Source: Escherichia phage NHEP1. Taken from it: a stretch of DNA of 64,000 nucleotides. Numbering within the stretch: the stretch's first letter is position 1; the number at the start of each line of letters is the position of its first letter. The position numbers were made by a program, and so were the translations under genes. Below are positions 1 through 64,000 of this stretch, piece after piece. Location of the stretch: sequence record PQ511146.1, one strand, 5' to 3'. The notes under the pieces were generated by a model. That model saw only the letters and a list, made by a program, of their open reading frames with translations. It searched no databases and was not told the DNA's origin.

Positions 1-225
1 TAACAGTGCACCAGACAGAATCCCCTTCATCATCTTTAAAGGTAAGACACTGGGCCGAGTTTTCCAACTCATCAAGTTCTTCTTGTGATAAATAGGTCCC
101 TTCTTCCAGAAGGGCTTTTACCAGAGGGTTCTCACAAAACTCTGCTTCATAAATTGCACCGAGTGTGCAATCTTTAAAAGCTCGGTCATTTGCAACGCAT
201 TCTGGCTTCAAAGTAATTTTCATCT
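1..225 (-). CDS. hypothetical protein, partial (C-terminus beyond window edge)
   Basis: ATG at 225-223 on minus strand preceded by GGAG SD; frame open to position 1; absent from ORF track because truncated. Confidence 0.45.
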
Positions 226-298
226 TGGCGGTCTCCTTAATTATTTAAAATCAACGCTCTGTCTGTGTGGGGTATCTTACATCTACCCCAACTTGTTG

Positions 299-670
299 TC
301 AACGACTATTTTCAATCATCCACCAAGGATCGAGATAAGTTTGTTGACTTTTTGCCCACTGGCAAACTTCATTGTACATCTGGATCTCTTTGTCCGTCAG
401 TTCACGAATAGGCTCATCTATACCCTCATTTTTGTGGTAATCCCAGTCGGCATCGATTTCCCACAACCATGACTTACGATCTTCACGTTTACGCACACAG
501 AAGTCCCCAGGACGGCCTGCCAGTGCATTTAGGAACTCGTTCTCCGCTCGCTCCTGGAGAATACTAAGGAGCAAAACGTTGGAGCATGACCGTAAAATAT
601 GCTTCAGCTCACAATCATCGATCTCAACTTCAATACGTTGCTTGACTGTGTGGGTACCTTTTACTAACAT
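299..670 (-). CDS. hypothetical protein
   Basis: Track ORF 299..697 begins at TTG; internal ATG at 670 is preceded by AGGAGGT SD, so start moved. Confidence 0.55.
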   Translation of the reverse strand: MLVKGTHTVKQRIEVEIDDCELKHILRSCSNVLLLSILQERAENEFLNALAGRPGDFCVRKREDRKSWLWEIDADWDYHKNEGIDEPIRELTDKEIQMYNEVCQWAKSQQTYLDPWWMIENSR

Positions 671-680
671 TCTACCTCCT

Positions 681-875
681 CTAGACGAACTCTGCAAGGG
701 TTGTGTTGTTCACTGCACCGCAGTAGATGGAGTATCCCAACCCGTTAGGGTGTAGAAACCACGGCACACCTTGATCATCCTTCACGTATACATCTCCATT
801 TTCCGTAAAGGGCCAATACTCTTCTCCAAGGGTAAAATACCTACTCATACCTTCAGCCAGATACTTTACTTTCAT
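681..875 (-). CDS. small hypothetical protein, member 1 of a tandem paralog triplet
   Basis: 64 aa; shares motif DDxGxxWF/L...G...G...A.F with the next two ORFs. Confidence 0.5.
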   Translation of the reverse strand: MKVKYLAEGMSRYFTLGEEYWPFTENGDVYVKDDQGVPWFLHPNGLGYSIYCGAVNNTTLAEFV

Positions 876-1099
876 AGATCCTCTTCAACAGCTACAAACT
901 TGGCAAGTAGGGTGGTTCCATAGATATGATACTCACCGTTTGCCAGATGGGAGATAAACCAGGCAACACCGTCCTCGTCTTCGATCATATTGTTTCTGCG
1001 ATCCTCGTCGTAATAAACCTTGTAGACCTTACCTTCTTCAAAGAATGATAGGTCTGTCATCTTCTCTTCTACAAATGTCGCTTTAACCAAAGTTGTCAT
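872..1099 (-). CDS. small hypothetical protein, member 2 of tandem paralog triplet
   Basis: 75 aa; EDEDGVAWFISHLANGEYHIYGTTLLAKF matches paralog motif; overlapping stop/start with neighbours. Confidence 0.5.
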   Translation of the reverse strand: MTTLVKATFVEEKMTDLSFFEEGKVYKVYYDEDRRNNMIEDEDGVAWFISHLANGEYHIYGTTLLAKFVAVEEDL

Positions 1100-1380
1100 T
1101 GATCTGCCTCCTTCTTGTTGAGCCGGAACACTGCAATAATAGCATTTCCAAGATGCAGTGTCAAATCATTTCCCAGATACCATAACATTCCACGGTCATC
1201 TTTAATGAAAGGGTAACAATCCGGTGCCTTCCAGACATTATACACTTTGCCGACCTGAAAGAAATCAGGCCCTGTTGGAATTTTAGTACCGGGCCATACT
1301 TGGGACACCTGAACGCATTCTACCTGCATAATGACAGGGATAGTCATGGAGGTAAATGTTTTTGTTGGTTCTACTACCAT
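1096..1380 (-). CDS. small hypothetical protein, member 3 of tandem paralog triplet
   Basis: Track ORF 1096..1470 overlaps polymerase 3' end; ATG at 1380 preceded by GAGAGGAGA SD; KDDRGMLWYLGNDLTLHLGNAIIAVF matches paralog motif. Confidence 0.5.
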   Translation of the reverse strand: MVVEPTKTFTSMTIPVIMQVECVQVSQVWPGTKIPTGPDFFQVGKVYNVWKAPDCYPFIKDDRGMLWYLGNDLTLHLGNAIIAVFRLNKKEADQ

Positions 1381-1429
1381 AAAAGTCTCCTCTCTGTCTA
1401 ACAACACTTCCGTGTGTTGATAGTTTACA

Positions 1430-4400
1430 TTAGTGACAATCACCCCAGTTACGACCGCACAAGTATTCACCTGTGATCTGGAACGGAACGCCCATCATTT
1501 TAGAAGCCTGCCAGAAGCAATGCACCACCATTTCGCCCACAGGGCTCCAGATAAGCTCAAGCTTTCCGTCATCATTCAAGATAGGATCGTATACCGTATT
1601 TCCATCCTTGTCAACCACTTCGTTTCCGTCCTCATCTTTGCGTGCCTTTTTGTACTTATGACCGTCGAACACATGAAGTTTAGCCTCTTGTTGGGCTTTA
1701 AATGTTTCCAGCTCTTCAATTGTGTCGAAGGTGTATACGGTTTTATACTTAGGTGTGTCAGGCACTTGAAGCTGATATTCGTCATGGTAATAGATAATAC
1801 GACGAACACCCTCATCATACCATCCACGCTTCACCATCTGGTGGTGCATGAGGATTCCGACCAAGTCGCACAACGATGCACCGCCATTTTGCTGATATGC
1901 ATTAAGCAAAGAGTGTTTAGAGCGGGTCCAAATGGCATGCCCGTCAAAAGAGTAGATAAATTTCTTACCTGTTGCTTCCCAGAATTTCTCCAGATCCTCT
2001 TTACGCCCCTTAAGGCCCGGGTTGGCATCCCAGAGAGCATCAATTACTCTCTGTCCAAGTTCTGGAGAGATATCTAGCATATCTGCAACTTTATCTTTTT
2101 GTGCCCCGTACATAACCCCATATGTGACAGGCTTACCATCGTTACGGGAAATCTCCTTGCCTGCTACAGAAGAGTAAGCTTTGGCGTTATTACAGTTACC
2201 GCACACTGCCACTTTACCATTCCTTCTCACAATGATTGCTCCAGAAGGGACGGTAACGCAATAAACCAAAGAACCGCTCACCTCGACAGACTCTTTAGAT
2301 AGTGTCAGCAACCCTGCTCTCTGTTTGCTACCAATCGTGATTCTGTGCTGTACGGAACGACCTTTTTTGTGAATCGCCACCGTATTATTCCGTAAACCAC
2401 ACTGAGTAGCCAGCGCAGACACAACCTCTACAGATTTCTTCCTGCACCCGGCCTGAGAGTAGTAGGCAACTTTTCCACCTTCGGAAGATACCCACCCGTC
2501 CCAGTTAGATAAAGAAGCTATAAACAGGTTTTTAGATTCTTTATCAAGGTCCATCAGGTTGTAGGTGAAATCCTTATTGCTGTCCAAAAACTCAAATACC
2601 CAGGACGGAACGTGGAATTGGAACCTTCTCGCCAGTAAGCCCCCTTTTGTGGTTTTCCCGCTCTGCTCTACATAACTAAGGCTTAGAGCAGAAAAAGTAT
2701 CTAAAAGCGTTGCAACTTTTCTGCCCTTCCCGACCTGAATCCTGCACACGATGCTGCCGTCCTTATTTGTATGCAAGTGCCCATCATCGTGAATAGCAAT
2801 AAGCAAATTAACCTGGGCAGGAGATAAGGTTGTATTCCCATAAAACTCTGCCGCATGGATAAACCTTCTTCCTGAATTAGACCCTTTACCTGCTTTCAGG
2901 TCTTTTGCCAAATCTTCAAACAATTTATTGCTTCTGTGATCCACGGTCAGCATCCTGTGTTGATCTGTAACCATAAAATCCACACTGCTGTTGTGGAAAT
3001 GATACATATCCCCACAATAACTACGCTTAACGTAATTTAATGGAGTAACAAGGTTCATCGACGAGGTGTTGTGATCGTACTGGAACACCTGTGTTCCCGG
3101 ATCAAGATCTTCAAACCTCACCCACCCTTTCTCCGTGAGAATTTGTGTATCTCCTGAATAACAGTGTGCATCGCCGTTACTTACAACATCATAATACAGA
3201 CCGTTGTCAAACTCAAAGGCACCCCAGGCCCCGATGAGCTGCTCTAAGTTGGACCCGTCAATACCGATCTCAAAGTATCCTGGAGGAACACCCCACAGAC
3301 TACGCATCTCTTTACCCATAACCACTTTAGGAGATGGTTTAGGCATGTTTGCACAAATACTATGTTTCTGTCTGGAAGTGTTTGTTAATCCAGAACTTTT
3401 AGCAGGAAGCTTGTGGTCAATCTTCAAACGTGGATGATTAAGAAGACCAGTATCAACCTTATCTTCCTTGATTGGATCAAGGACCGATCTGCGGTTTCGC
3501 AATGATAACCACAAAACGATATCTTTAGCCATCTCTCCGTTCAATTTTTCAAGATTCGGGCACAGGTGTCCAAACGTATCTTTCAGTTGCGGAGAAGTAA
3601 TAAGCGCTCTGGCTTTTCTACGTATCTTCCCAAACACTTCCTTTTTAATCCTTTCTGAGTTAGGGAAGCTTCGGAACTTATGCACAGTTGTCTGGAACTT
3701 GGCATCAGTTTTGTTCCAGAAGTTGATAATTAGATCACAATACTCTGACTCCAAAAGCTCGTCCATATATGCATATACTCGTGCATCAACATCTGCATCA
3801 GGTAAAGCTTTCTTCTTGCTGTCTTTAGTTACATCTTTAGTTCTCCACATTGTTGGGAGCCAACCAGCACTGATCAGGTATCGCTTGATGTCGTCCTGAT
3901 TGCTGATTTTCATAGGTATCTTGCAGTCAGGCATTCGCTTCTGCTGTAGGTCACTTATCGCCTGATCCATCAGCTCTTTAGGTAAAGGGTGTGGTGTAGA
4001 AGTTCCTTTGATATACCCCCTCAAGAAATCAGCCATCTTATCGGGGTCTTTACAGCCCATCTCTTCACACCATTTTATCCCCATCTTACTTACATCCCCT
4101 GTGGAGGTAAATGCTCGCTTAGGAGGAGCTTTGAACTCTAAAGCACTCATGTCCACAGGGTAGCCAAGCTTGTCTTTTAACCATTTCCAACCATTATTGG
4201 AGATTGTCCCATCTTGGTTAAACGGCTTTTCAGGGAACTTAGGCCGCTGAGACATTGATAACTCTTTTAAAGGAAGTTGTGGTTCAACACGATCAGCGAT
4301 CTCTTTCATCCACGCATCGCAACGGTCACGTAAAGCAATAGCCCCATCTATGTCGAAATACACCCCCTGTCGAGCCTGCAGCTCCATCAGGAAGTGCTGT

Positions 4401-5176
4401 AACATGCCTCGGCGTAATGCGTTCTTCCAGGTGATCTTCTTGAAGCCTTTCGGCTTCTCTTTGGCAGGATCGTACATAAAGTTCTGCATGTCAGATTTGC
4501 CGTAGAATACACCTTTTGATTCCGCTACCAACTCCTTCCAGAGCAACTCCTGGATGATAACGTCCTCGAACACACGATCCACATACTTCCACAGTGGAAG
4601 CTCACGCCAGTCATCGATTTGAACTTTCTGGTTACCAAGGGCATAGCCCCATGCCATAAGGCCATGAGGCCCAACAGGCTGCATTTTCTTGGTAACTGGA
4701 TTGAATACTGCGTCCGGACAACCTTTTGGCAAAGGGCGGTCAGGCCACAAGATTCGGCTCATCGCTAACGTATCAAACAGATTAACCGGGTGGTCGTTGA
4801 TAGTCCCCATGCATTTAGGATCACGGAACATATCAAAATGAATACCGGATAATCTTTCCATCAGCATAAAGTCGTAACTGTAGCAGTTATGACAGTTCAA
4901 AGCCGTAGGTGACCAGTCTGAATTGCCTGTAAGCCAACCTTCCAACTCTGAAAAATCTGCTATGCGAGCCTCAAAATCTGTATAAAGGGTCTTCTTTGCC
5001 AGAATGAAGTTCTTAGCTTTCTCCACATCCTCTTCAGAGTAGTGTGTGCGGTCATTTAGAGGAAGGAACAGCATAAAACGGTTCTTATTCAGCTCTTTAA
5101 ACAAACCGCAGTGATAATAAAGATCTGGGTCTTCCAGCAGGCCAGAGGCCTCAAAATCGAACGACCACATGCTCAT
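1430..5176 (-). CDS. DNA polymerase, family A, with N-terminal 3'-5' exonuclease domain; intein-containing precursor
   Basis: 1248 aa; Exo I motif FDFEASGL; Pol A motif A-like IDGSNLEQL, motif B KxxxYGxMYG, motif C YYHDE; AAGGAG SD before ATG at 5176. Confidence 0.9.
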   Translation of the reverse strand: MSMWSFDFEASGLLEDPDLYYHCGLFKELNKNRFMLFLPLNDRTHYSEEDVEKAKNFILAKKTLYTDFEARIADFSELEGWLTGNSDWSPTALNCHNCYSYDFMLMERLSGIHFDMFRDPKCMGTINDHPVNLFDTLAMSRILWPDRPLPKGCPDAVFNPVTKKMQPVGPHGLMAWGYALGNQKVQIDDWRELPLWKYVDRVFEDVIIQELLWKELVAESKGVFYGKSDMQNFMYDPAKEKPKGFKKITWKNALRRGMLQHFLMELQARQGVYFDIDGAIALRDRCDAWMKEIADRVEPQLPLKELSMSQRPKFPEKPFNQDGTISNNGWKWLKDKLGYPVDMSALEFKAPPKRAFTSTGDVSKMGIKWCEEMGCKDPDKMADFLRGYIKGTSTPHPLPKELMDQAISDLQQKRMPDCKIPMKISNQDDIKRYLISAGWLPTMWRTKDVTKDSKKKALPDADVDARVYAYMDELLESEYCDLIINFWNKTDAKFQTTVHKFRSFPNSERIKKEVFGKIRRKARALITSPQLKDTFGHLCPNLEKLNGEMAKDIVLWLSLRNRRSVLDPIKEDKVDTGLLNHPRLKIDHKLPAKSSGLTNTSRQKHSICANMPKPSPKVVMGKEMRSLWGVPPGYFEIGIDGSNLEQLIGAWGAFEFDNGLYYDVVSNGDAHCYSGDTQILTEKGWVRFEDLDPGTQVFQYDHNTSSMNLVTPLNYVKRSYCGDMYHFHNSSVDFMVTDQHRMLTVDHRSNKLFEDLAKDLKAGKGSNSGRRFIHAAEFYGNTTLSPAQVNLLIAIHDDGHLHTNKDGSIVCRIQVGKGRKVATLLDTFSALSLSYVEQSGKTTKGGLLARRFQFHVPSWVFEFLDSNKDFTYNLMDLDKESKNLFIASLSNWDGWVSSEGGKVAYYSQAGCRKKSVEVVSALATQCGLRNNTVAIHKKGRSVQHRITIGSKQRAGLLTLSKESVEVSGSLVYCVTVPSGAIIVRRNGKVAVCGNCNNAKAYSSVAGKEISRNDGKPVTYGVMYGAQKDKVADMLDISPELGQRVIDALWDANPGLKGRKEDLEKFWEATGKKFIYSFDGHAIWTRSKHSLLNAYQQNGGASLCDLVGILMHHQMVKRGWYDEGVRRIIYYHDEYQLQVPDTPKYKTVYTFDTIEELETFKAQQEAKLHVFDGHKYKKARKDEDGNEVVDKDGNTVYDPILNDDGKLELIWSPVGEMVVHCFWQASKMMGVPFQITGEYLCGRNWGDCH
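2195..3163 (-). mobile_element. intein (about 323 aa) in DNA polymerase between motifs A and B, with putative LAGLIDADG-type homing endonuclease
   Basis: Begins CYSGDTQIL (block A, Cys1 codon at 3163-3161); TxxH block B (VTDQH); LLIAIHDDG and IASLSNWDG resemble LAGLIDADG; ends ...VAVCGN with +1 Cys; motif B resumes right after. Confidence 0.7.
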
Positions 5177-5234
5177 ATACAGTTCTCCTTAAAGGGGAGG
5201 CGGTTGTACTACCCCTCCCACTCTTGGTTAAACA

Positions 5235-7313
5235 TTAAAAAGGTGTTTCGTCGTCTTCAAAACCAGGAACGTGGTTAGAGGACGGATCATCATACTGAAG
5301 GTCTTCCTGTGTGTCAACAGGGTTAACAGCAGGGGTTATAACCTTATCAGCCACAACCTTGCCCACAGGTGTTTCTACAACTGCATGCTCCTGATCCTCA
5401 AACATAGCCTGAGGTCTCCAAACAACCTCCCCACCTTCCCCGTCTGTAAACATCTGCATTTCTTTGTCCCAGTACCAGTTGCTGGCATCATAGAACTTGC
5501 CTGTGTGGGGATCCATAACTAGAGTGTCCGCAATACCTAAGGTTTTTGCTGGGCGGTTTTTAAGACCTACCAGTCGGACACGTCCACGGGAACGATCCAC
5601 CATCTCCTCTGCCTCTACCCCGACAACCACCCAGCTAAGTTGCTCCAATCCGGCACTACCGCGAAGGTTCTCTTTTCGTACAGGGTACCAGAAAGGTAAC
5701 GGATTTCCATCCTTATCCTTCGGAGGTACAATCTCTGTGCGCTTCAGGTGAGCAATCACCAAGATAAACACATTAAACTGCTTACAGAACGCGGCTAGTT
5801 GAGTCATAGCCATGTCAAGCTCTTTACGCTCATCCTTAACATTAAGCCCTGAAATCACCATAGACAGGTGATCCAGCACAATGTAACGGCAGTGATACAG
5901 GCACACCATTTGTTTAAGCTTAGTGATCAGCTCATCTACAGGGATGGAGCCGAAATGCTTGAACACTTTGATTTTTCCGGCCTTGGCCCAAGATTGATGA
6001 ATCTCAGCGTGCTCCTGATCGGTCAGGAACTGACTGGGGTCTTCAACAAACTCTTTAACATCAAACCCCAGCTGGTTAGCGTACAGAGAGTTGATTGCTT
6101 CCTCAGGATCCTCTTCAAGGTGAATCAGGCACAGGCGATCATCCTCTTCATAATCATCAGCTTTAGGGCATGTTGGATCCATCAAGTATCTTGCAATGCA
6201 ATGTTCCAGCTTCTTGGCTACAGTTGTTTTACCACCGCCAGACGGGCCTGTCAGCATCATCAAGGTGCCTTTGTGGAGTCCTTTCAGCATCTTCTGCAGT
6301 TTAGGGAACTCTGCACTGATATCTACGCCATTGGAAGTCTTCTTACGAAGAGATTCAATGGAGAAGTCTTCTAAATCAGATACAGCATCAGGCACATATT
6401 TGACTGGGTGACGGAACATGTTGACAATATCTTCCAGCTTTTTAGCCTTCAGCATGTCACGAATATCTTTTACACCATCAGGGTCGTTTACCTCACCCGG
6501 GTATTCCACGTGGTAAACGTTATCAGCCATCAAAAATGCTGCGATATTATGTGTGGCTTCAACACCTTTAATAACGTGTTTTTGCTTCTCTACCTCGTTA
6601 GCTGCATCGTTGTCCATTGCAAGGACCACTGTTCCGTAGCTACGGATAAATTTCTCATTGTTCGCAAAAGTGTCTACGGCGTTTGCACACCCACAGTTAA
6701 TTCCAACAAAAGGCAGGCATGGTTTTCCTGCCAGATCCCCGCCGTTGATAACTGCATCAATCCCATCCTGGACTTCTTTAGCCCACTGCTTCACCTTCGC
6801 TGGGGCTTTAGCATTGGTGAGAATTCCTTTTACTTGTATCTGATATGCAGCCTGCCACGCTGCAATAACATCTCCTTCTCCCTCACAAACGTTAATCTGC
6901 TTACGGTTGTTGGAGGATGCACACAGCTTTTGACCAAACATCTGGGAGTTGGCCTTTACTATGCCAACAACCGAGAAATGGCCCCTTTGCTCTTTAGGGA
7001 TTGTCCAGTCACGCTTTTTAAAGCCAGATAGATTACCGTAGCGGTCATAATACGGAAAGTAGGTGGCAGTAACAGTTACACCATCCTCTTGGGATAGCGA
7101 TGATCGTACACCAAAATATTGTGCAGCCATCAGTCCAATATTTTGTTGTGGAACAGGGACAATTTTAGTGTTTTCTAAAACAGTCTCCACAGTTTCAACT
7201 TCTTTTTCATCACGATAGTCTCGTTTCACACTCCCCCCACTTTTATACTTAGTTGCTTTCGGGTTTGGCTCACCGAAACGGTTGTATGCAGATGCCATGA
7301 ATTTACTGCCCAT
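5235..7313 (-). CDS. DNA primase/helicase (TOPRIM-like N-terminal region plus DnaB-like ATPase)
   Basis: 692 aa; Walker A LTGPSGGGKTT, Walker B-like YIVLDHLS; acidic VLAMDNDAANE region N-terminal of the ATPase; AAGGAG SD. Confidence 0.7.
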   Translation of the reverse strand: MGSKFMASAYNRFGEPNPKATKYKSGGSVKRDYRDEKEVETVETVLENTKIVPVPQQNIGLMAAQYFGVRSSLSQEDGVTVTATYFPYYDRYGNLSGFKKRDWTIPKEQRGHFSVVGIVKANSQMFGQKLCASSNNRKQINVCEGEGDVIAAWQAAYQIQVKGILTNAKAPAKVKQWAKEVQDGIDAVINGGDLAGKPCLPFVGINCGCANAVDTFANNEKFIRSYGTVVLAMDNDAANEVEKQKHVIKGVEATHNIAAFLMADNVYHVEYPGEVNDPDGVKDIRDMLKAKKLEDIVNMFRHPVKYVPDAVSDLEDFSIESLRKKTSNGVDISAEFPKLQKMLKGLHKGTLMMLTGPSGGGKTTVAKKLEHCIARYLMDPTCPKADDYEEDDRLCLIHLEEDPEEAINSLYANQLGFDVKEFVEDPSQFLTDQEHAEIHQSWAKAGKIKVFKHFGSIPVDELITKLKQMVCLYHCRYIVLDHLSMVISGLNVKDERKELDMAMTQLAAFCKQFNVFILVIAHLKRTEIVPPKDKDGNPLPFWYPVRKENLRGSAGLEQLSWVVVGVEAEEMVDRSRGRVRLVGLKNRPAKTLGIADTLVMDPHTGKFYDASNWYWDKEMQMFTDGEGGEVVWRPQAMFEDQEHAVVETPVGKVVADKVITPAVNPVDTQEDLQYDDPSSNHVPGFEDDETPF

Positions 7314-8067
7314 TAATTCTTCTCCTTACTGCAGGCTCGTTTGCTAAGAATACAGCTCTTGCCCAGCCACGTGGTGTAAGGCTTCGAATCATCTTCGTCC
7401 TTGCACTCTTTCCACCTAGCTTAGCGTGTTGCATGGAATAACCACTAACCGCATCAACTATTTGCGGGACAGGTTTTGTGGCGGGGATTATAAATCCATT
7501 GCCTATCCAACCGCAAGTTATTTTTGGGTAGGCATCACGTGGAGCTATAAATTCAGGAAACCATGGGTTTACATCATCCTCTGGTAAATACCCACCATAA
7601 TCCGAAGGATGAAAACGGTAATCAGGTTTTCGCCACAGTGTTGACATAACTCCTACAGGGTTCTCTACATGCCACGGGCAATCGTAAATCTCTCCCAACT
7701 CTTCTGCAACCCGAGCATCTTTCACAGCATTAATTTGGATCAGAGGATCCTTAGCCAGCTTTTTCTTAAAGTGTGCAGCTCCGGATACTGCTAAATGCGT
7801 GCACGGAGGAAATGCAAGAATAAAGTCTGGAGCCGGATACATGCAAAAAGTTTCTTGAGGGAACCATGGATCAATCCAATAATCCACATAGTGAATGTTA
7901 GGATGATCGGTTATCACCTCTACATAACTACCGTGGTCAGCACCTTCTGCATTAAAGCACAGGCACAGGTACCCAGCTTTTGCCCAGTCAATAACTGCAC
8001 CACCGGACCCGTCAAATAGACTCCACACGACACCTTTGTGGTAGTGTTCTTTGTAGATAAATTTCAA
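7303..8067 (-). CDS. DNA (cytosine-5)-methyltransferase-like protein
   Basis: Motif I SLFDGSGG (FxGxGG), motif IV-like FPPCTHLAVSG (PPC), motif VI HVENPVG (ENV) in canonical order; track start GTG at 8097 lies in a terminator hairpin, TTG at 8067 follows AGGAGA SD (start uncertain). Confidence 0.5.
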   Translation of the reverse strand: MKFIYKEHYHKGVVWSLFDGSGGAVIDWAKAGYLCLCFNAEGADHGSYVEVITDHPNIHYVDYWIDPWFPQETFCMYPAPDFILAFPPCTHLAVSGAAHFKKKLAKDPLIQINAVKDARVAEELGEIYDCPWHVENPVGVMSTLWRKPDYRFHPSDYGGYLPEDDVNPWFPEFIAPRDAYPKITCGWIGNGFIIPATKPVPQIVDAVSGYSMQHAKLGGKSARTKMIRSLTPRGWARAVFLANEPAVRRRINGQ

Positions 8068-8083
8068 TTTGCTGTCTCCTAAT

Positions 8084-8112
8084 GCAAAAAGCCCCACCCT
8101 TTCGGGCAGGGC
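8084..8112 (-). terminator. rho-independent terminator after the 8119..8601 gene
   Basis: Minus-strand transcript GCCCUGCCC-GAAA-GGGUGGGGC followed by UUUUU. Confidence 0.55.
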
Positions 8113-8118
8113 ATAGTG

Positions 8119-8601
8119 TTAAACCCGGATACCTATTGTATACTCGGTGGATACCAATGTCAAATCTAAATTTAAAATTTCTTGCATCTCATAGTATGCG
8201 TCCAGGGTGAGATACATTTCACCATCCTTTTCTACATACTTGTCAAGGTGTTTTAGGCACTTTGGATAGCTATCAAGGGCAGCCTTTAGGCACTCAAACT
8301 CCGTGCTGTTGATGAATCCTTCCATCTTGGCTACCCGTTCCGGAGTAACGATAGCACTGTAGTGAGATTTAGCTTCCTGAATGCAATGGGTCCAAGCATC
8401 AACTTTCTCTTCGAAAAGTCCGAAGAACTTCTTCTTGGTGAGCTTCAGATTCTTTAAGTGCTTAAGAACTCGGTTGCCGATTACAGACACATCACGAAAC
8501 TTAAGGATCACTTTGTCAATATCCTCGCGGCCTATTTTCACAAAGCAGGCCTCACACATTTCAGGAGAGGCATAGCCTACTTTCCACATAAAATCTGACA
8601 T
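8119..8601 (-). CDS. hypothetical protein
   Basis: 160 aa ORF; AAGGAGGG SD 7 nt upstream of ATG. Confidence 0.6.
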   Translation of the reverse strand: MSDFMWKVGYASPEMCEACFVKIGREDIDKVILKFRDVSVIGNRVLKHLKNLKLTKKKFFGLFEEKVDAWTHCIQEAKSHYSAIVTPERVAKMEGFINSTEFECLKAALDSYPKCLKHLDKYVEKDGEMYLTLDAYYEMQEILNLDLTLVSTEYTIGIRV

Positions 8602-8613
8602 AGCACTCCCTCC

Positions 8614-9012
8614 TTATTCCTGAAAAGCAACGATATCGTATGAGCTTGCAGACGAGCCGGGGGAAGAGTGACTCCAGTCTAGATCATCAGAGAAGTCAGC
8701 ATACTGTGCACCACTCCGCAGTTTATATTTTACCCACTTACCTGGTGCAGGGTTTTCACCACCCTCCCATACTTCCCAACCTTCTGGCAAGCCGTTATCT
8801 TGGGAGTAACCATCAACTTCACTAGTGATCTCTGGGTTTGGCACCAAGATCCATGCAGGCTCTTCCTTCTTAGCAAGTGTCCACACAATGTATGTGTCTG
8901 AGCAGGAGCATGTCAGTAAAGTATACCCACTGTTCAGAACTTCTGCAAGCTCTTTTTCAGCATCTTCTAATTTGGTTAGGTGGTATTGGATAATCTTCAC
9001 ATCTGTAATCAT
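8614..9012 (-). CDS. hypothetical protein
   Basis: 132 aa ORF; AGGAGG SD upstream of ATG. Confidence 0.6.
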   Translation of the reverse strand: MITDVKIIQYHLTKLEDAEKELAEVLNSGYTLLTCSCSDTYIVWTLAKKEEPAWILVPNPEITSEVDGYSQDNGLPEGWEVWEGGENPAPGKWVKYKLRSGAQYADFSDDLDWSHSSPGSSASSYDIVAFQE

Positions 9013-9314
9013 TAGAAGCCTCCTACTTCTTCAGCAAATGCTGCCGCTGTCGTCGCTGCATCCAGATAGGACTCTAGTTCACGTGCTGCACGTTTGTAAA
9101 TCGAGTGGCGCAGATCGTTTGGTAACTGGTGAAAATCCACCTCTTCTCCGTTGTGGTAAACATGCACATCAGTAATCTGTCTAAATCCATAATAATCAAC
9201 ATCAGAATCACGGCACTCCAGATCTGGCAACTGGACAACTGCCTGAGCCTCTACAGTGAGCATATCGTCAAGTTCGAAATCGATTTCAAAAGTGTATGGT
9301 TTATAACGCTTCAT
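9012..9314 (-). CDS. hypothetical protein
   Basis: 100 aa ORF; AAGGAG SD upstream. Confidence 0.6.
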   Translation of the reverse strand: MKRYKPYTFEIDFELDDMLTVEAQAVVQLPDLECRDSDVDYYGFRQITDVHVYHNGEEVDFHQLPNDLRHSIYKRAARELESYLDAATTAAAFAEEVGGF

Positions 9315-9373
9315 TATTCGGTGTTCTCCTTATCTTGTGTGAAGAGTAGACCTCTCCTTCGATATTTTAAATA

Positions 9374-10717
9374 TTACTCTAAATCTTCTTCTGAGTCAAG
9401 CTTATCTTTCACAGCTAAATTAGGGGCAAGTTTGTAATAGCGAAAGCCCCCACCGCCTTGCCAGTTTACAGATTTAGAAATACCACTTTGATCTTCACCA
9501 TCGATCACTTTTTGCAAGCGTGGAATAATATGGGTATGACAATGATCTCCTAGCTCAACCGAGATCCAACGTCTTTTCATCTTGTGAGCTACAGCAGCAG
9601 TAGTTCCAGAACCACCAAATGAATCCAATACTAAATCTCCTTCTCGCGTACACATTTCTAAAATCCGCTTCAAAAGCGCTTCAGGTTTTTTTCCATTTTT
9701 GAAACTAACGCCCCCTTCATTTGCTATTCCATTCCAACTAATGTCAGTCCAAACATCAGTTATTAGTTCAGCAGGCTGCATCTCACCGTCAATTTCCAAA
9801 AGCCTGTTGGAATAAAAGACCATTTGCCTACCATTTGCGATATAAAAGCCTTCGACATCCTCATTTGGATGTACATAAACCTTATCCCTATCTTTCTTTG
9901 ACTTCTCGATAGTTTCTTTTCTCTTTATTTTGGCACCACCGCCAATTGCAACGGATTGAAATACACGTTCTGCATTATCAATTGCAAATTGTGCTAATTC
10001 ATCATCAAATGTATCAGGCAGTTTTTTCTTGGCTTCTTTTGTATCTTTATAGCCATTGGCCTTTGCAAACGCATCGGCAATACCGCACCACGTCCAACTT
10101 TTATAATGGTCATCTGGGTTTAATAGATATTTGTTATATCCCGTATCATACTCTTTAGGTATATAGATTTTGTTAAGTGGTTTCTTGGTACGATCTTTTG
10201 CATATACAAGCAAAAAGTTTGCTGTGGAGAAAACTGTAGTTCCTGTTGCCTTAAAGCCTGAAGGGCAATTTGTAGTCATCGATATGGTATTTAACTGATT
10301 TGCACGACCAAAAATCTCGTCCATCAAGACTTTTAAATAAGCCATTTCGCAGTCATCTAAGTGAACGAATATCACTCCATCATCGCTTAGCAGATTACGA
10401 ATTATTTCTAATCTGTCCCGCATTAAGCCCAGCCAAAGGGAGTGCTCCAGGCTATCATCGTAGTGCTCAAAATCCCTTCCGGTATTGAATGGCGGGTCTA
10501 TGTAAACACACTTCACTTTGCCTGCATACTCTTGCTCTAGTGCCTTCAATGCCAGTAAGTTATCTCCAAAAATCAGTTTATTATCAAAAATATCGTTTTC
10601 GGTCACCTTTTTACTGGCGTGATAAGACTTGCTCGAATCTTCTAACAAAATGTGAGGCTCTAGCTTTTTGCGCTCGTTCTTACCTATCCAGGTAAGTTCT
10701 AATTTGGTTTTACTCAT
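9374..10717 (-). CDS. DNA methyltransferase, N6-adenine/N4-cytosine beta class
   Basis: 447 aa; motif IV IDPPF precedes motif I DSFGGSGTT (beta-class order). Confidence 0.85.
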   Translation of the reverse strand: MSKTKLELTWIGKNERKKLEPHILLEDSSKSYHASKKVTENDIFDNKLIFGDNLLALKALEQEYAGKVKCVYIDPPFNTGRDFEHYDDSLEHSLWLGLMRDRLEIIRNLLSDDGVIFVHLDDCEMAYLKVLMDEIFGRANQLNTISMTTNCPSGFKATGTTVFSTANFLLVYAKDRTKKPLNKIYIPKEYDTGYNKYLLNPDDHYKSWTWCGIADAFAKANGYKDTKEAKKKLPDTFDDELAQFAIDNAERVFQSVAIGGGAKIKRKETIEKSKKDRDKVYVHPNEDVEGFYIANGRQMVFYSNRLLEIDGEMQPAELITDVWTDISWNGIANEGGVSFKNGKKPEALLKRILEMCTREGDLVLDSFGGSGTTAAVAHKMKRRWISVELGDHCHTHIIPRLQKVIDGEDQSGISKSVNWQGGGGFRYYKLAPNLAVKDKLDSEEDLE

Positions 10718-10743
10718 CGTTTGGTGCTCTCCTTAGTTTTTGT

Positions 10744-10761
10744 GGGGAGGAGTGCCTCCCC
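10744..10761. other. perfect intergenic hairpin GGGGAGG-AGTG-CCTCCCC
   Basis: 7-bp GC-rich inverted repeat between methyltransferase start and upstream gene stop; no U-tract on the coding (minus) strand. Confidence 0.4.
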
Positions 10762-10778
10762 TTTATACTCACATCTTA

Positions 10779-11120
10779 CTACTCAAGGTCTTCAGAGTCA
10801 AGCTCAAAAAGAATCAAACTGTGCATGCCTGCAGAGAGATCAACACACCCTGCAACAATAAGGGTTTGATAGTAAGGTTCAGCACCCTCAATATCTTCGT
10901 TAAAATCCACAACAAGGTAGTCACCTTTGTTAAAGGTGTATTTGTCCGATGTAAACGCAAAACCTGCCCAGTCCCCTACTGCAGGATCTTTATCAGTCAC
11001 CTTTGTTAGCAGTAGATCTTTTTCACGAGATCTTTTAGTAAAATCGTGAATCACAACATCCTTCTCTTCAGGAGTCGGATTGCCACACACGTAGTTAACG
11101 ATATTTCTCCACAAACTCAT
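10779..11120 (-). CDS. hypothetical protein
   Basis: 113 aa ORF; stop overlaps start region of next gene. Confidence 0.55.
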   Translation of the reverse strand: MSLWRNIVNYVCGNPTPEEKDVVIHDFTKRSREKDLLLTKVTDKDPAVGDWAGFAFTSDKYTFNKGDYLVVDFNEDIEGAEPYYQTLIVAGCVDLSAGMHSLILFELDSEDLE

Positions 11121-12487
11121 ACGTCCCCCTTTTCTGCTCTAGTTTCAAAATCTTTCCTGACTTTCTCGTCTAAGCCAGGGAAAGTTGTATTATAAAACTC
11201 TACGACTCTCGGGTCAACAATAATATCCACCTCTCTTAATGGACGCAACAAGTTTATTCCTTGTATCGTCTTAACCCGACTCAAGGCAACATACGTCATT
11301 CCGGGAGAGAAAGCTCCGTTCTTTCCGAGGTCTAGGTTGTAACAATCTAACGTAAGTCCTTGACTTTTATGCGATGTTACTGCGTACCCAGATTTCAAAG
11401 GAAGTTGCTCATAAGACCCGATCACAACCCTCTCTATGAACTTCTCCATCTTCCTTTCGGCAATATTGTACCTCTGGGAAGGTTTGTACTCGTTATTCTC
11501 CCACAATCTCGGCTCAATTTCAACCTGTGTCCCGTCTTCCAGCTCAACCACCACAGACTTGGTCTTGAATTTTACCACTGTGGCGCGTGTCCCGTTGACA
11601 TAGTACGGAACTTTATGTGTCGGGTCAACATCGTTTGAGGTTATCATAACCTTCATCCCTATCTTCAGCCTCATTTCCTGCTCCACAGGCAGTGTGGAGG
11701 GGAACTTACCTTTCATTTTACCAATGTAGGTCTTCTCTGGGGCCTTGATGGCATCATAGAAACGTCTGTTCACCTCCTCTGCTTGCTTATTGGTGGCACA
11801 GATGGTCAAGGCATCTGTTGGGACACCACCATGATAGCAACGAGTGTTAAGCTCTGCTACAACCTCTTTTATGCGACGACCTTCACGAACACAGTTCAAC
11901 ATTGTGGCGAAGCGAACAGATTCCTGACGGAACTGGTCTACTAATGCTATATTGTGAAGATTAAGATCCTCCCAAGATTTTGTATAGCAACACAGGTCTG
12001 TGTGGTAGAAGTTGAAGTAGGCTTCTTTCTCCATAGAAGAGACAACTGGGGGTGCTTGGTAGAAATCTCCAAACAATAGCACCTGAATGCCTCCGAAAGG
12101 TTTGTCATTTTTCCGAAGAAAGCGGAGTTTTCTATCCATCTCTATGAACTTGTCAGCACGGATCATAGAGATTTCATCGATAATTAGGATGGTAAATGCC
12201 TTGCTTTTCAGAGGCTTTGCTGTTTTTGCCCTTATTGCTGTCCAGTCTGACTCCATGCTCACACCTGCGGCAAGATCGAAAGTTCGGTGCGCTGTTGCTC
12301 CATTAACGTTTAAAGCGGCTACCCCTGTCGGGGCAACCGTTATGCAAGAGTCTCCATACATGGACTGGATCATGTTGATAAGATATGTCTTCCCGGTTCC
12401 ACCGGGTCCACTTACGAAGACATTCTCACCACTCATGATTGCAACAAGGGCAGCATCTGTGCCTACATCGTACTGCCCTTTTTCCAT
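11117..12487 (-). CDS. SF1 DNA helicase, Dda/RecD/Pif1-like
   Basis: 456 aa; Walker A GPGGTGKT, Walker B IIDEISM, C-terminal SHKSQGLT and YVALSRV motifs. Confidence 0.85.
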   Translation of the reverse strand: MEKGQYDVGTDAALVAIMSGENVFVSGPGGTGKTYLINMIQSMYGDSCITVAPTGVAALNVNGATAHRTFDLAAGVSMESDWTAIRAKTAKPLKSKAFTILIIDEISMIRADKFIEMDRKLRFLRKNDKPFGGIQVLLFGDFYQAPPVVSSMEKEAYFNFYHTDLCCYTKSWEDLNLHNIALVDQFRQESVRFATMLNCVREGRRIKEVVAELNTRCYHGGVPTDALTICATNKQAEEVNRRFYDAIKAPEKTYIGKMKGKFPSTLPVEQEMRLKIGMKVMITSNDVDPTHKVPYYVNGTRATVVKFKTKSVVVELEDGTQVEIEPRLWENNEYKPSQRYNIAERKMEKFIERVVIGSYEQLPLKSGYAVTSHKSQGLTLDCYNLDLGKNGAFSPGMTYVALSRVKTIQGINLLRPLREVDIIVDPRVVEFYNTTFPGLDEKVRKDFETRAEKGDV

Positions 12488-13692
12488 TACGCCTCCTCGT
12501 AGATAATGTCGATAGTATTACCGTCGCGGTCAACCACGTACTCAATTGGGTCGCCATCTTTGCGTGATTCTGGAGCTACTACGATTTCGTAGCGGCATGC
12601 ACGGCACTTGGCGCTGTTGTGTTGGTAAGGTACACTAACTACATCAGCAGGGTCAACCATGACCGTCATCACAGTTCCGTAGCTCTTTGCATACTCTTTG
12701 CTGGCACAGTGCAGGCCATAAGAGCATGCAGCTTCCGGATCATCCTCTACAAAGTTACGGGGCATGGATACAAAAGCTCCCTGGTATTGTGGGACTTTAC
12801 CACTGTGCCAATCCACCCACTTGTCGCCGTTAAACTGAACCCCTTTGTAGCAAATGATTCGACCATCTTCTGCAATCTGAATGTCGTTTGCCTGCATAAA
12901 ATCGTAGAGCATGTTTACAGATTTTGCAGAAGGATTGCGTAGCAGGCGAACGAGGAATTTCACATAGCGGTCATCCAGTGTTCCGTCTGCATAATCTTTC
13001 TCAATTTTCTTTGCAATGGTGGATCGCATCTCTACACCGTAGTAGTAGAGCTTACCATCTTTCATGATCAGGTTGTCTGCAAGTGTGGTGAACTCATTCT
13101 TGCGTTCCAGCCAGACAAGGATTTCACCAATTGCCTCGTCATATTCCTGAACAGAGATATGGTCGAAGACTTTCTGGTAAACTTCCTCACTTTCACTGCG
13201 GCGAATTTCAAAAATACCTTCGTTGCAGGTGATCTGGAGGAGTTCCCCGCAAATAACCACCAAAGGCTCGATGCTTCGGGTCTGTTGCTGAGACACACTG
13301 CTCACCACCTCCAGCACCGGGTCTTTTACTTCTACTAAAGGTTCTTCTGACTTGATTGCTACCCCAGTGAACCCTACACCGTGAACAACACACAGTGGAT
13401 ATACCACACCCCAACGTTTAACGGAACCTTCTCCTGAATCTAAGATCATGGCGTACTTACCGTTATCTTCCAGCCCATATCGAAATAAACGGGCCTCTTC
13501 ACGGGTTTCAAAATCCTCACGGGTGTAGCAGACGCTGTCACGGTCAGGATCGAACAACTCTGGGGCACCTACTGCCAGTGTCCAGGTTGTGTTACCTTTC
13601 TCAATAGCGCATGTGAAACCCTTCTTCTCAAGCTCTGCACGGCGGTCACGTGCTTCTTTACGAGTTTTGAAATGTTCGTAGATGAAAATCAT
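12487..13692 (-). CDS. rIIB-like protein (tentative)
   Basis: Directly downstream of GHKL-ATPase gene; C-terminal region (MLYDFMQANDIQIAEDG...DVVSVPYQHNSAKCRACRYEIV) resembles my recollection of T4 rIIB; start moved to ATG after AAGGAGA SD. Confidence 0.45.
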   Translation of the reverse strand: MIFIYEHFKTRKEARDRRAELEKKGFTCAIEKGNTTWTLAVGAPELFDPDRDSVCYTREDFETREEARLFRYGLEDNGKYAMILDSGEGSVKRWGVVYPLCVVHGVGFTGVAIKSEEPLVEVKDPVLEVVSSVSQQQTRSIEPLVVICGELLQITCNEGIFEIRRSESEEVYQKVFDHISVQEYDEAIGEILVWLERKNEFTTLADNLIMKDGKLYYYGVEMRSTIAKKIEKDYADGTLDDRYVKFLVRLLRNPSAKSVNMLYDFMQANDIQIAEDGRIICYKGVQFNGDKWVDWHSGKVPQYQGAFVSMPRNFVEDDPEAACSYGLHCASKEYAKSYGTVMTVMVDPADVVSVPYQHNSAKCRACRYEIVVAPESRKDGDPIEYVVDRDGNTIDIIYEEA

Positions 13693-13702
13693 CTTGGTCT
13701 CC

Positions 13703-15685
13703 TTATTTGATGTTATTCTTTGTATCAATCAGTTCACGGTATTCAATCATAGCAGGAGTGTCCCAATATTTCAAGCCTACATGCTTCAAAAGTGGATATT
13801 TCTTTTCCAATCTTGCAATATAGGCCTTCCCGCACTTAACCCGGTTGGCGATTAAGATTTTGGCACGATGATTTAGCTCACCGTACTTCCACGTGGTGCT
13901 ACCTTCCCACTTGTGGAAATGTGGCCGATAACTTCCAAAATCCTGCATGGGGATAATTTTACCTAACTGTCTGTACAGGCTGTCATATGAAGTTTCATTT
14001 GCTGCGCGAGTTAGTAAGAATTTCCAAGCATCCTCTTTCAACAAATGTTCCACATTCTTCTCTGTAACATATTGGCAATCAGGATCAGTCCAAAGCAGAC
14101 GAGATTCCGACACCAGGTACAGATCTTCCCCTTCAGGAATCTGGAGTGCCGCACGCACACGGTCATAATCTTGCTGGTAGATGTTGCTCATCTGCCCTAG
14201 CCAACAACTTCCGCGTTGGATATCCCCCTCATACGGTATGCAGTGCTTAATCTTCCTGAACTCTGCCTTAGTAATACGCTCACGCCGGAAGTAACCATCC
14301 TTCTCAAGTTTTTTAACCCAATAGCCTGGTTCGTAACGGGTTTTGGTTTCACCTTTCTTCGTAGGTCGGCGTGGAAGCTCCGATAACAATTTGACCGTAT
14401 CTGCAAAAAACGGATGGTGTGCCGCCTCTTTAAACTCTTTCACCAGATCCGTGTTACGGCAATAGAAAACGTTGCGTCCGGTAATCTCGCTTAAGTAGTT
14501 ACACTTATTCCGGTTATATTTGCCGTCTCCGTCGTTAAATACTAAATAAACTCCCCGTAAGAATTCTACCTTTCCGTAGCAGGCGTAACCTATGCGGCCT
14601 TTATTTAAGCCGCCAGCGAAGATCTCGCAGTCCCCCAAATTTCCTAGCCCTGTTTCTTCCCAGCGGTCATACATAAAATTCTTACCGAAGATGTGCCCGA
14701 ACACTCCACTGTTCTTCATCATCTCGCGTGCTTCTGAGGATGTTTTTGCTGTCTCCAGTTCTGCAACAACTTCTGCTCCACGAAGGCGAATGCCTTCTTT
14801 GACAAAAGCTTCCAAACGCTCTTGGAATCCACCATCGTCGTGACCTTCTATGGTCCATTCACGCCCTGGGTTAATATTGCAATCTCCGATAGGGATCTCT
14901 ACACAAATTGCAGGATAATCTATTAGTGTCTCCAGGAACTTAGAACGGTAAGGTTGGTGACCCATTACCACACGACTCTCGTCAGAGCTGGTATAACCCT
15001 TCAGGATGGTCATCTTCCAACCATCTTTTTCATAATAATACTGCGCCTCTACTTTGTCTCCCTCCAGCATCTTGCTCGTCATCGGGTCGGTGACAGTGAA
15101 CGGAAATTTTGCATAGCGCAGGCATGATGCAATAGCGGTGCGATATTTCAGAACATGCTCTTTCTTAACATGAAACTGAACTTTTACCCCGTTGTGCTCT
15201 TCAGTCTTCCGCTCACGGATCTTGGTGACATTTGGGATACCCTGGTCCAAGAACAATAGGTATGTGCTTTCCACACCGTTGTGCACACTGATTACATCGA
15301 AAGTGTCCACCATACTGAACGGGGCCTTTGAACCAACACCTTTATTGCCTACCAGAGCGTTGCTGTTGCGCTTGGTTGACTCTCCGAGGTTCATGAAGGT
15401 GTTGCGGACCATCTCTTCTGACATGCCTAATCCAACGTCCTGCACAAAGAAGTATGGTTCAAGGTCTGTAGGAGAGTGAATGATGATCGGAACATCACCC
15501 CGTCCAGACTCAACATGGGAGTCCACAGCATTGAAGATCGGTTCACGGCAGCTTGCCAGCACCTTATCTTCATAAATCCCTTTGATGATTAGCCCAAAAG
15601 TCTCTTTGTTCAGAGAAATTGATCCCCTGGTTACCTCCATATTCCCAGTTAGCACCGCTTTAGTTTCACTGCTGTTTACAATCAT
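13703..15685 (-). CDS. GHKL-family ATPase, rIIA-like (tentative)
   Basis: 660 aa; Bergerat-fold motifs FNAVDS (N box), DVGLGM (G1), GNKGVGSKA (G2) in N-terminal third; AAGGAG SD. Confidence 0.55.
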   Translation of the reverse strand: MIVNSSETKAVLTGNMEVTRGSISLNKETFGLIIKGIYEDKVLASCREPIFNAVDSHVESGRGDVPIIIHSPTDLEPYFFVQDVGLGMSEEMVRNTFMNLGESTKRNSNALVGNKGVGSKAPFSMVDTFDVISVHNGVESTYLLFLDQGIPNVTKIRERKTEEHNGVKVQFHVKKEHVLKYRTAIASCLRYAKFPFTVTDPMTSKMLEGDKVEAQYYYEKDGWKMTILKGYTSSDESRVVMGHQPYRSKFLETLIDYPAICVEIPIGDCNINPGREWTIEGHDDGGFQERLEAFVKEGIRLRGAEVVAELETAKTSSEAREMMKNSGVFGHIFGKNFMYDRWEETGLGNLGDCEIFAGGLNKGRIGYACYGKVEFLRGVYLVFNDGDGKYNRNKCNYLSEITGRNVFYCRNTDLVKEFKEAAHHPFFADTVKLLSELPRRPTKKGETKTRYEPGYWVKKLEKDGYFRRERITKAEFRKIKHCIPYEGDIQRGSCWLGQMSNIYQQDYDRVRAALQIPEGEDLYLVSESRLLWTDPDCQYVTEKNVEHLLKEDAWKFLLTRAANETSYDSLYRQLGKIIPMQDFGSYRPHFHKWEGSTTWKYGELNHRAKILIANRVKCGKAYIARLEKKYPLLKHVGLKYWDTPAMIEYRELIDTKNNIK

Positions 15686-16182
15686 TTATTGCGCTCCTTG
15701 TAGTAGATATGACTCCCGAATTGAGCTGTCCTCTGCATCTTTTTTGCCCATTTCGGTCGTACTTTTGTTGTATGGTAGTGTGTTGCTCCGCCTGTTATAT
15801 CCATAGCCATGTATGCAACATGGTTGTTATTATAGACCTTTAGAAGCATCTTTGCAAGACTTTTAGCGTGATCCCATGAATCTTTTTCTGTCACCTTAAA
15901 AGTTTTGCCGTGGTTTGTCCACGAAAACTGGTTAGGTTGGTAGACAATCTTTCTTATAGTGTCTGGGTATTTGGGGTGAGATTTCCTGTTTAGTGTGGCA
16001 AACCCAGATGCCAGCATACCCATCGTGCCATCCCCTCTAGCCTCCCTGTAGATATTGCATGCCAGAATGTTTTCCTTAGTATCCGACGGCTTGCAGGTGT
16101 GATATACTTTTTGTTTTGGTGCTGCAACAACAGGCAGCGATAAAAATGCGCTCAAAATAATAGCAAAGATCTTAGTTTTCAC
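15682..16182 (-). CDS. cell wall hydrolase, SleB/Hydrolase_2-like, with N-terminal signal peptide
   Basis: 166 aa; signal peptide MKTKIFAIILSAFLSLPVVAAP; NIYREARGDG, NQFS and GATHYH motifs; GTG start after GGAG SD; stop overlaps rIIA-like start. Confidence 0.65.
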   Translation of the reverse strand: MKTKIFAIILSAFLSLPVVAAPKQKVYHTCKPSDTKENILACNIYREARGDGTMGMLASGFATLNRKSHPKYPDTIRKIVYQPNQFSWTNHGKTFKVTEKDSWDHAKSLAKMLLKVYNNNHVAYMAMDITGGATHYHTTKVRPKWAKKMQRTAQFGSHIYYKERNK

Positions 16183-16187
16183 AATAG

Positions 16188-16218
16188 CTCCAAATAGAAA
16201 ATCCCCGCCGAAGCGGGG
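16188..16218 (-). terminator. rho-independent terminator (UUCG tetraloop)
   Basis: Minus transcript CCCCGC-UUCG-GCGGGG followed by AUUUUCUAUUU; downstream of 16232..16612. Confidence 0.65.
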
Positions 16219-16231
16219 TGTGTCTTAGAAA

Positions 16232-16612
16232 TTAATCGTAGTGTGCCAAAATCTCTCCATCGTTGCAAGTCCCCTCTACGAAGTTGTGAAGATTCATGCA
16301 TTCATCTTGATAGAAGAATTTACCGCTTTTCAGCCGTAGACCAAACAACTCCGCATCTCCACGATGGCAAGCCTCTACAAGTTCATAGATTTCATACGGT
16401 AACTCTCCATCGTCATGGAAGAACCCCGCTTTATCGTTGACATAGATGAAGAAATAGTCACTGCTGTCGCAAGCGTCCAGTATTTTAAACCAGATTTCAT
16501 CCACATCTTTTTCTCGGATATCGATCACACAAGTGGAGCTGCATTCGTACTCCTTCTCCGGCTCCTCGGTCAATACCACCAAGTAGTTTCCCCGCTTACC
16601 TACTTTAGCCAT
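16232..16612 (-). CDS. hypothetical protein
   Basis: 126 aa ORF. Confidence 0.55.
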   Translation of the reverse strand: MAKVGKRGNYLVVLTEEPEKEYECSSTCVIDIREKDVDEIWFKILDACDSSDYFFIYVNDKAGFFHDDGELPYEIYELVEACHRGDAELFGLRLKSGKFFYQDECMNLHNFVEGTCNDGEILAHYD

Positions 16613-16621
16613 ACAACCTCC

Positions 16622-17806
16622 TCAAGCTTTAGCTAAAATGGCGCTAAACTCTTCACCAAACTCTTTTACAATCTTCATCAGGTTTGGGTATGCTTTGATC
16701 AGCTGAGCGACGATCTTGTCCCTGCCTTTACCAATAAGTAAGGCATTTCCTAAGGCGTTAGGTTTCATCATCGCCATAAAGACTGAGAATACAAAGTCTC
16801 GGTTCTCATCCTTGAAATTTTCCCAAAGGAAATCAAGGAAGTTTGCCACACAGCTGACAAGATCTTCGTCGGAGATACTTGCATTTTCCATCATATTACG
16901 AATAGCGATACAACCTTCTGACCCCAGAATCCACAAGATGTCTGGCTGCTTAGGACCTACATATTCTTTGCAGCCTCCTGCCATAATCCGACCGATTTCT
17001 GGCAAGTTTCGTTTCTTGGTGTGGTAGGTCCAAATTTCTACCGCTGCAGTGTGACCAATTGCACCTTGTAGAAGGACACGGGCCATAGCGTCAGAAATAA
17101 TACCGCTGTCAAAATCGTGCAGGATGTCAGATGCAGCAACCCAAGATCGCGGTGTGGCAAAAGATGGACAATTAATCTCAGCCATGGCCTCATAATTATC
17201 AATGGCTGATGGGACTCTTTTCAGATATCCAATTACAGAGGAGTGCACCCCATTAAGGAATGCATAGTCCTCAATAAACACCTCTGCACTGCTTGTAACT
17301 TCTACAATGATAAAGCGGTTAGCTAGAGGAGCTTCGAGCGCCGAAAGAACAGCACCGTCTGTAGCACGGTTACCTGCAGCTACAAAAACAGAGCCCTTAG
17401 GAAATGCATAGGTGCCGCACTTGTGGTCGAGCATAATTTGCATTGCAACCTTCTGCAGGTAGTTATCTGCATGAGTAAGCTCGTCTAGAAAGATAATTCC
17501 GCTCCAGTCCGGATCTGCAGGCCAAAATTCTGGAATTGCAAACACTGTACGTGTAGTCCCATCCGACTCTACAGGGATAGGTAGCCCAGATAAGTCAGCA
17601 GGGTCTTTATCTGACAGTCGCACGTCAACAAGGTTGTCATCTCGCTCACCGAACATATTATCAGCGATCTGCTTCATCACCTGACTTTTACCCACACCCA
17701 TTGGTCCCAAAATTAGGACAGATCGGCTATGACGTTGGGCAAACTGAATAATGGCTGGCAACTCACGGACAGTGATTTGACCACTTTCGAATACGTTTCT
17801 TGACAT
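16622..17806 (-). CDS. AAA+ ATPase, MoxR/CobS-like (AAA_5-type)
   Basis: 394 aa; Walker A ILGPMGVGKSQV, Walker B IIFLDELTHA. Confidence 0.75.
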   Translation of the reverse strand: MSRNVFESGQITVRELPAIIQFAQRHSRSVLILGPMGVGKSQVMKQIADNMFGERDDNLVDVRLSDKDPADLSGLPIPVESDGTTRTVFAIPEFWPADPDWSGIIFLDELTHADNYLQKVAMQIMLDHKCGTYAFPKGSVFVAAGNRATDGAVLSALEAPLANRFIIVEVTSSAEVFIEDYAFLNGVHSSVIGYLKRVPSAIDNYEAMAEINCPSFATPRSWVAASDILHDFDSGIISDAMARVLLQGAIGHTAAVEIWTYHTKKRNLPEIGRIMAGGCKEYVGPKQPDILWILGSEGCIAIRNMMENASISDEDLVSCVANFLDFLWENFKDENRDFVFSVFMAMMKPNALGNALLIGKGRDKIVAQLIKAYPNLMKIVKEFGEEFSAILAKA

Positions 17807-18108
17807 TAGTAAAAGTCCTCTACTTGTGTGTAAGTGTTTTCAAAGTTTTCCAAAACAGATGTCACATCGGATCTGTCAATATCGTACACAACTTCCCAGT
17901 TGTATGCAACCCTTTCTGCTGTTGCTTCTTCGGGACTTAACCGCCTACTGGGGTGAAAGAATGTTGGAGTGCACTTTCTTAGCTGTTTCCCGATTTTCCC
18001 ATAACAATACCTGTGGATAATTTTGTCAAAATTTAACTCTTTTTCTGCACAAAGTTCATGTTTCTGGTATAGCATGTTTATTACTCTTTTAAGTGGCCTC
18101 CTTGCCAC
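17806..18108 (-). CDS. hypothetical protein
   Basis: 100 aa ORF in compact minus-strand operon. Confidence 0.5.
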   Translation of the reverse strand: MARRPLKRVINMLYQKHELCAEKELNFDKIIHRYCYGKIGKQLRKCTPTFFHPSRRLSPEEATAERVAYNWEVVYDIDRSDVTSVLENFENTYTQVEDFY

Positions 18109-18114
18109 TACCTG

Positions 18115-18495
18115 CTAGAATGCAGTTCGAATCCAAACAAGGTTTTTATCTGCCCAATCATAAAGGCAAGTCATTGCACTGTTGAATTGCTCGCATGGTG
18201 GATAATCCTCTTCCATTCGGCGCATACCAGAACCTTGAGGGAAAAGACTCATTGCTGCAAACCACGAATCGTAGTCATCCACAGTGTCGAAGTAGTATAC
18301 AACATCCTCCAATTCAGGGTCGAATTTTAAATTATCAGGATCCAGCAGCTCAGGAAACTTGGCACGTAACTTGCCAGCTACGATACTTGCCAGCTCGCTA
18401 ACATGCTTGTTGTCCCAATCTACCAGTTTCCCGTCTTCATCGATGCGTCCTAGCCACTGTTCATGGAGATCAACTGTTGTCTTCCACTGTGCCAT
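18115..18495 (-). CDS. hypothetical protein
   Basis: 126 aa ORF. Confidence 0.5.
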   Translation of the reverse strand: MAQWKTTVDLHEQWLGRIDEDGKLVDWDNKHVSELASIVAGKLRAKFPELLDPDNLKFDPELEDVVYYFDTVDDYDSWFAAMSLFPQGSGMRRMEEDYPPCEQFNSAMTCLYDWADKNLVWIRTAF

Positions 18496-18497
18496 TA

Positions 18498-18755
18498 TCA
18501 GTCTACCTCTTCTTCCCGTTGCAGCTCAAGATACCCATAGGTCTGGATATCTTCAAGGGTGTGAAACTCCCCGTCAGCAGCCAAGGCGCGAACAACTTGG
18601 CGCAAAACTTTATGAGGGACTTCATCCAGCCCTAGATTCAGTGCAGGAAACACCTTATCTAAGTCAACAAAATAAACGAACTGTAGTTCACCAGCTTCAA
18701 AAGGTGTATCTTCAATAAACATCTTCTCGGCATTGGTCAAGATCTGCACTTTCAT
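18498..18755 (-). CDS. hypothetical protein
   Basis: 85 aa ORF. Confidence 0.5.
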   Translation of the reverse strand: MKVQILTNAEKMFIEDTPFEAGELQFVYFVDLDKVFPALNLGLDEVPHKVLRQVVRALAADGEFHTLEDIQTYGYLELQREEEVD

Positions 18756-19111
18756 TATTCTACCCCCTCTTCTTTTTCTTCAGCATTAGTTTCAGTGCTA
18801 CCCCACTCTGGAGTTTCCACCTCGATAGTAAACTCACGCACTACACGGTAATTGCCCATGAAGCGCTCCACTTCTTCAAGGCTTATGGAGAGGCCATTGG
18901 CAACCAAGTCTGCAGCACCCTTCTCTACCAGGTAGTCCAGATTGGCTTCCAAGGCTTCAGGCTCAAACCCTGTCAATGCAATCATATAACCTTCCCCTTC
19001 ATCAGGGAGGGCAATACAGCCCAACTGATTTTCTTTAAAAAAGCAGTGACCATCATTATTGATTGGGTGCTCATTGCAGTAAATAGCTGCACGATAAGTA
19101 ACTTTAGACAT
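18755..19111 (-). CDS. hypothetical protein
   Basis: 118 aa ORF. Confidence 0.5.
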   Translation of the reverse strand: MSKVTYRAAIYCNEHPINNDGHCFFKENQLGCIALPDEGEGYMIALTGFEPEALEANLDYLVEKGAADLVANGLSISLEEVERFMGNYRVVREFTIEVETPEWGSTETNAEEKEEGVE

Positions 19112-19123
19112 TGATAGGCCTCC

Positions 19124-19402
19124 TTAGGCAACTGTCATTTTACATTCTTTGAATTTTAGCACAAGACGGTGATTGTGTCTAGTGTCTAAAAAGATTTTTT
19201 CAACCATCAGGCACACGGTGTAACCGTCCATCTTATTGACAACAAAATCTCCAGGGTAAGGGAGAATGTCACCTGGACTGGGGAAACATAGCCCACTCAA
19301 GAAGGCATCGTCGGTGGTGGATTTAATGGATTTCCACACACTGTCTGCCTGAATATTTTCACCCACATAATATACACTACCACATGCCTTCATCATAGTC
19401 AA
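19124..19402 (-). CDS. hypothetical protein
   Basis: 92 aa ORF. Confidence 0.5.
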   Translation of the reverse strand: MTMMKACGSVYYVGENIQADSVWKSIKSTTDDAFLSGLCFPSPGDILPYPGDFVVNKMDGYTVCLMVEKIFLDTRHNHRLVLKFKECKMTVA

Positions 19403-20298
19403 ATCTCCGCGTAAATTAAACTGGAATCAGTATACTTCTTTAGTGGGTAAATATCCTGTCCATAGATGCCGTCATTAAACACCTCATCTACCCAAAGGCT
19501 ACACTTATATCCCATCATCTCTAAAACACCCATCTCTTCTTCGGTAAACTTATCACCGCTCTTGCAAGATGTCAATACCTCATTCTGTACTCTTGCCACC
19601 TCGAAGCGGTTATTGGCAATATCGCTATTAGCGATCAAATACTCACCCAAAGGGTGTGCGGCATTAAAGATGCACAGTGGACGGTTGACGTAATAGTCTC
19701 CAGGTGTATAAAAATTATTGAGGTCTTTCACTAGAACATTCTTATCAGTCACTTCATTCATAACATCATGCATATCGCACATCTTTATATGTTTGAGGAT
19801 TCCATCCCCCATCACAAAATAAAAACTTGCTGAAACACTTTCGGCATAGATCTTACTAGATCCGTTGTAGTTGTATTTTACTCGGATGCTAACGGGGGTT
19901 TTTCCTGTCGCGTTAGCCATCATCCAAAGAAATGGCAGCTCATACTTCTCCTCTGAGGAAACAAAAGGTGAAGTTGCCAGAGATCGGAAACCTCCAGAGA
20001 AGTTGAAAGTTACAGAACCGCTCCGGCGGTATGATACTGCGTATTCCACTTTTATATCAACATATCCGTTGGAGTAAGTATGCCCTCCATTATCAAGGTA
20101 TGTCCACTTATCGGACCCAGATACCAACCTCCGCTCAATTACCTTCATCACTACAGGGATTAGCGGATTAGTACAAACCGATTTTGAAGTAGCTTTATCA
20201 TCCAAAGCCTCGTAAATTGCAGAAAGGATATCACCTGCTGAGAGATTGGTTGTGATATCTTGTTTCCACCTGGTGCTAAAACTGTTAAGATTTGCCAT
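19399..20298 (-). CDS. hypothetical protein
   Basis: 299 aa; TAGGAGCAC SD before ATG; first gene after divergent promoter. Confidence 0.6.
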   Translation of the reverse strand: MANLNSFSTRWKQDITTNLSAGDILSAIYEALDDKATSKSVCTNPLIPVVMKVIERRLVSGSDKWTYLDNGGHTYSNGYVDIKVEYAVSYRRSGSVTFNFSGGFRSLATSPFVSSEEKYELPFLWMMANATGKTPVSIRVKYNYNGSSKIYAESVSASFYFVMGDGILKHIKMCDMHDVMNEVTDKNVLVKDLNNFYTPGDYYVNRPLCIFNAAHPLGEYLIANSDIANNRFEVARVQNEVLTSCKSGDKFTEEEMGVLEMMGYKCSLWVDEVFNDGIYGQDIYPLKKYTDSSLIYAEI

Positions 20299-20338
20299 GA
20301 GTAAGTGCTCCTATGTTAGTTTTCTTTTGAATGGGTGC

Positions 20339-20367
20339 ACTATATCGTGGATTTAGAGTAAAGTCAA
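20339..20367 (-). promoter_or_regulatory. sigma70-like promoter (TTGACT-N17-TATAGT) for leftward operon
   Basis: Read on minus strand: -35 TTGACT, 17-nt spacer, -10 TATAGT. Confidence 0.6.
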
Positions 20368-20380
20368 CACGTTTTTCAGG

Positions 20381-20409
20381 TTGACATCTTCTCAGGCACT
20401 TGGTAAGAT
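20381..20409 (+). promoter_or_regulatory. sigma70-like promoter (TTGACA-N17-TAAGAT) for rightward accessory operon
   Basis: -35 TTGACA at 20381-20386, 17-nt spacer, -10 TAAGAT; 14 bp from the divergent minus-strand promoter. Confidence 0.55.
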
Positions 20410-20440
20410 TTCTCCACCCACAGAGAACAAGAGACAACTC

Positions 20441-21430
20441 ATGAATCTTGAAAAATATTATACACCAGAAGAGTTAGAGCGCTTGCTCAAAAAATACAGA
20501 CGCAAACAGAATAACGCACGGAAACGGGATATAGAGTTCAACCTGTCATGGGAAGAATATCTCCTATTTGGTAAAAAACTTTTAGGAGAGGGAGTATGCG
20601 ACTATACCCTTATACCTTTCGACATGCACACAGATGAAAACGGACTGGGAAATCCTTTCTACCCATCTCTGGAGCGGATAGATGATGAAGGTCCTTATGC
20701 GGTTGACAATTGTTGTGTGGTGGGATTGAGATGCAACTCCCTAAAGGACTGCCTGGTAGATAAAAAGACCGCAGTCTTGATTAAAGACAAAACTGATCGA
20801 AAAATTGTCCAGCAGATGATGCTCCACCTGAGCGAAGAGCGTATGGAGAAATTGAAAGGTGATTACACTTTTGAAGATTTCATCTTGCAATATGGAACGG
20901 AAGAGGATAAACTAGCACTCTTTGACGAAGAATGGGAGGAAGATATGTCACCGATGCAGGATTTTAAAAACTTCATGGCTAATCGTGGAGCCAACAAGCA
21001 CATTTCTGACATTGTAAACGAGCCTGTAGTAGAGGAGATTGGAGAGATGACGCAACAGGCTTACGAAGAGGAAAAAGAGCCTCAAGTGGTCGAAGAAGAG
21101 CTTACAGAAGAGGTTCCTGCACTGCCTGACGATGTTGAGATTGCCAAAGCTTACACTTTCTATTGCCAGACGTTCTACGATGCAGGTATGAAAGTTGATC
21201 TGTCATTCAGCCAGTTTAAGAGCACATACATTCGAAAATGTTGTGCTTTAACTGGTGAACGTCTCGGTGCCGGACTTAAACCCCTATTAGTTACCGACTG
21301 GAACAAAGGTTTCACCAAAGGTAACTTCATGGTAGTATCTCCAATCATGGAGAAGGCTATGACAGACCTTATGAAGACCACTCGCATGACAATGACCGAG
21401 TTGGCTGGTATTTTCAAGCACGTTAAATAA
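20441..21430 (+). CDS. hypothetical acidic protein with two related Cys-containing segments
   Basis: Track ORF starts at TTG inside the promoter -35; first ATG is 20441; acidic linker EEEKEPQVVEEELTEEVP. Confidence 0.55.
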   Translation: MNLEKYYTPEELERLLKKYRRKQNNARKRDIEFNLSWEEYLLFGKKLLGEGVCDYTLIPFDMHTDENGLGNPFYPSLERIDDEGPYAVDNCCVVGLRCNSLKDCLVDKKTAVLIKDKTDRKIVQQMMLHLSEERMEKLKGDYTFEDFILQYGTEEDKLALFDEEWEEDMSPMQDFKNFMANRGANKHISDIVNEPVVEEIGEMTQQAYEEEKEPQVVEEELTEEVPALPDDVEIAKAYTFYCQTFYDAGMKVDLSFSQFKSTYIRKCCALTGERLGAGLKPLLVTDWNKGFTKGNFMVVSPIMEKAMTDLMKTTRMTMTELAGIFKHVK

Positions 21431-21435
21431 TGACA

Positions 21436-21450
21436 GGGGCCATTGGCCCC
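21436..21450 (+). other. intergenic hairpin GGGGCC-ATT-GGCCCC (possible weak terminator/attenuator)
   Basis: Perfect 6-bp GC stem between stop at 21430 and next start; weak U-tract. Confidence 0.4.
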
Positions 21451-21463
21451 TTCTGGAGTTTTA

Positions 21464-22924
21464 ATGGATAGCAGAAGTTCAGAAATCATTACCGCACAAA
21501 AAGATGATGCCTTGCGAATGCTGCAGGCCGCTCGCATGTACCTTCTTGAAAAGCTGCCGTTTTATGGCACACTGTTGTCAGGGTTGCAGTTCGTAGAAAA
21601 CCACACATGGTGCTCCACTATGGCAACAGACCATAAACGCATCTACTACAGCCCTGAGTTCATTATGGGGTTGGCAGATGAGCGTAAAACCATTCTTAAA
21701 GCATCTCTGACTGACAAGCAGTTTGAGATGGCTGAAGTTTTCTATTCCCCAAAATCTGTGAAAGAGGTGGCCTTTCTTCTGTCACATGAGGTGGGGCATA
21801 TTATCTGTGATCATCTGGTCCGTGGTAAAAGCTTTGAGCCGGAACTGTTCAATATTGCTTGTGATCACGTTATCAACACAGGTCTTGTGGTTGACTTTAG
21901 CAAGCCTCCTTGTGTTTTCTTCCCGAAGGGGAAAAGCACTGAGTTCGTAAAAGGTAAGCCTTTTGGCTTCTTAGCTAATTGCTACTGCGACATGAAGTTT
22001 CATGGATGGATTGCGGAGAACGTCTATGCAGTTCTTGATAAACAAAGAGATCAGAATGGCGGTAAAAGTAAGAACGGTAAAGGTGAGAACTCCCAAGGAG
22101 ATAAACGACAAACCGATGATCACATGAGCGGGAACGGTGGCACTAGTGATGATCTTGGAAAGGCTATGGGGTATGATCAGCCGCAACCAGTAATCAGTCA
22201 ATCGGATAAAGATCAGGCCATGCAGGACTCTGGTGACATGTTGGAAGCAGCAATGCAAGCTTCAGGAGGTCGTTGCCCCGAGGCGGTGCGCGAGTTTGTC
22301 AAAAACAGAGGCAAGCCTGTAATCAATTATATAGATATTATTAAGCAACGTATGTTATCTAAAAGAAAGGCTGAGTTAACCTACAGAAAACCTGGTCGCC
22401 GATCTGGGTCTTTGACCACCACAATGCGAAAAGTTGGAGCTATAAACAAGAATCAACACGTTATTGTTCCTGGTCGTAATCCGGAAAACACTATAGATAT
22501 TGTAGTGGCTTTAGACGTTTCTGGGTCGATCTCACAAAGAACTTTAAAGAAAATGTTCAATGAGATCACCGGGTTGTGCAATTTGTATAAAGAGTTTAAG
22601 GTTACGATGTTCTGTTGGTCAACCGAGGTTGGAGAGGTTAAAGTATACACTCGCGGTAACATCGATGAGATGATCAACTATGAGGTCCACTCAACATGGG
22701 GCACAACAGCCGCCTGCGTGTTCGAGTATCTTGATGCTAACATACCGAATGCAAAAGATGTCATCGTCCTTACCGACCTCTACTTTGAGCATAACTTTGA
22801 ACAAAAGGCTGTTGACAACAAGTGGAAAAAGTACGATACTTTATGGGTTCTCACCGAAGGGTATAATAAAAATTATATCCCGAGCTTTGGGAAAACTGTG
22901 GAATTAATCGAGTACGCTAAGTAA
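21464..22924 (+). CDS. metallopeptidase-like (HExxH) + von Willebrand factor A domain protein
   Basis: 486 aa; LLSHEVGHIICDH motif; C-terminal MIDAS-like VALDVSGSIS; track TTG start replaced by ATG after GGAG SD. Confidence 0.7.
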   Translation: MDSRSSEIITAQKDDALRMLQAARMYLLEKLPFYGTLLSGLQFVENHTWCSTMATDHKRIYYSPEFIMGLADERKTILKASLTDKQFEMAEVFYSPKSVKEVAFLLSHEVGHIICDHLVRGKSFEPELFNIACDHVINTGLVVDFSKPPCVFFPKGKSTEFVKGKPFGFLANCYCDMKFHGWIAENVYAVLDKQRDQNGGKSKNGKGENSQGDKRQTDDHMSGNGGTSDDLGKAMGYDQPQPVISQSDKDQAMQDSGDMLEAAMQASGGRCPEAVREFVKNRGKPVINYIDIIKQRMLSKRKAELTYRKPGRRSGSLTTTMRKVGAINKNQHVIVPGRNPENTIDIVVALDVSGSISQRTLKKMFNEITGLCNLYKEFKVTMFCWSTEVGEVKVYTRGNIDEMINYEVHSTWGTTAACVFEYLDANIPNAKDVIVLTDLYFEHNFEQKAVDNKWKKYDTLWVLTEGYNKNYIPSFGKTVELIEYAK

Positions 22925-22939
22925 GAGAGGATGGTATTT

Positions 22940-23197
22940 ATGGCAACAGAGGTAGTAATTAAAGCTGAACGCCCAGTTAAAAAAGCTATCAACACGTTCC
23001 CTGTAGGAACCATTGTGAGCATGATTACAGAGTCAGGCCGTGTATCTACACTGCTAATCGTGAAATCTGCATGCTCATCTTGTGTGTGGGCATACGATCT
23101 TGACGAGAAAGAACTGAAAGATTTTGTCGGGGAGCTGAAAGCAACAGAGCTTGACGCTCGTATCGAAGTATTTGGTGAAACTATGAAGGAAGAGTAA
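22940..23197 (+). CDS. hypothetical protein
   Basis: 85 aa; second ATG chosen for SD spacing. Confidence 0.5.
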   Translation: MATEVVIKAERPVKKAINTFPVGTIVSMITESGRVSTLLIVKSACSSCVWAYDLDEKELKDFVGELKATELDARIEVFGETMKEE

Positions 23198-23460
23198 TGA
23201 CTACAAAAATCACTATTGCAGAACCGAAAGCTAACACGCAACCTATCGAAAAGTTTAAATGCGGCGAGGTGGTAACATTTACACCAGATAATGAAGATGC
23301 TAAGATTTTTGCCATGGTAACAGCCGAGTGGATGTGTGACAATACCACACAGGTGCTGCGTTTTGACACCTATCTTACAGATGAAATCAGGAACGACAAG
23401 ATCGTGACTGGTGTGGATACTGAGATCATTTTCTACAAGAGCTTTTTAGAGGGTTTCTGA
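23197..23460 (+). CDS. hypothetical protein
   Basis: 87 aa; start overlaps upstream stop. Confidence 0.5.
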   Translation: MTTKITIAEPKANTQPIEKFKCGEVVTFTPDNEDAKIFAMVTAEWMCDNTTQVLRFDTYLTDEIRNDKIVTGVDTEIIFYKSFLEGF

Positions 23461-23461
23461 T

Positions 23462-23695
23462 ATGGCAAAAATTCGTAAATTATCCAGCAATCAGGTTGTG
23501 AAAGACTTTGAATCTGGAGAGATTCTGTATGTTCGTGATGCAGATGATGAAGGTGAAGATCTTGTTATGCTGGTAGGGCACGCTGAAGACGGATGCATCC
23601 AGGCTGTTTTTCTTGAAACAGCTGTGGTACACTGGATAGAGCTGGACCTGAAAGCACGAAAACCTAAAGCAGAAATCATTATTTACGAAGATTGA
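23462..23695 (+). CDS. hypothetical protein
   Basis: 77 aa. Confidence 0.5.
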   Translation: MAKIRKLSSNQVVKDFESGEILYVRDADDEGEDLVMLVGHAEDGCIQAVFLETAVVHWIELDLKARKPKAEIIIYED

Positions 23696-23711
23696 CAAAA
23701 AGGAGAGAGCC

Positions 23712-24161
23712 GTGTTGAGCAAACGTGAATGCGACAGCATTAGTCTGAATTCCTATAAGAAACAATGGTTTGGGGTAGAAGTTTGCCGACTGCGGCTAGG
23801 CTCCTACTTGAACTTCGTCTATTATGAGAGTGACAGCCGTATCGTCTCTTATGAAGTGTTCTACACTAAGAATACATTCGAGCTGAGACGTAAGGTGGAT
23901 GGCGGGAGATCTACCGCCCAGAATAATTGGGAAACTATTCTACCTCCAGATGTTATAGGAAGCCCCCTGAATGTATCTGAAGATGAAAATCTTATGGTTC
24001 ATGCTATGATGGGACTTGACAGCTTAGAGCTGGCGATCTATGATATGTCTATCGAAGCAGTTAAGCTGGACTACATCGAAAACACTTTAGAGGAAGGTAT
24101 CAAGAAGTTTCTCGGTGAGAAATTGAAAGCCCACTTTCATAAGGAGCTATATCTGTTATGA
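23712..24161 (+). CDS. hypothetical protein
   Basis: 149 aa; GTG start after AAAGGAGAGAG SD. Confidence 0.5.
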   Translation: MLSKRECDSISLNSYKKQWFGVEVCRLRLGSYLNFVYYESDSRIVSYEVFYTKNTFELRRKVDGGRSTAQNNWETILPPDVIGSPLNVSEDENLMVHAMMGLDSLELAIYDMSIEAVKLDYIENTLEEGIKKFLGEKLKAHFHKELYLL

Positions 24162-24403
24162 AGACCCGTAAAGAACGTAACAAGATTTTACCTGGCGCTC
24201 TCGAACACATGATGAAGTGCAGATCTATCTGGCACTCTGCCAAGGAGGGGCAGCATGTGGTCGTGGTTAGTGATAATGCCAACCCATTCGGTGATTATGT
24301 CACCATGATGACTCCATACATCCGCGACGGTGTTGTGGAAGTGGTTCCTTATAACGGTCTGCATGAGAGGCATTTTGAGAGCACTTTGCTAGTGGAGCTA
24401 TAA
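24158..24403 (+). CDS. hypothetical protein
   Basis: 81 aa; ATGA stop/start overlap. Confidence 0.5.
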   Translation: MKTRKERNKILPGALEHMMKCRSIWHSAKEGQHVVVVSDNANPFGDYVTMMTPYIRDGVVEVVPYNGLHERHFESTLLVEL

Positions 24404-24405
24404 TC

Positions 24406-24972
24406 ATGGCGGTCAATGTGGCTTACAACACAGGAAAGCTTGACAGAGACATTGGGTGTCTTGTCCTTTCAGATACAGAGGAGTATTGGGGTTATGGGTT
24501 GCTGTCAGACCCACACCCGAGCAACCTTGTATCAACAGTGCTATATCGCTACGACCCTGTACCAACGGTACACGACAAAGACATTCACGACCTTCGGATC
24601 AAGTGTCTGGAAGATCTTCTGAACAATGGCTGCAACGATCTGCGGGTAGCCAAGGAGAAGCTTACAAACATTCACAAAGAGGAAGTGATGAGCACCCTCA
24701 GTAAGAGATCAGTGCACAAAAAGATGATGCTGAACTTTGCAATGGGTATCTACATGGATGGGTATAAGGGAGGGGATCCGATCCTCAAGCTTCGCTGCCC
24801 AACACTGTGGGAAAGAGTGGTTGACAGTAAGGACGGTACTGCCCTGCTAGAACTCCACACTGCAGGTTGGATTTGGCGGTATGTAGACGGATACCCTCTG
24901 TGGGCATGTGGGCCCGGTGAGTTTGTTGACAGACCTAGCGCGGTAGTGGATTTGCTATTGCAGTTTGAATAA
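24406..24972 (+). CDS. hypothetical protein
   Basis: 188 aa; GGAG SD upstream. Confidence 0.55.
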   Translation: MAVNVAYNTGKLDRDIGCLVLSDTEEYWGYGLLSDPHPSNLVSTVLYRYDPVPTVHDKDIHDLRIKCLEDLLNNGCNDLRVAKEKLTNIHKEEVMSTLSKRSVHKKMMLNFAMGIYMDGYKGGDPILKLRCPTLWERVVDSKDGTALLELHTAGWIWRYVDGYPLWACGPGEFVDRPSAVVDLLLQFE

Positions 24973-25028
24973 AAGGTGAGTTATAAAGCATTCATACACC
25001 TATCAACAATACAACAAGAGAGACTGAG

Positions 25029-25304
25029 ATGACGAAAGAAGAAGCTGACGTATTAGACTTTGCACTAGAGGCTACGCAAGAGGCTCTAGTGTTAGCTTGG
25101 AAAATGAACCAACGTGCTGCAGAATGCAACCGCCGAATCAATGAGATCCTGGGTATGTCTATGTATGATTTCACCATGCATGCTGGAGAGATTCCTGAAT
25201 TAACTGCTGAGATGAATGATCTTGACAATAAAATTAATATCATTCTGAAGACAGCAGAAACAACTCACCAAACCGCCCGTAAATTTATCAACGAGAAGGT
25301 GTGA
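25029..25304 (+). CDS. hypothetical protein (predicted helical)
   Basis: 91 aa. Confidence 0.5.
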   Translation: MTKEEADVLDFALEATQEALVLAWKMNQRAAECNRRINEILGMSMYDFTMHAGEIPELTAEMNDLDNKINIILKTAETTHQTARKFINEKV

Positions 25305-25306
25305 AT

Positions 25307-25780
25307 ATGGACTACAGCTACTGCGGAGAAGAAGTACCTTTTAACTACAGCAATCTCGCCACGAGTAATCCATATGAGACTCGTCACGGCACACACATCA
25401 TTGCTATTGACTTTGATGGAACGTTTAATGCGAGCCCTTTCATCTTCTCCCGCCTTATTAAGGACCTGAAGAAGGAAGGGTGGACAGTCTATCTTGTGAC
25501 TTTCCGATTCATCACTCAAGACAACGTGGACATCGAATACTGGCGCAAGGAGTTAGATGTTGGAGTGTTTTATACTGGAGGCGTTCAGAAGGCCGCTTAT
25601 CTGGCGCAGTTTGATATCTACCCAGACATCTGGGTTGATGATTCTCCAGCTTGCATTCCGGCTAAGAATCAGTTAGAGTTTGCAATGAAGGAGATTGAGT
25701 ATAAGTCTGACGCTAAGCGTAACGGATGGCCCTTTATTATTGAAGATTACCCAGATCCTGAACCGGAGAAAGAACCATGA
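25307..25780 (+). CDS. HAD-superfamily hydrolase-like protein (putative phosphatase/nucleotidase)
   Basis: Motif I IAIDFDGT (DxDGT) near N-terminus, acidic WVDDSP motif near C-terminus; ATG 25307 after GAAGGTG. Confidence 0.5.
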   Translation: MDYSYCGEEVPFNYSNLATSNPYETRHGTHIIAIDFDGTFNASPFIFSRLIKDLKKEGWTVYLVTFRFITQDNVDIEYWRKELDVGVFYTGGVQKAAYLAQFDIYPDIWVDDSPACIPAKNQLEFAMKEIEYKSDAKRNGWPFIIEDYPDPEPEKEP

Positions 25781-25947
25781 AACGAAGATACCATTACGTG
25801 ATGTGGAAGTTATATCATGGTGCTGCTAAGGCTTATCGAGCCGTGTTTGGTAATGACAATCACTGCATTATGTTACACCTTACATCCATTGAGCATCACA
25901 ATGAGTGGATTCGTGCAATCGTAATAGGTGACAAAGACTTTAAGTAA
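25777..25947 (+). CDS. small hypothetical protein (56 aa), not in ORF track
   Basis: ATGA overlap with preceding stop; translation MKRRYHYVMWKLYHGAAKAYRAVFG... ends TAA at 25945-25947. Confidence 0.4.
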   Translation: MKRRYHYVMWKLYHGAAKAYRAVFGNDNHCIMLHLTSIEHHNEWIRAIVIGDKDFK

Positions 25948-25977
25948 AGTATGGCTTTCGAGATGGAGACTGACTAA

Positions 25978-26361
25978 ATGTGCAAGTGTAAATCTTATAA
26001 TTGGAAAGTGAAAGGTGCCAAGCATCCAAATGTTATCGTTGATGTGCCTAAAAAGCTCCGTGACGGCAAAAAACGTGTGTGCCTTGATAAGTGCATGGCT
26101 AAACCTATCATGAGCCTATGGGCGGCAGGATTGAAGACCTTAAACTGCTGCTGTGGTCATAACAAACGCCCACCAAGCATTATCATACCGGAGAATGCAG
26201 ATCCTAAAGCATATGCCAAGATACTGACCCGCTACTACAGCACCTTCTTGATTGGAAAATGGTGCCACGATGAACTCCAGTGGTGGATAGCGTATGGCGG
26301 TCTTGGTGCTGCTTTAGGTTTCCCAGCTTTATCAGATAAATCTGTCAAGGTATCGTCGTAA
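25978..26361 (+). CDS. Cys-rich hypothetical protein (possible zinc-binding)
   Basis: 127 aa; CKCK...C...C...CCCGHNKRP cysteine clusters. Confidence 0.5.
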   Translation: MCKCKSYNWKVKGAKHPNVIVDVPKKLRDGKKRVCLDKCMAKPIMSLWAAGLKTLNCCCGHNKRPPSIIIPENADPKAYAKILTRYYSTFLIGKWCHDELQWWIAYGGLGAALGFPALSDKSVKVSS

Positions 26362-26370
26362 CCTATTTTA

Positions 26371-26388
26371 AGGCCTCAAACGAGGCCT
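26371..26388 (+). other. hairpin AGGCCUC-AAAC-GAGGCCU after 25978..26361 (possible terminator)
   Basis: Perfect 7-bp stem right after stop; no strong U-tract. Confidence 0.35.
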
Positions 26389-26465
26389 ATGCCTTCATAA
26401 ACTACCTGCCTCTGTGTGATTACCCTTCTAAATAAAATACCCTCTCAAATTGCTTAAAATTAAGC

Positions 26466-26494
26466 TTGACATCAACACCAGATTTATATATGAT
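26466..26494 (+). promoter_or_regulatory. sigma70-like promoter (TTGACA-N17-TATGAT)
   Basis: -35 TTGACA 26466-26471, 17-nt spacer, -10 TATGAT 26489-26494; about 30 nt upstream of SD/ATG at 26525. Confidence 0.55.
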
Positions 26495-26524
26495 TATCTC
26501 ATCAACCAAGCAGAGGAGATTGTC

Positions 26525-26932
26525 ATGGATAATCTTGCGAGTGTGAACGTCGAAATTGTTAAACTAAAGTTCTTGGGCTTTCGAGACCCTAATTCTCTAA
26601 CAGCTATACTGATGGATACCCACTTCACACCTGGGAAAGAGTACACTGCCTTCCGTTATATTTGTGGAGATCACGAATCGGCCTATAGTGTGAATACAAA
26701 CCTCGGCGAGGGATATTTCATCAAAGATATCACAGATCACTTGTGGGGTATGTGGGAATTGGTGGAAGAAGAGAATAAATCCCTTCCCAAAGAGATTTGG
26801 GTGCACACCTTCCACACAGGTAAGTTCGGAGGTACGGAACATAAGTCTATCCACTATGAAGAAGAAAGTGCCATCAAACAACAAGCTGTGCTTGGTGGAT
26901 CTGTAGAAAAATTTGTTAAATGCGAGGACTGA
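26525..26932 (+). CDS. hypothetical protein
   Basis: Track ORF 26450..26932 overlaps the promoter; ATG at 26525 preceded by AGAGGAGA SD. Confidence 0.55.
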   Translation: MDNLASVNVEIVKLKFLGFRDPNSLTAILMDTHFTPGKEYTAFRYICGDHESAYSVNTNLGEGYFIKDITDHLWGMWELVEEENKSLPKEIWVHTFHTGKFGGTEHKSIHYEEESAIKQQAVLGGSVEKFVKCED

Positions 26933-26935
26933 GAA

Positions 26936-27136
26936 ATGGCTGATTTTTGTAAAGATTGCTCTGAAGAGTTGTTTGGCTTTGACTGCAAAGATTTGGAAGG
27001 TCTGATCACTGAGGATCAGTGGAAGGAAGGCTATGCAGCACCTGTTATTTGTGAAGGTTGTGGCTATACCTATGTTGACCATAAAGGTAAGCGCGTCAAG
27101 CCGTCTGAAGATGGGGCATGTTGGGAGTATTACTAA
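26936..27136 (+). CDS. small zinc-ribbon-like protein
   Basis: 66 aa; CxxC...CxxC (FCKDC ... CEGCG). Confidence 0.5.
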   Translation: MADFCKDCSEELFGFDCKDLEGLITEDQWKEGYAAPVICEGCGYTYVDHKGKRVKPSEDGACWEYY

Positions 27137-27145
27137 CTATAAAAA

Positions 27146-27172
27146 GAAAGGGGCCATTTGGCCCCTTTTTTA
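27146..27172. terminator. bidirectional rho-independent terminator between convergent transcription units
   Basis: AAAAAGAAAGGGGCC-AUUU-GGCCCCUUUUUU: 6-bp GC stem flanked by A-run and U-run. Confidence 0.75.
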
Positions 27173-27183
27173 TCTACTACTTG

Positions 27184-30100
27184 TTAAAGAGAGAAAGTCG
27201 CGTAGGCTCCCAGACGATACTGCTGATCACCAGGGAACATAACACCTATAGAGGCTGTCCCTAGAATCCTGCCTTCCTTTCCAGACTCCATTCTGAACCC
27301 TACCCATCCGGAACTCCTTGCAGCCTCGATGTTGTCGCTATACCCAAAAGTGGCAAGCTCGTCAACACCAGCTCCAAACAGCAACTGAAGCTGACTTCTC
27401 GGAAGCCCTATAATTTCAGGAATATATGCACCAAAGTACACCATCTGCCCTACCTTAGGACCGCTGCCGTACTCCATCGGCTTGCTTGTAGAGAAAGTCT
27501 TCATACCAGAAGTCCCTGCCGGATTAGGGTATGCCCCGTTTGTTGCTGTGCCTATCCACATTCTCCACTGAGGTGCCATCTGTCTGACAGTGAAAGATGT
27601 TGAAGACGTTTTGCGGCCTGCATCATCCGTAACTACAAACTTTATAGTGACATTACCAGGGGCTTTAAATGTTACCAATCCTGTGGTAGCATCCACTGTT
27701 GCAATGTTAGTATTACTACTTTCCCAAGTCTTTCTAATCCCTGGCACATTGGAAGGGGTAATAGAAGGTTCCTGCATCTGCAGTTTACCGCCCACAATCC
27801 CTATGCCGTTACCTGGATTATACAACGCACCAACTTCATCTACAATGTTACCTGCCTTGAGGCTGTACTTTTTAGAGAAGTTGTAAGTGCCGTTATATGC
27901 GTGTGTCCCTGAGAAGGTTACATCTGCCTTGCCGTTGGAGATGCAAACCAAAGCATACTTCCTGTCAGGCAACTGTGCCCCAGTTTCTGGGTGAGTTTTA
28001 CCCACCTGGAACACGCTCGGGTCAGTAGAGTCGTGGCTATCACTAACAGAGCTTGGACCACCCATCAACTGTGACAAGCAATTCCTTACCCATGTCCAGT
28101 TATTGTCACTGGAGAAGTCTACAGTCAAATCAAACACAACCCACTCATTTGGCTTCCACACAGGTGTTGTGATCAACTTACCAACACCCCCACCCTGAAG
28201 AGTAGGAGATTGTTCAGTGATCAGGGCAGAGTATGCCAGAGTGCCCAACTGCATAGTCTGGCTTGCTGTCCTCACTACCTTAGAATCAGCATCTGTGAAG
28301 TTGTTGATGATCTGGAATGTGCCATAAGTGTTTTTACAGGTAATTCTGGCGTTCAGTGTGTCAATCTTCCTCACATCTGCCATAGCAGTGTTAGACACAG
28401 AGAAGTCAGAAGCTTTAGCTGAGTTTGCTGCAACAGCCGGATCAACGTTGAGGGTTGCGTTGAACTGGCAGGCAGGAGTAACCAGCAGCTTGTTATCACC
28501 TATTTGCTTCCATGAAACACTTTGAACAGGGAGATTCCATTTAATACCTGAGAAAACTTTAGCAACCCTTGGTCCCAGAGCTCCCGTCCTGTTGTCTTTA
28601 CAGCACATGGACATAGTGATCGTTGACGGGGTGGCCTGACCAAACAATTGTTGTGCTTTTGCAGAGGACATGGTGTAGAAATTGTCCTTAACAAACTCAT
28701 CAGCCGCTAACGATCCGTCAGATCTCCACCATTGCACCTGGTACCCAGTCTTATCCCAGCCACCGACCTGCTTTAAGTCCTCCCAAGAGATTTCCAAATC
28801 TCCGGTGGTAGGGTTAATTGCCGCAGTTCCTGGTGTTCCAGATGACCATATTGGGATATCGAACCACGCTGGTTTAACAGACTGCACTGCGTTAGGTCCT
28901 ATTGCAGCAGCAAGTTGTTGACCCATCAATACGCGAGCATCTTTCACCAGACCCCACTCAATCATAGACCCAGAGTAACCCTCTTTCTTATATGCGGATG
29001 ACCCATTCAAGTGAATAAGTCTACTTGTGCCGAAGTTATGTGCTCCACCGCCGTTGTCGTCTGCAAAATTGGTTATGATTCTATCCCTGATGTTTTTCCA
29101 TGCCCTGCCCCCAATCTCGTAGTCATGGTCATAACATCTTTGCAGCGTTGTCCAGCAAATGATCGCCATCCTTCTGCCGTTACTGAAGCCAAAAGCCTGA
29201 TCGTTAAGCTCTCTCCACAAATAGCAGTTAGTGGTCCACATAGCTCTGTGAATGTTGAACCAGTTTATAGACTTGGCTGAGTTATCCCACTGAGTCCCAG
29301 GTAATTCAGGCCACACTGCATTAACCAGCATGTCTTCTGTTCCTGCATCAACCAAGAACCCTCTTACCTTTTTACCCATGCCTACCCTGTCTTTTGCAAT
29401 CCAACTGCCAAACAATCTCAGTTTTGGACCGTAAACAACATCTTCCGGATGCTCAAAAGAGACATACTTCAGATATACTGTAGGGTCACCATAGGTGCCA
29501 TCACAAACAGCTTTGTGCATGTTCTCGCCAAGGTCTAGACGAAGTCCTGTTACAACTTTTGACGTGTCGGTGAATTTGTCTGTTAAATCAAATTCATACC
29601 ACCACCAACCTGCACCCAACAATACCTTCTTACAACGCTGCGCATCTGTATCAGATATTCTCTTATCTCCTGAAAAAGGTGAGTCAGCAAACTGATAGTG
29701 CAGAGCAATTTCAAAAGGATGTGTGGAGGTCCCGTTTTCTGCAAGGACTTGTTTACCTATTAAGTCACACTTAATAATCATCACAACACGTTTGTACCCA
29801 TTTGTTACTGGGATCTGCATAGACATAGATGTCCCGTCCATGTTTGATCTCAGCGCAGTCATGATGATATAAGGATCAACGGCATTACCAAGAGTTTCAG
29901 GCCCTGGAATTATCTTATACTTCTTAACCTGCCCCATGATGTAATCACTGGCGTAAGTTGCAGCCTCGAAGCAAGATCCCCCGTTAGGCAGTTCCCCTGG
30001 CCCCCAGAAAAATGCGCCATAACAGTTATAAAACCACTTGTTAGGGTCGTATTTGTTCTTGAAGGTCTGAACCTCGTTGGCCTGTTTTGTCAAGAAAACC

Positions 30101-32817
30101 TGCGTATCTGTAAAGATTGCAGGGTTTACTCTTGACTGTCGATTAGCATACCCGGTTTGGTTAAACCATTGATTGCAAGAGTAATCCCTCATATAATCGT
30201 AATCAGAGTATTTGTTTGCATCCTCGTTCCAACACATGTTGAGGTTGGTGCCGCCCATGCATACAATATATTCTTCAACGTATTTATCACTTCGAGTGGG
30301 AATTCCTATGAACCATCTGTTAACAGGCTCGTCCCAAGCGGTACGTTCATCTTTAACGCAGATTGCAATCCAGTCATGTGTCCCTGTTTTCTTGCACACA
30401 TCCCGTTTCATACCGTAGTAGAATTCTTTGGTATTTGGCTCAGGTGCGCTTATCAGGTAGCTCCACGCTTGGTCTGCATAGGTTCCGTCAGTGCGTGGGT
30501 CGTGATCAAAGGCGTACATGATGATCCTTTCCCCGCCAAGATGTTCACCAAGAGTAACTTTGATGTTCACATCTCCGTAACCGTTGCGAACAACATCCAT
30601 ATTGTCAATAGAGATGCCTCTAGGGGTGTAGGCAATTTTCAGTGAGTTATCCTCACTGGTGCCCCCAAGTGTAATCCCTATGTTGTTTGTTGTCCCGTCG
30701 GCATATCTTACTGTGGCTTCCCAGCGTATTCCGAAATATCCTGCATCATGGCTGACAATTTTCAGTGTACGAGCACCTGGGTGAGGTTTTCCAGGATCAG
30801 GCCAAGGGTCTGGGTGTTCGTGGACAGTCAACGACGTTCCGTTTTGCTCGTTAACCTGCAACATTTTACCACCTCTGCCGTTAGGGTTGAACTCCCATAC
30901 GGCCTGTGTCTGCACTAAGTTGTTGTAGGTATTTCGTCTCTGATCATAAATCTCTTGGGTAACATCATAAGTGACTGATCCAGCATCCATTCTGTGGAGT
31001 CGGACCATATACGATGTATCTCCTTCTACCGCAGGCTGAGTCCCATTCAGCCCGAAGTATACAGTGTCATTAACATGGAACTGTTTGTTTCTACCGACAG
31101 TATGCCACTTACCGTCAGAAGGATACGCAGGAACTATGGTGTTCCAGTTCAAGGTCCTTGTCGTGTGCGTTCTGCCTGTGCCATGCTTGTCATGATAGGT
31201 TATTTTTACAGAGTACAGGCCACGTCTGTTCACATTCCTGTTATACTGAGTAACAACAACTTCGTTGGCCCCGCCGTGGTTCCAGTTGGTGGAGAATTGG
31301 TAATTTGCATCTGTAACAACCGTACCTGCAGCATTTACCAGTTCAATCTTGTCAATAATGAACGTAGCTCCCTCTGGCTGAGGCTTCAATTTCATCTTGA
31401 CCGTGTCACCAATGTAGATATTGCTAACGCTGCTAACACCGTTAACGTCAAAAATATCATCAACACCCCAACTATCTACTGGGACATTTTTATACCAATT
31501 CTCAGGAACCTCTGTGAACCCTTGACTATTAAGTCTGCCACCAAACAGGTTATTAGAACCTGCAAAACTTCCCCTTGGGATGCCTGACCACCAAAGTTTA
31601 CCATTAACAACAGTAAAGGTCCCTAAGAAACCTTCTCTGTGAATGCCTTGGAAATAAACACTCTCTGTCCAGCTAACTGGGAGGCGTTGCTCAACGTATT
31701 TAGCCGTAGCAAGGGCCTGGTAATGAACAAAATCGGCACGGGGGTTATTGTTTGCAGATTGTGCGCCAATATCGTTGCACAGGTTTCGAGAGAAGCCACG
31801 ATACTGCTTAGTACCATTGTTGAAGAAAATGCCACTTGTGCCGTACCCACGAGCCATTATCACCTCATGGGTGTAGGTTATATTCAAAGCACGCCAGGCA
31901 TCATCCCCCCAAACGTTTTGACCATAAAATACGTTAACAAGTTGTTGGTCATCAGGTCTGTGCATTCTTTGTGTTGCAACCACTGCCCCGTTCGGACCAC
32001 ACATGAATCCTTTCCACTCCTCATCTGCAGGAATGCCTTTCAAATCGTTGCGAGTAATCTGAGCAGGGGGCCAAACAAGGTCGTTTCTACTGTTGTTTCT
32101 CAGAAAGTCGTATCCAGCAATCCAAAAACCTCTAGGCCCACCGAAAATAACAGAGTTGTCATGCACCTCGCAGTTGATACTTGGGTTTTTCCAAGGGCCT
32201 GTTTCAGGATTTTCTGATGTTTCACCAATCTTTACAGGAGTTGCATGCTGGTTCTTATCTACATGTAAAGATCCGTAGGTGTTGTTACCAGACCCGTACA
32301 GGTGTAAAATGCCGTCACCCTCAGCCTCTGCCATAACCCAAACAGTGTTGTTAATACCACCCATTACCTCGATAAGGCGCTCTGGGTGGGTGTCAAGGTG
32401 CAATCCTTGAACAATCTGTTCCGGAAGAGGTGTCCACTCGTTTACGCAAACATCGTTACCACCTGCCGCAGTGGATCCGATAAGACCTGCAGTGCAACCG
32501 ATGTAGAAAAACTGGTTATCAAAAGTCCGGATCACAAACGCACGGTCTGCTCTCCACACATGATCAACATTCCAGGCCGTCTCGCTCGGGTAGTTTATAG
32601 GGTTACGATCCCCAGTGCGACACTCCCCGAACTTGTTATAGCCAGTAATATTAAGCTGACCGTCGTCAAAAAGTATAGCTAAGCTATTTACATAAGCTAC
32701 TGTAGTGCTTGTACCGTCACTGTTGTCTATTGGGTATGACAGAACAGCAAGTTCCTTAACTCCACCCCTCTTATCGAGGAAATGACGACCAAGTTTTAGC
32801 AAAGGGATTGGAAGCAT
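27184..32817 (-). CDS. giant putative virion protein (1877 aa) with N-terminal RCC1-like beta-propeller repeats and C-terminal-region Big_2 Ig-like domain
   Basis: RCC1-like glycine-rich repeats (GYNKFGECRTGD, YGSGNNTYGSLHVD); Big_2-like TWESSNTNIATVDATTGLVTFKAPGNVTIKFVVTDDAG; terminators on both sides. Confidence 0.6.
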   Translation of the reverse strand: MLPIPLLKLGRHFLDKRGGVKELAVLSYPIDNSDGTSTTVAYVNSLAILFDDGQLNITGYNKFGECRTGDRNPINYPSETAWNVDHVWRADRAFVIRTFDNQFFYIGCTAGLIGSTAAGGNDVCVNEWTPLPEQIVQGLHLDTHPERLIEVMGGINNTVWVMAEAEGDGILHLYGSGNNTYGSLHVDKNQHATPVKIGETSENPETGPWKNPSINCEVHDNSVIFGGPRGFWIAGYDFLRNNSRNDLVWPPAQITRNDLKGIPADEEWKGFMCGPNGAVVATQRMHRPDDQQLVNVFYGQNVWGDDAWRALNITYTHEVIMARGYGTSGIFFNNGTKQYRGFSRNLCNDIGAQSANNNPRADFVHYQALATAKYVEQRLPVSWTESVYFQGIHREGFLGTFTVVNGKLWWSGIPRGSFAGSNNLFGGRLNSQGFTEVPENWYKNVPVDSWGVDDIFDVNGVSSVSNIYIGDTVKMKLKPQPEGATFIIDKIELVNAAGTVVTDANYQFSTNWNHGGANEVVVTQYNRNVNRRGLYSVKITYHDKHGTGRTHTTRTLNWNTIVPAYPSDGKWHTVGRNKQFHVNDTVYFGLNGTQPAVEGDTSYMVRLHRMDAGSVTYDVTQEIYDQRRNTYNNLVQTQAVWEFNPNGRGGKMLQVNEQNGTSLTVHEHPDPWPDPGKPHPGARTLKIVSHDAGYFGIRWEATVRYADGTTNNIGITLGGTSEDNSLKIAYTPRGISIDNMDVVRNGYGDVNIKVTLGEHLGGERIIMYAFDHDPRTDGTYADQAWSYLISAPEPNTKEFYYGMKRDVCKKTGTHDWIAICVKDERTAWDEPVNRWFIGIPTRSDKYVEEYIVCMGGTNLNMCWNEDANKYSDYDYMRDYSCNQWFNQTGYANRQSRVNPAIFTDTQVFLTKQANEVQTFKNKYDPNKWFYNCYGAFFWGPGELPNGGSCFEAATYASDYIMGQVKKYKIIPGPETLGNAVDPYIIMTALRSNMDGTSMSMQIPVTNGYKRVVMIIKCDLIGKQVLAENGTSTHPFEIALHYQFADSPFSGDKRISDTDAQRCKKVLLGAGWWWYEFDLTDKFTDTSKVVTGLRLDLGENMHKAVCDGTYGDPTVYLKYVSFEHPEDVVYGPKLRLFGSWIAKDRVGMGKKVRGFLVDAGTEDMLVNAVWPELPGTQWDNSAKSINWFNIHRAMWTTNCYLWRELNDQAFGFSNGRRMAIICWTTLQRCYDHDYEIGGRAWKNIRDRIITNFADDNGGGAHNFGTSRLIHLNGSSAYKKEGYSGSMIEWGLVKDARVLMGQQLAAAIGPNAVQSVKPAWFDIPIWSSGTPGTAAINPTTGDLEISWEDLKQVGGWDKTGYQVQWWRSDGSLAADEFVKDNFYTMSSAKAQQLFGQATPSTITMSMCCKDNRTGALGPRVAKVFSGIKWNLPVQSVSWKQIGDNKLLVTPACQFNATLNVDPAVAANSAKASDFSVSNTAMADVRKIDTLNARITCKNTYGTFQIINNFTDADSKVVRTASQTMQLGTLAYSALITEQSPTLQGGGVGKLITTPVWKPNEWVVFDLTVDFSSDNNWTWVRNCLSQLMGGPSSVSDSHDSTDPSVFQVGKTHPETGAQLPDRKYALVCISNGKADVTFSGTHAYNGTYNFSKKYSLKAGNIVDEVGALYNPGNGIGIVGGKLQMQEPSITPSNVPGIRKTWESSNTNIATVDATTGLVTFKAPGNVTIKFVVTDDAGRKTSSTSFTVRQMAPQWRMWIGTATNGAYPNPAGTSGMKTFSTSKPMEYGSGPKVGQMVYFGAYIPEIIGLPRSQLQLLFGAGVDELATFGYSDNIEAARSSGWVGFRMESGKEGRILGTASIGVMFPGDQQYRLGAYATFSL

Positions 32818-32825
32818 TGTGTTCT

Positions 32826-32858
32826 CCAGATAAGAAAACCGCCCCGTCAGGAGCGGTC
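32826..32858 (-). terminator. rho-independent terminator after the 581-aa fibre gene
   Basis: Minus transcript CCGCUCC-UGAC-GGGGCGG followed by UUUUCUUAUC. Confidence 0.55.
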
Positions 32859-32865
32859 AGATATA

Positions 32866-34611
32866 TTAACGTTGTGCAATAACCACATCCACAATATCAC
32901 CAACACCACAATATGTCAATTGTAGCAAGGTGACACTGTTGGCTTTGTTGTTAATAACAGGAGTAGCCGACAGTATGGCATATTTATCGTGTAAGGTCAC
33001 GTTGTGGCCTACAGCATCCTGAATGACATAGATGATTGCAGTGAACGGGTAAGGTTTATCTTCAGCCGATGTTCCAGGCCATTGCCCTATTGTAAAATCC
33101 CCTTTCGCGTGGACAACATACATATTGGCCTGCCCGTTAGGTGTCCATGTCCCACTAGATGCGTCAGCCTCCTCTAAGTCAAACTCCACCTTCCCTGCAT
33201 GGAAAGCAGGGGCAGTAATAGTTTTACCAGCTTCAATTTCTTGAGAGGTGGTTATCTTGCCACTGGAGTTAATGCCATTACAGACAAAGTTGACATTAGA
33301 GAAGTCTGGCAGCCACCCAGTCACTGTACCTGATATTTCAAGGTTGTGAAGGTAGGTGGTGCCCGTCCCTGCTGCGTTTAAACTAACATCTCCATTTACC
33401 TGCAAGTTTCTGGTAACGTTGCAGTTTTCAGAGTTTGCAGTTGTTGCAGTTAGAGTGGTGGTTGTCAGCTCGGTAATTGCACCTTTGTTGGCTGTAAGCC
33501 CTTCTCCTTCAAAAGTGGCACGCTCATTCACCCTCAGAGTATTTAAAGATATGTTCTGGACAGATGCTGTGCCACGAATGACTATAGATCCGCCAACCTC
33601 TAAATCTCCATTGATCAGTGCATCTCCCGTGCTTTCAATATAGCTAGGGTAGATCATGGTGCCATCTACAGAGTAGGTTATCCCTGTAACGGTGCCTGTC
33701 ACCTCAAGGTTCTTAACCCTGGTGGTCCCATCAACCTGCAATGTCGGTTCGGTGGCTGCCTTCATGGCATTACCGCGAATGTACACGTAGTCAAAAAAGT
33801 TATTACCTAGACCATCAAAATGCACATCGTTGTTATTAGCCACTGGTTTCCCAGAAGTTATAGTGTCAGCTATAGCTCTGTGAGTTGATACTTCATGAGG
33901 TTGCAGCTCTGTGCTTCTCCAGTCTGCATGCTTAGGATCGCTCCACGCAAAGGTTAGTGTAGAAGTATTTGCAGTAAGGATTAGGTTCCTGAAGCGTGCA
34001 GTAGAATCTGCTCCATTAACAGGCCCGTGTAAGGTAAGGGTGCCCCCAACTATGGTGTTGGCAAGTTCTGTAAGACCTTTTACCACCAAAGATCCTACAG
34101 TAACTTTCATCCCCTCCATGGCTTTAAATATGCTATCCACATAGTCAACAACAAACTCTGTGTTTGCTATAGATTCGGACTTATCGTCCATTGGAGGTGT
34201 AGGTACTCTCGGGTCACCTTCGAACCTTGGACTGTTAAGTTTTGCGTAGTATTTTGCCATTACTGCAGAATCGGTATATAATCTCCAGTTCGGAGATCGT
34301 GAAGGATCTGCTGGCATCCTAACCGGGTTAGATTTTGATGCTGCTGGGGCGTACCACCACTGAGTGCCTGTATCCCCTTTAAACTCATACAACTGGTTAA
34401 AAACTGTTGTGGATGCACCATACGCCCAAGGGATTGGTGGCGTTTTAAAATAAAGGGTGTCAAGCATGGCTTTTCGTACCGTAGGGATGGTGGTCCCATC
34501 CTCTACGACAACTTCATCCACAGCGTTACCGTTGACAATCAAGTGCAAACGTTCAGAATCAACAATTACTTGATCTACCGCCTGCTCAAAGCTTGTCATG
34601 TCTTGCGCCAT
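32866..34611 (-). CDS. tail fibre / tailspike-like protein
   Basis: 581 aa; repetitive beta-rich segments (NLEVTGTVTGITYSVDG, NLEISGTVTGW) in fibre gene cluster. Confidence 0.55.
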   Translation of the reverse strand: MAQDMTSFEQAVDQVIVDSERLHLIVNGNAVDEVVVEDGTTIPTVRKAMLDTLYFKTPPIPWAYGASTTVFNQLYEFKGDTGTQWWYAPAASKSNPVRMPADPSRSPNWRLYTDSAVMAKYYAKLNSPRFEGDPRVPTPPMDDKSESIANTEFVVDYVDSIFKAMEGMKVTVGSLVVKGLTELANTIVGGTLTLHGPVNGADSTARFRNLILTANTSTLTFAWSDPKHADWRSTELQPHEVSTHRAIADTITSGKPVANNNDVHFDGLGNNFFDYVYIRGNAMKAATEPTLQVDGTTRVKNLEVTGTVTGITYSVDGTMIYPSYIESTGDALINGDLEVGGSIVIRGTASVQNISLNTLRVNERATFEGEGLTANKGAITELTTTTLTATTANSENCNVTRNLQVNGDVSLNAAGTGTTYLHNLEISGTVTGWLPDFSNVNFVCNGINSSGKITTSQEIEAGKTITAPAFHAGKVEFDLEEADASSGTWTPNGQANMYVVHAKGDFTIGQWPGTSAEDKPYPFTAIIYVIQDAVGHNVTLHDKYAILSATPVINNKANSVTLLQLTYCGVGDIVDVVIAQR

Positions 34612-34620
34612 GATTTCTCC

Positions 34621-34887
34621 TTAAGCTTTTTGCTCTTCGTTTTTAACGTGGTCAGGGTGCTGGCAACCCCACCGGAGCGAGATGAATTTGCTAATAAGCT
34701 GGGGGCAAGCTACCGAAGGTGCGTATATCCACGCATACCATTCAGGAAGCGTATCATTGTACCCCATATGAATAAACACCCCAGTCATCACTGCCATGCC
34801 TATGTTTGACCATAGCTTAGATTGGGACACTTTCGTAGGGTCATCAGATGCCGCAACCAACCCCCATAAAAACTGAGTTAATTTCAT
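34621..34887 (-). CDS. small membrane protein (holin candidate, speculative)
   Basis: 88 aa; hydrophobic segment LWSNIGMAVMTGVFIHMG. Confidence 0.3.
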   Translation of the reverse strand: MKLTQFLWGLVAASDDPTKVSQSKLWSNIGMAVMTGVFIHMGYNDTLPEWYAWIYAPSVACPQLISKFISLRWGCQHPDHVKNEEQKA

Positions 34888-34896
34888 TTACCCTCT

Positions 34897-35940
34897 TTAA
34901 GCATAAGATATGGTGATCCATTGACCGTTTACAAATTTTTGAATAGCACCAGTCCAATAGTCACCTTGATACGGGTGTTTATAGGCGTAATTGCCGGAGC
35001 ACATTACATGCCCAGGGTATACTCTTGATTCTCTGTAGGTGGTTCTGAAACGGTTTGCTATCCTTACATCTTCAACACCCCTACTAGGCATAGGGATAGT
35101 AAGGTTACCACTGCTATCTGCGCTACTACCATTTACCCTGCGGACCACGTTTCTCCCACCAACTGTTGCATATTGACCCCTGGCGGTTTTATCGTTACAA
35201 TCTACTCTTCCACCTATTTGAGCGCTGCCGCAGGATTGTTGTCCATTAACAGTGGCTCTTGGTATCGTTACCGCATTGGCATTTGCAGAGGAGCTTTTTG
35301 CATCATTGCATTCAAGATTTCCTTGGATAGCCAGTCTTGCACGGTTGGCAGTTATAGCATTGAGCTTCATAGCCGAAAACACAGGCTGCCCACCAGAAGG
35401 TTGAAATCTCCAACGGAAACCGTCTATTTGGTGAGAAGGATCATCAAGGTCTGTGCCGTCAGCGCCACCGATGTTGTCCATAATCCAGAAATCCATCATC
35501 GTCTTGTCTGGAGTTATGGTGGTGTATATCGCCGCATTGTCTGTTGACGCAGATGCAAACTCAATTCTTTGAAGACCTAAAGTTTGAGTCTGGATCATTG
35601 TGTCTCCAGTCTTGTCAACATAAAGGTCATCCATTTCTTCAGGCGAGTATACATTGAGAACTTGACGTGCAGCAGCTTTGTCTGGAACGTCTGCCAGATT
35701 ATTAGTGACCCTTAAGAATCTATTATCCCATCCAGGGACAACATCTTCTGTTAAATGCTTTAGCCACGCAGAGAGCATGTGGAGTTCAAAGTTAACAACT
35801 TCACATGCTATCCTTTGTGTCACATCCCAACCTTTCAATCTCTCTTCTTTGTTCGGTTGAGATTTGTTCAACTCTCCTGTATTTTCAAGCACAACATCCT
35901 GATTGGCCCAAATATCGAGAGGGATAACTGGTTTAGTCAT
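34897..35940 (-). CDS. tail fibre protein, paralog A (P2 gpH-like C-terminal tip)
   Basis: 347 aa; N-terminus and C-terminal tip (QKFVNGQWITISYA) clearly similar to 36956..37996; ATG after AGGAGAAC SD. Confidence 0.6.
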   Translation of the reverse strand: MTKPVIPLDIWANQDVVLENTGELNKSQPNKEERLKGWDVTQRIACEVVNFELHMLSAWLKHLTEDVVPGWDNRFLRVTNNLADVPDKAAARQVLNVYSPEEMDDLYVDKTGDTMIQTQTLGLQRIEFASASTDNAAIYTTITPDKTMMDFWIMDNIGGADGTDLDDPSHQIDGFRWRFQPSGGQPVFSAMKLNAITANRARLAIQGNLECNDAKSSSANANAVTIPRATVNGQQSCGSAQIGGRVDCNDKTARGQYATVGGRNVVRRVNGSSADSSGNLTIPMPSRGVEDVRIANRFRTTYRESRVYPGHVMCSGNYAYKHPYQGDYWTGAIQKFVNGQWITISYA

Positions 35941-35974
35941 CACGTTCTCCTGAGAAAATTCCTTAAGGACTATT

Positions 35975-36012
35975 TTAACACTTTAGAGAACAAAATGCAA
36001 GAACGGCATCCT
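35975..36012 (-). terminator. rho-independent terminator between the two fibre cassettes
   Basis: Perfect 8-bp stem GAACGGCA-(4 nt)-UGCCGUUC followed on minus strand by UUGCAUUUUGUUCUCU. Confidence 0.6.
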
Positions 36013-36030
36013 TGCCGTTCTGACCTTTGT

Positions 36031-36345
36031 TTACCTTTTACTATGCTCTACAAGCATGTGTAAAATCTTTTGTACATCAGCTCTGATACCGGAGACATCT
36101 GTCCTGACATCTTGCTTAAGGTCGTTAATATCGGCCTCTAGCTTACTTAGCCGGGTCTCAATAATGGAATCAAGTCTATCTTTTGTAACCATGCTATTTT
36201 TCACTAAAATGAGGTCTTTCTCCAGCTCATCCAGCCTCTTGGAAATGCCTTTCCATTTGGTGTGCCACTGGTTGAAAGCCCATACACAGATCGGGACAAC
36301 GGTACCCATGCAGATACCGTACAGTGCCGCCAAATCCAACTCCAC
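36031..36345 (-). CDS. membrane-anchored coiled-coil protein (spanin- or chaperone-like, speculative)
   Basis: 104 aa; N-terminal TM LAALYGICMGTVVPICVWAF then charged heptad-like region. Confidence 0.35.
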   Translation of the reverse strand: MELDLAALYGICMGTVVPICVWAFNQWHTKWKGISKRLDELEKDLILVKNSMVTKDRLDSIIETRLSKLEADINDLKQDVRTDVSGIRADVQKILHMLVEHSKR

Positions 36346-36356
36346 AACACCTCCTC

Positions 36357-36941
36357 TTAGAGGGTAGGTCGTTCCGGGAAGAAAATGTCAGGGGCTTTAG
36401 ATGTATCTATTTCAAGAAGTTTTACCCTGTACATTTTCAAATCTCTGATGTTGCGTTTTTGGTCATCAGTGAGATCGTATTCAAGGTCAATCATGTCTTG
36501 ATAGGCACCAATTCTAGCAGTAGCCCAAGCAAGTTCTGTCTCTATGACACCCTCTGCCTGTTGAACAAAGAATTCATTGTCTGTGACAAATTCATCACCA
36601 ACTAAACGCAAAGCGTCGTGGTGGAGCATAATGTTTTCTGGTACCTCTTCTTTTTTGGCGATAACCACACGAAGACCTGGAGCAGGCCACAAGGCATCGG
36701 GTTCTTCTGTAGATGTCTTAAGAATACCCTTCTCGTCAACAAGTAGGAAGATACAACCCGGATTTTCTTGTCGTAATGCTCGTGATTGCACATACCAATC
36801 GCCATCATCATTACGTAAAAAATATCCAGTGTATGCCGTGTAATCCTCAACCTCCTGAGGAGTCAACTCCTTGGTCTCCTTGTTGGTGTAGTATTCGCCA
36901 GATCCCGGCTGGTAAAGCTTAAACTCTTGAAGTATTTTCAT
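36357..36941 (-). CDS. tail fibre assembly protein (Tfa family)
   Basis: 194 aa; C-terminal signature RNIRDLKMYRVKLLEIDTSKAPDIFFPERP matches the conserved Tfa motif (...VD.S.APDI.WP..P); directly downstream of fibre paralog B. Confidence 0.65.
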   Translation of the reverse strand: MKILQEFKLYQPGSGEYYTNKETKELTPQEVEDYTAYTGYFLRNDDGDWYVQSRALRQENPGCIFLLVDEKGILKTSTEEPDALWPAPGLRVVIAKKEEVPENIMLHHDALRLVGDEFVTDNEFFVQQAEGVIETELAWATARIGAYQDMIDLEYDLTDDQKRNIRDLKMYRVKLLEIDTSKAPDIFFPERPTL

Positions 36942-36955
36942 GCTAGTCCTCCGAT

Positions 36956-37996
36956 CTACGCATAATTAACAGTGATCCATTGACCATTTACAAGTTTTTG
37001 TAAAGGACCTGCCCAGTAGGTTGAACCACGCATCTCTTTTTTATCACCAAAATGCCAACCTGTGACAACGTAGCCGTTGCGAACTGGAGATTCAGAAACA
37101 CCATCAACAAGTCTTGCACCGATTCTGATATCCTGTACCCCTGTCTGCGGGATGGTGATCGTTACATCGCCGTTACCGTTAGCCGTCACTCCATTCACAG
37201 AGCGCACCACATTTCTGTTACCGACAACACAGTGCTGGCTTCTTACAACCATACTGTCACAACTTGCGCCGCCATTAACATATACTGACCCAGCCGTCAA
37301 CTGACTAGCTACATTGCAGTTGGTGAATGTTGCTGTGCTGCTAATGGTGAGGTTATTACATCGCATGTTATCAACAACTTCAACATTGCCCACCACTTTC
37401 AACAACGCACGATTAGCCGTGATCGCGTTCAGGTACATCAGAGTGAACTCTGGGTTAATGTCCGGCTGAGTTGGCTGGAATCTCCAACGGAACGCATCTA
37501 CTGTAGATGTACCACCATCATCGAACGCCCCAATATTATCACTTAACCCAAAGTCAAGAGTTGTCTTATCTGGGCCAATAGTTGTCTCTATCCAAGCCTT
37601 ATCTGTCTCGGCAGCTTTAAAGTTGATACGTTGCAAACCCAATGGGCCTGTCATTGTATCACCTGTAACTTTTACATACCTGGCGTCTGCCTCTTCCTTA
37701 GTAATAATCCCAAGGTTTCTACGGGCAACAGGGATGTTTAAAAGATCACTCAAGTTATTATCACGTACCAGATAACGCCCTTCTTGAGCGGGGATCTGCT
37801 CGTCAGCAATGTATTTTGCCCAAGTTCCGAGCATATTGAAAATATAGTTAAGTTCTTCACAGGATGGCTTTTGACCAAGATCCCAACCTTTTCTCCACAA
37901 ATCATCAATCGGGCGTAGCCTGTTCTGTCTGTGGGTGTTAGGCAGAACCTGATCCTCCTCTGCCCAAATCTCTAATGGAAAACTAGGTTTTGACAT
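36956..37996 (-). CDS. tail fibre protein, paralog B (P2 gpH-like C-terminal tip)
   Basis: 346 aa; C-terminal QKLVNGQWITVNYA; paralog of 34897..35940. Confidence 0.6.
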   Translation of the reverse strand: MSKPSFPLEIWAEEDQVLPNTHRQNRLRPIDDLWRKGWDLGQKPSCEELNYIFNMLGTWAKYIADEQIPAQEGRYLVRDNNLSDLLNIPVARRNLGIITKEEADARYVKVTGDTMTGPLGLQRINFKAAETDKAWIETTIGPDKTTLDFGLSDNIGAFDDGGTSTVDAFRWRFQPTQPDINPEFTLMYLNAITANRALLKVVGNVEVVDNMRCNNLTISSTATFTNCNVASQLTAGSVYVNGGASCDSMVVRSQHCVVGNRNVVRSVNGVTANGNGDVTITIPQTGVQDIRIGARLVDGVSESPVRNGYVVTGWHFGDKKEMRGSTYWAGPLQKLVNGQWITVNYA

Positions 37997-38008
37997 TTTA
38001 TCTCCTGA

Positions 38009-40081
38009 TTATGAGAAGTCTGGCGGAACAACATCTTCTACATACCCTTTCAGAGCAACCTGTCCCATATGCAGAACAGTAGAATCTCTGGCGGTAACAG
38101 TGATGCTGTCAGACATTACTTGCGGGTATGCCCACACATACTGTTTTACCTCAGGGTATCTATACTCTATGGTTGCCATGTTTCCGCAGATACATCTCCA
38201 TAAAAATTCTTGGTAATTCCTGGTTGGGTCGTAGCCATATACCGGAGCAAGCTCTTTGCTAGGAACGAACCCTGCAAGGTATTGTATTTCAGACGGTTGC
38301 CAACCTAACTTAACGATAGGTATGTTTACAGACTCTTTTGCCTTTTCAATACCGCCCTGCATCACCCAATCGTAGCACTCGGTGCAGAAGAAATCAAGAG
38401 CGCCTGCTTCCTTTTTATATTGGTCGGCAAGGTTCAGTTTTTGCGTAAGCTCGGTTTCCATAATGGTCGGGAAAAACAGCAAAGCTGTCATCTGAGCCGA
38501 TGCAGCATGTGCTTTTATTGCCTTTGAAATAGCTGCAATACGAGCTCCAAGCTTACCACGACAAAATGCTACATACTTGTCATAAACACCGCCAGTTTTA
38601 GGATCGTCAATAGTCCCAATGTCTAGTGCATATTCACCAGTCTCATCATAAAACGCCTGCTTTGTAGGGTAGTCATAAATACAAGGCTTACGAGTATCGG
38701 TATTGAACCACCACCACGGTTCACCAATCTGCATAATCACTGGCAGGTTGTTTCTCATAGCGGCTGATGCAAAATTCTTAAATACTGCAGTAAGGAAATT
38801 CATACCCTCTTCAATGGTTGGAGACAGGAGGTAACTACAAGGCGTATAGCCTGTTTTAGCATAGTTATCGTTCCAGTCTCTCTGGGTCCATTCCAACGGA
38901 CAGGCATCGCTATAAAGCTCAAAGCTTACAGACTGCATAACGTCGAAGTCATGTCGTTTGGCATTGTACATAAAATCATCATGCCATTTATAAGCTGCAG
39001 CGTTTAGAGCTCCTGTTTTGTTTATAGACCATTGGGTTCCTGACCATGTGTAGTCATAATAATGGCTCATACCAACATAATGGTTTATGGTTCCTGTATA
39101 GCCCAGACGCTTGATATTACTCAACACCCTTAAAGGGGATACGTTCCACATATCGTCATATGCTGTGCAGATCCCAACATCGTGTTCTTTCACCTGAATA
39201 TTGTTAAGTTGCATCATTTTCCAGCCTGTGTCCGGCTGAAGAAGATCTAGACGCAACTCACACTCTACATTTTCCGTTCTCGGGTCTGTGCTATTACCTA
39301 CCCAATCTTTAGGCATAAGTGGTATTAGAATCCTTCTCACCTGCCGGGGATCAACACCCATCATGTTGTTGTTCTGGTCCATCCCGACGCAGTCCTCGAA
39401 ATCAATATGAATTTCTGCAACATTCTTATCCTCTGAGATGCTGACAGCATATTGAGCTAAAGGAACATAGATGATTGTACCATCAACAAGGTCTACAGTC
39501 ATAATCATCTTTTCAGGGGTGGAGAAGTTGCTGGCATTGGTTATTGACATTCTGAACCAAAGCTTGGTGTTTCTCATCTCGTAGTGATCATCAAATCCAA
39601 TGCCGAAATGGTCATACTTGTCAACTGTTTCCCAAATGCACCCAGCCATGCCCCCATATGTTCTTGACACTAAACGATTAATACAGCAGTTATTATCCGC
39701 AACAATACAGGTGCTTTCAGTCTGCTGTGTGGTTGTAACCCAGTATCTTGGGTGAAACATTCTCTCCTCAACGGTATCCCAAGATATTCTGTCAAGATTT
39801 TCATCTGAAACTATTGTACATTTCGCTCTTTGTGTTCCAATCATAACCCCTTGGGAGTTTGATGAAAACTCCATAAAGAAGCTCCTTGGCAACCTGTTTG
39901 GCAATTTGTCAACAATTTCTACAGGGATCTCGATACTGGTTGCCCCAACCGGGATAGTTACATCGCCCTCAACATGATCATAATCCCTACCCGGAACTGC
40001 AGTATCCTGAACTGTGCGGTAATGAAACCGTGCAGCCATTGTAGAGTAATCACGGTAAGGTTTAAAAACAGCTGTTGCCAT
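38009..40081 (-). CDS. baseplate/fibre-associated structural protein with N-terminal Calx-beta-like segment
   Basis: 690 aa; DYDHVEGDVTIPVGATSIEIPVEIVDK; positioned after baseplate J/I-like genes. Confidence 0.45.
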   Translation of the reverse strand: MATAVFKPYRDYSTMAARFHYRTVQDTAVPGRDYDHVEGDVTIPVGATSIEIPVEIVDKLPNRLPRSFFMEFSSNSQGVMIGTQRAKCTIVSDENLDRISWDTVEERMFHPRYWVTTTQQTESTCIVADNNCCINRLVSRTYGGMAGCIWETVDKYDHFGIGFDDHYEMRNTKLWFRMSITNASNFSTPEKMIMTVDLVDGTIIYVPLAQYAVSISEDKNVAEIHIDFEDCVGMDQNNNMMGVDPRQVRRILIPLMPKDWVGNSTDPRTENVECELRLDLLQPDTGWKMMQLNNIQVKEHDVGICTAYDDMWNVSPLRVLSNIKRLGYTGTINHYVGMSHYYDYTWSGTQWSINKTGALNAAAYKWHDDFMYNAKRHDFDVMQSVSFELYSDACPLEWTQRDWNDNYAKTGYTPCSYLLSPTIEEGMNFLTAVFKNFASAAMRNNLPVIMQIGEPWWWFNTDTRKPCIYDYPTKQAFYDETGEYALDIGTIDDPKTGGVYDKYVAFCRGKLGARIAAISKAIKAHAASAQMTALLFFPTIMETELTQKLNLADQYKKEAGALDFFCTECYDWVMQGGIEKAKESVNIPIVKLGWQPSEIQYLAGFVPSKELAPVYGYDPTRNYQEFLWRCICGNMATIEYRYPEVKQYVWAYPQVMSDSITVTARDSTVLHMGQVALKGYVEDVVPPDFS

Positions 40082-40767
40082 TAACCCTCCTGTCTAGTTG
40101 CGTTTACTGTAATACTTTCACAATAAATGGTTGTAGTGTCCCAATCAGGTCTTACGTCAGGAACATATAACAAAGTAGCCAGCCCACCAACCCCGAACTG
40201 ATTTTCTTCCCACACTGATCCAAAGCCGAGAGCTGTAGAGTCCCCTTCAAAACCAAAAGCTTGCCCTTGCGACTCCGTAAGACGCAAATGACAAGGCAAT
40301 GGCAGCATATCCAAGATCTGGTCGATAGACTGCAATATGTCAAAGCAAGTTTTTCTAATGTTTATGTCAAACCTGAAATTGTCACCTTTCCACGTATCGA
40401 AATTATCTCTTCCGAACAACTGTCGTAAGGTGGAGATGACATCTTCGCGAGTACCACCTCTTGATGATGCTGCCTGCTGAATAATCAGTGTAGCACGAAA
40501 ATCCGCATCTGAAAGCCCATTCCGAAGAATACCAAGTTGATTACCAACTTCGTCAAGGTATCTTCCGCTGGCATTGTTAAGCAGTCTTCCTTCAGCCAAA
40601 CCTACCAGCATCTTATCAACATTCTCCAACCTTTTAAGGTACACGGTTAAGAATGTGACTAAATTAACCTTCTCAGCCAGAAAATCTCCAGGTAGGTAGT
40701 CAAGACCCCCCTGAACAAAATCTGGCAGAGTGTGGATGTGGTTGACATCCGACTTAATCTCTGCCAT
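40081..40767 (-). CDS. baseplate protein, gpI-like position
   Basis: 228 aa; immediately downstream of Baseplate_J-like gene with overlapping stop/start; assignment positional. Confidence 0.35.
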   Translation of the reverse strand: MAEIKSDVNHIHTLPDFVQGGLDYLPGDFLAEKVNLVTFLTVYLKRLENVDKMLVGLAEGRLLNNASGRYLDEVGNQLGILRNGLSDADFRATLIIQQAASSRGGTREDVISTLRQLFGRDNFDTWKGDNFRFDINIRKTCFDILQSIDQILDMLPLPCHLRLTESQGQAFGFEGDSTALGFGSVWEENQFGVGGLATLLYVPDVRPDWDTTTIYCESITVNATRQEG

Positions 40768-40778
40768 ATCTCGCCGCC

Positions 40779-42269
40779 TTAAATAGTTTGTTGGAAAGTT
40801 ATATTACTTTCGTCGAGGTCAAACACCTCGGTCATGTTTGCAACAATATCGTTTGTAGTGTAAGCTTCGTCAGAGGCTCCTACAGGTTTAACTTGAATTA
40901 CCAATCTGTTAAATCTGCCTATCGACACAGCAGCGGATGCAGCACCTACCAATTGGATATTGTACAACGTATCGGCGACATCCAAGCCGTTAACAACCTG
41001 TAAAAGAGCCTCTACAATGGCATCTTTTTCGGTTGTGGAAAGCGCAGCACCTGAGTAGGTAATTCTTACATCTAGGCGGTAGGTATTTGCCTTGGAGTAA
41101 TAAATCCTTTCAGTCTGACCGTCTGATGTGGTAATATCGTAGAAGATATTCCCATAAGTTCTGTTTGTGCAAGCTATGGTTTGATACAGTGCCTGACAGA
41201 TATCCTCTGTTGCACCACCAAACACCACCACTTGAAACTTATAAGGTGGTATACCTTTCGCATCCGTTTTATCGGTGTTGTTGGAGAACACTCTTACTTT
41301 CTCAACACCTTTCACCTCGCTTACAGCGCTAAGGATTGCAGGACGGGTAGCTTTAGATGTCAGCTGTTTAGTGCTGGAAGCTCTTAAGCGATACTCAGAG
41401 TCTTTCTCAACATCCCTACCCTCATTGAATCTTTCTCGGTTGGTAAGCTTGATAAATCCACTGGGAGTAGGTGACATTGTTGTCACGGTTTCTGCCTCTC
41501 TTGACAGCTCACCAGCCTCGTTAGCGATAACATCTAGGGTGATAGTTCTTTCCCCTACAATCGGGGATACTCTGAAATCTACCCTGCTATTAAGTCCAAC
41601 TTGATCAAGATTCGAATTGTACCCTATCCACAACGTCCCTGTCAACATATCTATCTGAATTAGATCATCATTCAGCAGGGTTGTATTATCGACAATGAAT
41701 TGCTTAATCTCGCCGTAAAAGCTTGGCAAATCAGAAGAGTCCAGAGCCTTATCTGTTAAAACCAGACTTTTTGTTTTGATACTTCCGTCTGTCTGGTTGG
41801 TAATTTGAAAGTTGTATTTCCCAATTCTTAGGTCTGGAGCGTTTATTCTGTGAGCAATAAGATTTCCCGCCACCTGCACATCGTTGCTAAGAACAAAGTT
41901 GCCACTGTCCAGCGTATAAGTTTTGGAATCATAAATCATATTGTACGGCACAGTTGTGTTGATTGTCAACTGGCAGGTACCTGATGATTTAGAACGGCCT
42001 CTTCGGTAAATACCCTGTCTTCCAAGAAGCTCATCCAGGTAAATACCTTCTGCCCCATATAGCGTCTGTGATGCGTATACAGATGCTGCCATAAGAATAA
42101 GTTGATATTCTCGCTCGTTGAAAATAGTGGTCAGCTTATCTGCAACTGAGTTACTTTGTACGTTGAAGTTTTCGCCAAAAGCACGGATCAGGCTTTGCTT
42201 AGTTTCAACGATTAGGTCATTTAGGGTTGGTATAACGAAACCAGCCTCTGTCAATCCATACTTAGCCAC
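40779..42269 (-). CDS. baseplate wedge protein, Baseplate_J (gp6/gp47/XkdT-like)
   Basis: 496 aa; N-terminal GLTEAGFVIPTLNDLIVETKQSLIRAFG, central YRLRASSTKQLTSKATRPAILSAVSEVKGVEKVRVF and C-terminal region fit Baseplate_J pattern; GTG start after GGAGGAG SD. Confidence 0.65.
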   Translation of the reverse strand: MAKYGLTEAGFVIPTLNDLIVETKQSLIRAFGENFNVQSNSVADKLTTIFNEREYQLILMAASVYASQTLYGAEGIYLDELLGRQGIYRRGRSKSSGTCQLTINTTVPYNMIYDSKTYTLDSGNFVLSNDVQVAGNLIAHRINAPDLRIGKYNFQITNQTDGSIKTKSLVLTDKALDSSDLPSFYGEIKQFIVDNTTLLNDDLIQIDMLTGTLWIGYNSNLDQVGLNSRVDFRVSPIVGERTITLDVIANEAGELSREAETVTTMSPTPSGFIKLTNRERFNEGRDVEKDSEYRLRASSTKQLTSKATRPAILSAVSEVKGVEKVRVFSNNTDKTDAKGIPPYKFQVVVFGGATEDICQALYQTIACTNRTYGNIFYDITTSDGQTERIYYSKANTYRLDVRITYSGAALSTTEKDAIVEALLQVVNGLDVADTLYNIQLVGAASAAVSIGRFNRLVIQVKPVGASDEAYTTNDIVANMTEVFDLDESNITFQQTI

Positions 42270-42302
42270 GTCACTCCTCCGGTATGAAAATCTCTACAAG
42301 GT

Positions 42303-42331
42303 ATTTTACCAAATTTTGTAACAATAGTCAA
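42303..42331 (-). promoter_or_regulatory. sigma70-like promoter (TTGACT-N17-TAAAAT) upstream of Baseplate_J-like gene
   Basis: Read on minus strand right after the terminator: -35 TTGACT, 17-nt spacer, -10 TAAAAT. Confidence 0.55.
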
Positions 42332-42336
42332 TCTGA

Positions 42337-42366
42337 GCATAAAAATAAACCCCGCCGAAGCGGGGC
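42337..42366 (-). terminator. rho-independent terminator (UUCG tetraloop) after the 1381-aa gene
   Basis: Minus transcript CCCCGC-UUCG-GCGGGG then UUUAUUUUUAU; same hairpin as at 16203-16218. Confidence 0.7.
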
Positions 42367-42374
42367 TTTAAAGG

Positions 42375-45300
42375 TTAGTCGTGAGACTCGTTCCAAGGTC
42401 CCTGGAAGCTTGAGTTAGAACGACTAACGATCACAGTGGGACAGGAGATTGTGACACCTGTCACGCTAGACGTTGACCACGGTGTGTAAATCTCGATAAC
42501 AATGTCTATAGTTTGTTCACCCAGACCTGTTATCCCTACCGCACACATGCCGTTGTTGTCGTTAAAATACTTCTTGCCAGCAAGGATCTGATGACCAGCT
42601 ATCCATGCATTCAGCTGGGAGCTGGCAAGAGTACCATTCAGTTTAAAGAAGAATGTTACGTTCTTACCCTGACCTGAAACGTTATCTACGTATCTCCACC
42701 TCCAACGGCAAACCCTTTGCCGGGAGTTGTATACTGGAGCACAATCTCCGTAAGTCCTGTGTGCAACAATCGCACCTTCGAACTGGTTAGCACGGATAAC
42801 GGAAGCTTCTACACGTCCACGGAATGTACCTCCTGTTGCATCTATGGTTCCTCTAAAGCTACCGTTGTTGGCATAAACATCCCCACGGAAGGTGCCACTG
42901 GTAGCGTTAACTGCCCCTGTGAAGTTACCTGCACTAGCGTTGATGTTACCTTTCACCCACACATCCATAAACTGGGCGTGCCCGTTCTTGTTAATATACC
43001 AACCGTATTTGTGGTACCCGTTGCCATCGTAGTTGTTTGACGAAATTTCTTGCGCGATCTTGGCAGAAGAGATCGTGCCGTTCTCTATAAAAGCGTCTTT
43101 CAAGAACGCTTGGTTGTTCTTGATTGCGAAAGCAAGGGTTGCTGTTCCATTGCCTGGGTTGTATACCGCAAAGTTGTTTGCGCTAACCATGAAATATGAC
43201 TGAACTTGGCCTCCAGAGCCTTCCATGCCTAACTGGATACCTGCCACATACTTATTCCCTGCGGAGTCTACCTGTATTTTTGTGCCCCATTGAGCATTTA
43301 CTTTGCCCTCTAAGTCGGTCACAGCCTTAGATGTTGTAGCCACTGCAGCTCTGAGTTCGGTCACATCTCCAACATCATCAATAATCTCCTGCTTAGCAAC
43401 AGCAAGTTCTTGACGAATAGCTGACGCTGTGCCATTAATAAGGTCAACAGTAGACTTATTAGTTTCAGAAATATTCGCAGACAATTCTTTCTTAGTCTGA
43501 GTCAGCTTATTATCCAACCCGTTAATGTTATTGGTGTTGGTTGTAATCTGCCCTTTAGCAGTGGTTAACTGCTCAGTCAAAGCTGCCGTTTTCTGATTCA
43601 ATAGGTCAGTTGTGGCCTTGTTGGTGGTAGAAATCAACGTATTAAGATCAGACTTGGCGGTGTTTATCTTACCATCAAGCGTGGTGTAGTTTTTGGACAC
43701 TGTGGCGTTGGTCTGGCTAATCTTCTGGTCAAGAGTCTCAGAAGTTCTGTTCAGCAAGTCCACAGTGGCCTGGTTAGTGCTCAGAATGCTCGCATCCAAC
43801 TCAGATCTTTGAGTATTCAACTTGCCCTCTAGGCTCTTATCACCAGCCAGATAGCCTTTTTCAACATCTCCGATCTGCTCAGTCAACTCTCCCTGTGCAG
43901 CAACCAGTTTTTCATCCAACGCCTCTGTTTTCTTATTAAGAAGATCAGTGGTGGATTTGTTGGTTGACTCAATCAAGGATGATAGTTTAGCACTCTCATT
44001 TTGCAGGTTGTTGGTCAACTCACCTTTCGTTGCTGTCAGCTTGTTATCTAAAGCCTCAGTTTTCCGATTAAGGAGATCTGTAGTCGTTTTATTGGTTGAA
44101 ACAATTAGAGAGTTCAGCTCAGAGCTTTCCTGTGCCAAAGCATCTTCCAATTCACCCCTTGTTGAAACAATCTTCTCGTCCAAAGCTTCAGTTTTCTGAT
44201 TTAACAGATCGGTTGTAGCTTTGTTAGTGGTCTGTATTAGAGAAGTCAGCTTACCACTTTCTTTAGAAAGATCATCTGCAAACTTGTTCTGAGTGGCTAC
44301 CAGTTTCTGGTCTAGAGTGGTAAGCGTTCCATTAACGTCCTGGAAGTTGTCGTGGGTTTCTTGGATGAATATTCCAACCCTATTCCCCAACTGAGCATAC
44401 AGCTTGTCTACTCTAGAGAACTCACCTTCCATGTGGTCAAAAGCCTCGTCAACTCTACCATCCATGTACCTGTTAAGTTCTGTGACACGATTTTCAACCT
44501 CTTCAATAGAGGAATCTAAAGTGCTCATCAACTCTTTATAAGTTTCTGTCTTTTTAAATTCAGCATCTATCTGAGGCATCAAATCTTCAATAGAGGTGTA
44601 GCAGCGTGCAGCGCATTCTATAAACTGAGAACTACCAAAAGCGTTTGTGGTTCGAATATACCAATAATAGATCTTATCGTTCTGCAGACCTTCAGATGTC
44701 CAAGTTGAACCAACACCCATACGAGTGGCTTTTGAAGTAACGGTTGCATCACTTGTGTCTGGCAACCTTGTCATACCAGATGTCCAAAAGTCATACTGGG
44801 TGCTTACACTTGCTAAGTCCCTGCTGTGCGGAATCAAGGTGATAGCAAAGTATCCCTGCTTAACTTCTACAGAAACCGGAGCTTCAGGTGCCTGAATGTT
44901 AAACTCGCAGTACGCTTCTGGAGATACACCACCTTTATAAGATGTTGCAACCACGGTTGCTGTGTATGACCCTTTGGTCAATCCTTCTACACGGACAAAC
45001 TGCTCTACTGTTTGTGCTGTCCAAATAATTTCTCCGTTCTTTCTTACCTGCACAATATTTTGAGCATAAGTTCCAACGTTGTCCCAAGCCAAAACACCAT
45101 GAGTTACTTCCCCAGCTTGAAGAACAGAGTATCTGAAGTTTTGCGGTTGAGCTACGCCGGACGGGGATATCGGAATATCCACATCGCCAGAATCCGGAAG
45201 TTGCCCTGTGGCATCATTCCACTCTTTAGCATCTTGACGGAGTTTTACCTTGACACCGCCCTTTTTGGTGAACTCCCACTCAAGAACCCTCATTTCTTGG

Positions 45301-46520
45301 CCCACTATACCAATACTTGGAAGGTCCATCGTAACGTAACGCCCAGGCTTAAATTTAAAACCCCGCATATTGCAGGTTACTTCAATAATCCTACCAGCTC
45401 TGGCACGTCTTAAGAAGATTGCAGAAACACGCTGAGCTTGATAAGGACTGGTAACAAAGCGATAATCTATATCGATTATCTTTCTTTCTCCATCCTTCTC
45501 TATCCACTCTGGGACAAACACTGATGGAAAATCTGTTTCAGAATATCCTTTAGCCGGACTAGTGAATCTGCCAGTTATTGTGTTGGATCTTTTGTCGAAG
45601 GAGGCTTCAGGATAGATCTTAACCTCACCGCAAACACAGTCCTCACTCAGTGTCATTGTTGCCGGGCCATAGTATGCACCTACCAGCAGACCATATTTGC
45701 CAGCTACATAGCTAAGGTCTGCACCACAAGCTTTCAGCATCTCTGCCATAATGCTTGCTGGTGCTTCATCCATGTCGAACTCGCCATTAATGGTGTAACG
45801 GCGCTCACTGGTTCCGTCCGCGTTTTTTACAGCCTCGTCGCATATGTTGGCAGCTTCCTTGAAGGACTCCCAGTTGATGGTTTCGTCAGGACATTTAAGG
45901 TACGTTCTTAGATAGTCCAGAATCACCAAGGCAGCGTTGTTGGTATACACCTCTTTACTGATACGAGGATCATAACATTTTTTACCAACCTTGACGAGTG
46001 TAACGTTTGGCAACCCAAAAGGAAACTTGTTAGGGTCAAACTTAAAGCTGGCACGTAGCCAACTGATCCCTCTACCTATCATGTCTGGTGACCACGAAGG
46101 GCAGTGTGTGCCCATGAAAGGATCAGAGGTTTTCCTGTCGTTATGCAACTCCCACGATACCAAATCCCCATACGAGGAAATAGGATTACCGTCGATAAGT
46201 ATATCTTCTATACCTTCCAAGGGATGATTGGCAAGAACAATAGCACAATGAAGGGTTCTGTCCCTGTCCTGCTCTAAAAACGCAAGCAATCCAGATGTGC
46301 GTGTCTTCCCATATACTACAGAGCAAGGTGCAGCAGAAGATCTGAGAAGTTTTTGTCTATCTTGTTGACTTCTGTAAGATTTGTTGCCTTCGAAAATCTT
46401 ATCAAGGGTTCTGGTGGTAACAGTGTTCAGGCTGTCAGCCAGAGCTGCCTTGGATGCGTTCCAGTCATAGCTCGAAGATCTTGCAGAAGCAACGATGTTA
46501 TCAATCATTGCAATTGGCAT
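42375..46520 (-). CDS. lambda gpJ-like host specificity / central tail fibre protein with expanded coiled-coil repeat insert
   Basis: 1381 aa; FN3-like segment (APEAPVSVEVKQGYFAITLIPHS ... YYWYIRTTNAFGSSQFIE) and YVAGIQLGMEG... segment resemble recalled lambda J; six 44-57 aa repeats (L[TNS]SLI.[ST]TNK.TTDLLN) between them. Confidence 0.55.
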   Translation of the reverse strand: MPIAMIDNIVASARSSSYDWNASKAALADSLNTVTTRTLDKIFEGNKSYRSQQDRQKLLRSSAAPCSVVYGKTRTSGLLAFLEQDRDRTLHCAIVLANHPLEGIEDILIDGNPISSYGDLVSWELHNDRKTSDPFMGTHCPSWSPDMIGRGISWLRASFKFDPNKFPFGLPNVTLVKVGKKCYDPRISKEVYTNNAALVILDYLRTYLKCPDETINWESFKEAANICDEAVKNADGTSERRYTINGEFDMDEAPASIMAEMLKACGADLSYVAGKYGLLVGAYYGPATMTLSEDCVCGEVKIYPEASFDKRSNTITGRFTSPAKGYSETDFPSVFVPEWIEKDGERKIIDIDYRFVTSPYQAQRVSAIFLRRARAGRIIEVTCNMRGFKFKPGRYVTMDLPSIGIVGQEMRVLEWEFTKKGGVKVKLRQDAKEWNDATGQLPDSGDVDIPISPSGVAQPQNFRYSVLQAGEVTHGVLAWDNVGTYAQNIVQVRKNGEIIWTAQTVEQFVRVEGLTKGSYTATVVATSYKGGVSPEAYCEFNIQAPEAPVSVEVKQGYFAITLIPHSRDLASVSTQYDFWTSGMTRLPDTSDATVTSKATRMGVGSTWTSEGLQNDKIYYWYIRTTNAFGSSQFIECAARCYTSIEDLMPQIDAEFKKTETYKELMSTLDSSIEEVENRVTELNRYMDGRVDEAFDHMEGEFSRVDKLYAQLGNRVGIFIQETHDNFQDVNGTLTTLDQKLVATQNKFADDLSKESGKLTSLIQTTNKATTDLLNQKTEALDEKIVSTRGELEDALAQESSELNSLIVSTNKTTTDLLNRKTEALDNKLTATKGELTNNLQNESAKLSSLIESTNKSTTDLLNKKTEALDEKLVAAQGELTEQIGDVEKGYLAGDKSLEGKLNTQRSELDASILSTNQATVDLLNRTSETLDQKISQTNATVSKNYTTLDGKINTAKSDLNTLISTTNKATTDLLNQKTAALTEQLTTAKGQITTNTNNINGLDNKLTQTKKELSANISETNKSTVDLINGTASAIRQELAVAKQEIIDDVGDVTELRAAVATTSKAVTDLEGKVNAQWGTKIQVDSAGNKYVAGIQLGMEGSGGQVQSYFMVSANNFAVYNPGNGTATLAFAIKNNQAFLKDAFIENGTISSAKIAQEISSNNYDGNGYHKYGWYINKNGHAQFMDVWVKGNINASAGNFTGAVNATSGTFRGDVYANNGSFRGTIDATGGTFRGRVEASVIRANQFEGAIVAHRTYGDCAPVYNSRQRVCRWRWRYVDNVSGQGKNVTFFFKLNGTLASSQLNAWIAGHQILAGKKYFNDNNGMCAVGITGLGEQTIDIVIEIYTPWSTSSVTGVTISCPTVIVSRSNSSFQGPWNESHD
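43390..44290 (-). repeat. diverged tandem repeat array (about 132-bp units) encoding coiled-coil repeats inside the J-like gene
   Basis: Recurring DNA blocks with ...gttggt...gaaa... cores near 43440, 43600, 43940, 44070, 44200; protein repeats LTSLIQTTNKATTDLLNQ / LNSLIVSTNKTTTDLLNR / LSSLIESTNKSTTDLLNK etc. Confidence 0.6.
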
Positions 46521-46957
46521 TAATACCTCCAGACATCAACAACGATAGAATCTTTCATGTCGAACATAAAGATCCCTTTATCACCTTTCGCCCAAATCTG
46601 GTTGTTCCAGAACACACCAGCGGTGAGCCCGTTCAGACCTTCGAAAATAACAATATCACCACGCTGAACCTGTTTAGGAGTATCCAGTCGAGTCAAAAAG
46701 AGATCAAAAATAGTAGGCAGATGTGTGGTTTTGAAACGAAGCATGCACCATCTCTTGCTTTCCAACTCTGTTTTATACGTTCCTTCAAAGTTAGAAAGAA
46801 AATCTGTTCCGTATTGGGCATCAACACACTTAGCCGCAAAAGTGCAGCAATCGTGGAATCCCCATTCAAACGGGATGGTGGCTTCTTCGTCAAACACTTT
46901 CCACAATCTTTCTTGCCAGTCCACTAAACGAGGGTGTGTGCTCATTAAACCTCCCAA
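46520..46957 (-). CDS. tail-associated NlpC/P60-like peptidase (tentative)
   Basis: 145 aa; FEWGFHDCCTFAAKCVDAQYG with candidate catalytic Cys; immediately upstream of J-like gene. Confidence 0.35.
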   Translation of the reverse strand: MGGLMSTHPRLVDWQERLWKVFDEEATIPFEWGFHDCCTFAAKCVDAQYGTDFLSNFEGTYKTELESKRWCMLRFKTTHLPTIFDLFLTRLDTPKQVQRGDIVIFEGLNGLTAGVFWNNQIWAKGDKGIFMFDMKDSIVVDVWRY

Positions 46958-47511
46958 ATGATCGGGCGGCTTGCCACCTGATCCACATATTTAAAAAATC
47001 TGTCATTATCGTTTCTTGAGCTATGGCTCTCCTCTGTGTACCGATAAGGAAAACCTCTTAACCAGCTGTTGAAGATGGAAGATATGGATATGGACAAAGC
47101 ACTATTCTCCCCTGTCTGAATAGCCATGTCTGTTATAAGGCCGTCAAACAAGCCATTGGTTGTAACAGGTAAACCATTCTCCATAGCTGTGATATACAAC
47201 GTGGCACGACAACCCGAATACTCCGTCTTCAGCAGATCACCTACATACTTGGGATCAAACCCGTTCAATGTTGCTACCACAGATCCGAAGTTGGTGGCAT
47301 CTTTCTCAGACACAGCAGTCAATGTTGCTGATCCACCTATCCCTATAAAATGTTGCCCCTCAATCACCACAACACCAGTTCCTGAGCACACCCTGACAGT
47401 CCCTGTTGGTAGCTCTAGCTTTGCAGCAATTAAGATCTCAACACTATCAAGCTCCAGCTTTTCAAGAAATAAATTATCTAATGGCGCTCTAATCATCTTA
47501 GAAATCCTCAA
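46945..47511 (-). CDS. tail tip assembly protein (hypothetical)
   Basis: 188 aa; overlapping stop/start with neighbours. Confidence 0.4.
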   Translation of the reverse strand: MRISKMIRAPLDNLFLEKLELDSVEILIAAKLELPTGTVRVCSGTGVVVIEGQHFIGIGGSATLTAVSEKDATNFGSVVATLNGFDPKYVGDLLKTEYSGCRATLYITAMENGLPVTTNGLFDGLITDMAIQTGENSALSISISSIFNSWLRGFPYRYTEESHSSRNDNDRFFKYVDQVASRPIIWEV

Positions 47512-48088
47512 AGAAGTTGATAACTATATTATCACCTTTTTGCATAGCATCGACTTTTTGCTTAATTTTATAAATATCTCTGATATGAAACCTACCCTTT
47601 GGGGATTGAGTTATTATCTTCATAGTGTCCCCTGCGGCAATAGGTTTTCTAAGTCTTGGAGATATGCTTATAACAGCAGACCCAACACCATCGCTGCGCA
47701 CTGGAGCTGTTACCACTTTCAATTCATCGTTAACAGATATTTTATCCCCAGCTCTGGCTATGTCTCTGTTTGGCTCCCATCCGACCGTCTTCAAAAAATC
47801 GTCGTTACCAGTAGGCCCAAGGGCGATTGGCTCATTAGCTGTTACTGAGTGACCGTACGTTTTAATAAGAAAAATGTTCCCATCTTTATACACCTGATCA
47901 ACAAAGCTCTTAAGCTCTAGCAGTTGTGACTCGCTGATATTGGAAACCGTCAAAGTGCCTTTCCAGTTAGGTGTGGCATAGGTCACTTTTTGCGTTTTAC
48001 CTGTAAACGGACTTTTAAACGTAACAATATCTGCCAGCAGCTCCAATCTGATGTCTGGAAGGTATCTAGGCCTTTCCCATAAAAACAT
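47498..48088 (-). CDS. tail tip protein (hypothetical, distal-tail-like position)
   Basis: 196 aa; first gene after terminator 48148-48180. Confidence 0.4.
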   Translation of the reverse strand: MFLWERPRYLPDIRLELLADIVTFKSPFTGKTQKVTYATPNWKGTLTVSNISESQLLELKSFVDQVYKDGNIFLIKTYGHSVTANEPIALGPTGNDDFLKTVGWEPNRDIARAGDKISVNDELKVVTAPVRSDGVGSAVISISPRLRKPIAAGDTMKIITQSPKGRFHIRDIYKIKQKVDAMQKGDNIVINFFEDF

Positions 48089-48147
48089 TGTGCCTCCAGG
48101 TTAAACAATCATGATAGTTATTTTACCAGATTTTGAGTTAATACGCA

Positions 48148-48180
48148 ATACAAACAAAAAGCCCCCGCCGAAGCGAGGGC
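48148..48180 (-). terminator. rho-independent terminator (UUCG tetraloop) after the 1272-aa fibre gene
   Basis: Minus transcript GCCCUCGC-UUCG-GCGGGGGC then CUUUUUGUUUG. Confidence 0.65.
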
Positions 48181-48187
48181 AAAACAG

Positions 48188-51100
48188 TTACTTCAGTTTC
48201 TCTTGCAGCCCAGTAACAACCTCTGTCAATTTTTTAACCTGTTCCTCAAGGGCGGTTATTTTATCATCCTGTTCCCTACAAACTTGGACAAGCAAGCCTG
48301 TCACAGCTGCGTAATCCACGCTGTAGAATCTTTCCTCTGTTATCAAAGGAGTTCCATCTTGCGTGGGATCAGGAGCCTCTTTCCTTTGCACGAAAGATCC
48401 AACCGCTTCAGGTAATGCTTCCATAACCTCTTGAGCAATTACCCCTGCGTAAGGCATACCATTCTCTTTTAAAGTGTAGGTATAGCCATTCATCTTCCGG
48501 ATAGCTTCTAACGCGTTAGGAATAACTTCTATGTTATCCTTCAGGTCGCGGTCAGAGTTTTGGTTCACGGATACACAGTTTACTGCACCGTTTACAGAAA
48601 GATATCTTGATTTATCCGGCAAGGTACCACAATGCCATACCCAATTTGCTTGAGAATCGTCAAGAACCTTAAACTCCAACACGTTTGGACGATTTCCTGT
48701 GCTGCCGTTGCCCCAATAGTGCATATGAGCGCTATTCGCAGGCATGTTGCCACCGTTATTAGTGACATGGCTTCCAGAAATATATACCTTTAACTCTGGG
48801 GTCGGTATTTCCCCTTCTGGGGTTGTTCCTCCATACCTGAAGCTAACACCGTTACCGCCTGTTTGGGTCCACGGTCCCCAAGTAAAGACCTGCTTCACCA
48901 TATTCCCATAACGTATAAATCTATCGCCGTGATAGGTAATATACTCTTGAACACACCCATTACCGTTATTGGCGTTATTTTGTAACACAATGAGTGTCCC
49001 GGCCTCATTTACGGGATAATGACGATCATTTGTTGCATCATTATTTGCAGGCTGATGGTAAATACCCTCCCACAATCCGTGATAGGTATTAAGGTCTGAA
49101 GTACCAAGGCCTTGACCCCTGTGCTGCATGGCCTTATTCCAGGGGTGATGATTACCACCTTCTATAGACCTGGTGTATAAGTTACTTTGTCTGCCAGCAA
49201 TCTGGAAAGCGTAGTTTCCTGAGAATCCTACAGATAAGCCACCTACAACCATGGTGTCTTGTGGACCGTTAACATTACCAGCTATTATTTTTGACGGGTT
49301 GTTAGGCCCGAACTGGTTGTTCCAGTCTGCACCAGTATGACATACAAAACCACCAGGAGCTGAGAAAGTACCGTCCTTGTTGAAGTTGTAGAATCTATGA
49401 GCTGTGCCTACCACATCACGAACAATAACTTGACCAGCCTCTGGGGTGGATCTGAACTCTGCCTGTCCTTGCAGTCTTGCACCATTACCACATTTAGAGG
49501 TAAAGGTGTTGTTGATCAGATCCTCTGTTCCTTCCGATGCAGCTTGGAACCCTGCGTTAGAGAACAGTGCTTTCCTGGTGGTTTGGCTACCTGGACAAAT
49601 GTAGTTAAGACCATTATACCACATCTCTACAGGAGGCATCTCTGTCTTACTCATCAGAACCATTCTGTCAGGTGTGCCTATATAGTGCCAGCCTGCGCCA
49701 CCCCCAGTATAGAACCCTGATGTTCCCTTGAACTCAGCAAGAGGTCTGGTGTTTGTTACATCATCACCTTTAATTGCAAGACTTAAATTATCTGATGCAA
49801 GAGGGGCGCAAAACTTGACACCATCTTGGTTGTTAGTTACATTCCCTACCTGCCAGTCATTTTCTCTGGTAAATACCTCAAGAACGTTTCTGCTTGCGTA
49901 GATACTAACAGGGAAAGCACGCGCCTCAACATAGAATGCAACATACTCCTGCTTTCCTCTGGTTGGAGCTATGCACCCAAGAATTGCTTTCTCGTTTTGG
50001 TAGAAATTAATAACACCTTGGAAAGAATCCCCCCTATCCGTCCAGCCACCAGTTCTGTAGTGACACTGCAAGGTAGCACAGTTCATAGGGTCATTTCCAG
50101 ATGAAGATCTGGTGACTATAGTAATATCCGTACCTGTCGAAGGGGCGTAATACGGATCTGTTCTAACGATGATTGGGTAGTATTTCCCATCTTCCATCCC
50201 TGCGGTTCTTGGCAGTGTTAAGAAATCTTTTACACCTGCTGCTACAGGAACTCTAAACATATTCTGAGCTTCTGCCAGAGTTGTAACCCCAGTACCACCT
50301 GCTGCCTGAGGTAAAGGTTCCCACTTGGCCTTCCGGTTGTTATAAACACCCCATTCCAGAGTACCATTACCGGATTCATCCATCCCTCCATCCCAGATTA
50401 CCATTTTTGCGGCTTTCTTGGATCCCCAGAACCCTCTTTCTGCTCCTGAACTACGGATCCATTCTCCGAGTCCCCAGTTTGTCAGCTGACCAGTAAGATC
50501 CCCAACCTGCATGTATTTAGGACAGTCTAATACGCCGTCTTCGCGGAAACCTAAATATCTATGGGTTTCAGATCCTTTTGCACCTTTGTGTAGGTGGATT
50601 GTTAACCACGCCTTATTGTCGTTTCTTACCTCGGAATAGATCCTATACCCATGCTCAAGGACACCGTCAGCACTGTATTTGTCCCCGTGAACAATGCCAG
50701 ATGCCGACTTGACATCAGCAGAGCTTTGAGACAGGTAAAGGTGCCCGAAGGTAGGAGAATTCCTAGACCCAAGACCTATGTGCGATCTAAAGGTCTCATC
50801 GTTACGAGGTCTGACCATCGGCTGCCATGCAGTCCACTGGTTTGTGTTGGCCTGATAAGTTCTCAAATACCAAACATCTACGTTAGAGAATGGGTAGTAT
50901 TCCTGACGACAGCCTGTGCCGCCGTTAGCATTGTTCTGCCAAACAATTAGGTGACCCGCACCAGAACCTGCAGGGTAACCATTTGCCTCAGTTGCATTAG
51001 CAGTCATCGGCTGGTAGTATACACCATCCTGATTACCAGTCAAGTTATTGATATTGAAATTTGCCTCAAGGGCTGCACGTTGCTTATAGAAAGCCCCTAA

Positions 51101-52006
51101 GTTAATGCGTGCACCTGCGGCATCTTTGGCCCCTGTACCACCCTGCTCTATAGCAAGAGGTTGCCACGAAGCTGTTTGTTGGTTCCACATACCCCAACGG
51201 CCTGTTGCATCAAGCTGCAAGTACCCTGCCGTGTTTAAATCATCTCCGGCACGGATAACTGTTCTTGTTGGGTTGTTTGCCTCCAGGCGTTTAAATTCGT
51301 CACGAAGTGCTATTCTTTTTGTTGTTGCTACACCGTTGGTTACTGCAATGGTATACATGGCTCCAGAGGTAGCGCCACGGAAAATGCCATCAACAGTTGT
51401 AGTATCACGACGAGATACCACACCGTTCAGAAATTTTTCACCAGCTGCTTCAGAAGGGTAGTTAGTAGTTCTTCCCTCTTCAATAACTGCAGGACCAACA
51501 AAGTTGACAAGGTGAATAACATCACCTACAGTATGCACTGTACCAAAATCTACCCGCTGTGCAAGTGCTTTAGCATCGTTGGCTGTCTGAACAGTAACAT
51601 CCATTACATCCTGGACAGACTGCCCTTCGGCTGTCATGATCATAGATGCGCCAATGGTAGATTCTAGCTCCTCCCTTAGGGACGGGTCAGTATATACCAT
51701 CCACGCAGCGTCAGTAATCCCACCGTCAGAATATGGTGAAGACAGTGCAGGGACAGTGTGTGGAAATTCGCCTTTCCAACGCAGGTATAGATCTTCCTCT
51801 TCGAAGTAGGCAAAATCCATTGGGCCGTTTAACTTACCACCTTCCTTAAAGGAGATTACATGAGAAACAGTCCCATCCACATGGACAACATCGCCAATTT
51901 TTACACGACGGGTCAGGTCTGGTTGTTGAACAACCAGGTAATCATCCTCTGTCACTGCGGTAGTGGCAGGAAGAGATTCAATTCTGACAACTTTAATATC
52001 AGCCAT
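48188..52006 (-). CDS. long tail fibre / tailspike with C-terminal intramolecular chaperone (Peptidase_S74-like) domain
   Basis: 1272 aa; C-terminus SDRDLKDNIEVIPNALEAIRKMNGYTYTLKENGMPYAGVIAQEV then coiled coil; N-terminal 120 aa homologous to 54641..55309. Confidence 0.7.
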   Translation of the reverse strand: MADIKVVRIESLPATTAVTEDDYLVVQQPDLTRRVKIGDVVHVDGTVSHVISFKEGGKLNGPMDFAYFEEEDLYLRWKGEFPHTVPALSSPYSDGGITDAAWMVYTDPSLREELESTIGASMIMTAEGQSVQDVMDVTVQTANDAKALAQRVDFGTVHTVGDVIHLVNFVGPAVIEEGRTTNYPSEAAGEKFLNGVVSRRDTTTVDGIFRGATSGAMYTIAVTNGVATTKRIALRDEFKRLEANNPTRTVIRAGDDLNTAGYLQLDATGRWGMWNQQTASWQPLAIEQGGTGAKDAAGARINLGAFYKQRAALEANFNINNLTGNQDGVYYQPMTANATEANGYPAGSGAGHLIVWQNNANGGTGCRQEYYPFSNVDVWYLRTYQANTNQWTAWQPMVRPRNDETFRSHIGLGSRNSPTFGHLYLSQSSADVKSASGIVHGDKYSADGVLEHGYRIYSEVRNDNKAWLTIHLHKGAKGSETHRYLGFREDGVLDCPKYMQVGDLTGQLTNWGLGEWIRSSGAERGFWGSKKAAKMVIWDGGMDESGNGTLEWGVYNNRKAKWEPLPQAAGGTGVTTLAEAQNMFRVPVAAGVKDFLTLPRTAGMEDGKYYPIIVRTDPYYAPSTGTDITIVTRSSSGNDPMNCATLQCHYRTGGWTDRGDSFQGVINFYQNEKAILGCIAPTRGKQEYVAFYVEARAFPVSIYASRNVLEVFTRENDWQVGNVTNNQDGVKFCAPLASDNLSLAIKGDDVTNTRPLAEFKGTSGFYTGGGAGWHYIGTPDRMVLMSKTEMPPVEMWYNGLNYICPGSQTTRKALFSNAGFQAASEGTEDLINNTFTSKCGNGARLQGQAEFRSTPEAGQVIVRDVVGTAHRFYNFNKDGTFSAPGGFVCHTGADWNNQFGPNNPSKIIAGNVNGPQDTMVVGGLSVGFSGNYAFQIAGRQSNLYTRSIEGGNHHPWNKAMQHRGQGLGTSDLNTYHGLWEGIYHQPANNDATNDRHYPVNEAGTLIVLQNNANNGNGCVQEYITYHGDRFIRYGNMVKQVFTWGPWTQTGGNGVSFRYGGTTPEGEIPTPELKVYISGSHVTNNGGNMPANSAHMHYWGNGSTGNRPNVLEFKVLDDSQANWVWHCGTLPDKSRYLSVNGAVNCVSVNQNSDRDLKDNIEVIPNALEAIRKMNGYTYTLKENGMPYAGVIAQEVMEALPEAVGSFVQRKEAPDPTQDGTPLITEERFYSVDYAAVTGLLVQVCREQDDKITALEEQVKKLTEVVTGLQEKLK

Positions 52007-52011
52007 TCTTT

Positions 52012-52036
52012 CTCCTGAAAGGGGGCAAACAGCCCC
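52012..52036 (-). other. intergenic hairpin GGGGGC-UGUUU-GCCCCC immediately upstream of fibre gene SD (weak terminator/attenuator)
   Basis: 6-bp GC stem between stop of 52042..54639 and AGGAGAAAGA SD of 48188..52006; short UUUC tail. Confidence 0.4.
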
Positions 52037-52041
52037 CTATG

Positions 52042-54639
52042 TTAAAGGTACAATCCACGGTATTGAGCATAAAGTCCCAGACCGCGAAGGATTTCGCCAG
52101 AGTGATAGCCTACCGGATCAGAAACTGCCCAGCAGCCGTTTAAAACATTATCCCCGTTAATGAAGTGGTGCTTTTGCAGTAACTTCATACAGGCTTCTAC
52201 AACAATATCTATTTGAGGTATTGTCTCTGAATACCCGCAAAGACCTAGCCAGCAGCAACCTGCAAGCCATTCACCTACCACCCACATCCTGTCTCCTCTG
52301 TCCTGATAAGAGTATCCTCCAGAGGTGTTAAAGTCTGTAGGTAGATTTCCTGAATGAGATGACTGGAATCTGTTGAGGAACCATGCCCATTTCTGGCAGA
52401 ACAGGAACAGTCTTTCATCAACAGGTTCTTTATGTTTCTTGAGCTCATATATTGTGCGGCACGCAGCAACAAAAGATCTTGACTGGAGCTTAGAGTTATC
52501 TACCATCTCCCACCAACCAGTCAACCCTTCATTACCTCTTTGCCATACATAACGTGAGGCAACTGGACCCTCTGTCTTAAATGTATTATTATACCAGACT
52601 TGAGAGTCGTACAGAAAGCCTATTGTATTTGACAATCTATGGCGATCTATGTTTTCTGCACCCATGCAGTAGACTGCTGGGTATTGCATGCCAGGGTAGG
52701 GCCAATTTGGCTTTTCCTCTAAGAGATAGTTTTCCTTATCTATCACCTTCCCAGCAGGGAACACACCAGGAGTGTGTCTGTATGCTCCTTGCTTGTAGTT
52801 TCTGACATAGCAATCACCAACCTTGGCGGTTGATTCTGTCTTGCTTGCCATCCATACACTAAACCAGATCAGATAAGCATCCCTATCTGCAACATAAAAT
52901 TGCGGCAGCGTGTTGACGCAATACAGATCGAACAAGCCATTGCCTATCTGCCTGTCGCTCAGACTGAAATCTACAGAGGTAATTCCTTTAGGGTTAGCAA
53001 AGAAAGGTTTAATCTCATCTTCTGTGTGATGAGGTTGTGTTGGGTCTAGTTTAAAATCGCCCAGGGTAAGAGTTTCTGTTATCCATTGCCCGTTAGTAGC
53101 ATATAGATCAGCATACCATAACCAACGGTCTTTGTCAAGAAATTTGACCCTTACCATCTCATCATCTGACCGATAAGTCACTGAGTTTAAAGAAATCTCT
53201 CTTCCAAAATTGAAAGTTACCTTGCCTCTTACTATGTTGCAACGGGTGAAGTTGTCAGAGTGGTTGTAAATGTCGGTATCATACTGCATACTGACACTCG
53301 CGCCACCGCTTACGGTAATGTTTTCCTCTTTTGGCAAGAGATACGGGTTACCGTCTTTACCAACCACCTCCACGAAATCGGTGACCTTGGCAACTGTCTC
53401 TGTTACCTCTGACCCTCCAAAAGGGACCCCTATCCTATACTGTTTTTTGTTATTGTTGCCATCATTAAGGATGAAATGTGGCTGAAACAGAACCCCTTCT
53501 CCTCCGAAATTCATAACAATTTCAGCATCTCTGCCTATTTTGTATGTAATCCCTTTTTGGATTATTTCGCAAGGCTGGCGTGCGTTCATTCTAAAATTGA
53601 TATATCCGTCACTATCCCTACTCATGACAGGTACTGTTCCTGCAACTAGACAGGTGCCATCTGTGAACGGAGCCTTAATCAACGTGGTCTTTCTAAACAG
53701 TTTGTCGTAGGCATTTATATCACTGAAATTAAGCAGCTTGTTGTAAGATTGCTTAAACGCTGTGTAATACTTTTCCTCACCTGTCAAGGTATAGAGTTGA
53801 TAACAAGCGTCACACCACATTTCTTCCCCGTCCAACTCTGGGGCTTGATTGTCTGCAACCACGTTTATAGGATTTACAATTACAGGGGATCCAGCAGGTA
53901 TCACCGATCCACCCTGCTCTTGTGGCAATCTCACACAGTAGGTTACCTTGTGGCTGCCTGTAACACCCTTATCCTGCAGTTGGATTGTGCCGAACTCTGC
54001 AGACGTATGACCACTATCGGCTATGCTACCATTGGCCCAATAGCGGTTACCATCCCATGCTATATACCACTCAACCCACCAACTTAATCCAGATGTTGTC
54101 CAATTTGGGTTAGCATCTGTGCCGCCGTAAACATCAGAGTCTACAGTGTTTCTTCCTAGCACACCGTTATACGCTTGGAATGCCTTGTCTAAGTATTCTC
54201 CCCATGTCGGGGATCCAGCTGGGATTTTTCCTCTACCATTGGTGAAAGACACCACTACATCTTTAAACCCACCATGTGATGGAACCCCATCTGTGGATAA
54301 CGGGTAGTGGGACAATCTTTGCATTTTACTTTCTACTGCATATACGCCCAGAAGATGACTGTTGTAGGCTTCCCAAGCCTCTTTGGCCCTATCTAGATAA
54401 AAATCGCTTTTTGATGCCCTGTATGCCTCAATGTACCCCAGAATCAACACAGCCTGAGCTTCATGCATTGCCCAATCATTATTTATCTTACTCCCTGACC
54501 AACCTGACGCTATAAGTCCATCCTGGTTTACCAGTTTGTTCTGCGTGGGGAGATTGGTAATGCCTGTGTTGTTATCGAGGCACTTCCTGTGCCCCTCAAT
54601 CATCTGAAATACGTTATCAATGTTGTGTTGAATACGCAT
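52042..54639 (-). CDS. putative tail-associated polysaccharide-degrading enzyme (alpha/alpha-toroid-like, speculative)
   Basis: 865 aa; aromatic/Trp-rich helical segments at both ends with beta-rich middle; own AGGAG SD inside the end of the upstream gene; start 1 nt after upstream stop. Confidence 0.35.
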   Translation of the reverse strand: MRIQHNIDNVFQMIEGHRKCLDNNTGITNLPTQNKLVNQDGLIASGWSGSKINNDWAMHEAQAVLILGYIEAYRASKSDFYLDRAKEAWEAYNSHLLGVYAVESKMQRLSHYPLSTDGVPSHGGFKDVVVSFTNGRGKIPAGSPTWGEYLDKAFQAYNGVLGRNTVDSDVYGGTDANPNWTTSGLSWWVEWYIAWDGNRYWANGSIADSGHTSAEFGTIQLQDKGVTGSHKVTYCVRLPQEQGGSVIPAGSPVIVNPINVVADNQAPELDGEEMWCDACYQLYTLTGEEKYYTAFKQSYNKLLNFSDINAYDKLFRKTTLIKAPFTDGTCLVAGTVPVMSRDSDGYINFRMNARQPCEIIQKGITYKIGRDAEIVMNFGGEGVLFQPHFILNDGNNNKKQYRIGVPFGGSEVTETVAKVTDFVEVVGKDGNPYLLPKEENITVSGGASVSMQYDTDIYNHSDNFTRCNIVRGKVTFNFGREISLNSVTYRSDDEMVRVKFLDKDRWLWYADLYATNGQWITETLTLGDFKLDPTQPHHTEDEIKPFFANPKGITSVDFSLSDRQIGNGLFDLYCVNTLPQFYVADRDAYLIWFSVWMASKTESTAKVGDCYVRNYKQGAYRHTPGVFPAGKVIDKENYLLEEKPNWPYPGMQYPAVYCMGAENIDRHRLSNTIGFLYDSQVWYNNTFKTEGPVASRYVWQRGNEGLTGWWEMVDNSKLQSRSFVAACRTIYELKKHKEPVDERLFLFCQKWAWFLNRFQSSHSGNLPTDFNTSGGYSYQDRGDRMWVVGEWLAGCCWLGLCGYSETIPQIDIVVEACMKLLQKHHFINGDNVLNGCWAVSDPVGYHSGEILRGLGLYAQYRGLYL

Positions 54640-54640
54640 C

Positions 54641-55309
54641 TTAGATAGCTCCTGCTATAATCAGTGCCCCGTACCAAGTTAGCCCGTTGTCGTAGGTTTC
54701 TAACTTGAAAATATCTGTTGCACCAGCTGTAAATGTTAGGATAGGATCTCTTCCGTATGCCCATTTAACATTATCAGGCCAATAGACTTTGTTACCGCCA
54801 GAGGTCTGAGTAATGCATACGGTTATAGTTCTCGCTACCCCTTCAAGACCTTCTGTCTGATTTTCAAAAGAGATTGTGGTATTTGAAGTTAGTCGAACTT
54901 TAAAAGTGTCCGCAACTTCAAGATCCATATCAAGCTGACCACCAATAGATCCGTAATCAACTATTCTGCCAGAAGAAGTTGCAGCAAGCTCCCCAAAAAC
55001 AGACCAGGCTTTTGCAGACACACCCCCAGCACCCTCTACAGTAGAGTCTGGGAGGATTATTTTAGGGTAATCCCCGTTCCACGTGTAGTATCGCTTGGTC
55101 TCTGGGTCATAAGCAAAGTCCTTCTTGCTCTTAAGATAACCGCCCTCTGTGAAATAAACTATTTTAGTAATGCTAAGATCATTGACAACATCATCAATCT
55201 TAGCCTTTCTTGTCCCGTCAGTCTGGTTGACAACCAAGAAGTCATCACTCAAGACTGTTTCTGCATCTTCAAGATCTGGGATTGGTATTGTAGGATAAGC
55301 TACAGCCAT
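54641..55309 (-). CDS. tail fibre N-terminal anchor-domain protein (adapter)
   Basis: 222 aa; DDFLVVNQTDGTRKAKIDDVV...FTEGGYLKSKKDFAY aligns with N-terminus of 48188..52006 (DDYLVVQQPDLTRRVKIGDVV...FKEGGKLNGPMDFAY). Confidence 0.55.
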   Translation of the reverse strand: MAVAYPTIPIPDLEDAETVLSDDFLVVNQTDGTRKAKIDDVVNDLSITKIVYFTEGGYLKSKKDFAYDPETKRYYTWNGDYPKIILPDSTVEGAGGVSAKAWSVFGELAATSSGRIVDYGSIGGQLDMDLEVADTFKVRLTSNTTISFENQTEGLEGVARTITVCITQTSGGNKVYWPDNVKWAYGRDPILTFTAGATDIFKLETYDNGLTWYGALIIAGAI

Positions 55310-55318
55310 GATTTCTCC

Positions 55319-56035
55319 TTAGTTAACATCAATAGCACGACCAGACTGGTTGGCAATAGCCTCATCATTAGAGGTAGCAATAACACCCGAATATTCGCGC
55401 TCATCTGGAGCAAGCGTCCAGGTATTGCGGTTAATGGTTTGTTCTGCATCAGTCATCAGCAGATCTTTATCCTGAGTCAACAGAGAACCTACAGGGATCG
55501 GGTTTTCCATCTCAGGACCAGCATACTGGTTCCACCACGTAGCATCCCCGGTTCTAGGCAACCTGAAGTTGATCAGGTAGTACAGTTTATTAGCCCACTT
55601 AATCCAACCTTCATCATCACACAGAGAGGTTGTCCCAGCATCAGGCTGTGGATAGGTAAACTGGTCAAGACCTACGAAAGCAAGTCTTACAATCTCGTTC
55701 TCTTTGGTAACAACCTCAAAGAACGCTTGGTATGTTCTCGATCTTCGATCCATGGTGGATTGGAAGTTTATGATGTTTAGTACATCCGGCTCTTGTCTTG
55801 CCACTTCCATAATCTTGTTATCAAGAACAGTCTTCATGACCTTCTTACTGAGAAAGTCCATATAAGGGAAGCCAAACAACTCGTCAAAGTACCAGCTCCC
55901 TTTCCAGGTATTAAACCTCATCCACAGGCGCTGGCGCAGACTTACCTGGTTTGAGTCTATCAACTCAAGACCTTTATCTATCGCCAAATCACCTGTCTGT
56001 GGGTCCATCAATATATCACTATAAAGCGTAGCCAT
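55319..56035 (-). CDS. baseplate wedge protein, gp25/GPW-like
   Basis: 238 aa; TWKGSWYFDELFGFPY resembles the GPW/gp25 core motif (...KGSRPFDPEFG...). Confidence 0.5.
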   Translation of the reverse strand: MATLYSDILMDPQTGDLAIDKGLELIDSNQVSLRQRLWMRFNTWKGSWYFDELFGFPYMDFLSKKVMKTVLDNKIMEVARQEPDVLNIINFQSTMDRRSRTYQAFFEVVTKENEIVRLAFVGLDQFTYPQPDAGTTSLCDDEGWIKWANKLYYLINFRLPRTGDATWWNQYAGPEMENPIPVGSLLTQDKDLLMTDAEQTINRNTWTLAPDEREYSGVIATSNDEAIANQSGRAIDVN

Positions 56036-56047
56036 GCAAGCCCTCTA

Positions 56048-56725
56048 TTAGTGCGGTCCACTTGTCTCGCCATCAGGGCAAGAGTGGGTATGACCTTTAT
56101 ATTCTGCATAGAATGAGTCCAAATCCACACCAGCAGCCGTTATAATTCTACCAGACGGGTCTACTGTTGCACCATTCATTCTAATATTCCCATCCACAGC
56201 AGCTCGTAAGTTGGCAGCTCCGTTAGTGAAAGAAAACTCCCCACTACTGTCGCACCGTAATGTCCCGCCAGGTGTTTGAAGCTCAAAATCACCAGAAGGT
56301 GTCAGCTTAAAATAAACCCTATCATTCCATAACTCCACATTATCAGGATCGATCTGCAAAGCGTTCGAGTCTGAATGAACAGAGGTTATTGCCCACCCTG
56401 GAAACAGACCGTGAGTTTGTTGATCGTCGTTATTGTTTTCATTTCTCTCTGAAAACTGCAACCCTACAACATCGCCAGCCTTAATAGGGAGTGTTAACCT
56501 TGCCTTCCCACTGTTTGCAGACATCACCTGGATCGGAACGTCATAAATAAGAGGGTATCTCTCAACATCCCCGTCATCAAACGTGGTTTCAGCTATTGGC
56601 TGTACTGCTGCGGAGGGGATACTGTAATCTACACTGACAACTCTGGCCCTGATACTGGTGTGGTAGTCCCTCATTATTTTTTCTATAAAGGATCTTACAG
56701 CAGCATCTTTCCTATTTATTGCCAT
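56048..56725 (-). CDS. baseplate central spike, gpV/gp5-like
   Basis: 225 aa; C-terminal KGHTHSCPDGETSGPH with HxH metal-binding-type apex motif; adjacent to gp25-like gene. Confidence 0.55.
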   Translation of the reverse strand: MAINRKDAAVRSFIEKIMRDYHTSIRARVVSVDYSIPSAAVQPIAETTFDDGDVERYPLIYDVPIQVMSANSGKARLTLPIKAGDVVGLQFSERNENNNDDQQTHGLFPGWAITSVHSDSNALQIDPDNVELWNDRVYFKLTPSGDFELQTPGGTLRCDSSGEFSFTNGAANLRAAVDGNIRMNGATVDPSGRIITAAGVDLDSFYAEYKGHTHSCPDGETSGPH

Positions 56726-57723
56726 TATACCTCCTCAGTTTTGTCAACAACTCCACCCACTGTTTCCCCAAGGCCAAGCTCTGTAGTGTAATCACCACCT
56801 TCTATGGTGCCCTTATGATGGACTGTGATCACCTTATAGAAGCCTGTGTATTGCCTGCTTTTAAGATAAATGGTGGACTCTGGGAGGATCGCCCCGTTAA
56901 GACATGTGGTTACAGTAAGACCAACATCCTCTCTCGGGTTTTTCTTTTTCTTACTTGTGCCACCTTTCGCAGCAGCTTTAGCTTTTCGTTTTTTAGCAGG
57001 TTCTGGGTTTTTAGGTGTGGGTGATCCGTGCATCCCAGACTCTGCACTTATTTCAAATACAGAGTCCTTGAACCTTTTTCCAACCTTGGTCCAATATAGA
57101 GCACCGTCCTGAACGCTGAATGTTGAGTTTGTCAGCCTTGCAAACCTGCGGAGGTTCTCTGCAGTGTTCCCAGAGAAAGCCATAGAGTATTGTAAAGTCT
57201 GGTTTCCAAAACCAACAACCCTACCTTTTGGCAAGTTCATATCCTTCAGCAGGTCATTAAGCACAGAGTTCAGAGGTGTGCCCTTCTGATAAGACCTTGT
57301 GCTTTGGCACTTAATGATGTTCTCAGTGCCATCCCCAAAGATGAACTTAGTTTTTCTGGTCGGACCTTCCCATCTGTCCTCAACAAACTCTACAGTTCCG
57401 GAGAATATCAACTGGTTCTCATTATCATAGCCAGCCTCAAACATAACTGCAAGAGCATCAGCTTGATGCATATCCAGATAGTTAACTGTATCGTCAGACA
57501 GGTTGTAAACTGTCACATAGCCTTTGTTTGGCTCTTTGGTATTGTCCTTTTGTATGTCAAACTCGATATTGGCAGCACCAGTGTCCGAGCTAATCTCATA
57601 AACTCCGGAATCACTCTCTCCTTTCTTTTCAACAGATTTTGGGATATTGGTTTTTGATTTACCGCCATGCTCTACAGGACGACCAAATAATAATCGCCAT
57701 GTTCTACGTCTGTACTCTGCCAT
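56725..57723 (-). CDS. tail/baseplate protein (hub-like position), hypothetical
   Basis: 332 aa; Lys-rich segment PEPAKKRKAKAAAKGGTSKKKKNPR; between tape measure and spike. Confidence 0.35.
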   Translation of the reverse strand: MAEYRRRTWRLLFGRPVEHGGKSKTNIPKSVEKKGESDSGVYEISSDTGAANIEFDIQKDNTKEPNKGYVTVYNLSDDTVNYLDMHQADALAVMFEAGYDNENQLIFSGTVEFVEDRWEGPTRKTKFIFGDGTENIIKCQSTRSYQKGTPLNSVLNDLLKDMNLPKGRVVGFGNQTLQYSMAFSGNTAENLRRFARLTNSTFSVQDGALYWTKVGKRFKDSVFEISAESGMHGSPTPKNPEPAKKRKAKAAAKGGTSKKKKNPREDVGLTVTTCLNGAILPESTIYLKSRQYTGFYKVITVHHKGTIEGGDYTTELGLGETVGGVVDKTEEV

Positions 57724-58103
57724 TATTCTAACCCTTGCTGTTCCTTGTAAAGATCAACTGGGGTGCCGTATACAAGCTGTAGCTCGGATCTTGCTCCAAG
57801 GTTGTATCTTCCAACCCTGCCCCAATATTGATCATCTTTAAACGACAGCGCCATCAACCTACCTTTCGGTAAATCGTCTCTGTAATGCAGTCCGTCTAAG
57901 ATATCTTGACAAGCTGTTACTTTTCTGGTTACTAAAGGGCTGTCACCTACCGGACCAAGGGATAACCACCAAGACTCATCCCTCTCATTCCATTGCATAC
58001 GCATTTCATACGTTTCATTGTCTAAAACAACACGCATGGTTTGATCGGGAAAGCCGTCAATGTCCCACACAAAGGTGATTATGCACCAATCTTTAAGCTC
58101 CAT
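57723..58103 (-). CDS. tail protein, hypothetical
   Basis: 126 aa; stop/start overlap with neighbours. Confidence 0.4.
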   Translation of the reverse strand: MELKDWCIITFVWDIDGFPDQTMRVVLDNETYEMRMQWNERDESWWLSLGPVGDSPLVTRKVTACQDILDGLHYRDDLPKGRLMALSFKDDQYWGRVGRYNLGARSELQLVYGTPVDLYKEQQGLE

Positions 58104-58114
58104 TGCACGCCCCC

Positions 58115-58999
58115 TTATTTTCCGTTAACTTTGTTGTAGTTTCCCTGCTCAGATGGGACTATGGTAGAAGGTCTTCCATATTCCTGATAATACCAATCCG
58201 CAGCAGATTGAGTAACACCGTTTTCATCCGTCCACATCATAGATTTGTATGGCTGCCACTCTTCTGCGGCATTTGTGGATGCAGTGTCTGCAAATGCCCC
58301 TGTATCCCTCTTGTTACCTACGTTACTGCCATTCTTACAGTCGTTGACAGCACCTTTTTGCTGGGTCTTGCCTACTTTCTTAGGGTTGCTGTATACAGTT
58401 GCATTAACAACCTTGTTCAAGTAGAATGTGCGGAACTCTGTAAGTTCTACATCAAACACCATCGCAGCACCTTCACCAACAGACTTGTTGGCAGAAAGGC
58501 TGGTTATGATGTAGTTCTCAAGGAGTCTTTCCTCGGTAACCAAAGAAACCAACTGGCGCTTATTAATGATCTCAGTCAAAGCCTCCAGTGCAGCGCCTGG
58601 TCGCATAGATGCTGCAGGATTTTTAGAGTCAGTGTTCCTGTCAATGTAGTTTTGCTCATAGATTATATGTGGTGATGTATTTACCCTACCAGTAAAAGAA
58701 AATACACCATCTTTAATTACAGCGTGGTCTGACAGGGTAGATTTATCTTCCACCGCAAACCCAGTTTTATCAACAGAATGTTTGAAAGAGTAGTTCTCAA
58801 CCTGATCGAAGATAATGGCAAGATCGTTAGTAAAGTTTTTACCCTTCATCTCCGTATTGCGACCACCATAGTTAAGACCGCTGACAAACATAGTGTACTT
58901 TACATCGCTTTCAGTTTGCTGCTCTGCCTTTTCAGCCTTTGGAGATTTAACCTCTTGAGGCTTGTACAGGTCTTTTTCATCAACTATATTGCTTGGCAT
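58115..58999 (-). CDS. tail protein, hypothetical (first gene after tape measure)
   Basis: Track start 59026 abuts the promoter -10; second ATG at 58999 follows GGAGAGG SD. Confidence 0.4.
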   Translation of the reverse strand: MPSNIVDEKDLYKPQEVKSPKAEKAEQQTESDVKYTMFVSGLNYGGRNTEMKGKNFTNDLAIIFDQVENYSFKHSVDKTGFAVEDKSTLSDHAVIKDGVFSFTGRVNTSPHIIYEQNYIDRNTDSKNPAASMRPGAALEALTEIINKRQLVSLVTEERLLENYIITSLSANKSVGEGAAMVFDVELTEFRTFYLNKVVNATVYSNPKKVGKTQQKGAVNDCKNGSNVGNKRDTGAFADTASTNAAEEWQPYKSMMWTDENGVTQSAADWYYQEYGRPSTIVPSEQGNYNKVNGK

Positions 59000-59032
59000 A
59001 ACCTCTCCAGGACACTCCGATACCATCTAGAT

Positions 59033-59061
59033 ATTGTATCATAAAATAGCCGTTTTTACAA
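59033..59061 (-). promoter_or_regulatory. sigma70-like promoter (TTGTAA-N17-TACAAT)
   Basis: Read on minus strand after terminator 59065-59092: -35 TTGTAA, 17-nt spacer, -10 TACAAT. Confidence 0.45.
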
Positions 59062-59064
59062 CAC

Positions 59065-59092
59065 CGATAAAATAAAGGGGGCCGGAGCCCCC
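59065..59092 (-). terminator. rho-independent terminator after tape measure gene
   Basis: Minus transcript GGGGGC-UCCG-GCCCCC followed by UUUAUUUUAU. Confidence 0.65.
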
Positions 59093-59105
59093 TATGTGCC
59101 GTTTA

Positions 59106-61442
59106 TTACCAAAGATCTGTTGACATAAAGTTAATATCTTTGTTGTTCTCCCACTCAAGTTTTGCATCAATTATTTTGTTAAACTCGCCCTCATTTATTG
59201 AAATAGTGATTTTCCCATCACTGATCTCTAAAGGCAGCATTTCCATAGTTCTTAATTGAGAAGCAAAACCAGGGCCACCTGGCAACGGAAGAGTACCGCC
59301 AGGTAAGGTGTCCAAAGGATCAACAAACCCGTTACCTCCGGATATAATATCTTTGCGAATCATATCGCTGATAGTATCCAGTTGCTGATTTCTTTCACTC
59401 AGCGGGTTGAAACGGTCATTAAATAACTCTCCGGCACTTAATATTGTGCCGATAATGCCCAGCTTGCCAAGTATGCCAACTTTACCACCAGGTGTCTTGA
59501 GGCCACCTCCACCTTTTCCTGCTGCGCCGCCACCACCAGATCCTTCTGCAGTGGCTGCACCTGCTGCTCCAGCTGCACCTCTTAGAGAACTAAGGAATTT
59601 AAAGGTTTTTACAAGCATGGATGCCATGACAAAACCTTTTGTCAGGGCGTTGACGACCAGCATGATGGCAGCAGCAAACCCTGCCCATTTAGCATAGCTA
59701 AAGGTGTCATGAAGCTCTTCAGAATATTCCTTCGTCTTAGCTGTTATGAATCCCCATTTAATCCCCCATTCAAGGAAAAACATGCGGATCTTGACTATAG
59801 TGTTGTTCAGTTCACCAACTACCCAGTTAAGACCTCTCACAAACCCGCTAACAAAATCACCAGAGGCATCCCACACAAATTGCAAAGTCTCACCAGTGCG
59901 GATCAGTGTATAATAGAACTCTGTTAGTTCGTCAGCCCAACGGGTGAACAGTTTCTGACGGGACAGTTCGATGAAGGTTTTCAGTCTGTTTTCTGCCAGC
60001 ACGTTAGACTTCTGCATTCTCTCATAACCAGCTGCAGATGCCTCGTTCATGTACTTAGCCACATACTTCATGATCTTGGCTGTTTTAACCTCACCTTTCT
60101 TCATCATGTCCATGAACTGATCCATGGAGAGTTCAGAAAGACCAAAAGCCTCTTTGGTGGCCTTGATGAAAGGTTCATATGCCCCAGGTAACGCTTCAGC
60201 AAGTTGTTGCTTAAGTTCTTCGGACATTACCTGTCCTTTACCAAGCATTTGCTGGATTGCCATAATACCGCGCTGGTATTTTACCTCATCCGCACCATAA
60301 GCAGCAGCATACTGTGAGTATGCAGAGAATAGCTCATGGACCTCTTGGTTCGTCATCTGATTTTTGGCGTTCACCGCCATCTGAGAATAACCCTGAAGAC
60401 CAGATTTGAGATCAAAACCAAGACGCATGGCCTCTTGCTGGACAAACGCAACTTCACTGTTGGCTTTGTTTGGATCTCCAGTAACAGCAGTAAGAGCAGC
60501 ACTTGCCCCCTCCATCATGTGACCGGATCTGTTCACCGCAGCAAATCCAGAAAAAGCTGTATACGCAGCTGTTGCATTAATAACAGATCTACGTAAGTCT
60601 CTCAGGGCATCGCCTAGTGTAAGCGTTTGGCTGGTGGCGCTTTTAAACCCAGACTGCAGAGCTGACAGGTGGGCGTTAAAGGTTGACTTTTTCATCTCTC
60701 CGCGAGCAAACCTGGACTCTAACTCAGAGTATCCTGGCAAGCTTCCACGGAATCCGGCTCCATACTTGGCAGAAAGTCTTATCGCAGAGTTGTATAGGTG
60801 GGTTCTCCTTGCCTCACGATCCGACATAAGCCTATTATCCATACCAGCTTTACTGTCCCTTCTTAGCTGCCTATGGTAACGGTTCATAGCCGCTGTCTGA
60901 GCTTTCACAAGATTAGGGTCGGAAGCCACACCACCCATGTTAGGGTTACCGGGGATATATTTGAAAGATTTGGCATTAGCCAAAACTCTTGCCTTAGGTG
61001 CCTTATAACCACCGTAAGACACTGGTGCAGATTTGGCAGCCTTTTTGGCCTCTTTAGCTTGCTGCTGGTAGAACTTACGCATCCTAGCCATTTCTGGATT
61101 TTTAGCGGTAAGATTACCCACAGCTTGTTTACGTCTCGCGTTCTCCCTACGTTCTATTGCAGCCCTTACTGCAGCCTCTTTCTTGGCTTGTGTTACGCTC
61201 TCCCTGTGCAGTTTAGCATTTGCCTGAGATTGCTGTCTGGCAACCCGCTGCATTGTTTGCTGGGTTTTAACAGCCACTGCCTGCCATCTACTCATTGGGT
61301 TGGCTGAGTTAAAATCCTCGCCCAGTTTCCTGAACTCCCTCCCAATACTGCGAATTTTCTCTACAGCTTTTTTGTAGGAGGAGTTCTCTATCTCAAAGCC
61401 AATCTTGTTGACTGTTGTGGCAACTATTTTGTTTGTAGCCAT
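59106..61442 (-). CDS. tail tape measure protein
   Basis: 778 aa; helix-rich, Ala/Gln/Lys-rich, Gly-rich segment (GAAGAAGAATAEGSGGGGAAGKGGGG) with hydrophobic stretches; directly downstream of G/GT chaperone pair. Confidence 0.8.
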   Translation of the reverse strand: MATNKIVATTVNKIGFEIENSSYKKAVEKIRSIGREFRKLGEDFNSANPMSRWQAVAVKTQQTMQRVARQQSQANAKLHRESVTQAKKEAAVRAAIERRENARRKQAVGNLTAKNPEMARMRKFYQQQAKEAKKAAKSAPVSYGGYKAPKARVLANAKSFKYIPGNPNMGGVASDPNLVKAQTAAMNRYHRQLRRDSKAGMDNRLMSDREARRTHLYNSAIRLSAKYGAGFRGSLPGYSELESRFARGEMKKSTFNAHLSALQSGFKSATSQTLTLGDALRDLRRSVINATAAYTAFSGFAAVNRSGHMMEGASAALTAVTGDPNKANSEVAFVQQEAMRLGFDLKSGLQGYSQMAVNAKNQMTNQEVHELFSAYSQYAAAYGADEVKYQRGIMAIQQMLGKGQVMSEELKQQLAEALPGAYEPFIKATKEAFGLSELSMDQFMDMMKKGEVKTAKIMKYVAKYMNEASAAGYERMQKSNVLAENRLKTFIELSRQKLFTRWADELTEFYYTLIRTGETLQFVWDASGDFVSGFVRGLNWVVGELNNTIVKIRMFFLEWGIKWGFITAKTKEYSEELHDTFSYAKWAGFAAAIMLVVNALTKGFVMASMLVKTFKFLSSLRGAAGAAGAATAEGSGGGGAAGKGGGGLKTPGGKVGILGKLGIIGTILSAGELFNDRFNPLSERNQQLDTISDMIRKDIISGGNGFVDPLDTLPGGTLPLPGGPGFASQLRTMEMLPLEISDGKITISINEGEFNKIIDAKLEWENNKDINFMSTDLW

Positions 61443-61454
61443 GCTTTCCTCATA

Positions 61455-61491
61455 ATAAAAAGGGCCAGATCCCAGAAAAGGAATCCGGCCC
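61455..61491 (-). terminator. stem-loop with U-tract between chaperone genes and tape measure gene (attenuator-like)
   Basis: Minus transcript GGGCCGGAUUCC-(loop)-GGGAUCUGGCCC followed by UUUUU, then GAGGAAA SD of tape measure. Confidence 0.45.
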
Positions 61492-61496
61492 TTAGA

Positions 61497-61745
61497 TTAT
61501 CCTCTCCTGCGTTTAGCTTTCGCAGCAGCTGCGGCAGCCCTCTGCTCCCGCTCCATTTCCCTATTTTGGACGGTATCTAGGAATTCTTCGATATCAAGAT
61601 ACTCACAGAGTTTCAGGAAATACGCCATATCTGCAAGATTTAGCGATTCAAAATTTTCCCCTTTGAAATTCTTGAGCACCCTGCACCAAAGAAAGTCGAA
61701 CCAGTTAAGTGAACTGTTCTTGGCTGCCCACTCACTGGCCCTCAC
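61497..61745 (-). CDS. tail assembly chaperone T segment (expressed as G-T fusion by -1 frameshift)
   Basis: 82 aa with GTG start; its frame is open about 38 codons upstream, overlapping the end of 61757..62230 in the -1 frame. Confidence 0.55.
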   Translation of the reverse strand: MRASEWAAKNSSLNWFDFLWCRVLKNFKGENFESLNLADMAYFLKLCEYLDIEEFLDTVQNREMEREQRAAAAAAKAKRRRG

Positions 61746-61756
61746 AACAACCTTGC

Positions 61757-62230
61757 TTATTCCTGCTCTTCCGGAGCCTGATCCAGATTGTTCACCTGCT
61801 GGATCATACCCATCTGCTGTAACATCTCCAGAAGGCTTCCTAAACCGTCTTGTGTGAAAAAACAGCCGTAGTTAACCTCCAGAACCTTACCTGCCAGCTT
61901 AATCATCTCCAGCAGATGCCCTGCAAACACAACATCAGGGTTAAGCTTATCCACACCATCCACGGTAATATCTTCGAACAAGATTTTAAATAACTCTTCA
62001 ATAGAGTTATCATCAAGTTCTTGAAACAGGTAAGCCAGGGCTGTAGGAAGGACCTCTGCCATATTCTGACCACCTGAGAGAATAGATCCGCCGACAGCTC
62101 CTAGCGGGACAGCTACAATCTTACCGATTTTAGGCATGTTTTTCATTGCTTTCATCGGTCCCCAGTGGGTGATCACAAAGTTGTGCCCTGCTAAATCAAT
62201 CTCTGTTGTAGGTCTAAAGTTTATAGCCAT
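61757..62230 (-). CDS. tail assembly chaperone (gpG-like)
   Basis: 157 aa acidic protein immediately upstream of tape measure; contains slippery heptamer. Confidence 0.65.
   Translation of the reverse strand: MAINFRPTTEIDLAGHNFVITHWGPMKAMKNMPKIGKIVAVPLGAVGGSILSGGQNMAEVLPTALAYLFQELDDNSIEELFKILFEDITVDGVDKLNPDVVFAGHLLEMIKLAGKVLEVNYGCFFTQDGLGSLLEMLQQMGMIQQVNNLDQAPEEQE
61856..61862 (-). other. programmed -1 ribosomal frameshift site (slippery heptamer U UUU UUC)
   Basis: In-frame T_TTT_TTC at codons Cys123-Phe124-Phe125 of chaperone gene; -1 frame open from here into 61497..61745. Confidence 0.55.
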
Positions 62231-62273
62231 TTTATAGCATCCTTATTAGTCATGTTGTGCACCATATTTGTGT

Positions 62274-62302
62274 ATTTTACCATGATTATGGTGCATTGTC
62301 AA
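62274..62302 (-). promoter_or_regulatory. sigma70-like promoter (TTGACA-N17-TAAAAT) upstream of chaperone/tape-measure genes
   Basis: Read on minus strand: consensus -35 TTGACA, 17-nt spacer, -10 TAAAAT. Confidence 0.6.
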
Positions 62303-62341
62303 TTTAACCTTTCAAGCAATCCAAAAGAGTTTGTCAAAACC

Positions 62342-62374
62342 ATAAAAGCAAAAAGCCCCACCCGAAGGTGAGGC
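62342..62374 (-). terminator. rho-independent terminator (UUCG tetraloop) after tube gene
   Basis: Minus transcript GCCUCACC-UUCG-GGUGGGGC followed by UUUUUGCUUUU. Confidence 0.65.
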
Positions 62375-62392
62375 TTATACTAAAGTGTGCCC

Positions 62393-62866
62393 TTAGATAA
62401 TACCTGCAAGACCTGCGAGGCCAGTGAGAGCACCAGTGATGTTGTCACGGTTGAGCCATGCATCCAGAATACCGATATCCCAGTCCAGCTGACCTACTTC
62501 GGTTCCGTAAGTGAGGTCAGGCTGTTTTTGGATCCAACCGATTGTGGCAATACCAGGACCCTGGCTACCTTCCAGTAGAACCGGGAAGAATACCAGACCA
62601 GTAATAGATGCCTGTTTCTGCCAGTCAGAAAGGTAAGCGTTCCATACAGAAGTGTTCTGCAAAGACACAGTCATAACACCAGATTGGTTACGAGACAGGG
62701 CTGCAGACATTTCGCCATCCACACCAACATGAGGGTAGATGTTGTCTTCGTTTCTTGAAACAACAATCTTGGTGTCAGCAGCGAAGCCAGTGACACGCTG
62801 CTGCATCAGATACAGTTTGACCTTTTTAGGGTCATAAGCATAAGGAGTTAAAATTTGAGTTTCCAT
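62393..62866 (-). CDS. tail tube protein (putative)
   Basis: 157 aa; positioned between putative sheath and chaperones. Confidence 0.45.
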   Translation of the reverse strand: METQILTPYAYDPKKVKLYLMQQRVTGFAADTKIVVSRNEDNIYPHVGVDGEMSAALSRNQSGVMTVSLQNTSVWNAYLSDWQKQASITGLVFFPVLLEGSQGPGIATIGWIQKQPDLTYGTEVGQLDWDIGILDAWLNRDNITGALTGLAGLAGII

Positions 62867-62876
62867 CTAGTCTTCC

Positions 62877-64000
62877 TTATTCAGTCATTGCAACAGCATT
62901 GGTGGATTTAGAACCAACCTTGTCCAGAAGGACGTTGATCCGGATACGAACGAAGTGCAGGGCGTTGTTATACACCAGTTCTACTTTCACACCTTCCAGA
63001 ACACGAGCAGCCAACTGATTGGTTGGGATCTCTGCACGTTTAGGAACTGTGATGATCGGGTCGTAGAACACATTGTTGTCTTCGTCAAAACCTGTCAGGA
63101 TCGCGCCATTCTTAATGCCGGTATTGATCGGGTTGTTCATCAGAACAGACTTGATAACCGGAAGATCATCATCAGACATCTTCATGCTTAAACCCATATT
63201 GGAGCGACGATGCATGTACCCAAACATGGATTCTTCAGATCTGAACTTGATCCAGTGTGCAAAACGAATAGCGTCTGCATACTGACCTGAAGCACACTTA
63301 CCTTCCCAGAAAGCGCCAACACCGTTAATCATTCTGTAGAAGTTAACGTGGTTTTCCCAAATCGCCATACGTTGAGTTAAAGTCAGAGATGGTGCAATCA
63401 CACCTGGCATCTGTTTTAAGTGCAAGCTGTCACCGTAGGACGGATCGTTGGATGCCATAGCACCTATGATACCACCCTCCGGGAAGTCCTTATCTGCACG
63501 AGGATCGTACATGCCAACACTGTCATATTGTGCAGCTTTCAGTTTGGTAGCGATGTTGCTATCTTTGCCAGTCACATCTTCTGCAGTAGAGTAGACGTGC
63601 AGCTTGTAGTTGGCCTGAGCCCACTTAGCACATGCTTCAATGTCGGTGTGGTCTTCATGGCACAGGAAGTACCAATTGTCCCGCTCAGCATTGATCTTAT
63701 CAACTACTGTAGAAGGTTTTTCAGAATTGGCGATATTCTTGATTGTATAGTTACCAGTATGATAACCAACAGTGCAGTCACCAGTGATGGTGATAACACC
63801 TTCAGAAGCCTCTACAGTGATATCGTTCAAGTTATCATCTGCTTCGATTTTAGTCTTCATTGATTCTGCAATCTGAGTTGCAGCTGTCCCACCAGAGATA
63901 GGAACTATCAAAGAGGTATTGTAGCCACCTTTTGCAATGGTCATTACGACATCGGTATCAGCTGCGGCAGCAATACCTTTAAAATCTACAGTGGTTTTTT
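62877..64000 (-). CDS. tail sheath protein (putative), N-terminus beyond window edge
   Basis: Frame stays open upstream of track ATG (63944) to window end; position before a 157-aa tube-like protein; C-terminal region loosely sheath-like. Confidence 0.45.
   Translation of the reverse strand, partial: KTTVDFKGIAAAADTDVVMTIAKGGYNTSLIVPISGGTAATQIAESMKTKIEADDNLNDITVEASEGVITITGDCTVGYHTGNYTIKNIANSEKPSTVVDKINAERDNWYFLCHEDHTDIEACAKWAQANYKLHVYSTAEDVTGKDSNIATKLKAAQYDSVGMYDPRADKDFPEGGIIGAMASNDPSYGDSLHLKQMPGVIAPSLTLTQRMAIWENHVNFYRMINGVGAFWEGKCASGQYADAIRFAHWIKFRSEESMFGYMHRRSNMGLSMKMSDDDLPVIKSVLMNNPINTGIKNGAILTGFDEDNNVFYDPIITVPKRAEIPTNQLAARVLEGVKVELVYNNALHFVRIRINVLLDKVGSKSTNAVAMTE

Follow-up and report, generated by a model that had tools for sequence, protein, structure and literature searches.

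The island analysed here occupies positions 20441 to 27136 of the window, a 64,000-nucleotide stretch of Escherichia phage NHEP1 (PQ511146.1), and consists of 14 tightly packed plus-strand genes, G1 to G14, that run from a sigma-70-type promoter to a bidirectional terminator. The source phage is a Vequintavirus, an rV5-like E. coli myovirus. An earlier note, made from the sequence alone, had described a plus-strand island of 14 mostly small genes, and several results bore this out. All 14 plus-strand open reading frames have their counterparts, gene for gene, in the annotations deposited for close relatives, the sign of the GC skew flips across precisely this interval, a Shine-Dalgarno-like purine run lies 5' of nearly all of the genes, and all 14 are under purifying selection (pN/pS of 0.01 to 0.19 against three diverged Vequintaviruses). 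The note had also claimed ATGA coupling. The packing is tight, but ATGA is not the general rule, since true ATGA overlaps occur only at G6/G7 and G10/G11. G3 and G4 meet at TAATG, four intergenic gaps measure 1 to 3 nt, and the others measure 15, 16, 30, 33, 56, and 163 nt.

Within the genus, the label accessory does not apply if it is taken to mean variable, since 113 of 120 records hold at least 80% of the block. Variation is confined to the slots of G3 and G13; outside them the island proteins are syntenic and 89 to 100% identical across the genus, with G11 at 79 to 100%. For eleven of the genes, the loci fetched from other Vequintavirinae genera yielded no homologue. The island is not new: it is the known "genes 11-26" transcription unit of rV5, in which Kropinski et al. 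(2013) had already placed these promoters and this terminator and recognised the first gene as an Srd homologue (PMC3606486).

The promoter ahead of G1, P1 (20381-20409, plus strand), reads TTGACA-17-TAAGAT with an extended TG. Its hexamers and spacing are kept in seven of seven Vequintaviruses while the spacer sequence varies, and Seunavirus 4MG and Mydovirus AV124 have TTGACA-17-GATAAT 5' of their G1 homologues. A divergent sigma-70-type promoter (20339-20367, minus strand; TTGACT-17-TATAGT), also kept in all seven Vequintaviruses, serves the minus-strand block that contains an AAA+ ATPase gene, and bidirectional promoters have been placed between rV5 genes 10 and 11 (PMC3606486). A second plus-strand promoter, P2 (26466-26494), is near consensus (TTGACA-17-TATGAT) and was found by a strict pattern in four of six relatives. 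Because P2 precedes G13, the island probably comprises two transcription units. The consensus promoter proposed earlier thus stands as a conserved sigma-70-type element with a consensus -35 hexamer, but the -10 agrees at only four of six positions and P2 had been overlooked. The proposed bidirectional terminator was confirmed at 27147-27168, on both strands, as AAAGGGGCC-ATTT-GGCCCCTTT with T-runs in both directions and a dG of -19.7 kcal/mol. Its stem is conserved, its loop varies, and it is shared with the convergent gene for a 1877-aa tail fibre; a bidirectional terminator also lies between rV5 genes 26 and 27 (PMC3606486). Between G1 and G2 there is a G+C-rich hairpin (21435-21451, plus strand; AGGGGCC-ATT-GGCCCCT; dG of -14 kcal/mol) with no adjacent T-run. 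The strict pattern GGGGCC..GGCCCC was found in six of seven relatives with a loop of ATT or AAT, and the hairpin may be an attenuator or may help to stabilise or process RNA.

The window holds 17 matches to a late-type motif, TGGTAAAATA, an enrichment over the 5.7 ± 2.3 expected, and 15 of them lie on the minus strand. The island holds a single imperfect match, within the G1 coding sequence, and none in its intergenic regions. We found no transcriptome for the rV5-like phage group in the literature. The island is most likely expressed early, before the late structural genes, the two grounds for this timing being the sigma-70-type promoter and the absence of the late-type motif. Host sigma-70 RNA polymerase would read the island from P1, with P2 serving G13 and G14, and transcription would end at the terminator common to the convergent tail-fibre gene.

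G1 (20441-21430, plus strand; 329 aa; pN/pS of 0.07) is a homologue of T4 Srd and the orthologue of rV5 gp11 and bas54_0056. BLASTP aligned its residues 8-143 with Srd residues 4-133 (E = 8e-08, 24% identity over about 135 residues) and also aligned residues 253-299 with Srd (E = 5e-04). G1 matched PHROGs 4592, 1400, 3322, and 1035 at 1e-10 to 1e-13 but no entry by sequence in Pfam, NCBIfam, or the PDB. Both proteins carry a SLER(I/F)D motif with no histidine at what we take to be the place of the catalytic histidine in HNH domains. To judge from its sequence, G1 is built on a degenerate HNH-like module, and residues ~253-299, past an acidic linker, are a possible second copy. T4 Srd attaches to RNase E through that enzyme's N-terminal half, and the binding stimulates host RNA decay (PMC13232886). 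Srd had first been postulated to be a sigma-70/sigma-S decoy. The earlier note had seen recognisable motifs in only three places; the HExxH and vWA motifs of G2, the DFDGT of G10, and the cysteine-rich G12 and G14 are all present, but the Srd homology of G1 had been missed.

G2 (21464-22924, plus strand; 486 aa), N4 gp25-like and the orthologue of bas54_0055, is a DUF2201_N zinc-metallopeptidase fused to a DUF2201 vWA domain (PF13203, 1e-28; PF09967, 3.5e-11). The peptidase motif is HEVGH at 108-112 with H117, and the vWA domain has an intact MIDAS site (D351-x-S-G-S355, T414, D438). Neither motif varies among Vequintavirinae, RaK2, and one N4-like phage, and a G2 homologue is present in 625 phage records. 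The "HNH" label that G2 bears is an annotation error given the Pfam assignment. An AAA+ ("MoxR") ATPase of 394 aa is encoded outside the island (16622-17806, minus strand), 3.6 kb upstream of G2 on the opposite strand, and is the orthologue of bas54_0063 (99% identity). Profiles place it among AAA+ proteins, whereas the matches to the MoxR clade fell below the cut-offs (AAA_5, 0.0065; bpMoxR, 0.0096). It is homologous to the ATPases encoded beside G2 homologues in CR3 (35%, 1.6e-78), LTH01, RaK2 (1e-31), and ECBP1 (2e-18). In these Certrevirus, RaK2, and N4-like phages the two genes are adjacent and co-directional; they are divergent and ~3.6 kb apart in the window phage, Seunavirus, and Mydovirus. 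We therefore predict that G2 is the vWA-peptidase partner of the ATPase.

The next seven genes and G11 each match a PHROG. G3 (22940-23197; 85 aa; phrog_10698) is the first of a tandem small-paralogue family, and B9-1 and MaxTheCat carry two copies in its slot that are 38 to 41% identical to each other and to G3 of the window. G4 (23197-23460; 87 aa; phrog_12861) is a distant paralogue (G3-family HMM, E = 3.6e-06), and the acidic G5 (23462-23695; 77 aa; phrog_12046) is possibly a third, with a borderline E of 0.013. G6 (23712-24161; 149 aa; GTG start) belongs to phrog_6790, labelled "tail protein", and had no match in Pfam, NCBIfam, or PADLOC. It overlaps G7 (24158-24403; 81 aa; phrog_4868). 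G8 (24406-24972; 188 aa; phrog_12232) is genus restricted and very strongly conserved (pN/pS of 0.02), with no family match in Pfam, NCBIfam, or PADLOC, and G9 (25029-25304; 91 aa; phrog_12604; pN/pS of 0.01) had just weak, sub-threshold Pfam matches to spectrin repeat and alanine zipper. G11 (25777-25947; 56 aa; phrog_12006; pN/pS of 0.19), which overlaps G10, is the least conserved of the island proteins present in all relatives. All of these lie on the plus strand, as do the genes that follow.

G10 (25307-25780; 157 aa) is a predicted minimal HAD-superfamily phosphatase with the residues D35-F-D37-G-T39, T65, K95, and D111-D112. Its model has no cap insertion, its conserved core spans only ~95 residues, its family has no entry in Pfam, and no HAD model in Pfam or NCBIfam detects it. 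Among the nearest folds are the T4 Pnk 3'-phosphatase domain and a putative 5'(3')-deoxyribonucleotidase, and polynucleotide 3'-phosphate ends or nucleotides are candidate substrates. G12 (25978-26361; 127 aa) has a Cys/His-rich N-terminal domain (C2, C4, H16, C39, C57-C59, H61) that probably binds a metal, zinc. A Vibrio N4-like phage matches its N-terminal 78 aa at 52% identity, and Caulobacter jumbo phages match more weakly; no PDB profile matched, and the AF2 model (pLDDT 55) was too low in confidence for a meaningful fold search. G13 (26525-26932; 135 aa) is modular, its N- and C-terminal halves matching different PHROGs, and its slot in Bas54 holds two different genes, with just residues 13-82 of G13 matching (51% identity). 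G14 (26936-27136; 66 aa; phrog_2210) has two CxxC pairs, CKDC and CEGC, and is a probable zinc ribbon. A homologue occurs in 835 phage records and is common to many unrelated virulent enterobacterial phages, at 56 to 72% identity in the FelixO1-like, T5-like, and phiSUSP1-like records listed.

We related the island to the published HIDEN-SEQ transposon screen of its close relative Bas54, with orthology assigned by tblastn. All of bas54_0042-0056 are non-essential on E. coli K-12, with reduced fitness for bas54_0043 in the G13 slot. The ATPase gene bas54_0063 and the G2 orthologue tolerated insertions at 94% of TA sites, while true structural genes were essential in the same map. The bas54_0063 knockout is sensitive to DS-28, making this a knockout-validated anti-defence gene, and in the DS-28-bearing host CFE311 its log2FC was -7.23. 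The G2 orthologue was also depleted in CFE311 (log2FC of -2.20, adjusted p of 0.009), an effect far weaker than that of the ATPase (-2.2 versus -7.2) in a comparison of whole strains and not of cloned DS-28. The authors of the data did not follow up this effect. The G6 orthologue had a log2FC of -2.28 that was not significant (adjusted p of 0.195), the G1 orthologue had no phenotype on K-12 or CFE311 (log2FC of -0.08), and altogether 12 island orthologues had no significant effect in CFE311, one defence-rich host. If the Bas54 orthologues are a guide, a basic lytic cycle on K-12 would not require the island products. They are dispensable there yet under purifying selection, which suggests host-specific tasks.

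Other accounts of the island have to be weighed against these results. G2 and the ATPase might form a morphogenesis chaperone and processing protease for virion assembly, for example of the tail or tail fibres, with the island a late or assembly-accessory block. Iyer et al. (2021) described a [quoted passage not shown] in group 2.2 jumbo phages and proposed virion assembly by analogy with MoxR-vWA tail assembly in Acidianus two-tailed virus (PMC7824862), the lateral tail-fibre gene adjoins the island, and the PHROG of G6 has its tail label. However, both members of the pair are non-essential in Bas54 where structural genes are not, and the ATPase knockout, which forms plaques on K-12, is impaired specifically on DS-28. 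The main text of the rV5 paper names no island product among the virion proteins (PMC3606486), and the promoter type and the lack of late-type motifs between the genes do not fit a late block, so we regard this role as quite improbable.

MoxR-vWA pairs elsewhere activate enzymes. The island might be an ordinary nucleotide-metabolism or replication accessory block, with a HAD nucleotidase or end-processing phosphatase, a CbbQ/NorQ-kind AAA+/vWA chaperone for metal insertion or enzyme activation, and small zinc-binding proteins, and no part in host shut-off or defence. The folds closest to G10 agree with this. In N4-like phages and in RaK2, the ATPase/G2 pair has nucleotide-metabolism genes as neighbours (those for dCTP deaminase and thymidylate synthase in ECBP1 and RaK2), which fits a housekeeping role equally well. 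Against it, apart from generic labels, Pfam, NCBIfam, and PHROGs linked none of the 14 proteins to a family of replication or nucleotide metabolism, all island orthologues are dispensable on K-12, the ATPase phenotype is specific to defence, and G1 is homologous to a host-takeover protein. The island is also unlike core metabolic genes because 11 of its genes lack homologues in the other Vequintavirinae loci fetched. We consider this account unlikely. Least probable by far is that the island is a collection of mobile-element remnants, in which G1 and, going by its label, G2 would be HNH homing endonucleases and the small ORFs would be selfish or decaying passengers. This account draws on the label "HNH endonuclease" of phrog_3118 and phrog_1314, copied in several GenBank records, and on the match of G1 to the endonuclease VII-like phrog_1035, but G2 is clearly a metallopeptidase with a vWA domain, the shared G1/Srd motif lacks the presumed catalytic histidine, and synteny, conservation, and low pN/pS make sporadic homing elements or pseudogenes unlikely.

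The reading that we favour, at a probability of roughly 0.6, is that the island is the rV5-like "genes 11-26" unit, probably early, in which an Srd-like G1 and G2 with its ATPase would serve host-directed tasks and G10 is a predicted HAD phosphatase. The earlier note had named homology to conserved replication accessory proteins as evidence against its view; we looked for it in all 14 proteins, and none places them there. Its host-shutoff and anti-defence reading is supported in part: it gains from the Srd homology, the link of G2 through the ATPase to DS-28, and the depletion of G2 in CFE311, and loses from the 12 orthologues without significant effect in that host. Vequintavirinae have also been reported as exceptionally sensitive to restriction-modification systems (PMC8594841), a point against the presence of an effective anti-restriction factor in the island. 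G1, if catalytically degenerate and HNH derived, would most likely bind a host macromolecule and redirect host gene expression. G2 would most likely act as substrate adaptor and protease of the ATPase: a target protein held at the vWA MIDAS would be remodelled by the ATPase and cleaved by the peptidase. Bas54 requires the ATPase to overcome DS-28, and its G2 orthologue contributes to fitness in CFE311. For G3 to G5, as a diversifying paralogue family, for the small, probably zinc-binding G12 and G14, and for the remaining genes, genomic context alone would point to host interaction.

Several known systems can be set beside the island. Minimal HAD phosphatases comparable to G10 are the 3'-phosphatase domain of T4 polynucleotide kinase (1ltq, 5uj0), the KDN-9-P/KDO-8-P phosphatases, 2pr7, and 2obb (uncharacterised); the T4 enzyme has a kinase domain, which G10 lacks. 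T4 Srd (NP_049634) and G1 share the SLER(I/F)D...N...K/R module, and T4 srd has early host-takeover genes around it, modA and modB among them, just as G1 stands first after a sigma-70-type promoter. In contrast to the 248-aa Srd, the longer G1 has the acidic linker and probable second module and nothing that matches the C-terminal half of Srd. The N4 gp24/gp25-like pair of N4-like phages, RaK2-like jumbo phages, and Certrevirus corresponds protein for protein to G2 and the ATPase and shares the invariant HExxH and MIDAS residues, although its genes are adjacent and co-directional. The published proposal for such pairs is virion assembly, whereas the sole experimental phenotype, in Bas54, is anti-defence. 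In cells, RavA-ViaA, CbbQ-CbbO, and NorQ-NorD each combine an AAA+ ATPase with a MIDAS-containing vWA adaptor. This pairing is supported by PMC3893208. Unlike G2, the cellular partners have no fused metallopeptidase, and the phage ATPase is placed in AAA+ with its MoxR match below cut-off.

Closest of all are the rV5 unit (PMC3606486) and bas54_0042-0056 of Bas54/MaxBurger, which have the same divergent promoters, terminator, and gene order, with most proteins 89 to 100% identical, at the same site, flanked by the minus-strand early block and the lateral tail-fibre gene. The differences are merely allelic: the G3 slot holds one copy here but two diverged ones in B9-1 and MaxTheCat, and the G13 slot of Bas54 has different content. 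More broadly, the island resembles small early gene clusters. [quoted passage not shown] The island shares the packing, the promoter type, and the dispensability, but its content is highly conserved within the genus and not mosaic.

The 14 plus-strand genes at 20441-27136 (G1 to G14, in order) are a unit already in the literature: the block was mapped in rV5, which was split into four transcription units with "genes 11-26" among them (Kropinski et al. 2013, PMC3606486), and the dispensability of the orthologues was published in 2025. Nucleotide searches with 20300-27300 gave 98.1% identity to Escherichia phage S127 BCL3 and matches in 120 phage records, nearly all rV5-like E. coli myoviruses of the genus Vequintavirus, with 113 of the 120 covering at least 80% of the region. 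Outside the G3 and G13 slots, the island proteins are 89 to 100% identical within the genus (79 to 100% for G11), so "accessory" in the sense of variable, as an earlier note had called the island, does not describe a block conserved in this way. When we used tblastn against the loci fetched from other genera, Seunavirus and Mydovirus yielded G1, G2, and G10 only, and farther genera yielded G2 only. Sixteen records named "Campylobacter phage" (host Campylobacter jejuni; those listed are MG0656xx) are ~92 to 93% identical to the island block. The implausibility of such cross-host identity suggests that these E. coli Vequintavirus-like records are mislabelled or contaminated.

Minus-strand regions flank the island on both sides. 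The upstream block contains a AAA+ "MoxR" ATPase, a cell-wall hydrolase, and rIIA/rIIB, and the downstream neighbor is a 1,877-aa Ig-like lateral tail-fibre gene. The gene just upstream of the island (19399-20298, minus strand) is widely labelled "putative alpha 1-3 fucosyltransferase," a label that looks unsupported, as the product had no Pfam match at an E value of ≤0.1 and matched only a PHROG of unknown function.

The 14 open reading frames occupy 20441-27136, and the deposited annotations of relatives show the same genes one for one. The GC skew changes from about -0.12 to about +0.15 exactly across the island, and a purine-rich ribosome-binding stretch precedes nearly every gene. Compared with three Vequintaviruses that differ by 7 to 8% at the DNA level, every island gene had a pN/pS of 0.01 to 0.19. 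Synonymous change far exceeds nonsynonymous change, which shows that all 14, even the 56-aa G11, are genuine genes under selection. These results confirm the packed plus-strand gene set described in the earlier note, which had recovered the published unit from sequence alone. Its "ATGA overlaps" hold as a description of tight packing but are overstated as wording, since ATGA junctions occur only at G6/G7 and G10/G11; G3/G4 is joined by TAATG, four gaps measure 1 to 3 nt, and the rest measure 15 to 163 nt.

Upstream of G1, the promoter P1 (TTGACA-17-TAAGAT with an extended TG, 20381-20409, plus strand) is opposed by a divergent TTGACT-17-TATAGT on the minus strand. The P1 hexamers and spacing are fixed in seven Vequintaviruses while the spacer sequence drifts, and TTGACA-17-GATAAT precedes the G1 homologues of Seunavirus 4MG and Mydovirus AV124, where the surrounding DNA cannot be aligned. 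This pattern is the footprint of a working promoter and bears out the promoter that had been proposed there. The bidirectional terminator proposed for the other end was also found: an intrinsic terminator at 27147-27168 has a 9-bp G+C-rich stem with T-runs on both sides (dG, -19.7), and the stem is invariant among relatives while the loop varies. A second, near-consensus promoter, P2 (TTGACA-17-TATGAT, 26466-26494, plus strand), lies in the 163-nt gap ahead of G13, and G13 and G14 may therefore form their own transcription unit. Between G1 and G2, a conserved hairpin (AGGGGCC-ATT-GGCCCCT, 21435-21451) has a 7-bp G+C stem (dG, -14 kcal/mol), no adjacent T-run, and a loop of ATT or AAT depending on the relative. 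Apart from this hairpin and the operon terminator, the 64-kb window has no GGGGCC...GGCCCC hairpin.

We also searched for the late-type motif of rV5, TGGTAAAATA, allowing one mismatch, and found 17 matches in the window against 5.7 ± 2.3 expected. The minus strand carries 15 of the 17, and 11 of these 15 fall between ~30.8 and 62.3 kb, a distribution consistent with a phage-specific class of late promoters in front of structural genes. The island holds a single match, which is imperfect and lies inside G1. The island has the promoter features expected of an early gene class, namely, a host sigma-70-type promoter and no late-type promoter motif. The conserved sigma-70-type promoters and the near-absence of TGGTAAAATA provide indirect support for non-late expression of the island. 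We found no transcriptome of any Vequintavirus in the literature, and no island product is among the rV5 virion proteins named in the main text of Kropinski et al. (2013).

G2 (21464-22924) encodes a 486-aa protein with two Pfam domains above cut-off, a DUF2201_N putative metallopeptidase (PF13203, 1e-28) and a C-terminal DUF2201 vWA-like domain (PF09967, 3.5e-11). Among seven divergent homologues, the peptidase residues H108-E109-x-x-H112 and H117 are invariant, as are the MIDAS residues D351-x-S353-G354-S355, T414, and D438. With these residues kept, the peptidase and the metal-dependent adhesion site are both expected to function. The "HNH endonuclease" label on phrog_1314, the PHROG of the G2 family, is contradicted by the clear peptidase and vWA domains; the label has been copied into many GenBank records. 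We found G2 homologues in 625 phage records, among them those of N4-like podoviruses, RaK2-like jumbo phages, and phage G.

In CR3, LTH01, ECBP1, and RaK2, a AAA+ ATPase gene lies immediately upstream of the G2 homologue on the same strand, and the RaK2 annotation calls the ATPase N4 gp24-like and the G2 homologue gp25-like. The 394-aa ATPase of the window (16622-17806, minus strand) is homologous to those in all four phages (35% identity and 1.6e-78 for CR3, 1e-31 for RaK2, and 2e-18 for ECBP1). G2 therefore has a cognate ATPase, as is characteristic of N4 gp25-like proteins, although it is 3.6 kb away and on the opposite strand. Homologous ATPases adjacent to G2 homologues in such different phages show that the ATPase and G2 are conserved as a pair. 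The name "MoxR" for this ATPase was taken from the depositors and the HIDEN-SEQ preprint, and our searches did not confirm the MoxR clade. They placed the protein in AAA+, with sub-threshold matches to AAA_5 (0.0065) and bpMoxR (0.0096) among the MoxR-type models AAA_3, AAA_5, and bpMoxR, and its PDB and NCBIfam matches were limited to the P-loop region of Clp-type ATPases.

Functional data for both genes come from the HIDEN-SEQ preprint, in which a saturated transposon library was built in the close Vequintavirus relative Bas54 (phage MaxBurger) (10.1101/2025.11.20.689424). By tblastn, G1 to G12 and G14 correspond one to one to bas54_0056 to bas54_0045 and bas54_0042 (89 to 100% identity), and the window ATPase corresponds to bas54_0063 (99% identity). 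All of bas54_0042 to bas54_0056 are nonessential on the laboratory host K-12, with 79 to 100% of TA sites hit and "reduced fitness" reported for bas54_0043 only (10.1101/2025.11.20.689424). Selection has conserved the block although the phage can do without its genes in a laboratory host. The MoxR ATPase bas54_0063 and bas54_0140 are needed against DS-28, a predicted two-gene DefenseFinder system of uropathogenic strain CFE311, and knockouts confirm this requirement (10.1101/2025.11.20.689424).

In the K-12 versus CFE311 resampling, the log2 fold change (log2FC) was -7.23 for the MoxR gene and -2.20 for the G2 orthologue bas54_0055 (P = 0.0009; adjusted P = 0.009), where the G2 evidence is a comparison of whole hosts and the MoxR knockout validation used cloned DS-28 (10.1101/2025.11.20.689424). 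The authors do not mention bas54_0055, and its depletion is a number in their supplement. None of the other 12 orthologues changed significantly: the G6 orthologue had a log2FC of -2.28 with an adjusted P of 0.195, and apart from those of G1 and G6, the values were near zero or slightly positive (10.1101/2025.11.20.689424). In Extended Data Table 8 (sheets S6 and S7), the sheet labelled "resampling_K-12_vs_CFE303" has a command line that names the 311 sample, and the values in the sheet after it are identical. We treated the two sheets as the CFE311 comparison, in agreement with the main text; the CFE303 comparison appears to be missing from the supplement. The same data contain a DNA helicase in the ATPase's minus-strand block, bas54_0068, which is nonessential on K-12, had a log2FC of -6.32 on CFE311 (adjusted P = 0), and is not discussed by the authors (10.1101/2025.11.20.689424). 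We assigned the window reading frame at 11117-12487 (minus strand) as its orthologue solely from its position and its length, 456 aa in both phages.

The pairing of MoxR with a peptidase-vWA protein has been described in jumbo phages by Iyer et al. (2021, PMC7824862), who suggested a virion-assembly chaperone with proteolytic processing. The dispensability of G2 on K-12 counts against any assembly role that is essential on that host. The co-depletion of G2 with its conserved ATPase partner in the DS-28-bearing host argues that G2 contributes to the same anti-defence activity as the ATPase. The smaller effect of G2 could mean that the protein is helpful but not strictly required or that some insertions leave its function intact. 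Going a step beyond the co-depletion, we infer that G2 would serve as adaptor and protease of the ATPase and act on a defence protein. The ATPase and G2 would then work together as a bipartite, ATP-powered protease directed at host immune components, at least those of DS-28, which it would destroy or disable; this reading is tentative, and we assign it a probability of roughly 30%. As a weaker extension, the diversifying G3 to G5 paralogues and the swappable G13 slot would supply specificity or act as decoys in this arms race. A preprint on phage proteases that activate CBASS (PMC12991175) concerns the prohead protease and not G2.

G1 (20441-21430) encodes a 329-aa protein with no Pfam, NCBIfam, or PDB sequence match. 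In a direct BLASTP comparison, residues 8 to 143 aligned with residues 4 to 133 of T4 Srd (E = 8e-08) and residues 253 to 299 aligned with Srd 30 to 80 (E = 5e-04). The PHROG matches at ~1e-10 to 1e-13 are annotated as Srd, sigma-70 decoy, and endonuclease VII-like (phrog_4592, 2.7e-12; phrog_1400, 9.6e-10). A PSI-BLAST link of rV5 gp11 to Srd had already been reported (PMC3606486). G1 differs from Srd in that the alignment stops at about Srd 4 to 133 rather than running the full length, and G1 is 81 aa longer, with a second partial copy of the module where Srd has its C-terminal half. Alignment of both G1 regions to the same part of Srd indirectly supports an internal duplication; a direct comparison of the N- and C-terminal regions was not significant (E = 4). 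The two proteins share SLER(I/F)D...N...(K/R), which we take to be an HNH-type module without its catalytic histidine, and we would therefore expect no nuclease activity of G1. At tblastn sensitivity, G1 homologues are restricted to Vequintavirinae-like myoviruses of enterobacteria, Aeromonas, and Vibrio. We therefore call the predicted protein Srd-like and not an Srd orthologue. A passage in PMC13232886, citing Qi et al. (2015), describes T4 Srd as binding the N-terminal half of RNase E and stimulating host RNA degradation. The Bas54 orthologue of G1 had no fitness phenotype on K-12 or CFE311 (log2FC, -0.08) (10.1101/2025.11.20.689424). We rejected the label "anti-termination protein" for G1 as unsupported or contradicted; the database label of phrog_3118, the PHROG of the G1 family, is among those that we question.

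The HAD DxDGT motif reported earlier in the island is real and lies in G10 (25307-25780; 157 aa) as DFDGT at residues 35 to 39. G10 falls outside the curated HAD families, with no match in Pfam or NCBIfam, and none of 41 relatives had a HAD-family match. A word-indexed search returned only four homologous proteins, and an exhaustive phmmer search was required to recover 557 cluster representatives at an E value of ≤1e-3, mostly of 90 to 140 aa. D35, D37, and K95 do not vary among 41 family members, and conservation reaches at least 90% at T39, T65, D111, and D112; alignment A2 shows the same, so that all four HAD motifs (DxDx(T/V), S/T, K, and (D/E)D) are present. An AF2 model built from 22 sequences has a Rossmann-like HAD core fold, with pLDDT above 90 for core residues 30 to 115. 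These four motifs and the confident core, taken with the lack of a curated match, identify G10 as a predicted minimal HAD phosphatase of a separate, uncurated family within the superfamily. In two relatives, P0043 and P0130, the G10-like sequence is joined to a second domain: a cREC_REC "cyclic-phosphate processing receiver" domain (2.7e-20) in one and a P-loop NTPase in the other. These partners hint at nucleic-acid end processing or repair, but with one case of each we do not build on them.

Two island proteins are cysteine rich. In G12, the alignment shows conservation of C2, C4, H16, C39, C57 to C59, and H61. A Vibrio N4-like phage and Caulobacter jumbo phages have counterparts of its first 78 residues. 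A search for homologues yielded only 11 close relatives, AF2 gave a poor model (pLDDT, 55), Foldseek with that model returned only noise (best E = 0.95), and a PDB profile search found nothing. Depositors label G12 "methyltransferase TYW3," a name that we do not adopt. G14 (26936-27136) encodes 66 aa with two CxxC pairs (C5-x2-C8 and C39-x2-C42), which may form a zinc ribbon; it matched no family model. A G14 homologue is present in 835 phage records, with 56 to 72% identity in the FelixO1-like, T5-like, and phiSUSP1-like records listed; two such loci, L014 and L015, each carry it at 2501-2701. Such high identity is unusual for so small a protein when the virulent phage families that share it are unrelated. 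The homologue lies inside a tRNA gene cluster in a T5-like phage and beside a putative phosphatase in a FelixO1-like phage. The label "alpha-aminoadipate carrier protein" for G14 was rejected as unsupported or contradicted.

For the remaining genes, G3 to G9, G11, and G13, the only PHROG matches are to families of unknown function, and those scanned against Pfam, NCBIfam, and PADLOC had no match. G3, G4, and G5 (22940-23695; also L012 2941-3965 and L010 10477-11501) encode proteins of ~85 aa. The G3 slot has one copy in the window and two in B9-1 and MaxTheCat, which are 38 to 41% identical to each other and to G3 of the window. All-against-all BLAST did not detect paralogy among the three genes, but a profile of the G3-slot alleles detected G4 (E = 3.6e-06) and, at a borderline E value of 0.013, G5. 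We therefore regard G3 and G4, and marginally G5, as a tandem paralogue family with a fast-changing first member, a pattern that fits diversifying selection or cassette exchange. In the G13 slot (26525-26932), Bas54 has two different small genes (bas54_0043/0044; L016 496-1015), and only residues 13 to 82 of G13 match, at 51% identity. The N- and C-terminal halves of G13 match different PHROG families, which suggests modular shuffling. We rejected "excinuclease ATPase subunit" for a G3-slot gene as unsupported or contradicted, and neither the proteomic nor the essentiality data examined back the "tail protein" label on phrog_6790, the PHROG of the G6 family.

As an observation, then, the island stands with small corrections, and its interpretation as a host-takeover and anti-defence block is partly supported: homology or experiment ties 2 of the 14 genes to such functions, and most have no such link. 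Nothing in the homology searches places the island among replication accessory genes. Homology and structure searches produced Srd for G1, the peptidase-vWA architecture for G2, and HAD for G10; for G12 the fold search gave noise, and single-sequence PDB searches with G1, G2, and G10 gave nothing useful. NCBIfam, PADLOC, and Rfam scans of the island proteins and DNA had no relevant matches. The reported notable sensitivity of Vequintavirinae to restriction systems (PMC8594841) weighs against an effective anti-restriction factor in the island. The genes besides G1 and G2 form a short, defined list, conserved, nonessential, and under selection, that is suited to toxicity and anti-defence screens.

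Our main product is a testable proposal drawn from three published facts that we link here: MoxR counters DS-28, MoxR is paired with a peptidase-vWA protein in jumbo phages, and the G2 orthologue is depleted on the DS-28 host. Together they lead to the hypothesis that the anti-defence ATPase works with G2 as its adaptor and protease arm. If this is true, the ATPase and peptidase-vWA module would be a widespread, previously unrecognised enzymatic anti-defence machine rather than an assembly chaperone, with invariant catalytic residues and a reach that takes in N4-like podoviruses, RaK2-like jumbo phages, and all sampled Vequintavirinae. The pair is present in hundreds of phages from unrelated groups, so confirmation would give a function to common phage "dark matter" and would matter for choosing or engineering therapeutic coliphages. 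In gene arrangement, Vequintavirus, Seunavirus, and Mydovirus differ from CR3, LTH01, ECBP1, and RaK2: the ATPase and G2 genes, adjacent in those four phages, are split onto opposite strands in the three genera.

Follow-up and report, generated by a model that had tools for sequence, protein, structure and literature searches.

A propeller-bearing Ig-string protein closing the tail-fibre cluster of a Vequintavirus is a candidate accessory adhesin

The largest gene in the 64,000-nt stretch of DNA analysed here (the window) encodes a giant protein that is best read, with moderate confidence, as an accessory Vequintavirus virion adhesin, non-essential in the laboratory, probably low in copy number and made by transcriptional read-through. 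ORF calling in the window placed the gene at 27184..32817 on the minus strand, with an ATG start and a product of 1877 aa (calculated mass 208.3 kDa); the runner-up ORF spans 1381 aa, in agreement with the original prediction that this is the largest gene. It shares 97.9 % nucleotide identity with phage S127 BCL3, has matches in 121 phage records and encodes a protein matched end to end by PHROG 15684. These identities mark it as an ortholog of rV5 gp27 (YP_002003529), already catalogued in rV5-like E. coli phages, and the window comes from a Vequintavirus. rV5 gp27 and the other Vequintavirus orthologs (86–98 % nucleotide identity) are equal to it in length, position and flanking terminators (t028 and t027/t026) and display no essential difference from it. 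As a finding, the gene is therefore ordinary and largely known already, and it does not represent a new kind of system. The gene and the elements around it are as follows.

27141..27172, both strands: bidirectional intrinsic terminator (rV5 t027/t026), where the late minus-strand operon meets a plus-strand gene cluster (terminator scan, rV5 annotation and Table S4, Murica)
27184..32817, minus strand: giant gene, 1877 aa, ortholog of rV5 gp27, bas49_0041 and bas54_0041 (ORF, nucleotide identity, annotations, PHROG 15684)
32828..32858, minus strand: internal terminator or attenuator hairpin (rV5 t028) with an interrupted T-tract (hairpin scan, rV5 Table S4, Murica annotation)
32866..34611, minus strand: upstream gene for an rV5 gp28-like fibre protein of 581 aa (synteny)
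35971..35980, minus strand: nearest upstream late-promoter-like motif (TGTTAAAATA), equivalent to rV5 P030 (motif scan, rV5 Table S4 section C)

The gp28-like gene adjoins the giant gene in every relative examined for synteny; the two share one transcript, and the giant gene is the final gene of the late tail-fibre cluster. Between them, a hairpin (32858..32837; 9-bp stem, six G-C pairs) is followed by TTCTTATCT (32836..32828), an interrupted tail with six T in nine positions. Its computed dG is −14.8, and the 2013 rV5 paper, in which t028 and t027/t026 were both published, gives −12.4 for t028. The hairpin sits between the stop codon of the gp28-like gene (32868..32866) and the GGAG ribosome-binding site of the giant gene (32827..32824), and the 19 nt that separate it from the ATG contain only the T-tail and this ribosome-binding site. 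Other genera have a hairpin at this position too; their stem sequences are unrelated, and two pair changes are compensatory. The element has the G+C-rich hairpin, U-tract and conservation of an intrinsic terminator; because the T-tract is poor in several relatives, it might stabilise or process mRNA instead of ending transcription. Downstream, a hairpin at 27168..27147 has A6 at one edge and CTTTTT at the other, and is therefore a predicted terminator in either direction; it separates the stop codon of the giant gene (27186..27184) from a convergent plus-strand gene (26936..27136), an arrangement also present in PVP-SE1 and phAPEC8. A generic terminator scan returned nine sites vs 8.5 ± 2.7 in shuffled sequence, which is not significant alone; the two flanking terminators are its top-scoring sites, occupy precisely the two gaps between genes and are conserved in relatives. 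The proposal that terminators bracket the gene (32858..32828 and 27147..27168) thus holds.

The further proposal, that these terminators insulate the gene as an independent transcription unit with its own promoter, appears highly improbable. Strong hairpins on both sides speak for it, as does a sigma-70-like site (TTGACA-17-TATTGT with an upstream TG, 10/12) at 32919..32891. However, this site lies within the 3′ end of the upstream coding sequence, its −10 element decays to TATCGT in close relatives, and, because it precedes the hairpin, transcripts from it would still need to read through; we rejected it as a dedicated promoter. The region holds 24 promoter-like sites vs 16.5 ± 4.1 expected, which is no significant enrichment, and the gap between hairpin and ATG leaves no room for a promoter. 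The motif scan found no late-promoter motif after the upstream hairpin, unlike the five other late-cluster hairpins that are followed by one, and the rV5 paper assigns gene 27 no promoter and groups genes 27–81 in a single unit. By these sequence comparisons, the giant gene is shown to lack a promoter of its own and to stand behind a conserved, comparatively weak hairpin directly before its ribosome-binding site, so it must be transcribed by read-through, and would be made in smaller amounts than the products of the upstream gp30–gp28 genes. Transcription into it probably starts at the late-promoter motif near 35980, itself preceded by a hairpin (36021..36000); the giant gene would end the unit begun there, and the bidirectional terminator would close the late operon. 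What survives of the suggestion of separate regulation is that expression is probably tuned apart from that of the upstream genes; the independent unit does not.

The protein itself can be divided into the following regions.

31498..32817, minus strand: aa 1–440, RCC1-like beta-propeller module with a conserved N-terminal peptide, M-x-PIP-L-L (profile homology)
30283..31470, minus strand: aa ~450–845, three predicted Ig-like/beta-sandwich domains (AF2 and weak family matches)
29434..30282, minus strand: aa 846–1128, family-restricted region whose C-terminal end is a confident CBM/lectin-like beta-sandwich (aa ~959–1124)
28522..29433, minus strand: aa 1129–1432, highly conserved segment (aa 1129–1329, low-confidence helices) and FN3-like domain (aa ~1330–1420)
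28069..28521, minus strand: aa 1433–1583, variable segment, unalignable between close and distant family members (BLASTP)
27577..28068, minus strand: aa 1584–1747, two Ig-like domains, the second being Big_2
27187..27576, minus strand: aa 1748–1877, exchangeable C-terminal tip domain with two alleles (nucleotide and protein alignments)

A full-length Pfam scan of the giant protein returned no match to the RCC1 families (PF00415, PF13540 and PF25390). Tested directly, PF25390 aligned with aa 44–199 (E value 7.8e-5, 22.6 bits, below the curated cut-off of 150) and RCC1_2 scored 13.2 bits; weak PF25390 matches were present in 12 of the 16 family members. The N-terminus shares 40 % identity with phAPEC8 gp86 and 31 % with PVP-SE1 gp40, both of which exceed the Pfam cut-off for RCC1 (PF00415). 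Searched against 1.84e9 proteins, the family profile recovered a bona fide RCC1 propeller (P0023; PF25390 348 bits, seven repeats) at an E value of 4e-13 over seven matched stretches, and a second protein (P0026) at 1.6e-7. A profile of the module, which also took in more canonical relatives, matched UVR8 (1.7e-16), HERC1/2, RPGR, RCC2 and RCC1 (1.4e-4) in the PDB, and the module aligns with stand-alone RCC1-like proteins across their entire ~385-aa length. At the level of profile homology, the N-terminal ~440 aa are thereby shown to be an RCC1-like repeat (propeller) module, so the RCC1-like N-terminus proposed at the outset is borne out by profile methods, though unseen in the full-length Pfam scan. 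Its length and the end-to-end alignment with ~385-aa propellers fit seven blades. We infer a closed seven-bladed fold from sequence only, because the AF2 model of aa 1–900 (16-sequence alignment, mean pLDDT 47.9) is of low confidence here, with pLDDT below 50 for aa 146–450; the propeller model was too poor for the fold search and was left out of it. The first ~200 aa, including MxPIPLL, are the only part of the giant protein common to the syntenic gene of other genera and to the stand-alone proteins.

The remainder of the protein is shown to be a string of Ig-like, CBM/lectin-like and FN3-like beta domains confined to the family, followed by Big_2 and a two-allele tip. Between aa ~450 and 845, AF2 returned beta domains at pLDDT 55–86, and Bact_surface_Ig-like matched weakly in 13 of the 16 family members. 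Region aa 1129–1432 holds many invariant residues (pLDDT 21–37, then 53–76), matches phrog_32204 (E value 8.5e-4) and appears related to phi92 gp153 (hhalign probability 65 %, E value 6e-5). The core as a whole (aa ~450–1430, ~1000 aa) has no counterpart outside the giant-protein family, nor in phAPEC8 gp86 or PVP-SE1 gp40. When the homology search was repeated with the full-length family profile, no protein was added to the 15 already recovered, aa 1125–1445 recovered fragments of the same family only, profiles of aa 840–1128 and aa 1125–1445 found nothing among PDB sequences, and the full-length profile gave sub-threshold Ig-like matches only in the PDB. BLAST detected no internal repeats, and nothing in the window is paralogous to any stretch of the protein.

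Beyond a BLASTP coverage gap between aa 1432 and 1584 in P0003–P0015, the Big_2 domain predicted near the C-terminus is present as an Ig-like fold (PF02368; aa 1685–1732, nt 27622..27765, E value 5.8e-8, 33 bits vs a cut-off of 22.8). The C-terminal region also matches phrog_215 (E value 1.9e-15). In about half of the relatives, nucleotide alignment begins only at gene nt 382 (plus strand), and identity is 61–65 % in the tip vs >92 % elsewhere. Over aa 1584–1877, about 73 records show at least 90 % identity and 37 records 60–80 %. The window carries the rV5-type allele; the other occurs in about a third of relatives, including Bas54, and BASEL describes 'moderate allelic variation' at this gene. 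The proposed domain HMM scan thus recovered Big_2 above its cut-off, with RCC1 below the curated threshold and glycan-enzyme families absent, while structure prediction supplied beta domains and the CBM/lectin-like sandwich and failed over the propeller.

Fold searches returned Ig-like strings, S-layer proteins, cadherins, intimin, Hoc and CBM/lectin beta-sandwiches, together with Ig-decorated major capsid and tail-tube proteins and the lambda gpV C-terminal domain. This gives the protein the look of an accessory adhesin, one of the roles originally suggested. Trimerising elements (coiled coil, triple beta-helix, beta-helix, S74 chaperone, tailspike fold) were absent from all searches, in keeping with the suggestion that the protein is unlike the adjoining fibres, which are of the trimeric type. 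No enzymatic family or fold was found in Pfam, NCBIfam, PHROGs, PDB sequences or the fold searches, and PADLOC anti-phage defence and counter-defence models gave no match at E ≤ 0.01. Membership of the intimin/invasin family was considered and rejected. These adhesins have a Big_2-type Ig domain in common with the giant protein; however, the match to NCBIfam intimin_all is short (21.5 bits vs a cut-off of 1400, 39 residues only), the PDB intimin match is confined to aa 1695–1733, and the outer-membrane beta-barrel and C-type lectin-like tip are missing, which together argue against membership.

In other genera, phAPEC8 gp86 and PVP-SE1 gp40 (phrog_11922, 'tail protein') occupy the same last slot of the fibre cluster, after a gp28-like gene and hairpin and before a bidirectional terminator, and share the homologous N-terminal RCC1-like module and a Big_2 domain, but are only 604–891 aa long and lack the ~1000-aa core. 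Stand-alone RCC1-like proteins from relatives in the Vequintavirinae (phrog_4219, e.g. W70_237-239) consist of a homologous ~385-aa propeller alone, with an MFPIP N-terminus, and are encoded elsewhere in the genome; in W70 virions they are abundant by MS and proven components (PMC11370258). The 'chromosome condensation' name of these proteins is a label inherited from eukaryotic RCC1. Propellers also occur in the host-recognition proteins phi11 Gp45 (five blades; GlcNAc binding proposed), phiKZ gp131C (seven blades) and PRD1 P2, but those are non-RCC1 propellers, central or C-terminal in trimers, whereas the giant protein has its propeller at the N-terminus, as its conserved and not its variable part. 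No direct precedent for an RCC1-type propeller in a phage receptor-binding protein emerged from a literature search.

Published data on orthologs bear on the abundance and necessity of the protein. MS of rV5 virions assigned gp27 three weak, non-tryptic peptides and nine spectra (3.1 % coverage) and listed it beside the non-structural rIIA; the W70 comparison also lists gp27 among rV5 virion proteins, in a supplement whose locus numbering looks shifted by one. Structural studies have not placed the giant protein in the virion, and it is not one of the three fibres resolved by cryo-EM of Bas49/Bas54. On this marginal evidence it is a candidate virion component, probably low in copy number. It is also dispensable, being non-essential in the laboratory: in HIDEN-SEQ, the ortholog bas54_0041 tolerates transposon insertions on E. 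coli K-12, and disrupted or deleted copies of the gene occur in three isolates (APECc02, V18 and ime). The gp28-like gene is absent from the dispensable fibre genes named in the HIDEN-SEQ study.

The BASEL name for bas49_0041 and bas54_0041, 'lateral tail fiber protein with intimin domain', would make the protein a classical homotrimeric fibre and primary receptor-binding protein, a role that suits a gene at the end of the tail-fibre cluster with a C-terminal tip that varies among phages, as receptor-binding tips do; some fibre genes are, moreover, conditionally essential in clinical isolates, bas54_0041 not being singled out among them. We regard this as unlikely, given that no search returned a coiled coil, triple beta-helix, intramolecular chaperone or tailspike fold, that the domain kinds are typical of monomeric beads-on-a-string proteins, that no assembly chaperone gene is adjacent and that the ortholog is both dispensable on K-12 and missing from the cryo-EM-resolved fibres. 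T4 Hoc is likewise dispensable in the laboratory, and a Hoc-like protein decorating the capsid, neck or tail tube, with Ig-like domains adhering to mucus or environmental surfaces and not to the host cell, would account for this dispensability, for the Hoc, capsid, tail-tube and gpV fold matches, for the absence of the protein from baseplate-focused cryo-EM maps and for the match of the C-terminal 285 aa to phrog_215 ('structural protein with Ig domain', PHROGs class head and packaging). Hoc and other phage Ig-like accessory proteins do resemble the giant protein in being dispensable, surface-exposed Ig-like strings, for which weak adherence to carbohydrates has been proposed (Fraser et al. 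2006). Yet Hoc is a ~40 kDa protein on capsid hexamers, whereas the giant protein, at 208 kDa, combines a propeller with a CBM-like domain, and its gene belongs to the fibre cluster and not to the head module. Its conserved N-terminus is that of phrog_11922, rV5 has a separate abundant head-decoration protein (gp61), and the low MS coverage speaks against stoichiometric decoration, all of which renders such a role improbable.

The enzyme-bearing fibre of the original prediction fares worse, its one lead being faint and indirect. A hidden carbohydrate esterase or glycosidase might reside in aa ~1129–1329, which is the most conserved segment besides the propeller, has invariant acidic and His residues and aligns with phi92 gp153, itself faintly matched by a SASA esterase (E value 0.008); VDAGTEDM aligns with gp153 WGQGENDA, which is similar to SGNH block III, and the adjoining fibres contain glycan-modifying domains. 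However, with no enzyme family recovered by the sequence databases, no evident catalytic-serine block upstream of the aligned region, an hhalign probability of just 65 % and a low-confidence AF2 model, such a domain is very unlikely.

Returning to the accessory adhesin that we favour, the conserved propeller would dock the protein on the virion, a role supported by the N-terminus being the sole part conserved across genera, always in the same gene slot. The propeller could instead bind a ligand itself, by analogy with phi11 Gp45. The beads-on-a-string body would form a long flexible stalk, probably monomeric, and the CBM-like domain, Big_2 and variable tip may bind the surface glycans of particular hosts weakly and reversibly. 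Such binding would help adsorption on some strains and be dispensable on E. coli K-12. A bolder extension, which we consider doubtful, is that the RCC1-like propeller serves rV5-, phAPEC8- and PVP-SE1-like phages as a previously unrecognised virion-docking adaptor, by which monomeric adhesins of the Ig-string kind are suspended from the distal head of a trimeric fibre, with a new glycan-binding or -modifying domain in the ~1000-aa core conditionally extending host range. One candidate site for such docking would be a density with no assigned protein that touches the head of the TC8 fibre in the Bas49/Bas54 cryo-EM maps.

The Vequintavirinae infect a broad range of hosts and serve as therapeutic and biocontrol phages. 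Annotation and experimental design would gain from treating their largest 'fibre' gene as encoding a propeller and Ig-string accessory adhesin that is dispensable, has exchangeable tip alleles and is expressed by read-through. The analysis also shows that the database labels 'intimin' and 'regulator of chromosome condensation' are domain-name artefacts. The 'Swiss-army-knife' fibre network of these phages is partly gene-assigned, three of nine annotated fibres having been placed in Bas49/Bas54.

The giant gene is the longest ORF in the window, in agreement with the original prediction. Its DNA matches 121 phage records, all rV5-like myoviruses of the genus Vequintavirus (top identity 97.9 %, Escherichia phage S127 BCL3). 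Orthologs include rV5 gp27 (1878 aa, annotated 'Ig-like domain-containing protein') and BASEL bas48_0041, bas49_0041, bas54_0041 and others, labelled 'lateral tail fiber protein with intimin domain'; the intimin label is based on 39 residues, and PHROG 15684 covers the protein end to end. Fifteen records (MG0656xx) named 'Campylobacter phage', host C. jejuni, are ~90 % identical to the giant gene over its full length and are probably mislabelled, or contaminating Vequintaviruses. The gene and its flanks are arranged as follows.

27184..32817, minus strand: giant gene, ATG start, 1877 aa, 208.3 kDa
32868..32866, minus strand: stop codon of the preceding (gp28-like) gene, 7 nt before the upstream hairpin
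32858..32837, minus strand: upstream hairpin (rV5 t028), 9-bp stem with 6 G-C pairs
Between this hairpin and the ribosome-binding site, minus strand: T-rich run TTCTTATCT
32827..32824, minus strand: GGAG ribosome-binding site, then ATG at 32817
15 nt past the giant-gene stop codon, both strands: downstream hairpin GGGGCC-AAAT-GGCCCC

The downstream hairpin, located between the giant gene and a convergent plus-strand gene (26936..27136), has A6 on one flank and CTTTTT on the other and is therefore terminator-like on both strands. A generic terminator scan of the region returned 9 sites vs 8.5 in shuffles, i.e. no excess; hence, the case for both hairpins is made by rank, position and conservation, which bear out the predicted terminators on either side of the gene. 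Both hairpins are in the annotation of phage Murica, and the 2013 rV5 paper tabulates t028 (dG −12.4) and the bidirectional t027/t026. Given these entries and the annotated orthologs, the giant gene with its hairpins is an already catalogued object: the physical observation was real, and the feature is an ordinary one.

A hairpin occupies the upstream junction in every relative examined, namely close Vequintaviruses, uncultured relatives (45–74 % protein identity), phAPEC8, PVP-SE1 and phi92. The stems show no relationship in sequence and the T-tracts are of uneven quality; within the giant-protein family, two stem pairs have undergone compensatory changes. Its presence in all relatives, the unrelated stems and the compensatory changes mark the hairpin, at the level of sequence comparison, as a selected, ancestral element. 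The most economical reading is a partial terminator or attenuator; alternatively, it may act in mRNA stability or processing.

Comparable hairpins follow many minus-strand structural genes (62376, 61492, 59093, 48180, 42368, 36021 and 8112), and at five junctions the rV5 late-promoter motif TggTAaAAtA is found in intergenic sequence 15–70 nt past the hairpin.

62376 to 62282, minus strand: hairpin, then late-promoter motif
59093 to 59061, minus strand: hairpin, then late-promoter motif
48180 to 48128, minus strand: hairpin, then late-promoter motif
42368 to 42311, minus strand: hairpin, then late-promoter motif
36021 to 35980, minus strand: hairpin, then late-promoter motif

The late structural cluster is thus modular, with a post-gene GC-rich hairpin and then this motif at its boundaries; the hairpin at 32858 is described as the sole one checked without a restart motif. 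The proposal that the giant gene forms its own transcription unit is contradicted here: the 19 nt from hairpin to ATG are filled by the T-tail and ribosome-binding site, the motif scan found no copy after the hairpin at 32858, and the rV5 authors gave no promoter for gene 27, taking genes 27–81 as one unit. For these reasons the giant gene, judged from its sequence context, must be promoter-distal and transcribed by read-through, in a unit with the gp30-, gp29- and gp28-like genes that probably starts near 35980. If the hairpin is a partial terminator, giant-protein dosage would be determined by how much transcription reads past this conserved internal element. A sigma-70-like site (32919..32891) was rejected as a promoter, as it lies within a coding region upstream of the hairpin and close relatives carry a degraded version of it.

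A full-length Pfam scan of the giant protein returned Big_2 alone and no RCC1 match; scanning aa 1–460 alone gave PF25390 (RCC1-like domain) at aa 44–199 (E value 7.8e-5), with weak matches likewise in 12/16 family members. Residues 1–197 align with phAPEC8 gp86 (40 % identity, E value 3e-28) and PVP-SE1 gp40 (31 %), both of which are above the Pfam RCC1 repeat cut-off (PF25390 E value ~1e-10). An exhaustive profile search of aa 1–1130 against 1.84 billion representative proteins returned 15 hits in all, those outside the family being restricted to aa ~1–200, with no match for aa 200–1130. All ten Pfam-scanned hits carry RCC1 signatures; two are bona fide propellers, one of which was matched seven times (E value 4e-13). 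The module profile also matches solved RCC1-like propellers (UVR8, 1.7e-16; HERC1/2; RPGR; RCC2; RCC1, 1.4e-4). The predicted RCC1-like N-terminus is thereby established by profile comparison; the quality of the AF2 model of the module was insufficient to confirm that it closes into seven blades.

Phage fibres usually combine a conserved N-terminus with a variable C-terminus. As conservation across genera is confined to the RCC1-like module, which is invariably found in the gene that closes the fibre cluster, we infer by analogy that this module docks the giant protein on the virion. Stand-alone proteins of ~385 aa that fall in both phrog_11922 ('tail protein') and phrog_4219 can be aligned with the module from one end to the other; MS of W70 virions showed the phrog_4219 members W70_237-239 to be abundant. 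Databases (phrog_4219/IPR009091) class the RCC1-like proteins in virions of Vequintavirinae relatives as 'DNA, RNA and nucleotide metabolism / regulator of chromosome condensation'; help in DNA packaging has been suggested for them. The label appears to be a name-transfer artefact; in the fibre cluster, it is 'tail protein' genes that begin with this module. P0017 (853 aa), a relative of phAPEC8 gp86, joins the module to Big_2 and two DUF285 repeats, which shows that the distal modules attached to this N-terminal propeller are exchanged for one another.

Family members share aa 1–1432 at 45–59 % identity and aa 1584–1859 at ~36 %, with an unalignable stretch between; aa 1125–1445 found nothing outside the family by homology search or among PDB sequences. 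The AF2 model of aa 830–1877 (mean pLDDT 55) contains the following.

aa ~959–1124: confident beta-sandwich (pLDDT 75–86)
aa 1129–1329: low-confidence helices
aa ~1330–1420: FN3-like domain
aa ~1589–1759: two Ig-like domains, the second being Big_2 (pLDDT 80–92)
C-terminal tip: moderate confidence

Big_2 near the C-terminus was thus recovered by both Pfam and AF2. Foldseek matched Ig-like/cadherin-like strings (NUP210, cadherins, S-layer proteins SbsB/Sap/EA1) and, among phages, an SU10 tail protein, Hoc, Ig-decorated head and tail proteins and PVP-SE1 gp40; the fold matches included no enzyme and no trimeric fibre or tailspike. A faint SASA esterase match (E value 0.008) came from phi92 gp153 (hhalign probability with the giant protein 65 %) and received no support from catalytic motifs, leaving the suggested enzyme-bearing fibre without support.

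The best-supported reading is that the giant protein is a dispensable, low-abundance accessory adhesin, in which a conserved RCC1-like docking propeller would carry a long stalk of Ig- and CBM-like domains, with an exchangeable tip. The final ~130 aa occur as two alleles, 61–65 % identical in phages otherwise >92 % identical, with that of the window in roughly two thirds of records; this agrees with the moderate allelic variation remarked by BASEL. HIDEN-SEQ reported tolerated disruptive transposon insertions in bas54_0041, confirmed here as the ortholog, on E. coli K-12; bas54_0040 is absent from its dispensable list. Three sequenced isolates carry damaged copies: APECc02 (aa 1–433 fused to aa ~1416–1840, split into three ORFs), V18 (several internal deletions) and ime (split in two). 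In rV5 virions, MudPIT detection of gp27 was marginal (3 non-tryptic peptides, 9 spectra, 3.1 % coverage, listed beside rIIA).

Cryo-EM of Bas49/Bas54 placed 3/9 annotated fibres and left density on the TC8 fibre head assigned to no protein; the 2026 phi92 structure likewise gives fibre II no gene assignment. The upstream gp28-like gene (32866..34611, minus strand) shows a weak bactofilin-type (beta-helix) Pfam signal and nothing more; its homologues have precomputed Phage_phiTE_241_N and Phage_phiTE_241_C hits. Its product may be the RBPseg TC8 fibre; the unassigned density is in contact with the distal head of that fibre.

Two phi92 ORFs seem to be what is left, after decay, of a gene resembling gp86 or the giant gene.

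L006 (phi92 locus) 6321–6929: gp152, first residues (MYPIP N-terminus) joined to gp86 aa 411–587, the Big_2 piece
L006 7096–7983: gp153, aligning with giant-protein aa ~1146–1422

In uncultured distant relatives, a protein with YadA_anchor, the membrane anchor of trimeric autotransporters, is encoded ~1.3 kb beyond the giant gene (L012 10163–11008 and L013 10189–11298, minus strand in each locus), an unusual find in a lytic phage genome.

Follow-up and report, generated by a model that had tools for sequence, protein, structure and literature searches.

A small adaptor gene paired with a glycosidase-like gene in the fibre cluster of the rV5-like Escherichia phage NHEP1, and its probable role in carrying the enzyme on the tail

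Introduction

The multivalent adsorption apparatus of rV5, phi92 and PVP-SE1 has been published as a 'nanosized Swiss army knife' (Schwarzer 2012, Kropinski 2013, Maffei 2021). Several fibres are expressed together in it, among them paralogous short fibres and one of the S74 type, and it includes glycan-active domains; for rV5 the proteins gp41, gp42 and gp43 were detected in virions by mass spectrometry (PMC3606486).

Here we analyzed Escherichia phage NHEP1 (PQ511146.1) in a window of 64,000 nucleotides (nts), that is, the whole stretch of DNA considered, with the fibre region at 27184-55309. The window shows 92-93% nucleotide identity to Vequintavirus genomes, 115 records covering more than 80% of the query, and its gene order is that of phage MaxBurger, with protein identities of 92-99% except for one variable allele, a 1381-aa gpJ-like fibre (71%). 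Judged from its sequence, the window is that of an ordinary Vequintavirus (rV5-like), and the region corresponds to the multi-fibre cluster for host recognition already known from rV5-like E. coli phages, with all the components listed above, the same genes and order as in rV5, phi92 and PVP-SE1 and no difference at the arsenal level. The arsenal as a whole has already been published for rV5-like phages, and its description here adds nothing new. Its one poorly understood part is a 222-aa adaptor, which, as comparison of sequences suggests, most likely attaches to the tail a sugar-cutting enzyme that is made as a protein of its own; no description of the adaptor-enzyme pairing was found in the literature surveyed on the rV5-like arsenal.

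Results

The earlier note on this DNA had claimed a large receptor-binding arsenal, and this was borne out: all the ORFs that it named are present at the coordinates stated for them, all on the minus strand. The region would encode the multivalent adsorption apparatus of an rV5-like myovirus, with at least eight host-interaction proteins on one baseplate. Three further proteins of the same cluster were absent from that note, namely a 690-aa N4-type TIM-barrel protein, the 1381-aa gpJ-like protein and a 1877-aa Ig-like protein. Members other than the 1272-aa fibre, the adaptor and the enzyme-like protein are as follows.

27184..32817, minus strand: giant protein of 1877 aa, a fibre or another structural component, whose C-terminal part has an Ig-like domain (Big_2, intimin-like; PF02368 at residues 1685-1732)
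32866..34611, minus strand: 581-aa fibre, N-terminal part homologous to the phiTE long tail fibre
34897..37996, minus strand: two paralogous short tail fibres (346 aa, 36956-37996; 348 aa, 34897-35943) with a 194-aa tail-fibre assembly chaperone and an ORF of 104 aa between them
38009..40081, minus strand: 690-aa protein with an N4-type TIM-barrel domain (PF23845, E 8e-80; PF23844; PF03160)
40081..42269, minus strand: baseplate wedge proteins of 496 aa (Baseplate_J) and 228 aa (PF04865; phrog_4056)
42375..48088, minus strand: siphovirus-like tip module of a 196-aa Dit-like protein, a 188-aa tail protein, a 145-aa DUF6950 protein and the 1381-aa gpJ-like fibre (phrog_1302, phrog_2048, PF22262; PF09327, PF24489)
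55319..56035, minus strand: 238-aa sheath-initiator-like baseplate protein (phi92 gp139 homologue), directly upstream of the 222-aa/865-aa cassette

The 1877-aa protein matches phrog_15684 over its full length and shows weak PDB matches to intimin. Residues 8-325 of the 581-aa fibre match PDB 9cuy_g (E 1.6e-77), the phiTE long tail fibre, and in phiTE the homologous part binds wedge 2A and a sheath-initiator helix; similarity of the 581-aa fibre to the 222-aa adaptor was looked for and none was found. The two short fibres share 43% identity (E 2e-95), so that the earlier description of them as paralogous holds, while the label 'P2-gpH-like' is approximate, the matches being to the phiTE short tail fibre at the N-terminus (9cuy_c, E 2e-19) and to Mu gpS at the C-terminus (residues 286-343, 5yvq, E 4e-6). 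The adjoining chaperone belongs to PF02413 (Caudo_TAP, E 7e-12); thus both the Caudo_TAP neighbor and the Mu S-like C-terminus of the Mu gpS/P2 gpH-type fibres with a Tfa chaperone are present in NHEP1. According to the literature, proteins of the N4-type TIM-barrel type bind the N4 glycan receptor. By analogy with phi92 wedge gp145/146 and phiTE wedge 1/2, the 496-aa and 228-aa wedge proteins are the probable attachment platform for the fibres. The 238-aa protein matches phrog_120 (baseplate wedge subunit) and is 26% identical (E 4e-17) to the gp139 homologue of the phi92-like phage PATM; in phi92, cryo-EM shows gp139 to be the sheath initiator.

The remaining genes and their parts, on which the following analysis centers, are listed below.

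48188..52006, minus strand: 1272-aa long fibre (rV5 gp41 homologue; PF18668 at 46-103, PF13884 at 1151-1202, phrog_6578)
51692-52006, minus strand: anchor module of the 1272-aa fibre, aa 1-105, shared with the 222-aa adaptor
48191-48556, minus strand: S74 intramolecular chaperone of the 1272-aa fibre, aa 1151-1272 (PF13884)
52042..54639, minus strand: 865-aa virion protein with a glycosidase-like (alpha/alpha)6 six-hairpin fold into which beta-sandwich parts are inserted (homologue of rV5 gp42 and phi92 gp141)
54641..55309, minus strand: 222-aa adaptor (rV5 gp43 homologue), N-terminal anchor and C-terminal putative docking domain (PF18668 at 51-104, phrog_7760)
54995..55309, minus strand: anchor module of the 222-aa adaptor, aa 1-105, similar to the N-terminus of the 1272-aa fibre
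54644..54976, minus strand: residues 112-222 of the adaptor, an all-beta C-terminal domain with an Asp-box-like T.DGG.TW.G motif at its end; proposed enzyme dock

Alignment of the N-termini encoded by 48188..52006 and 54641..55309 was significant (residues 7-105 against 8-105, 38% identity over 99 aa, E 2e-18 by BLAST), and Pfam PF18668 (Tail_spike_N) was found in both the 1272-aa and the 222-aa protein (E 2e-10 and 3e-10, respectively). The earlier claim of a shared N-terminal module is therefore correct, with a length of about 105 aa rather than about 120 aa. When the 19 cluster proteins were compared by all-against-all BLAST, the only cross-matches were this one and that between the short-fibre paralogues. 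The N-terminal motif of the anchor occurs also in PVP-SE1 gp51 and gp49 and in phi92-like gp140.

At its other end, the 1272-aa fibre has the expected S74-type chaperone (PF13884, Peptidase_S74, E 5e-15 at residues 1151-1202), with the pair S1151/K1156 within the motif SDRDLK. We take the spacing of this pair to be that of the endosialidase dyad. The C-terminal Peptidase_S74 domain with a Ser-Lys dyad that characterizes endosialidase-type S74 chaperone fibres is thus present.

The adaptor, 98.6% identical to the corresponding rV5 and MaxBurger proteins, was previously regarded as anchor-only. This does not hold, because its C-terminal half is a distinct conserved domain whose homologues form the very end of proteins encoded immediately before an enzyme homologue. 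It is this half, and not the anchor, that travels with the enzyme. A profile of the domain found no Pfam family and no sequence relative in the PDB, and prediction of the adaptor alone from a shallow alignment gave a poor model (pLDDT 45). The 'sialidase domain' label in GenBank corresponds to nothing but the Asp-box-like motif, with Pfam BNR reaching E 0.027 at best in 6 of 28 members, and we do not accept it as a description of function.

Inspection of the junction confirmed that the 865-aa ORF starts 1 nt after the adaptor stop (...ATC TAA G ATG...), in a different frame, with an AGGAG Shine-Dalgarno sequence 9 nts upstream of its ATG. The predicted structure of the 865-aa protein (pLDDT 88, pTM 0.82) is an (alpha/alpha)6 barrel interrupted by beta-domain insertions at about 100-260 and about 320-640, and this agrees with the earlier suggestion of an enzyme-like protein. 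The modeled cargo is globular, and the term tailspike does not suit it. The barrel is common to the model and the six-hairpin glycoside hydrolases GH8, GH76, GH88 and GH105, but identity to these is 10-13%, and the NHEP1 protein differs from them in being virion-borne, in its beta-domain insertions and in having no Pfam match. It has no sequence-defined CAZy family, so that catalysis is not assured, and the only match of its profile to the PDB was at E about 2e-3 on a hairpin repeat. Four residues at or near helix starts of the modeled barrel, E60, Q62, D270 and E849, hardly vary among homologues of 23-33% identity, and this conservation may point to a preserved active site. For most homologues the alignment begins at about residue 5-15, directly with the barrel, indicating that the protein has no anchor of its own. 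One of the insertion modules is shared with a neighboring fibre in another phage.

The enzyme family is small, with 91 clusters among 1.84 billion representatives, and occurs in about 1% of sequenced phage genomes, the hosts including Escherichia, Salmonella, Vibrio, Erwinia and Pseudomonas. Word-index searches returned five matches for the enzyme, four for the adaptor and none for the C-domain fragment, and were replaced by an exhaustive representative search and locus scans. Among 50,697 phage genomes, the adaptor and enzyme genes were found in 536 and 524 records, with near-identical organism counts. In the forward direction, about 50 of 80 IMG/VR loci with the adaptor C-domain have an enzyme homologue starting between -56 and +3 nts from the stop, and the N-terminal parts of the adaptors (131-563 aa) are of at least 10 unrelated kinds. 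In nearly all the pairs, the stop codon lies directly against the start codon or overlaps with it. The reverse test, a scan of bacterial genomes with a C-terminal sub-alignment of the enzyme, gave 38 loci, in 24 of which an ORF with the C-domain ends where the enzyme begins (E 1e-13 to 1e-50), and in nine others the enzyme is fused to the P2 baseplate protein gpI (Tail_P2_I, E 3e-52), forming the terminal part of the fusion in P2-like prophages. At one locus in a complete genome (L122), the enzyme is present but neither an adaptor nor a fusion was detected. Downstream of more distant C-domain proteins lie other genes, encoding lectin-like or glycine-rich (Gly_rich_2 domain) proteins. Adjacency is thus kept in both directions across unrelated phages and prophages, which supports functional coupling of the two genes. 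The pair recurs in many unrelated phages.

A direct fusion of adaptor and enzyme was also considered. In a 1512-aa homologue, an adaptor-like domain lies just before the enzyme (E 3e-5 to 4e-4). Against the N-terminally extended homologues P0024, P0031 and P0033, BLAST with the adaptor was not significant, an HMM gave E 4e-4 for P0031 only, and hhalign gave P 0.0016 over 28 columns. A Rosetta-stone fusion is therefore no more than suggested by these sequences. Two separate genes are the rule, from which fusions depart, and the word 'split' in the earlier note, in the sense of derivation from one gene, is not appropriate.

The anchor of the adaptor follows the type of fibre resident in the phage, as N-termini are shared between the adaptor and the resident fibre in rV5, PVP-SE1 and an 84-kb phage, and an Aeromonas adaptor has a phage_tail_N domain. 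On these comparisons, the anchor-dock-cargo arrangement would be best read as a portable cassette.

Discussion

We consider it probable that the 222-aa adaptor docks the separately translated 865-aa glycosidase on the rV5-like tail. The domain architecture, the fold, the conserved pairing of the genes and the alternative fusions come from the present analysis and the occurrence of the corresponding rV5 proteins in virions from published work, while the physical docking, stoichiometry, catalysis and substrate in this proposal are what we infer. The first approximately 105 residues of the adaptor would act as the same anchor module as in the 1272-aa fibre, and because this anchor is common to both, the adaptor would plug into the same kind of baseplate site. 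Its last approximately 110 residues would form an all-beta knob holding the 865-aa protein, presumably a globular glycosidase of the (alpha/alpha)6 type that itself lacks an attachment module, and the start codon located 1 nt after the adaptor stop would favor matched amounts of both proteins. The enzyme most likely cleaves or grips a conserved surface glycan in the first, reversible phase of adsorption. Its low variation between Vequintavirus genomes (97% identity to MaxBurger) would fit a conserved glycan target.

The conserved adjacency could instead reflect co-assembly or co-regulation, and since distant C-domain proteins precede other genes, the C-domain could be a generic fibre tip with its own binding activity. 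In its full form, this alternative makes the two proteins independent virion components, the adaptor being a self-sufficient mini-fibre with a receptor-binding knob, the 865-aa protein being attached by another contact, and the adjacency being co-inheritance of a successful gene block. The unrelated genes behind distant C-domain proteins and the locus L122 are in line with this, as is the report that the phi92 gp140 homologue resembles the trimeric capsid spike Pa223 gp52, in which the C-terminal knob has a TNF fold often used for binding. However, the pairing outlasts full replacement of the N-terminal part of the adaptor and transfer between unrelated phage types, the codons abut or overlap in nearly all pairs, and the enzyme, without an anchor of its own, is joined to a baseplate protein in loci that lack the adaptor. 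We therefore regard independence as unlikely, although it is the strongest of the competing explanations.

Less likely still is a mainly structural role of the 865-aa protein, as a non-catalytic arm or carbohydrate-binding scaffold that forms with the adaptor the proximal part of a branched fibre bearing the 1272-aa fibre or another receptor-binding protein, comparable to the adaptor arm of K1E/K1-5. The large beta-sandwich insertions, one of them in common with a neighboring fibre elsewhere, and the lack of a CAZy family by sequence would suit such a role, and in phi92 the L-shaped fibre I has a proximal arm to which no protein has been assigned and bears fibre II at its base. Nevertheless, the near-invariant acidic and polar residues of the barrel suggest a preserved active site, the 1272-aa fibre has the same anchor as the adaptor, pointing to parallel and not serial attachment, and the enzyme is terminal in the gpI fusion. 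That the two genes result from a frameshift or nonsense mutation which recently cut a single tailspike gene in two, or are read as one by programmed frameshifting, as the 1-nt gap and the different frames might suggest, is extremely improbable, because the same layout and gap occur in MaxBurger, more than 100 related genomes and distant lineages, the enzyme ORF has its own AGGAG, and its N-terminus aligns with those of free-standing homologues.

Docking of the enzyme by the adaptor may also have a wider meaning, which we put forward tentatively and with somewhat less than an even chance of holding in full. The C-terminal knob and the next gene would be a portable dock-and-cargo cassette in many tailed phages, prophages and probably tailocins, mounting non-fibrous proteins on the resident fibre anchor, the cargo being mostly the (alpha/alpha)6 glycosidase and, in remote cases, a lectin or glycine-rich adhesin. 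In the rV5/phi92 group, the pair (gp43/gp42, gp140/gp141) would be the short, thick 'fibre II' left unassigned by cryo-EM. At the least, the cassette gives a definite candidate for the fibre density that has not been assigned in baseplates of phi92 and the rV5 type, and it defines an uncharacterised family of predicted virion glycosidases. If the knob is a general plug, it would lend itself to the attachment of foreign enzymes to phage tails in host-range engineering.

Carrier and cargo arrangements are known from other phages. The branched tailspikes of G7C (gp66/gp63.1) and CBA120 (TSP1-4) have the Tail_spike_N region found in the 1272-aa and 222-aa proteins, for which the N-terminal PDB matches are 4qnl, 4oj5, 5w6f and 5w6h, and in these phages one protein carries an enzymatically active other, as comparative genomics leads us to propose for the NHEP1 pair. 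Their cargo is, however, a trimeric beta-helix spike with its own N-terminal docking part, whereas the NHEP1 cargo is modeled as a globular (alpha/alpha)6 protein starting with the barrel. Unlike the carrier in those systems, with its T4 gp10-like XD domains, the NHEP1 adaptor has none detectable at the sequence level, and the putative dock is a C-terminal knob without sequence similarity to any solved structure.

In K1E, K1-5 and SP6, depolymerases with genes of their own are connected to the tail by a small adaptor, and the cargo is modular. The arrangement proposed for NHEP1 is similar, except that the NHEP1 adaptor shares its anchor with a second full-length fibre and that, in place of interchangeable tailspikes, dock and cargo are conserved as a pair and the anchor is exchanged. 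In gene order, there is an analogy to gp37-gp38 of T2/S16, where an adhesin caps the fibre tip: the gene of the distal protein lies directly 3' of the fibre gene and the distal protein has no anchor, as in NHEP1, and the glycine-rich or lectin-like genes downstream of remote C-domain families recall this system as well. Compared with gp37-gp38, the cargo of NHEP1 is a large protein with a predicted enzyme fold, and the fibre is reduced to a 222-aa stub.

Gene content of the cluster and its relatives

The 7.1-kb core of the cluster (48188-55309) matched 123 phage records, 115 of them with >80% query coverage (92-93% identity for the best matches); almost all were rV5-like Escherichia phages (genus Vequintavirus). 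Gene order agrees with the annotated region of MaxBurger all the way from the tape measure gene through the last of the giant fibre genes, and the cluster proteins are each 92-99% identical to their MaxBurger counterparts, the sole exception and only strongly variable allele being a 1381-aa gpJ-like protein (71%). The genes of the finding are all encoded on the minus strand, and the ORFs named in the earlier note were all found where it had placed them.

34621-34887 and 36031-36345, minus: two small ORFs between fibre genes, both conserved in MaxBurger (one of 88 aa, predicted to be a membrane protein, phrog_1322, category 'moron'; the other of 104 aa and unknown function, phrog_5345)
34897-35943, minus: 348-aa short fibre
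36956-37996, minus: 346-aa short fibre
42375-48088, minus: siphovirus-like tail-tip module set within the myovirus baseplate cluster (196-aa 'distal tail protein', phrog_1302; 188-aa tail protein, phrog_2048; 145-aa DUF6950 protein; 1381-aa gpJ-like protein, PF09327 and PF24489), missing from the equivalent position in PVP-SE1 and phi92-like genomes
48188-52006, minus: 1272-aa fibre, rV5 gp41 homologue
52042-54639, minus: 865-aa enzyme-like protein, homologue of rV5 gp42 and phi92 gp141
54641-55309, minus: 222-aa adaptor, rV5 gp43 homologue

Virions of rV5 contain gp41 (1272 aa), gp42 and gp43 (222 aa), and the rV5 short fibres have been reported as paralogues, 42% identical (PMC3606486). The PVP-SE1 record annotates gp49 as a fusion with an N-terminus like rV5 gp43, and phi92 gp141 is named a glycosidase in a review. 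A cryo-EM study of phi92 (2026) assigned fibre III to the Mu-like short fibre, placed gp143 by inference at the fibre I tip, and left unassigned the short, thick fibre II joined to the fibre I base, for which gp140 was listed as a candidate and gp141 was not considered. The fibre arsenal as such is therefore already known and not new.

Anchors and fibres

All-against-all BLAST of 19 cluster proteins gave only two cross-matching pairs. One is the two short fibres, which are paralogous as the earlier note had held (43% identity, E 2e-95), and the other joins residues 7-105 of the 1272-aa fibre to residues 8-105 of the 222-aa protein (38% identity, E 2e-18), so that the shared N-terminal module proposed for them exists, at a length of ~105 aa rather than the suggested ~120. 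The 1272-aa and 222-aa proteins each contain Tail_spike_N (Pfam PF18668), the domain seen in CBA120 TSP1 and G7C gp66. The S74-type chaperone expected at the C-terminus of the 1272-aa fibre corresponds to PF13884 (E 5e-15, residues 1151-1202), with Ser1151 and Lys1156 in an SDRDLK motif, and a Caudo_TAP chaperone (PF02413) is encoded between the 346-aa and 348-aa fibres.

Three more host-interaction proteins, missing from the earlier list, belong to the cluster: a 690-aa protein with an N4-type TIM-barrel domain (PF23845, E 8e-80), the 1381-aa gpJ-like protein, and a 1877-aa protein with an Ig-like domain. A GC skew sign change at 20000-27000 of the window (positive at 20-26 kb, negative elsewhere) marks the plus-strand gene block just downstream of the 1877-aa gene.

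Residues 8-325 of the 581-aa fibre resemble the phiTE long tail fibre (Pectobacterium phage; PDB 9cuy_g, E 1.6e-77); in the cryo-EM structure of phiTE, the corresponding part contacts wedge 2A and a C-terminal sheath-initiator helix. The short fibres resemble the phiTE short tail fibre at the N-terminus (E 2e-19), which is bound to wedge 1 in that structure, and Mu gpS at the C-terminus (E 4e-6). Counting the Tail_spike_N anchor of the 1272-aa fibre and the adaptor, the cluster therefore combines at least three types of anchor. Upstream of the adaptor a 238-aa homologue of gp139, the phi92 sheath initiator, is encoded (E 4e-17), and the trio of adaptor, enzyme and variable fibre downstream of the sheath-initiator gene is also present in PVP-SE1 and phi92-like phages.

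Predicted fold of the 865-aa protein

The 865-aa protein had no Pfam match and no sequence relative in the PDB, and its profile gave only weak matches to PDB sequences (E ~2e-3), to the hairpin repeat found in GH76 enzymes and in epimerases, leaving membership of a specific CAZy family unsupported. Searched exhaustively with HMMER, 1.84 billion representative proteins yielded only 91 related clusters, and an alignment of 37 of these gave an AlphaFold2 model with pLDDT 88.1 and pTM 0.82. Helices from residues ~1-305 and ~650-865 (secondary-structure map read by eye) are predicted to form an (alpha/alpha)6 barrel, with putative beta-rich insertions at ~100-260 and ~320-640; the stretch ~480-580 is similar to phrog_23426 and to part of the adjoining fibre of another phage. 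E60, Q62, D270 and E849 are kept in 35-37 of the 37 homologues, at or beside helix starts in the predicted structure. The active sites of six-hairpin enzymes lie at helix starts. The modelled barrel thus agrees with the suggestion that the protein is enzyme-like with a hydrolase fold, and differs from the fold of a tailspike. It is possible that its role is mainly structural or binding. In most homologues the barrel begins at the very start of the protein, without an attachment module of its own.

The adaptor C-domain

The 222-aa protein, formerly regarded as anchor-only, has a distinct C-domain (residues 112-222) that recurs directly upstream of enzyme homologues. The domain belongs to no Pfam family and lacks sequence relatives in the PDB. 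Its terminal motif, T.DGG.TW.G, resembles an Asp-box, which is probably why GenBank labels the protein 'sialidase domain protein'. The structure model of the adaptor was poor (pLDDT 45); the phi92 authors likened gp140 to the trimeric capsid spike gp52 of Pa223, the C-terminal knob of which has a TNF fold.

Upstream of P0004, an enzyme homologue on a metagenomic phage contig (27% identity), is a 244-aa protein whose stop overlaps the enzyme start codon. Its last 78 residues are 46% identical to the C-terminal end of the 222-aa protein (E 3e-20), and its N-terminus, unrelated to that protein, is similar to the N-terminal end of the fibre whose gene immediately precedes it. The Burkholderia prophage homologue P0005 follows a 473-aa SPRY-domain protein with the same C-domain (E 3e-9), and the phi92-like adaptor, just 157 aa, is an N-terminal peptide plus the C-domain. 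The order is reversed in P0065, a 293-aa metagenomic representative that matches the enzyme's N-terminal part over residues 18-194 and the C-domain over residues 202-273 (HMM E 2e-22), either as a distinct arrangement or perhaps through an artefact of assembly.

Pairing of C-domain and enzyme

Scanning IMG/VR with the C-domain alignment returned 80 loci, in all of which the domain ended 0-24 residues before the stop codon. The next gene was of the enzyme family in about 50 of the 80, starting -56 to +3 nt from the adaptor stop, and the adaptors of these loci (156 to 563 aa) formed at least 10 clusters whose N-terminal parts are unrelated. After the most distant C-domain homologues, the next product had a Laminin_G_3 lectin domain in some, Gly_rich_2 in others and no Pfam match in several. 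Among these, loci L059-L086 have the C-domain terminating long fibre proteins (up to 2096 aa), with a Laminin_G_3 lectin-like or Gly_rich_2 gene, not a glycosidase, within ~12 nt or overlapping, which hints that the C-domain serves generally to dock distal proteins encoded by genes of their own.

In the reverse direction, the C-terminal third of the enzyme was searched against 185,579 species genomes of bacteria and archaea, giving 38 loci in Pseudomonas, Serratia, Proteus, Pseudescherichia, Escherichia, Aeromonas, Acinetobacter, Stenotrophomonas, Halomonas and other genera.

Table. Upstream context of the enzyme in the 38 loci
24 loci: C-domain ORF ending at the enzyme start (E 1e-13 to 1e-50)
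9 loci: adaptor absent; enzyme of 1097 aa, first 142 residues P2 gpI (PF09684, E 3e-52)
1 locus: 1512-aa P0031 type (P0031, an enzyme-homologue representative), adaptor-like stretch at 151-250, immediately preceding the enzyme, with weak statistics (E 3e-5 to 4e-4; hhalign P 0.0016)
2 loci: enzyme ORF incomplete, upstream region not judgeable
1 locus (L122): neither adaptor nor fusion detected; 1512-aa and 1097-aa patterns inapplicable
1 locus: included in the total, upstream class not separately assigned

Where the adaptor is absent, the enzyme is covalently joined to a baseplate protein, the predicted glycosidase being attached to the C-terminal end of P2-type gpI in nine loci of Serratia and Pseudomonas lundensis genomes (L102, L106, L109, L110, L112, L113, L116, L117 and L121). 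The homologue in Serratia phage PCH45 (212 kb) is annotated 'tail protein I', and one Aeromonas adaptor carries a lambda-type 'prophage tail fibre N-terminal' domain (PF08400).

Among 50,697 GenBank phage genomes, the adaptor occurred in 536 records and the enzyme in 524, in nearly equal numbers by organism (Escherichia 245/242, Salmonella 99/101, Vibrio 58/62, Campylobacter-labelled 23/23, Cronobacter 12/12). In about 20 'Campylobacter phage' records (host C. jejuni) this E. coli rV5-type cluster is present with proteins 97-99% identical, and the host labels of these records look doubtful.

Proposed mounting of the glycosidase

The conserved unit is the C-domain plus the enzyme, and the variable part is the anchor, which copies that of the resident phage's own fibres. 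Anchor swapping, gpI fusions, the anchorless enzyme and published virion proteomics are together best explained, as comparative genomics suggests, if the 222-aa protein mounts the 865-aa predicted glycosidase on the baseplate. The two proteins may instead be independent components that only travel together, but this fits poorly with both anchor swapping and the gpI fusions. The two-gene layout, conserved in >100 genomes and in distant lineages, contradicts a recent split of a single gene, as does the separate ribosome-binding site of the enzyme gene (AGGAG 9 nt 5′ of the ATG). The enzyme gene does start 1 nt past the adaptor stop (ATC TAA G ATG), and such abutting codons would favour coupled translation of the two. 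The observation in the earlier note is confirmed, and its interpretation is partly supported.

The adaptor with its predicted six-hairpin glycosidase can be recognised as a portable cassette, and offers a candidate, open to testing, for the fibre density left unassigned in phi92 and rV5-type baseplates. The theme of an adaptor with a depolymerase is known, whereas the variant proposed here from sequence and modelling, a six-hairpin glycosidase docked by an adaptor, would be new.
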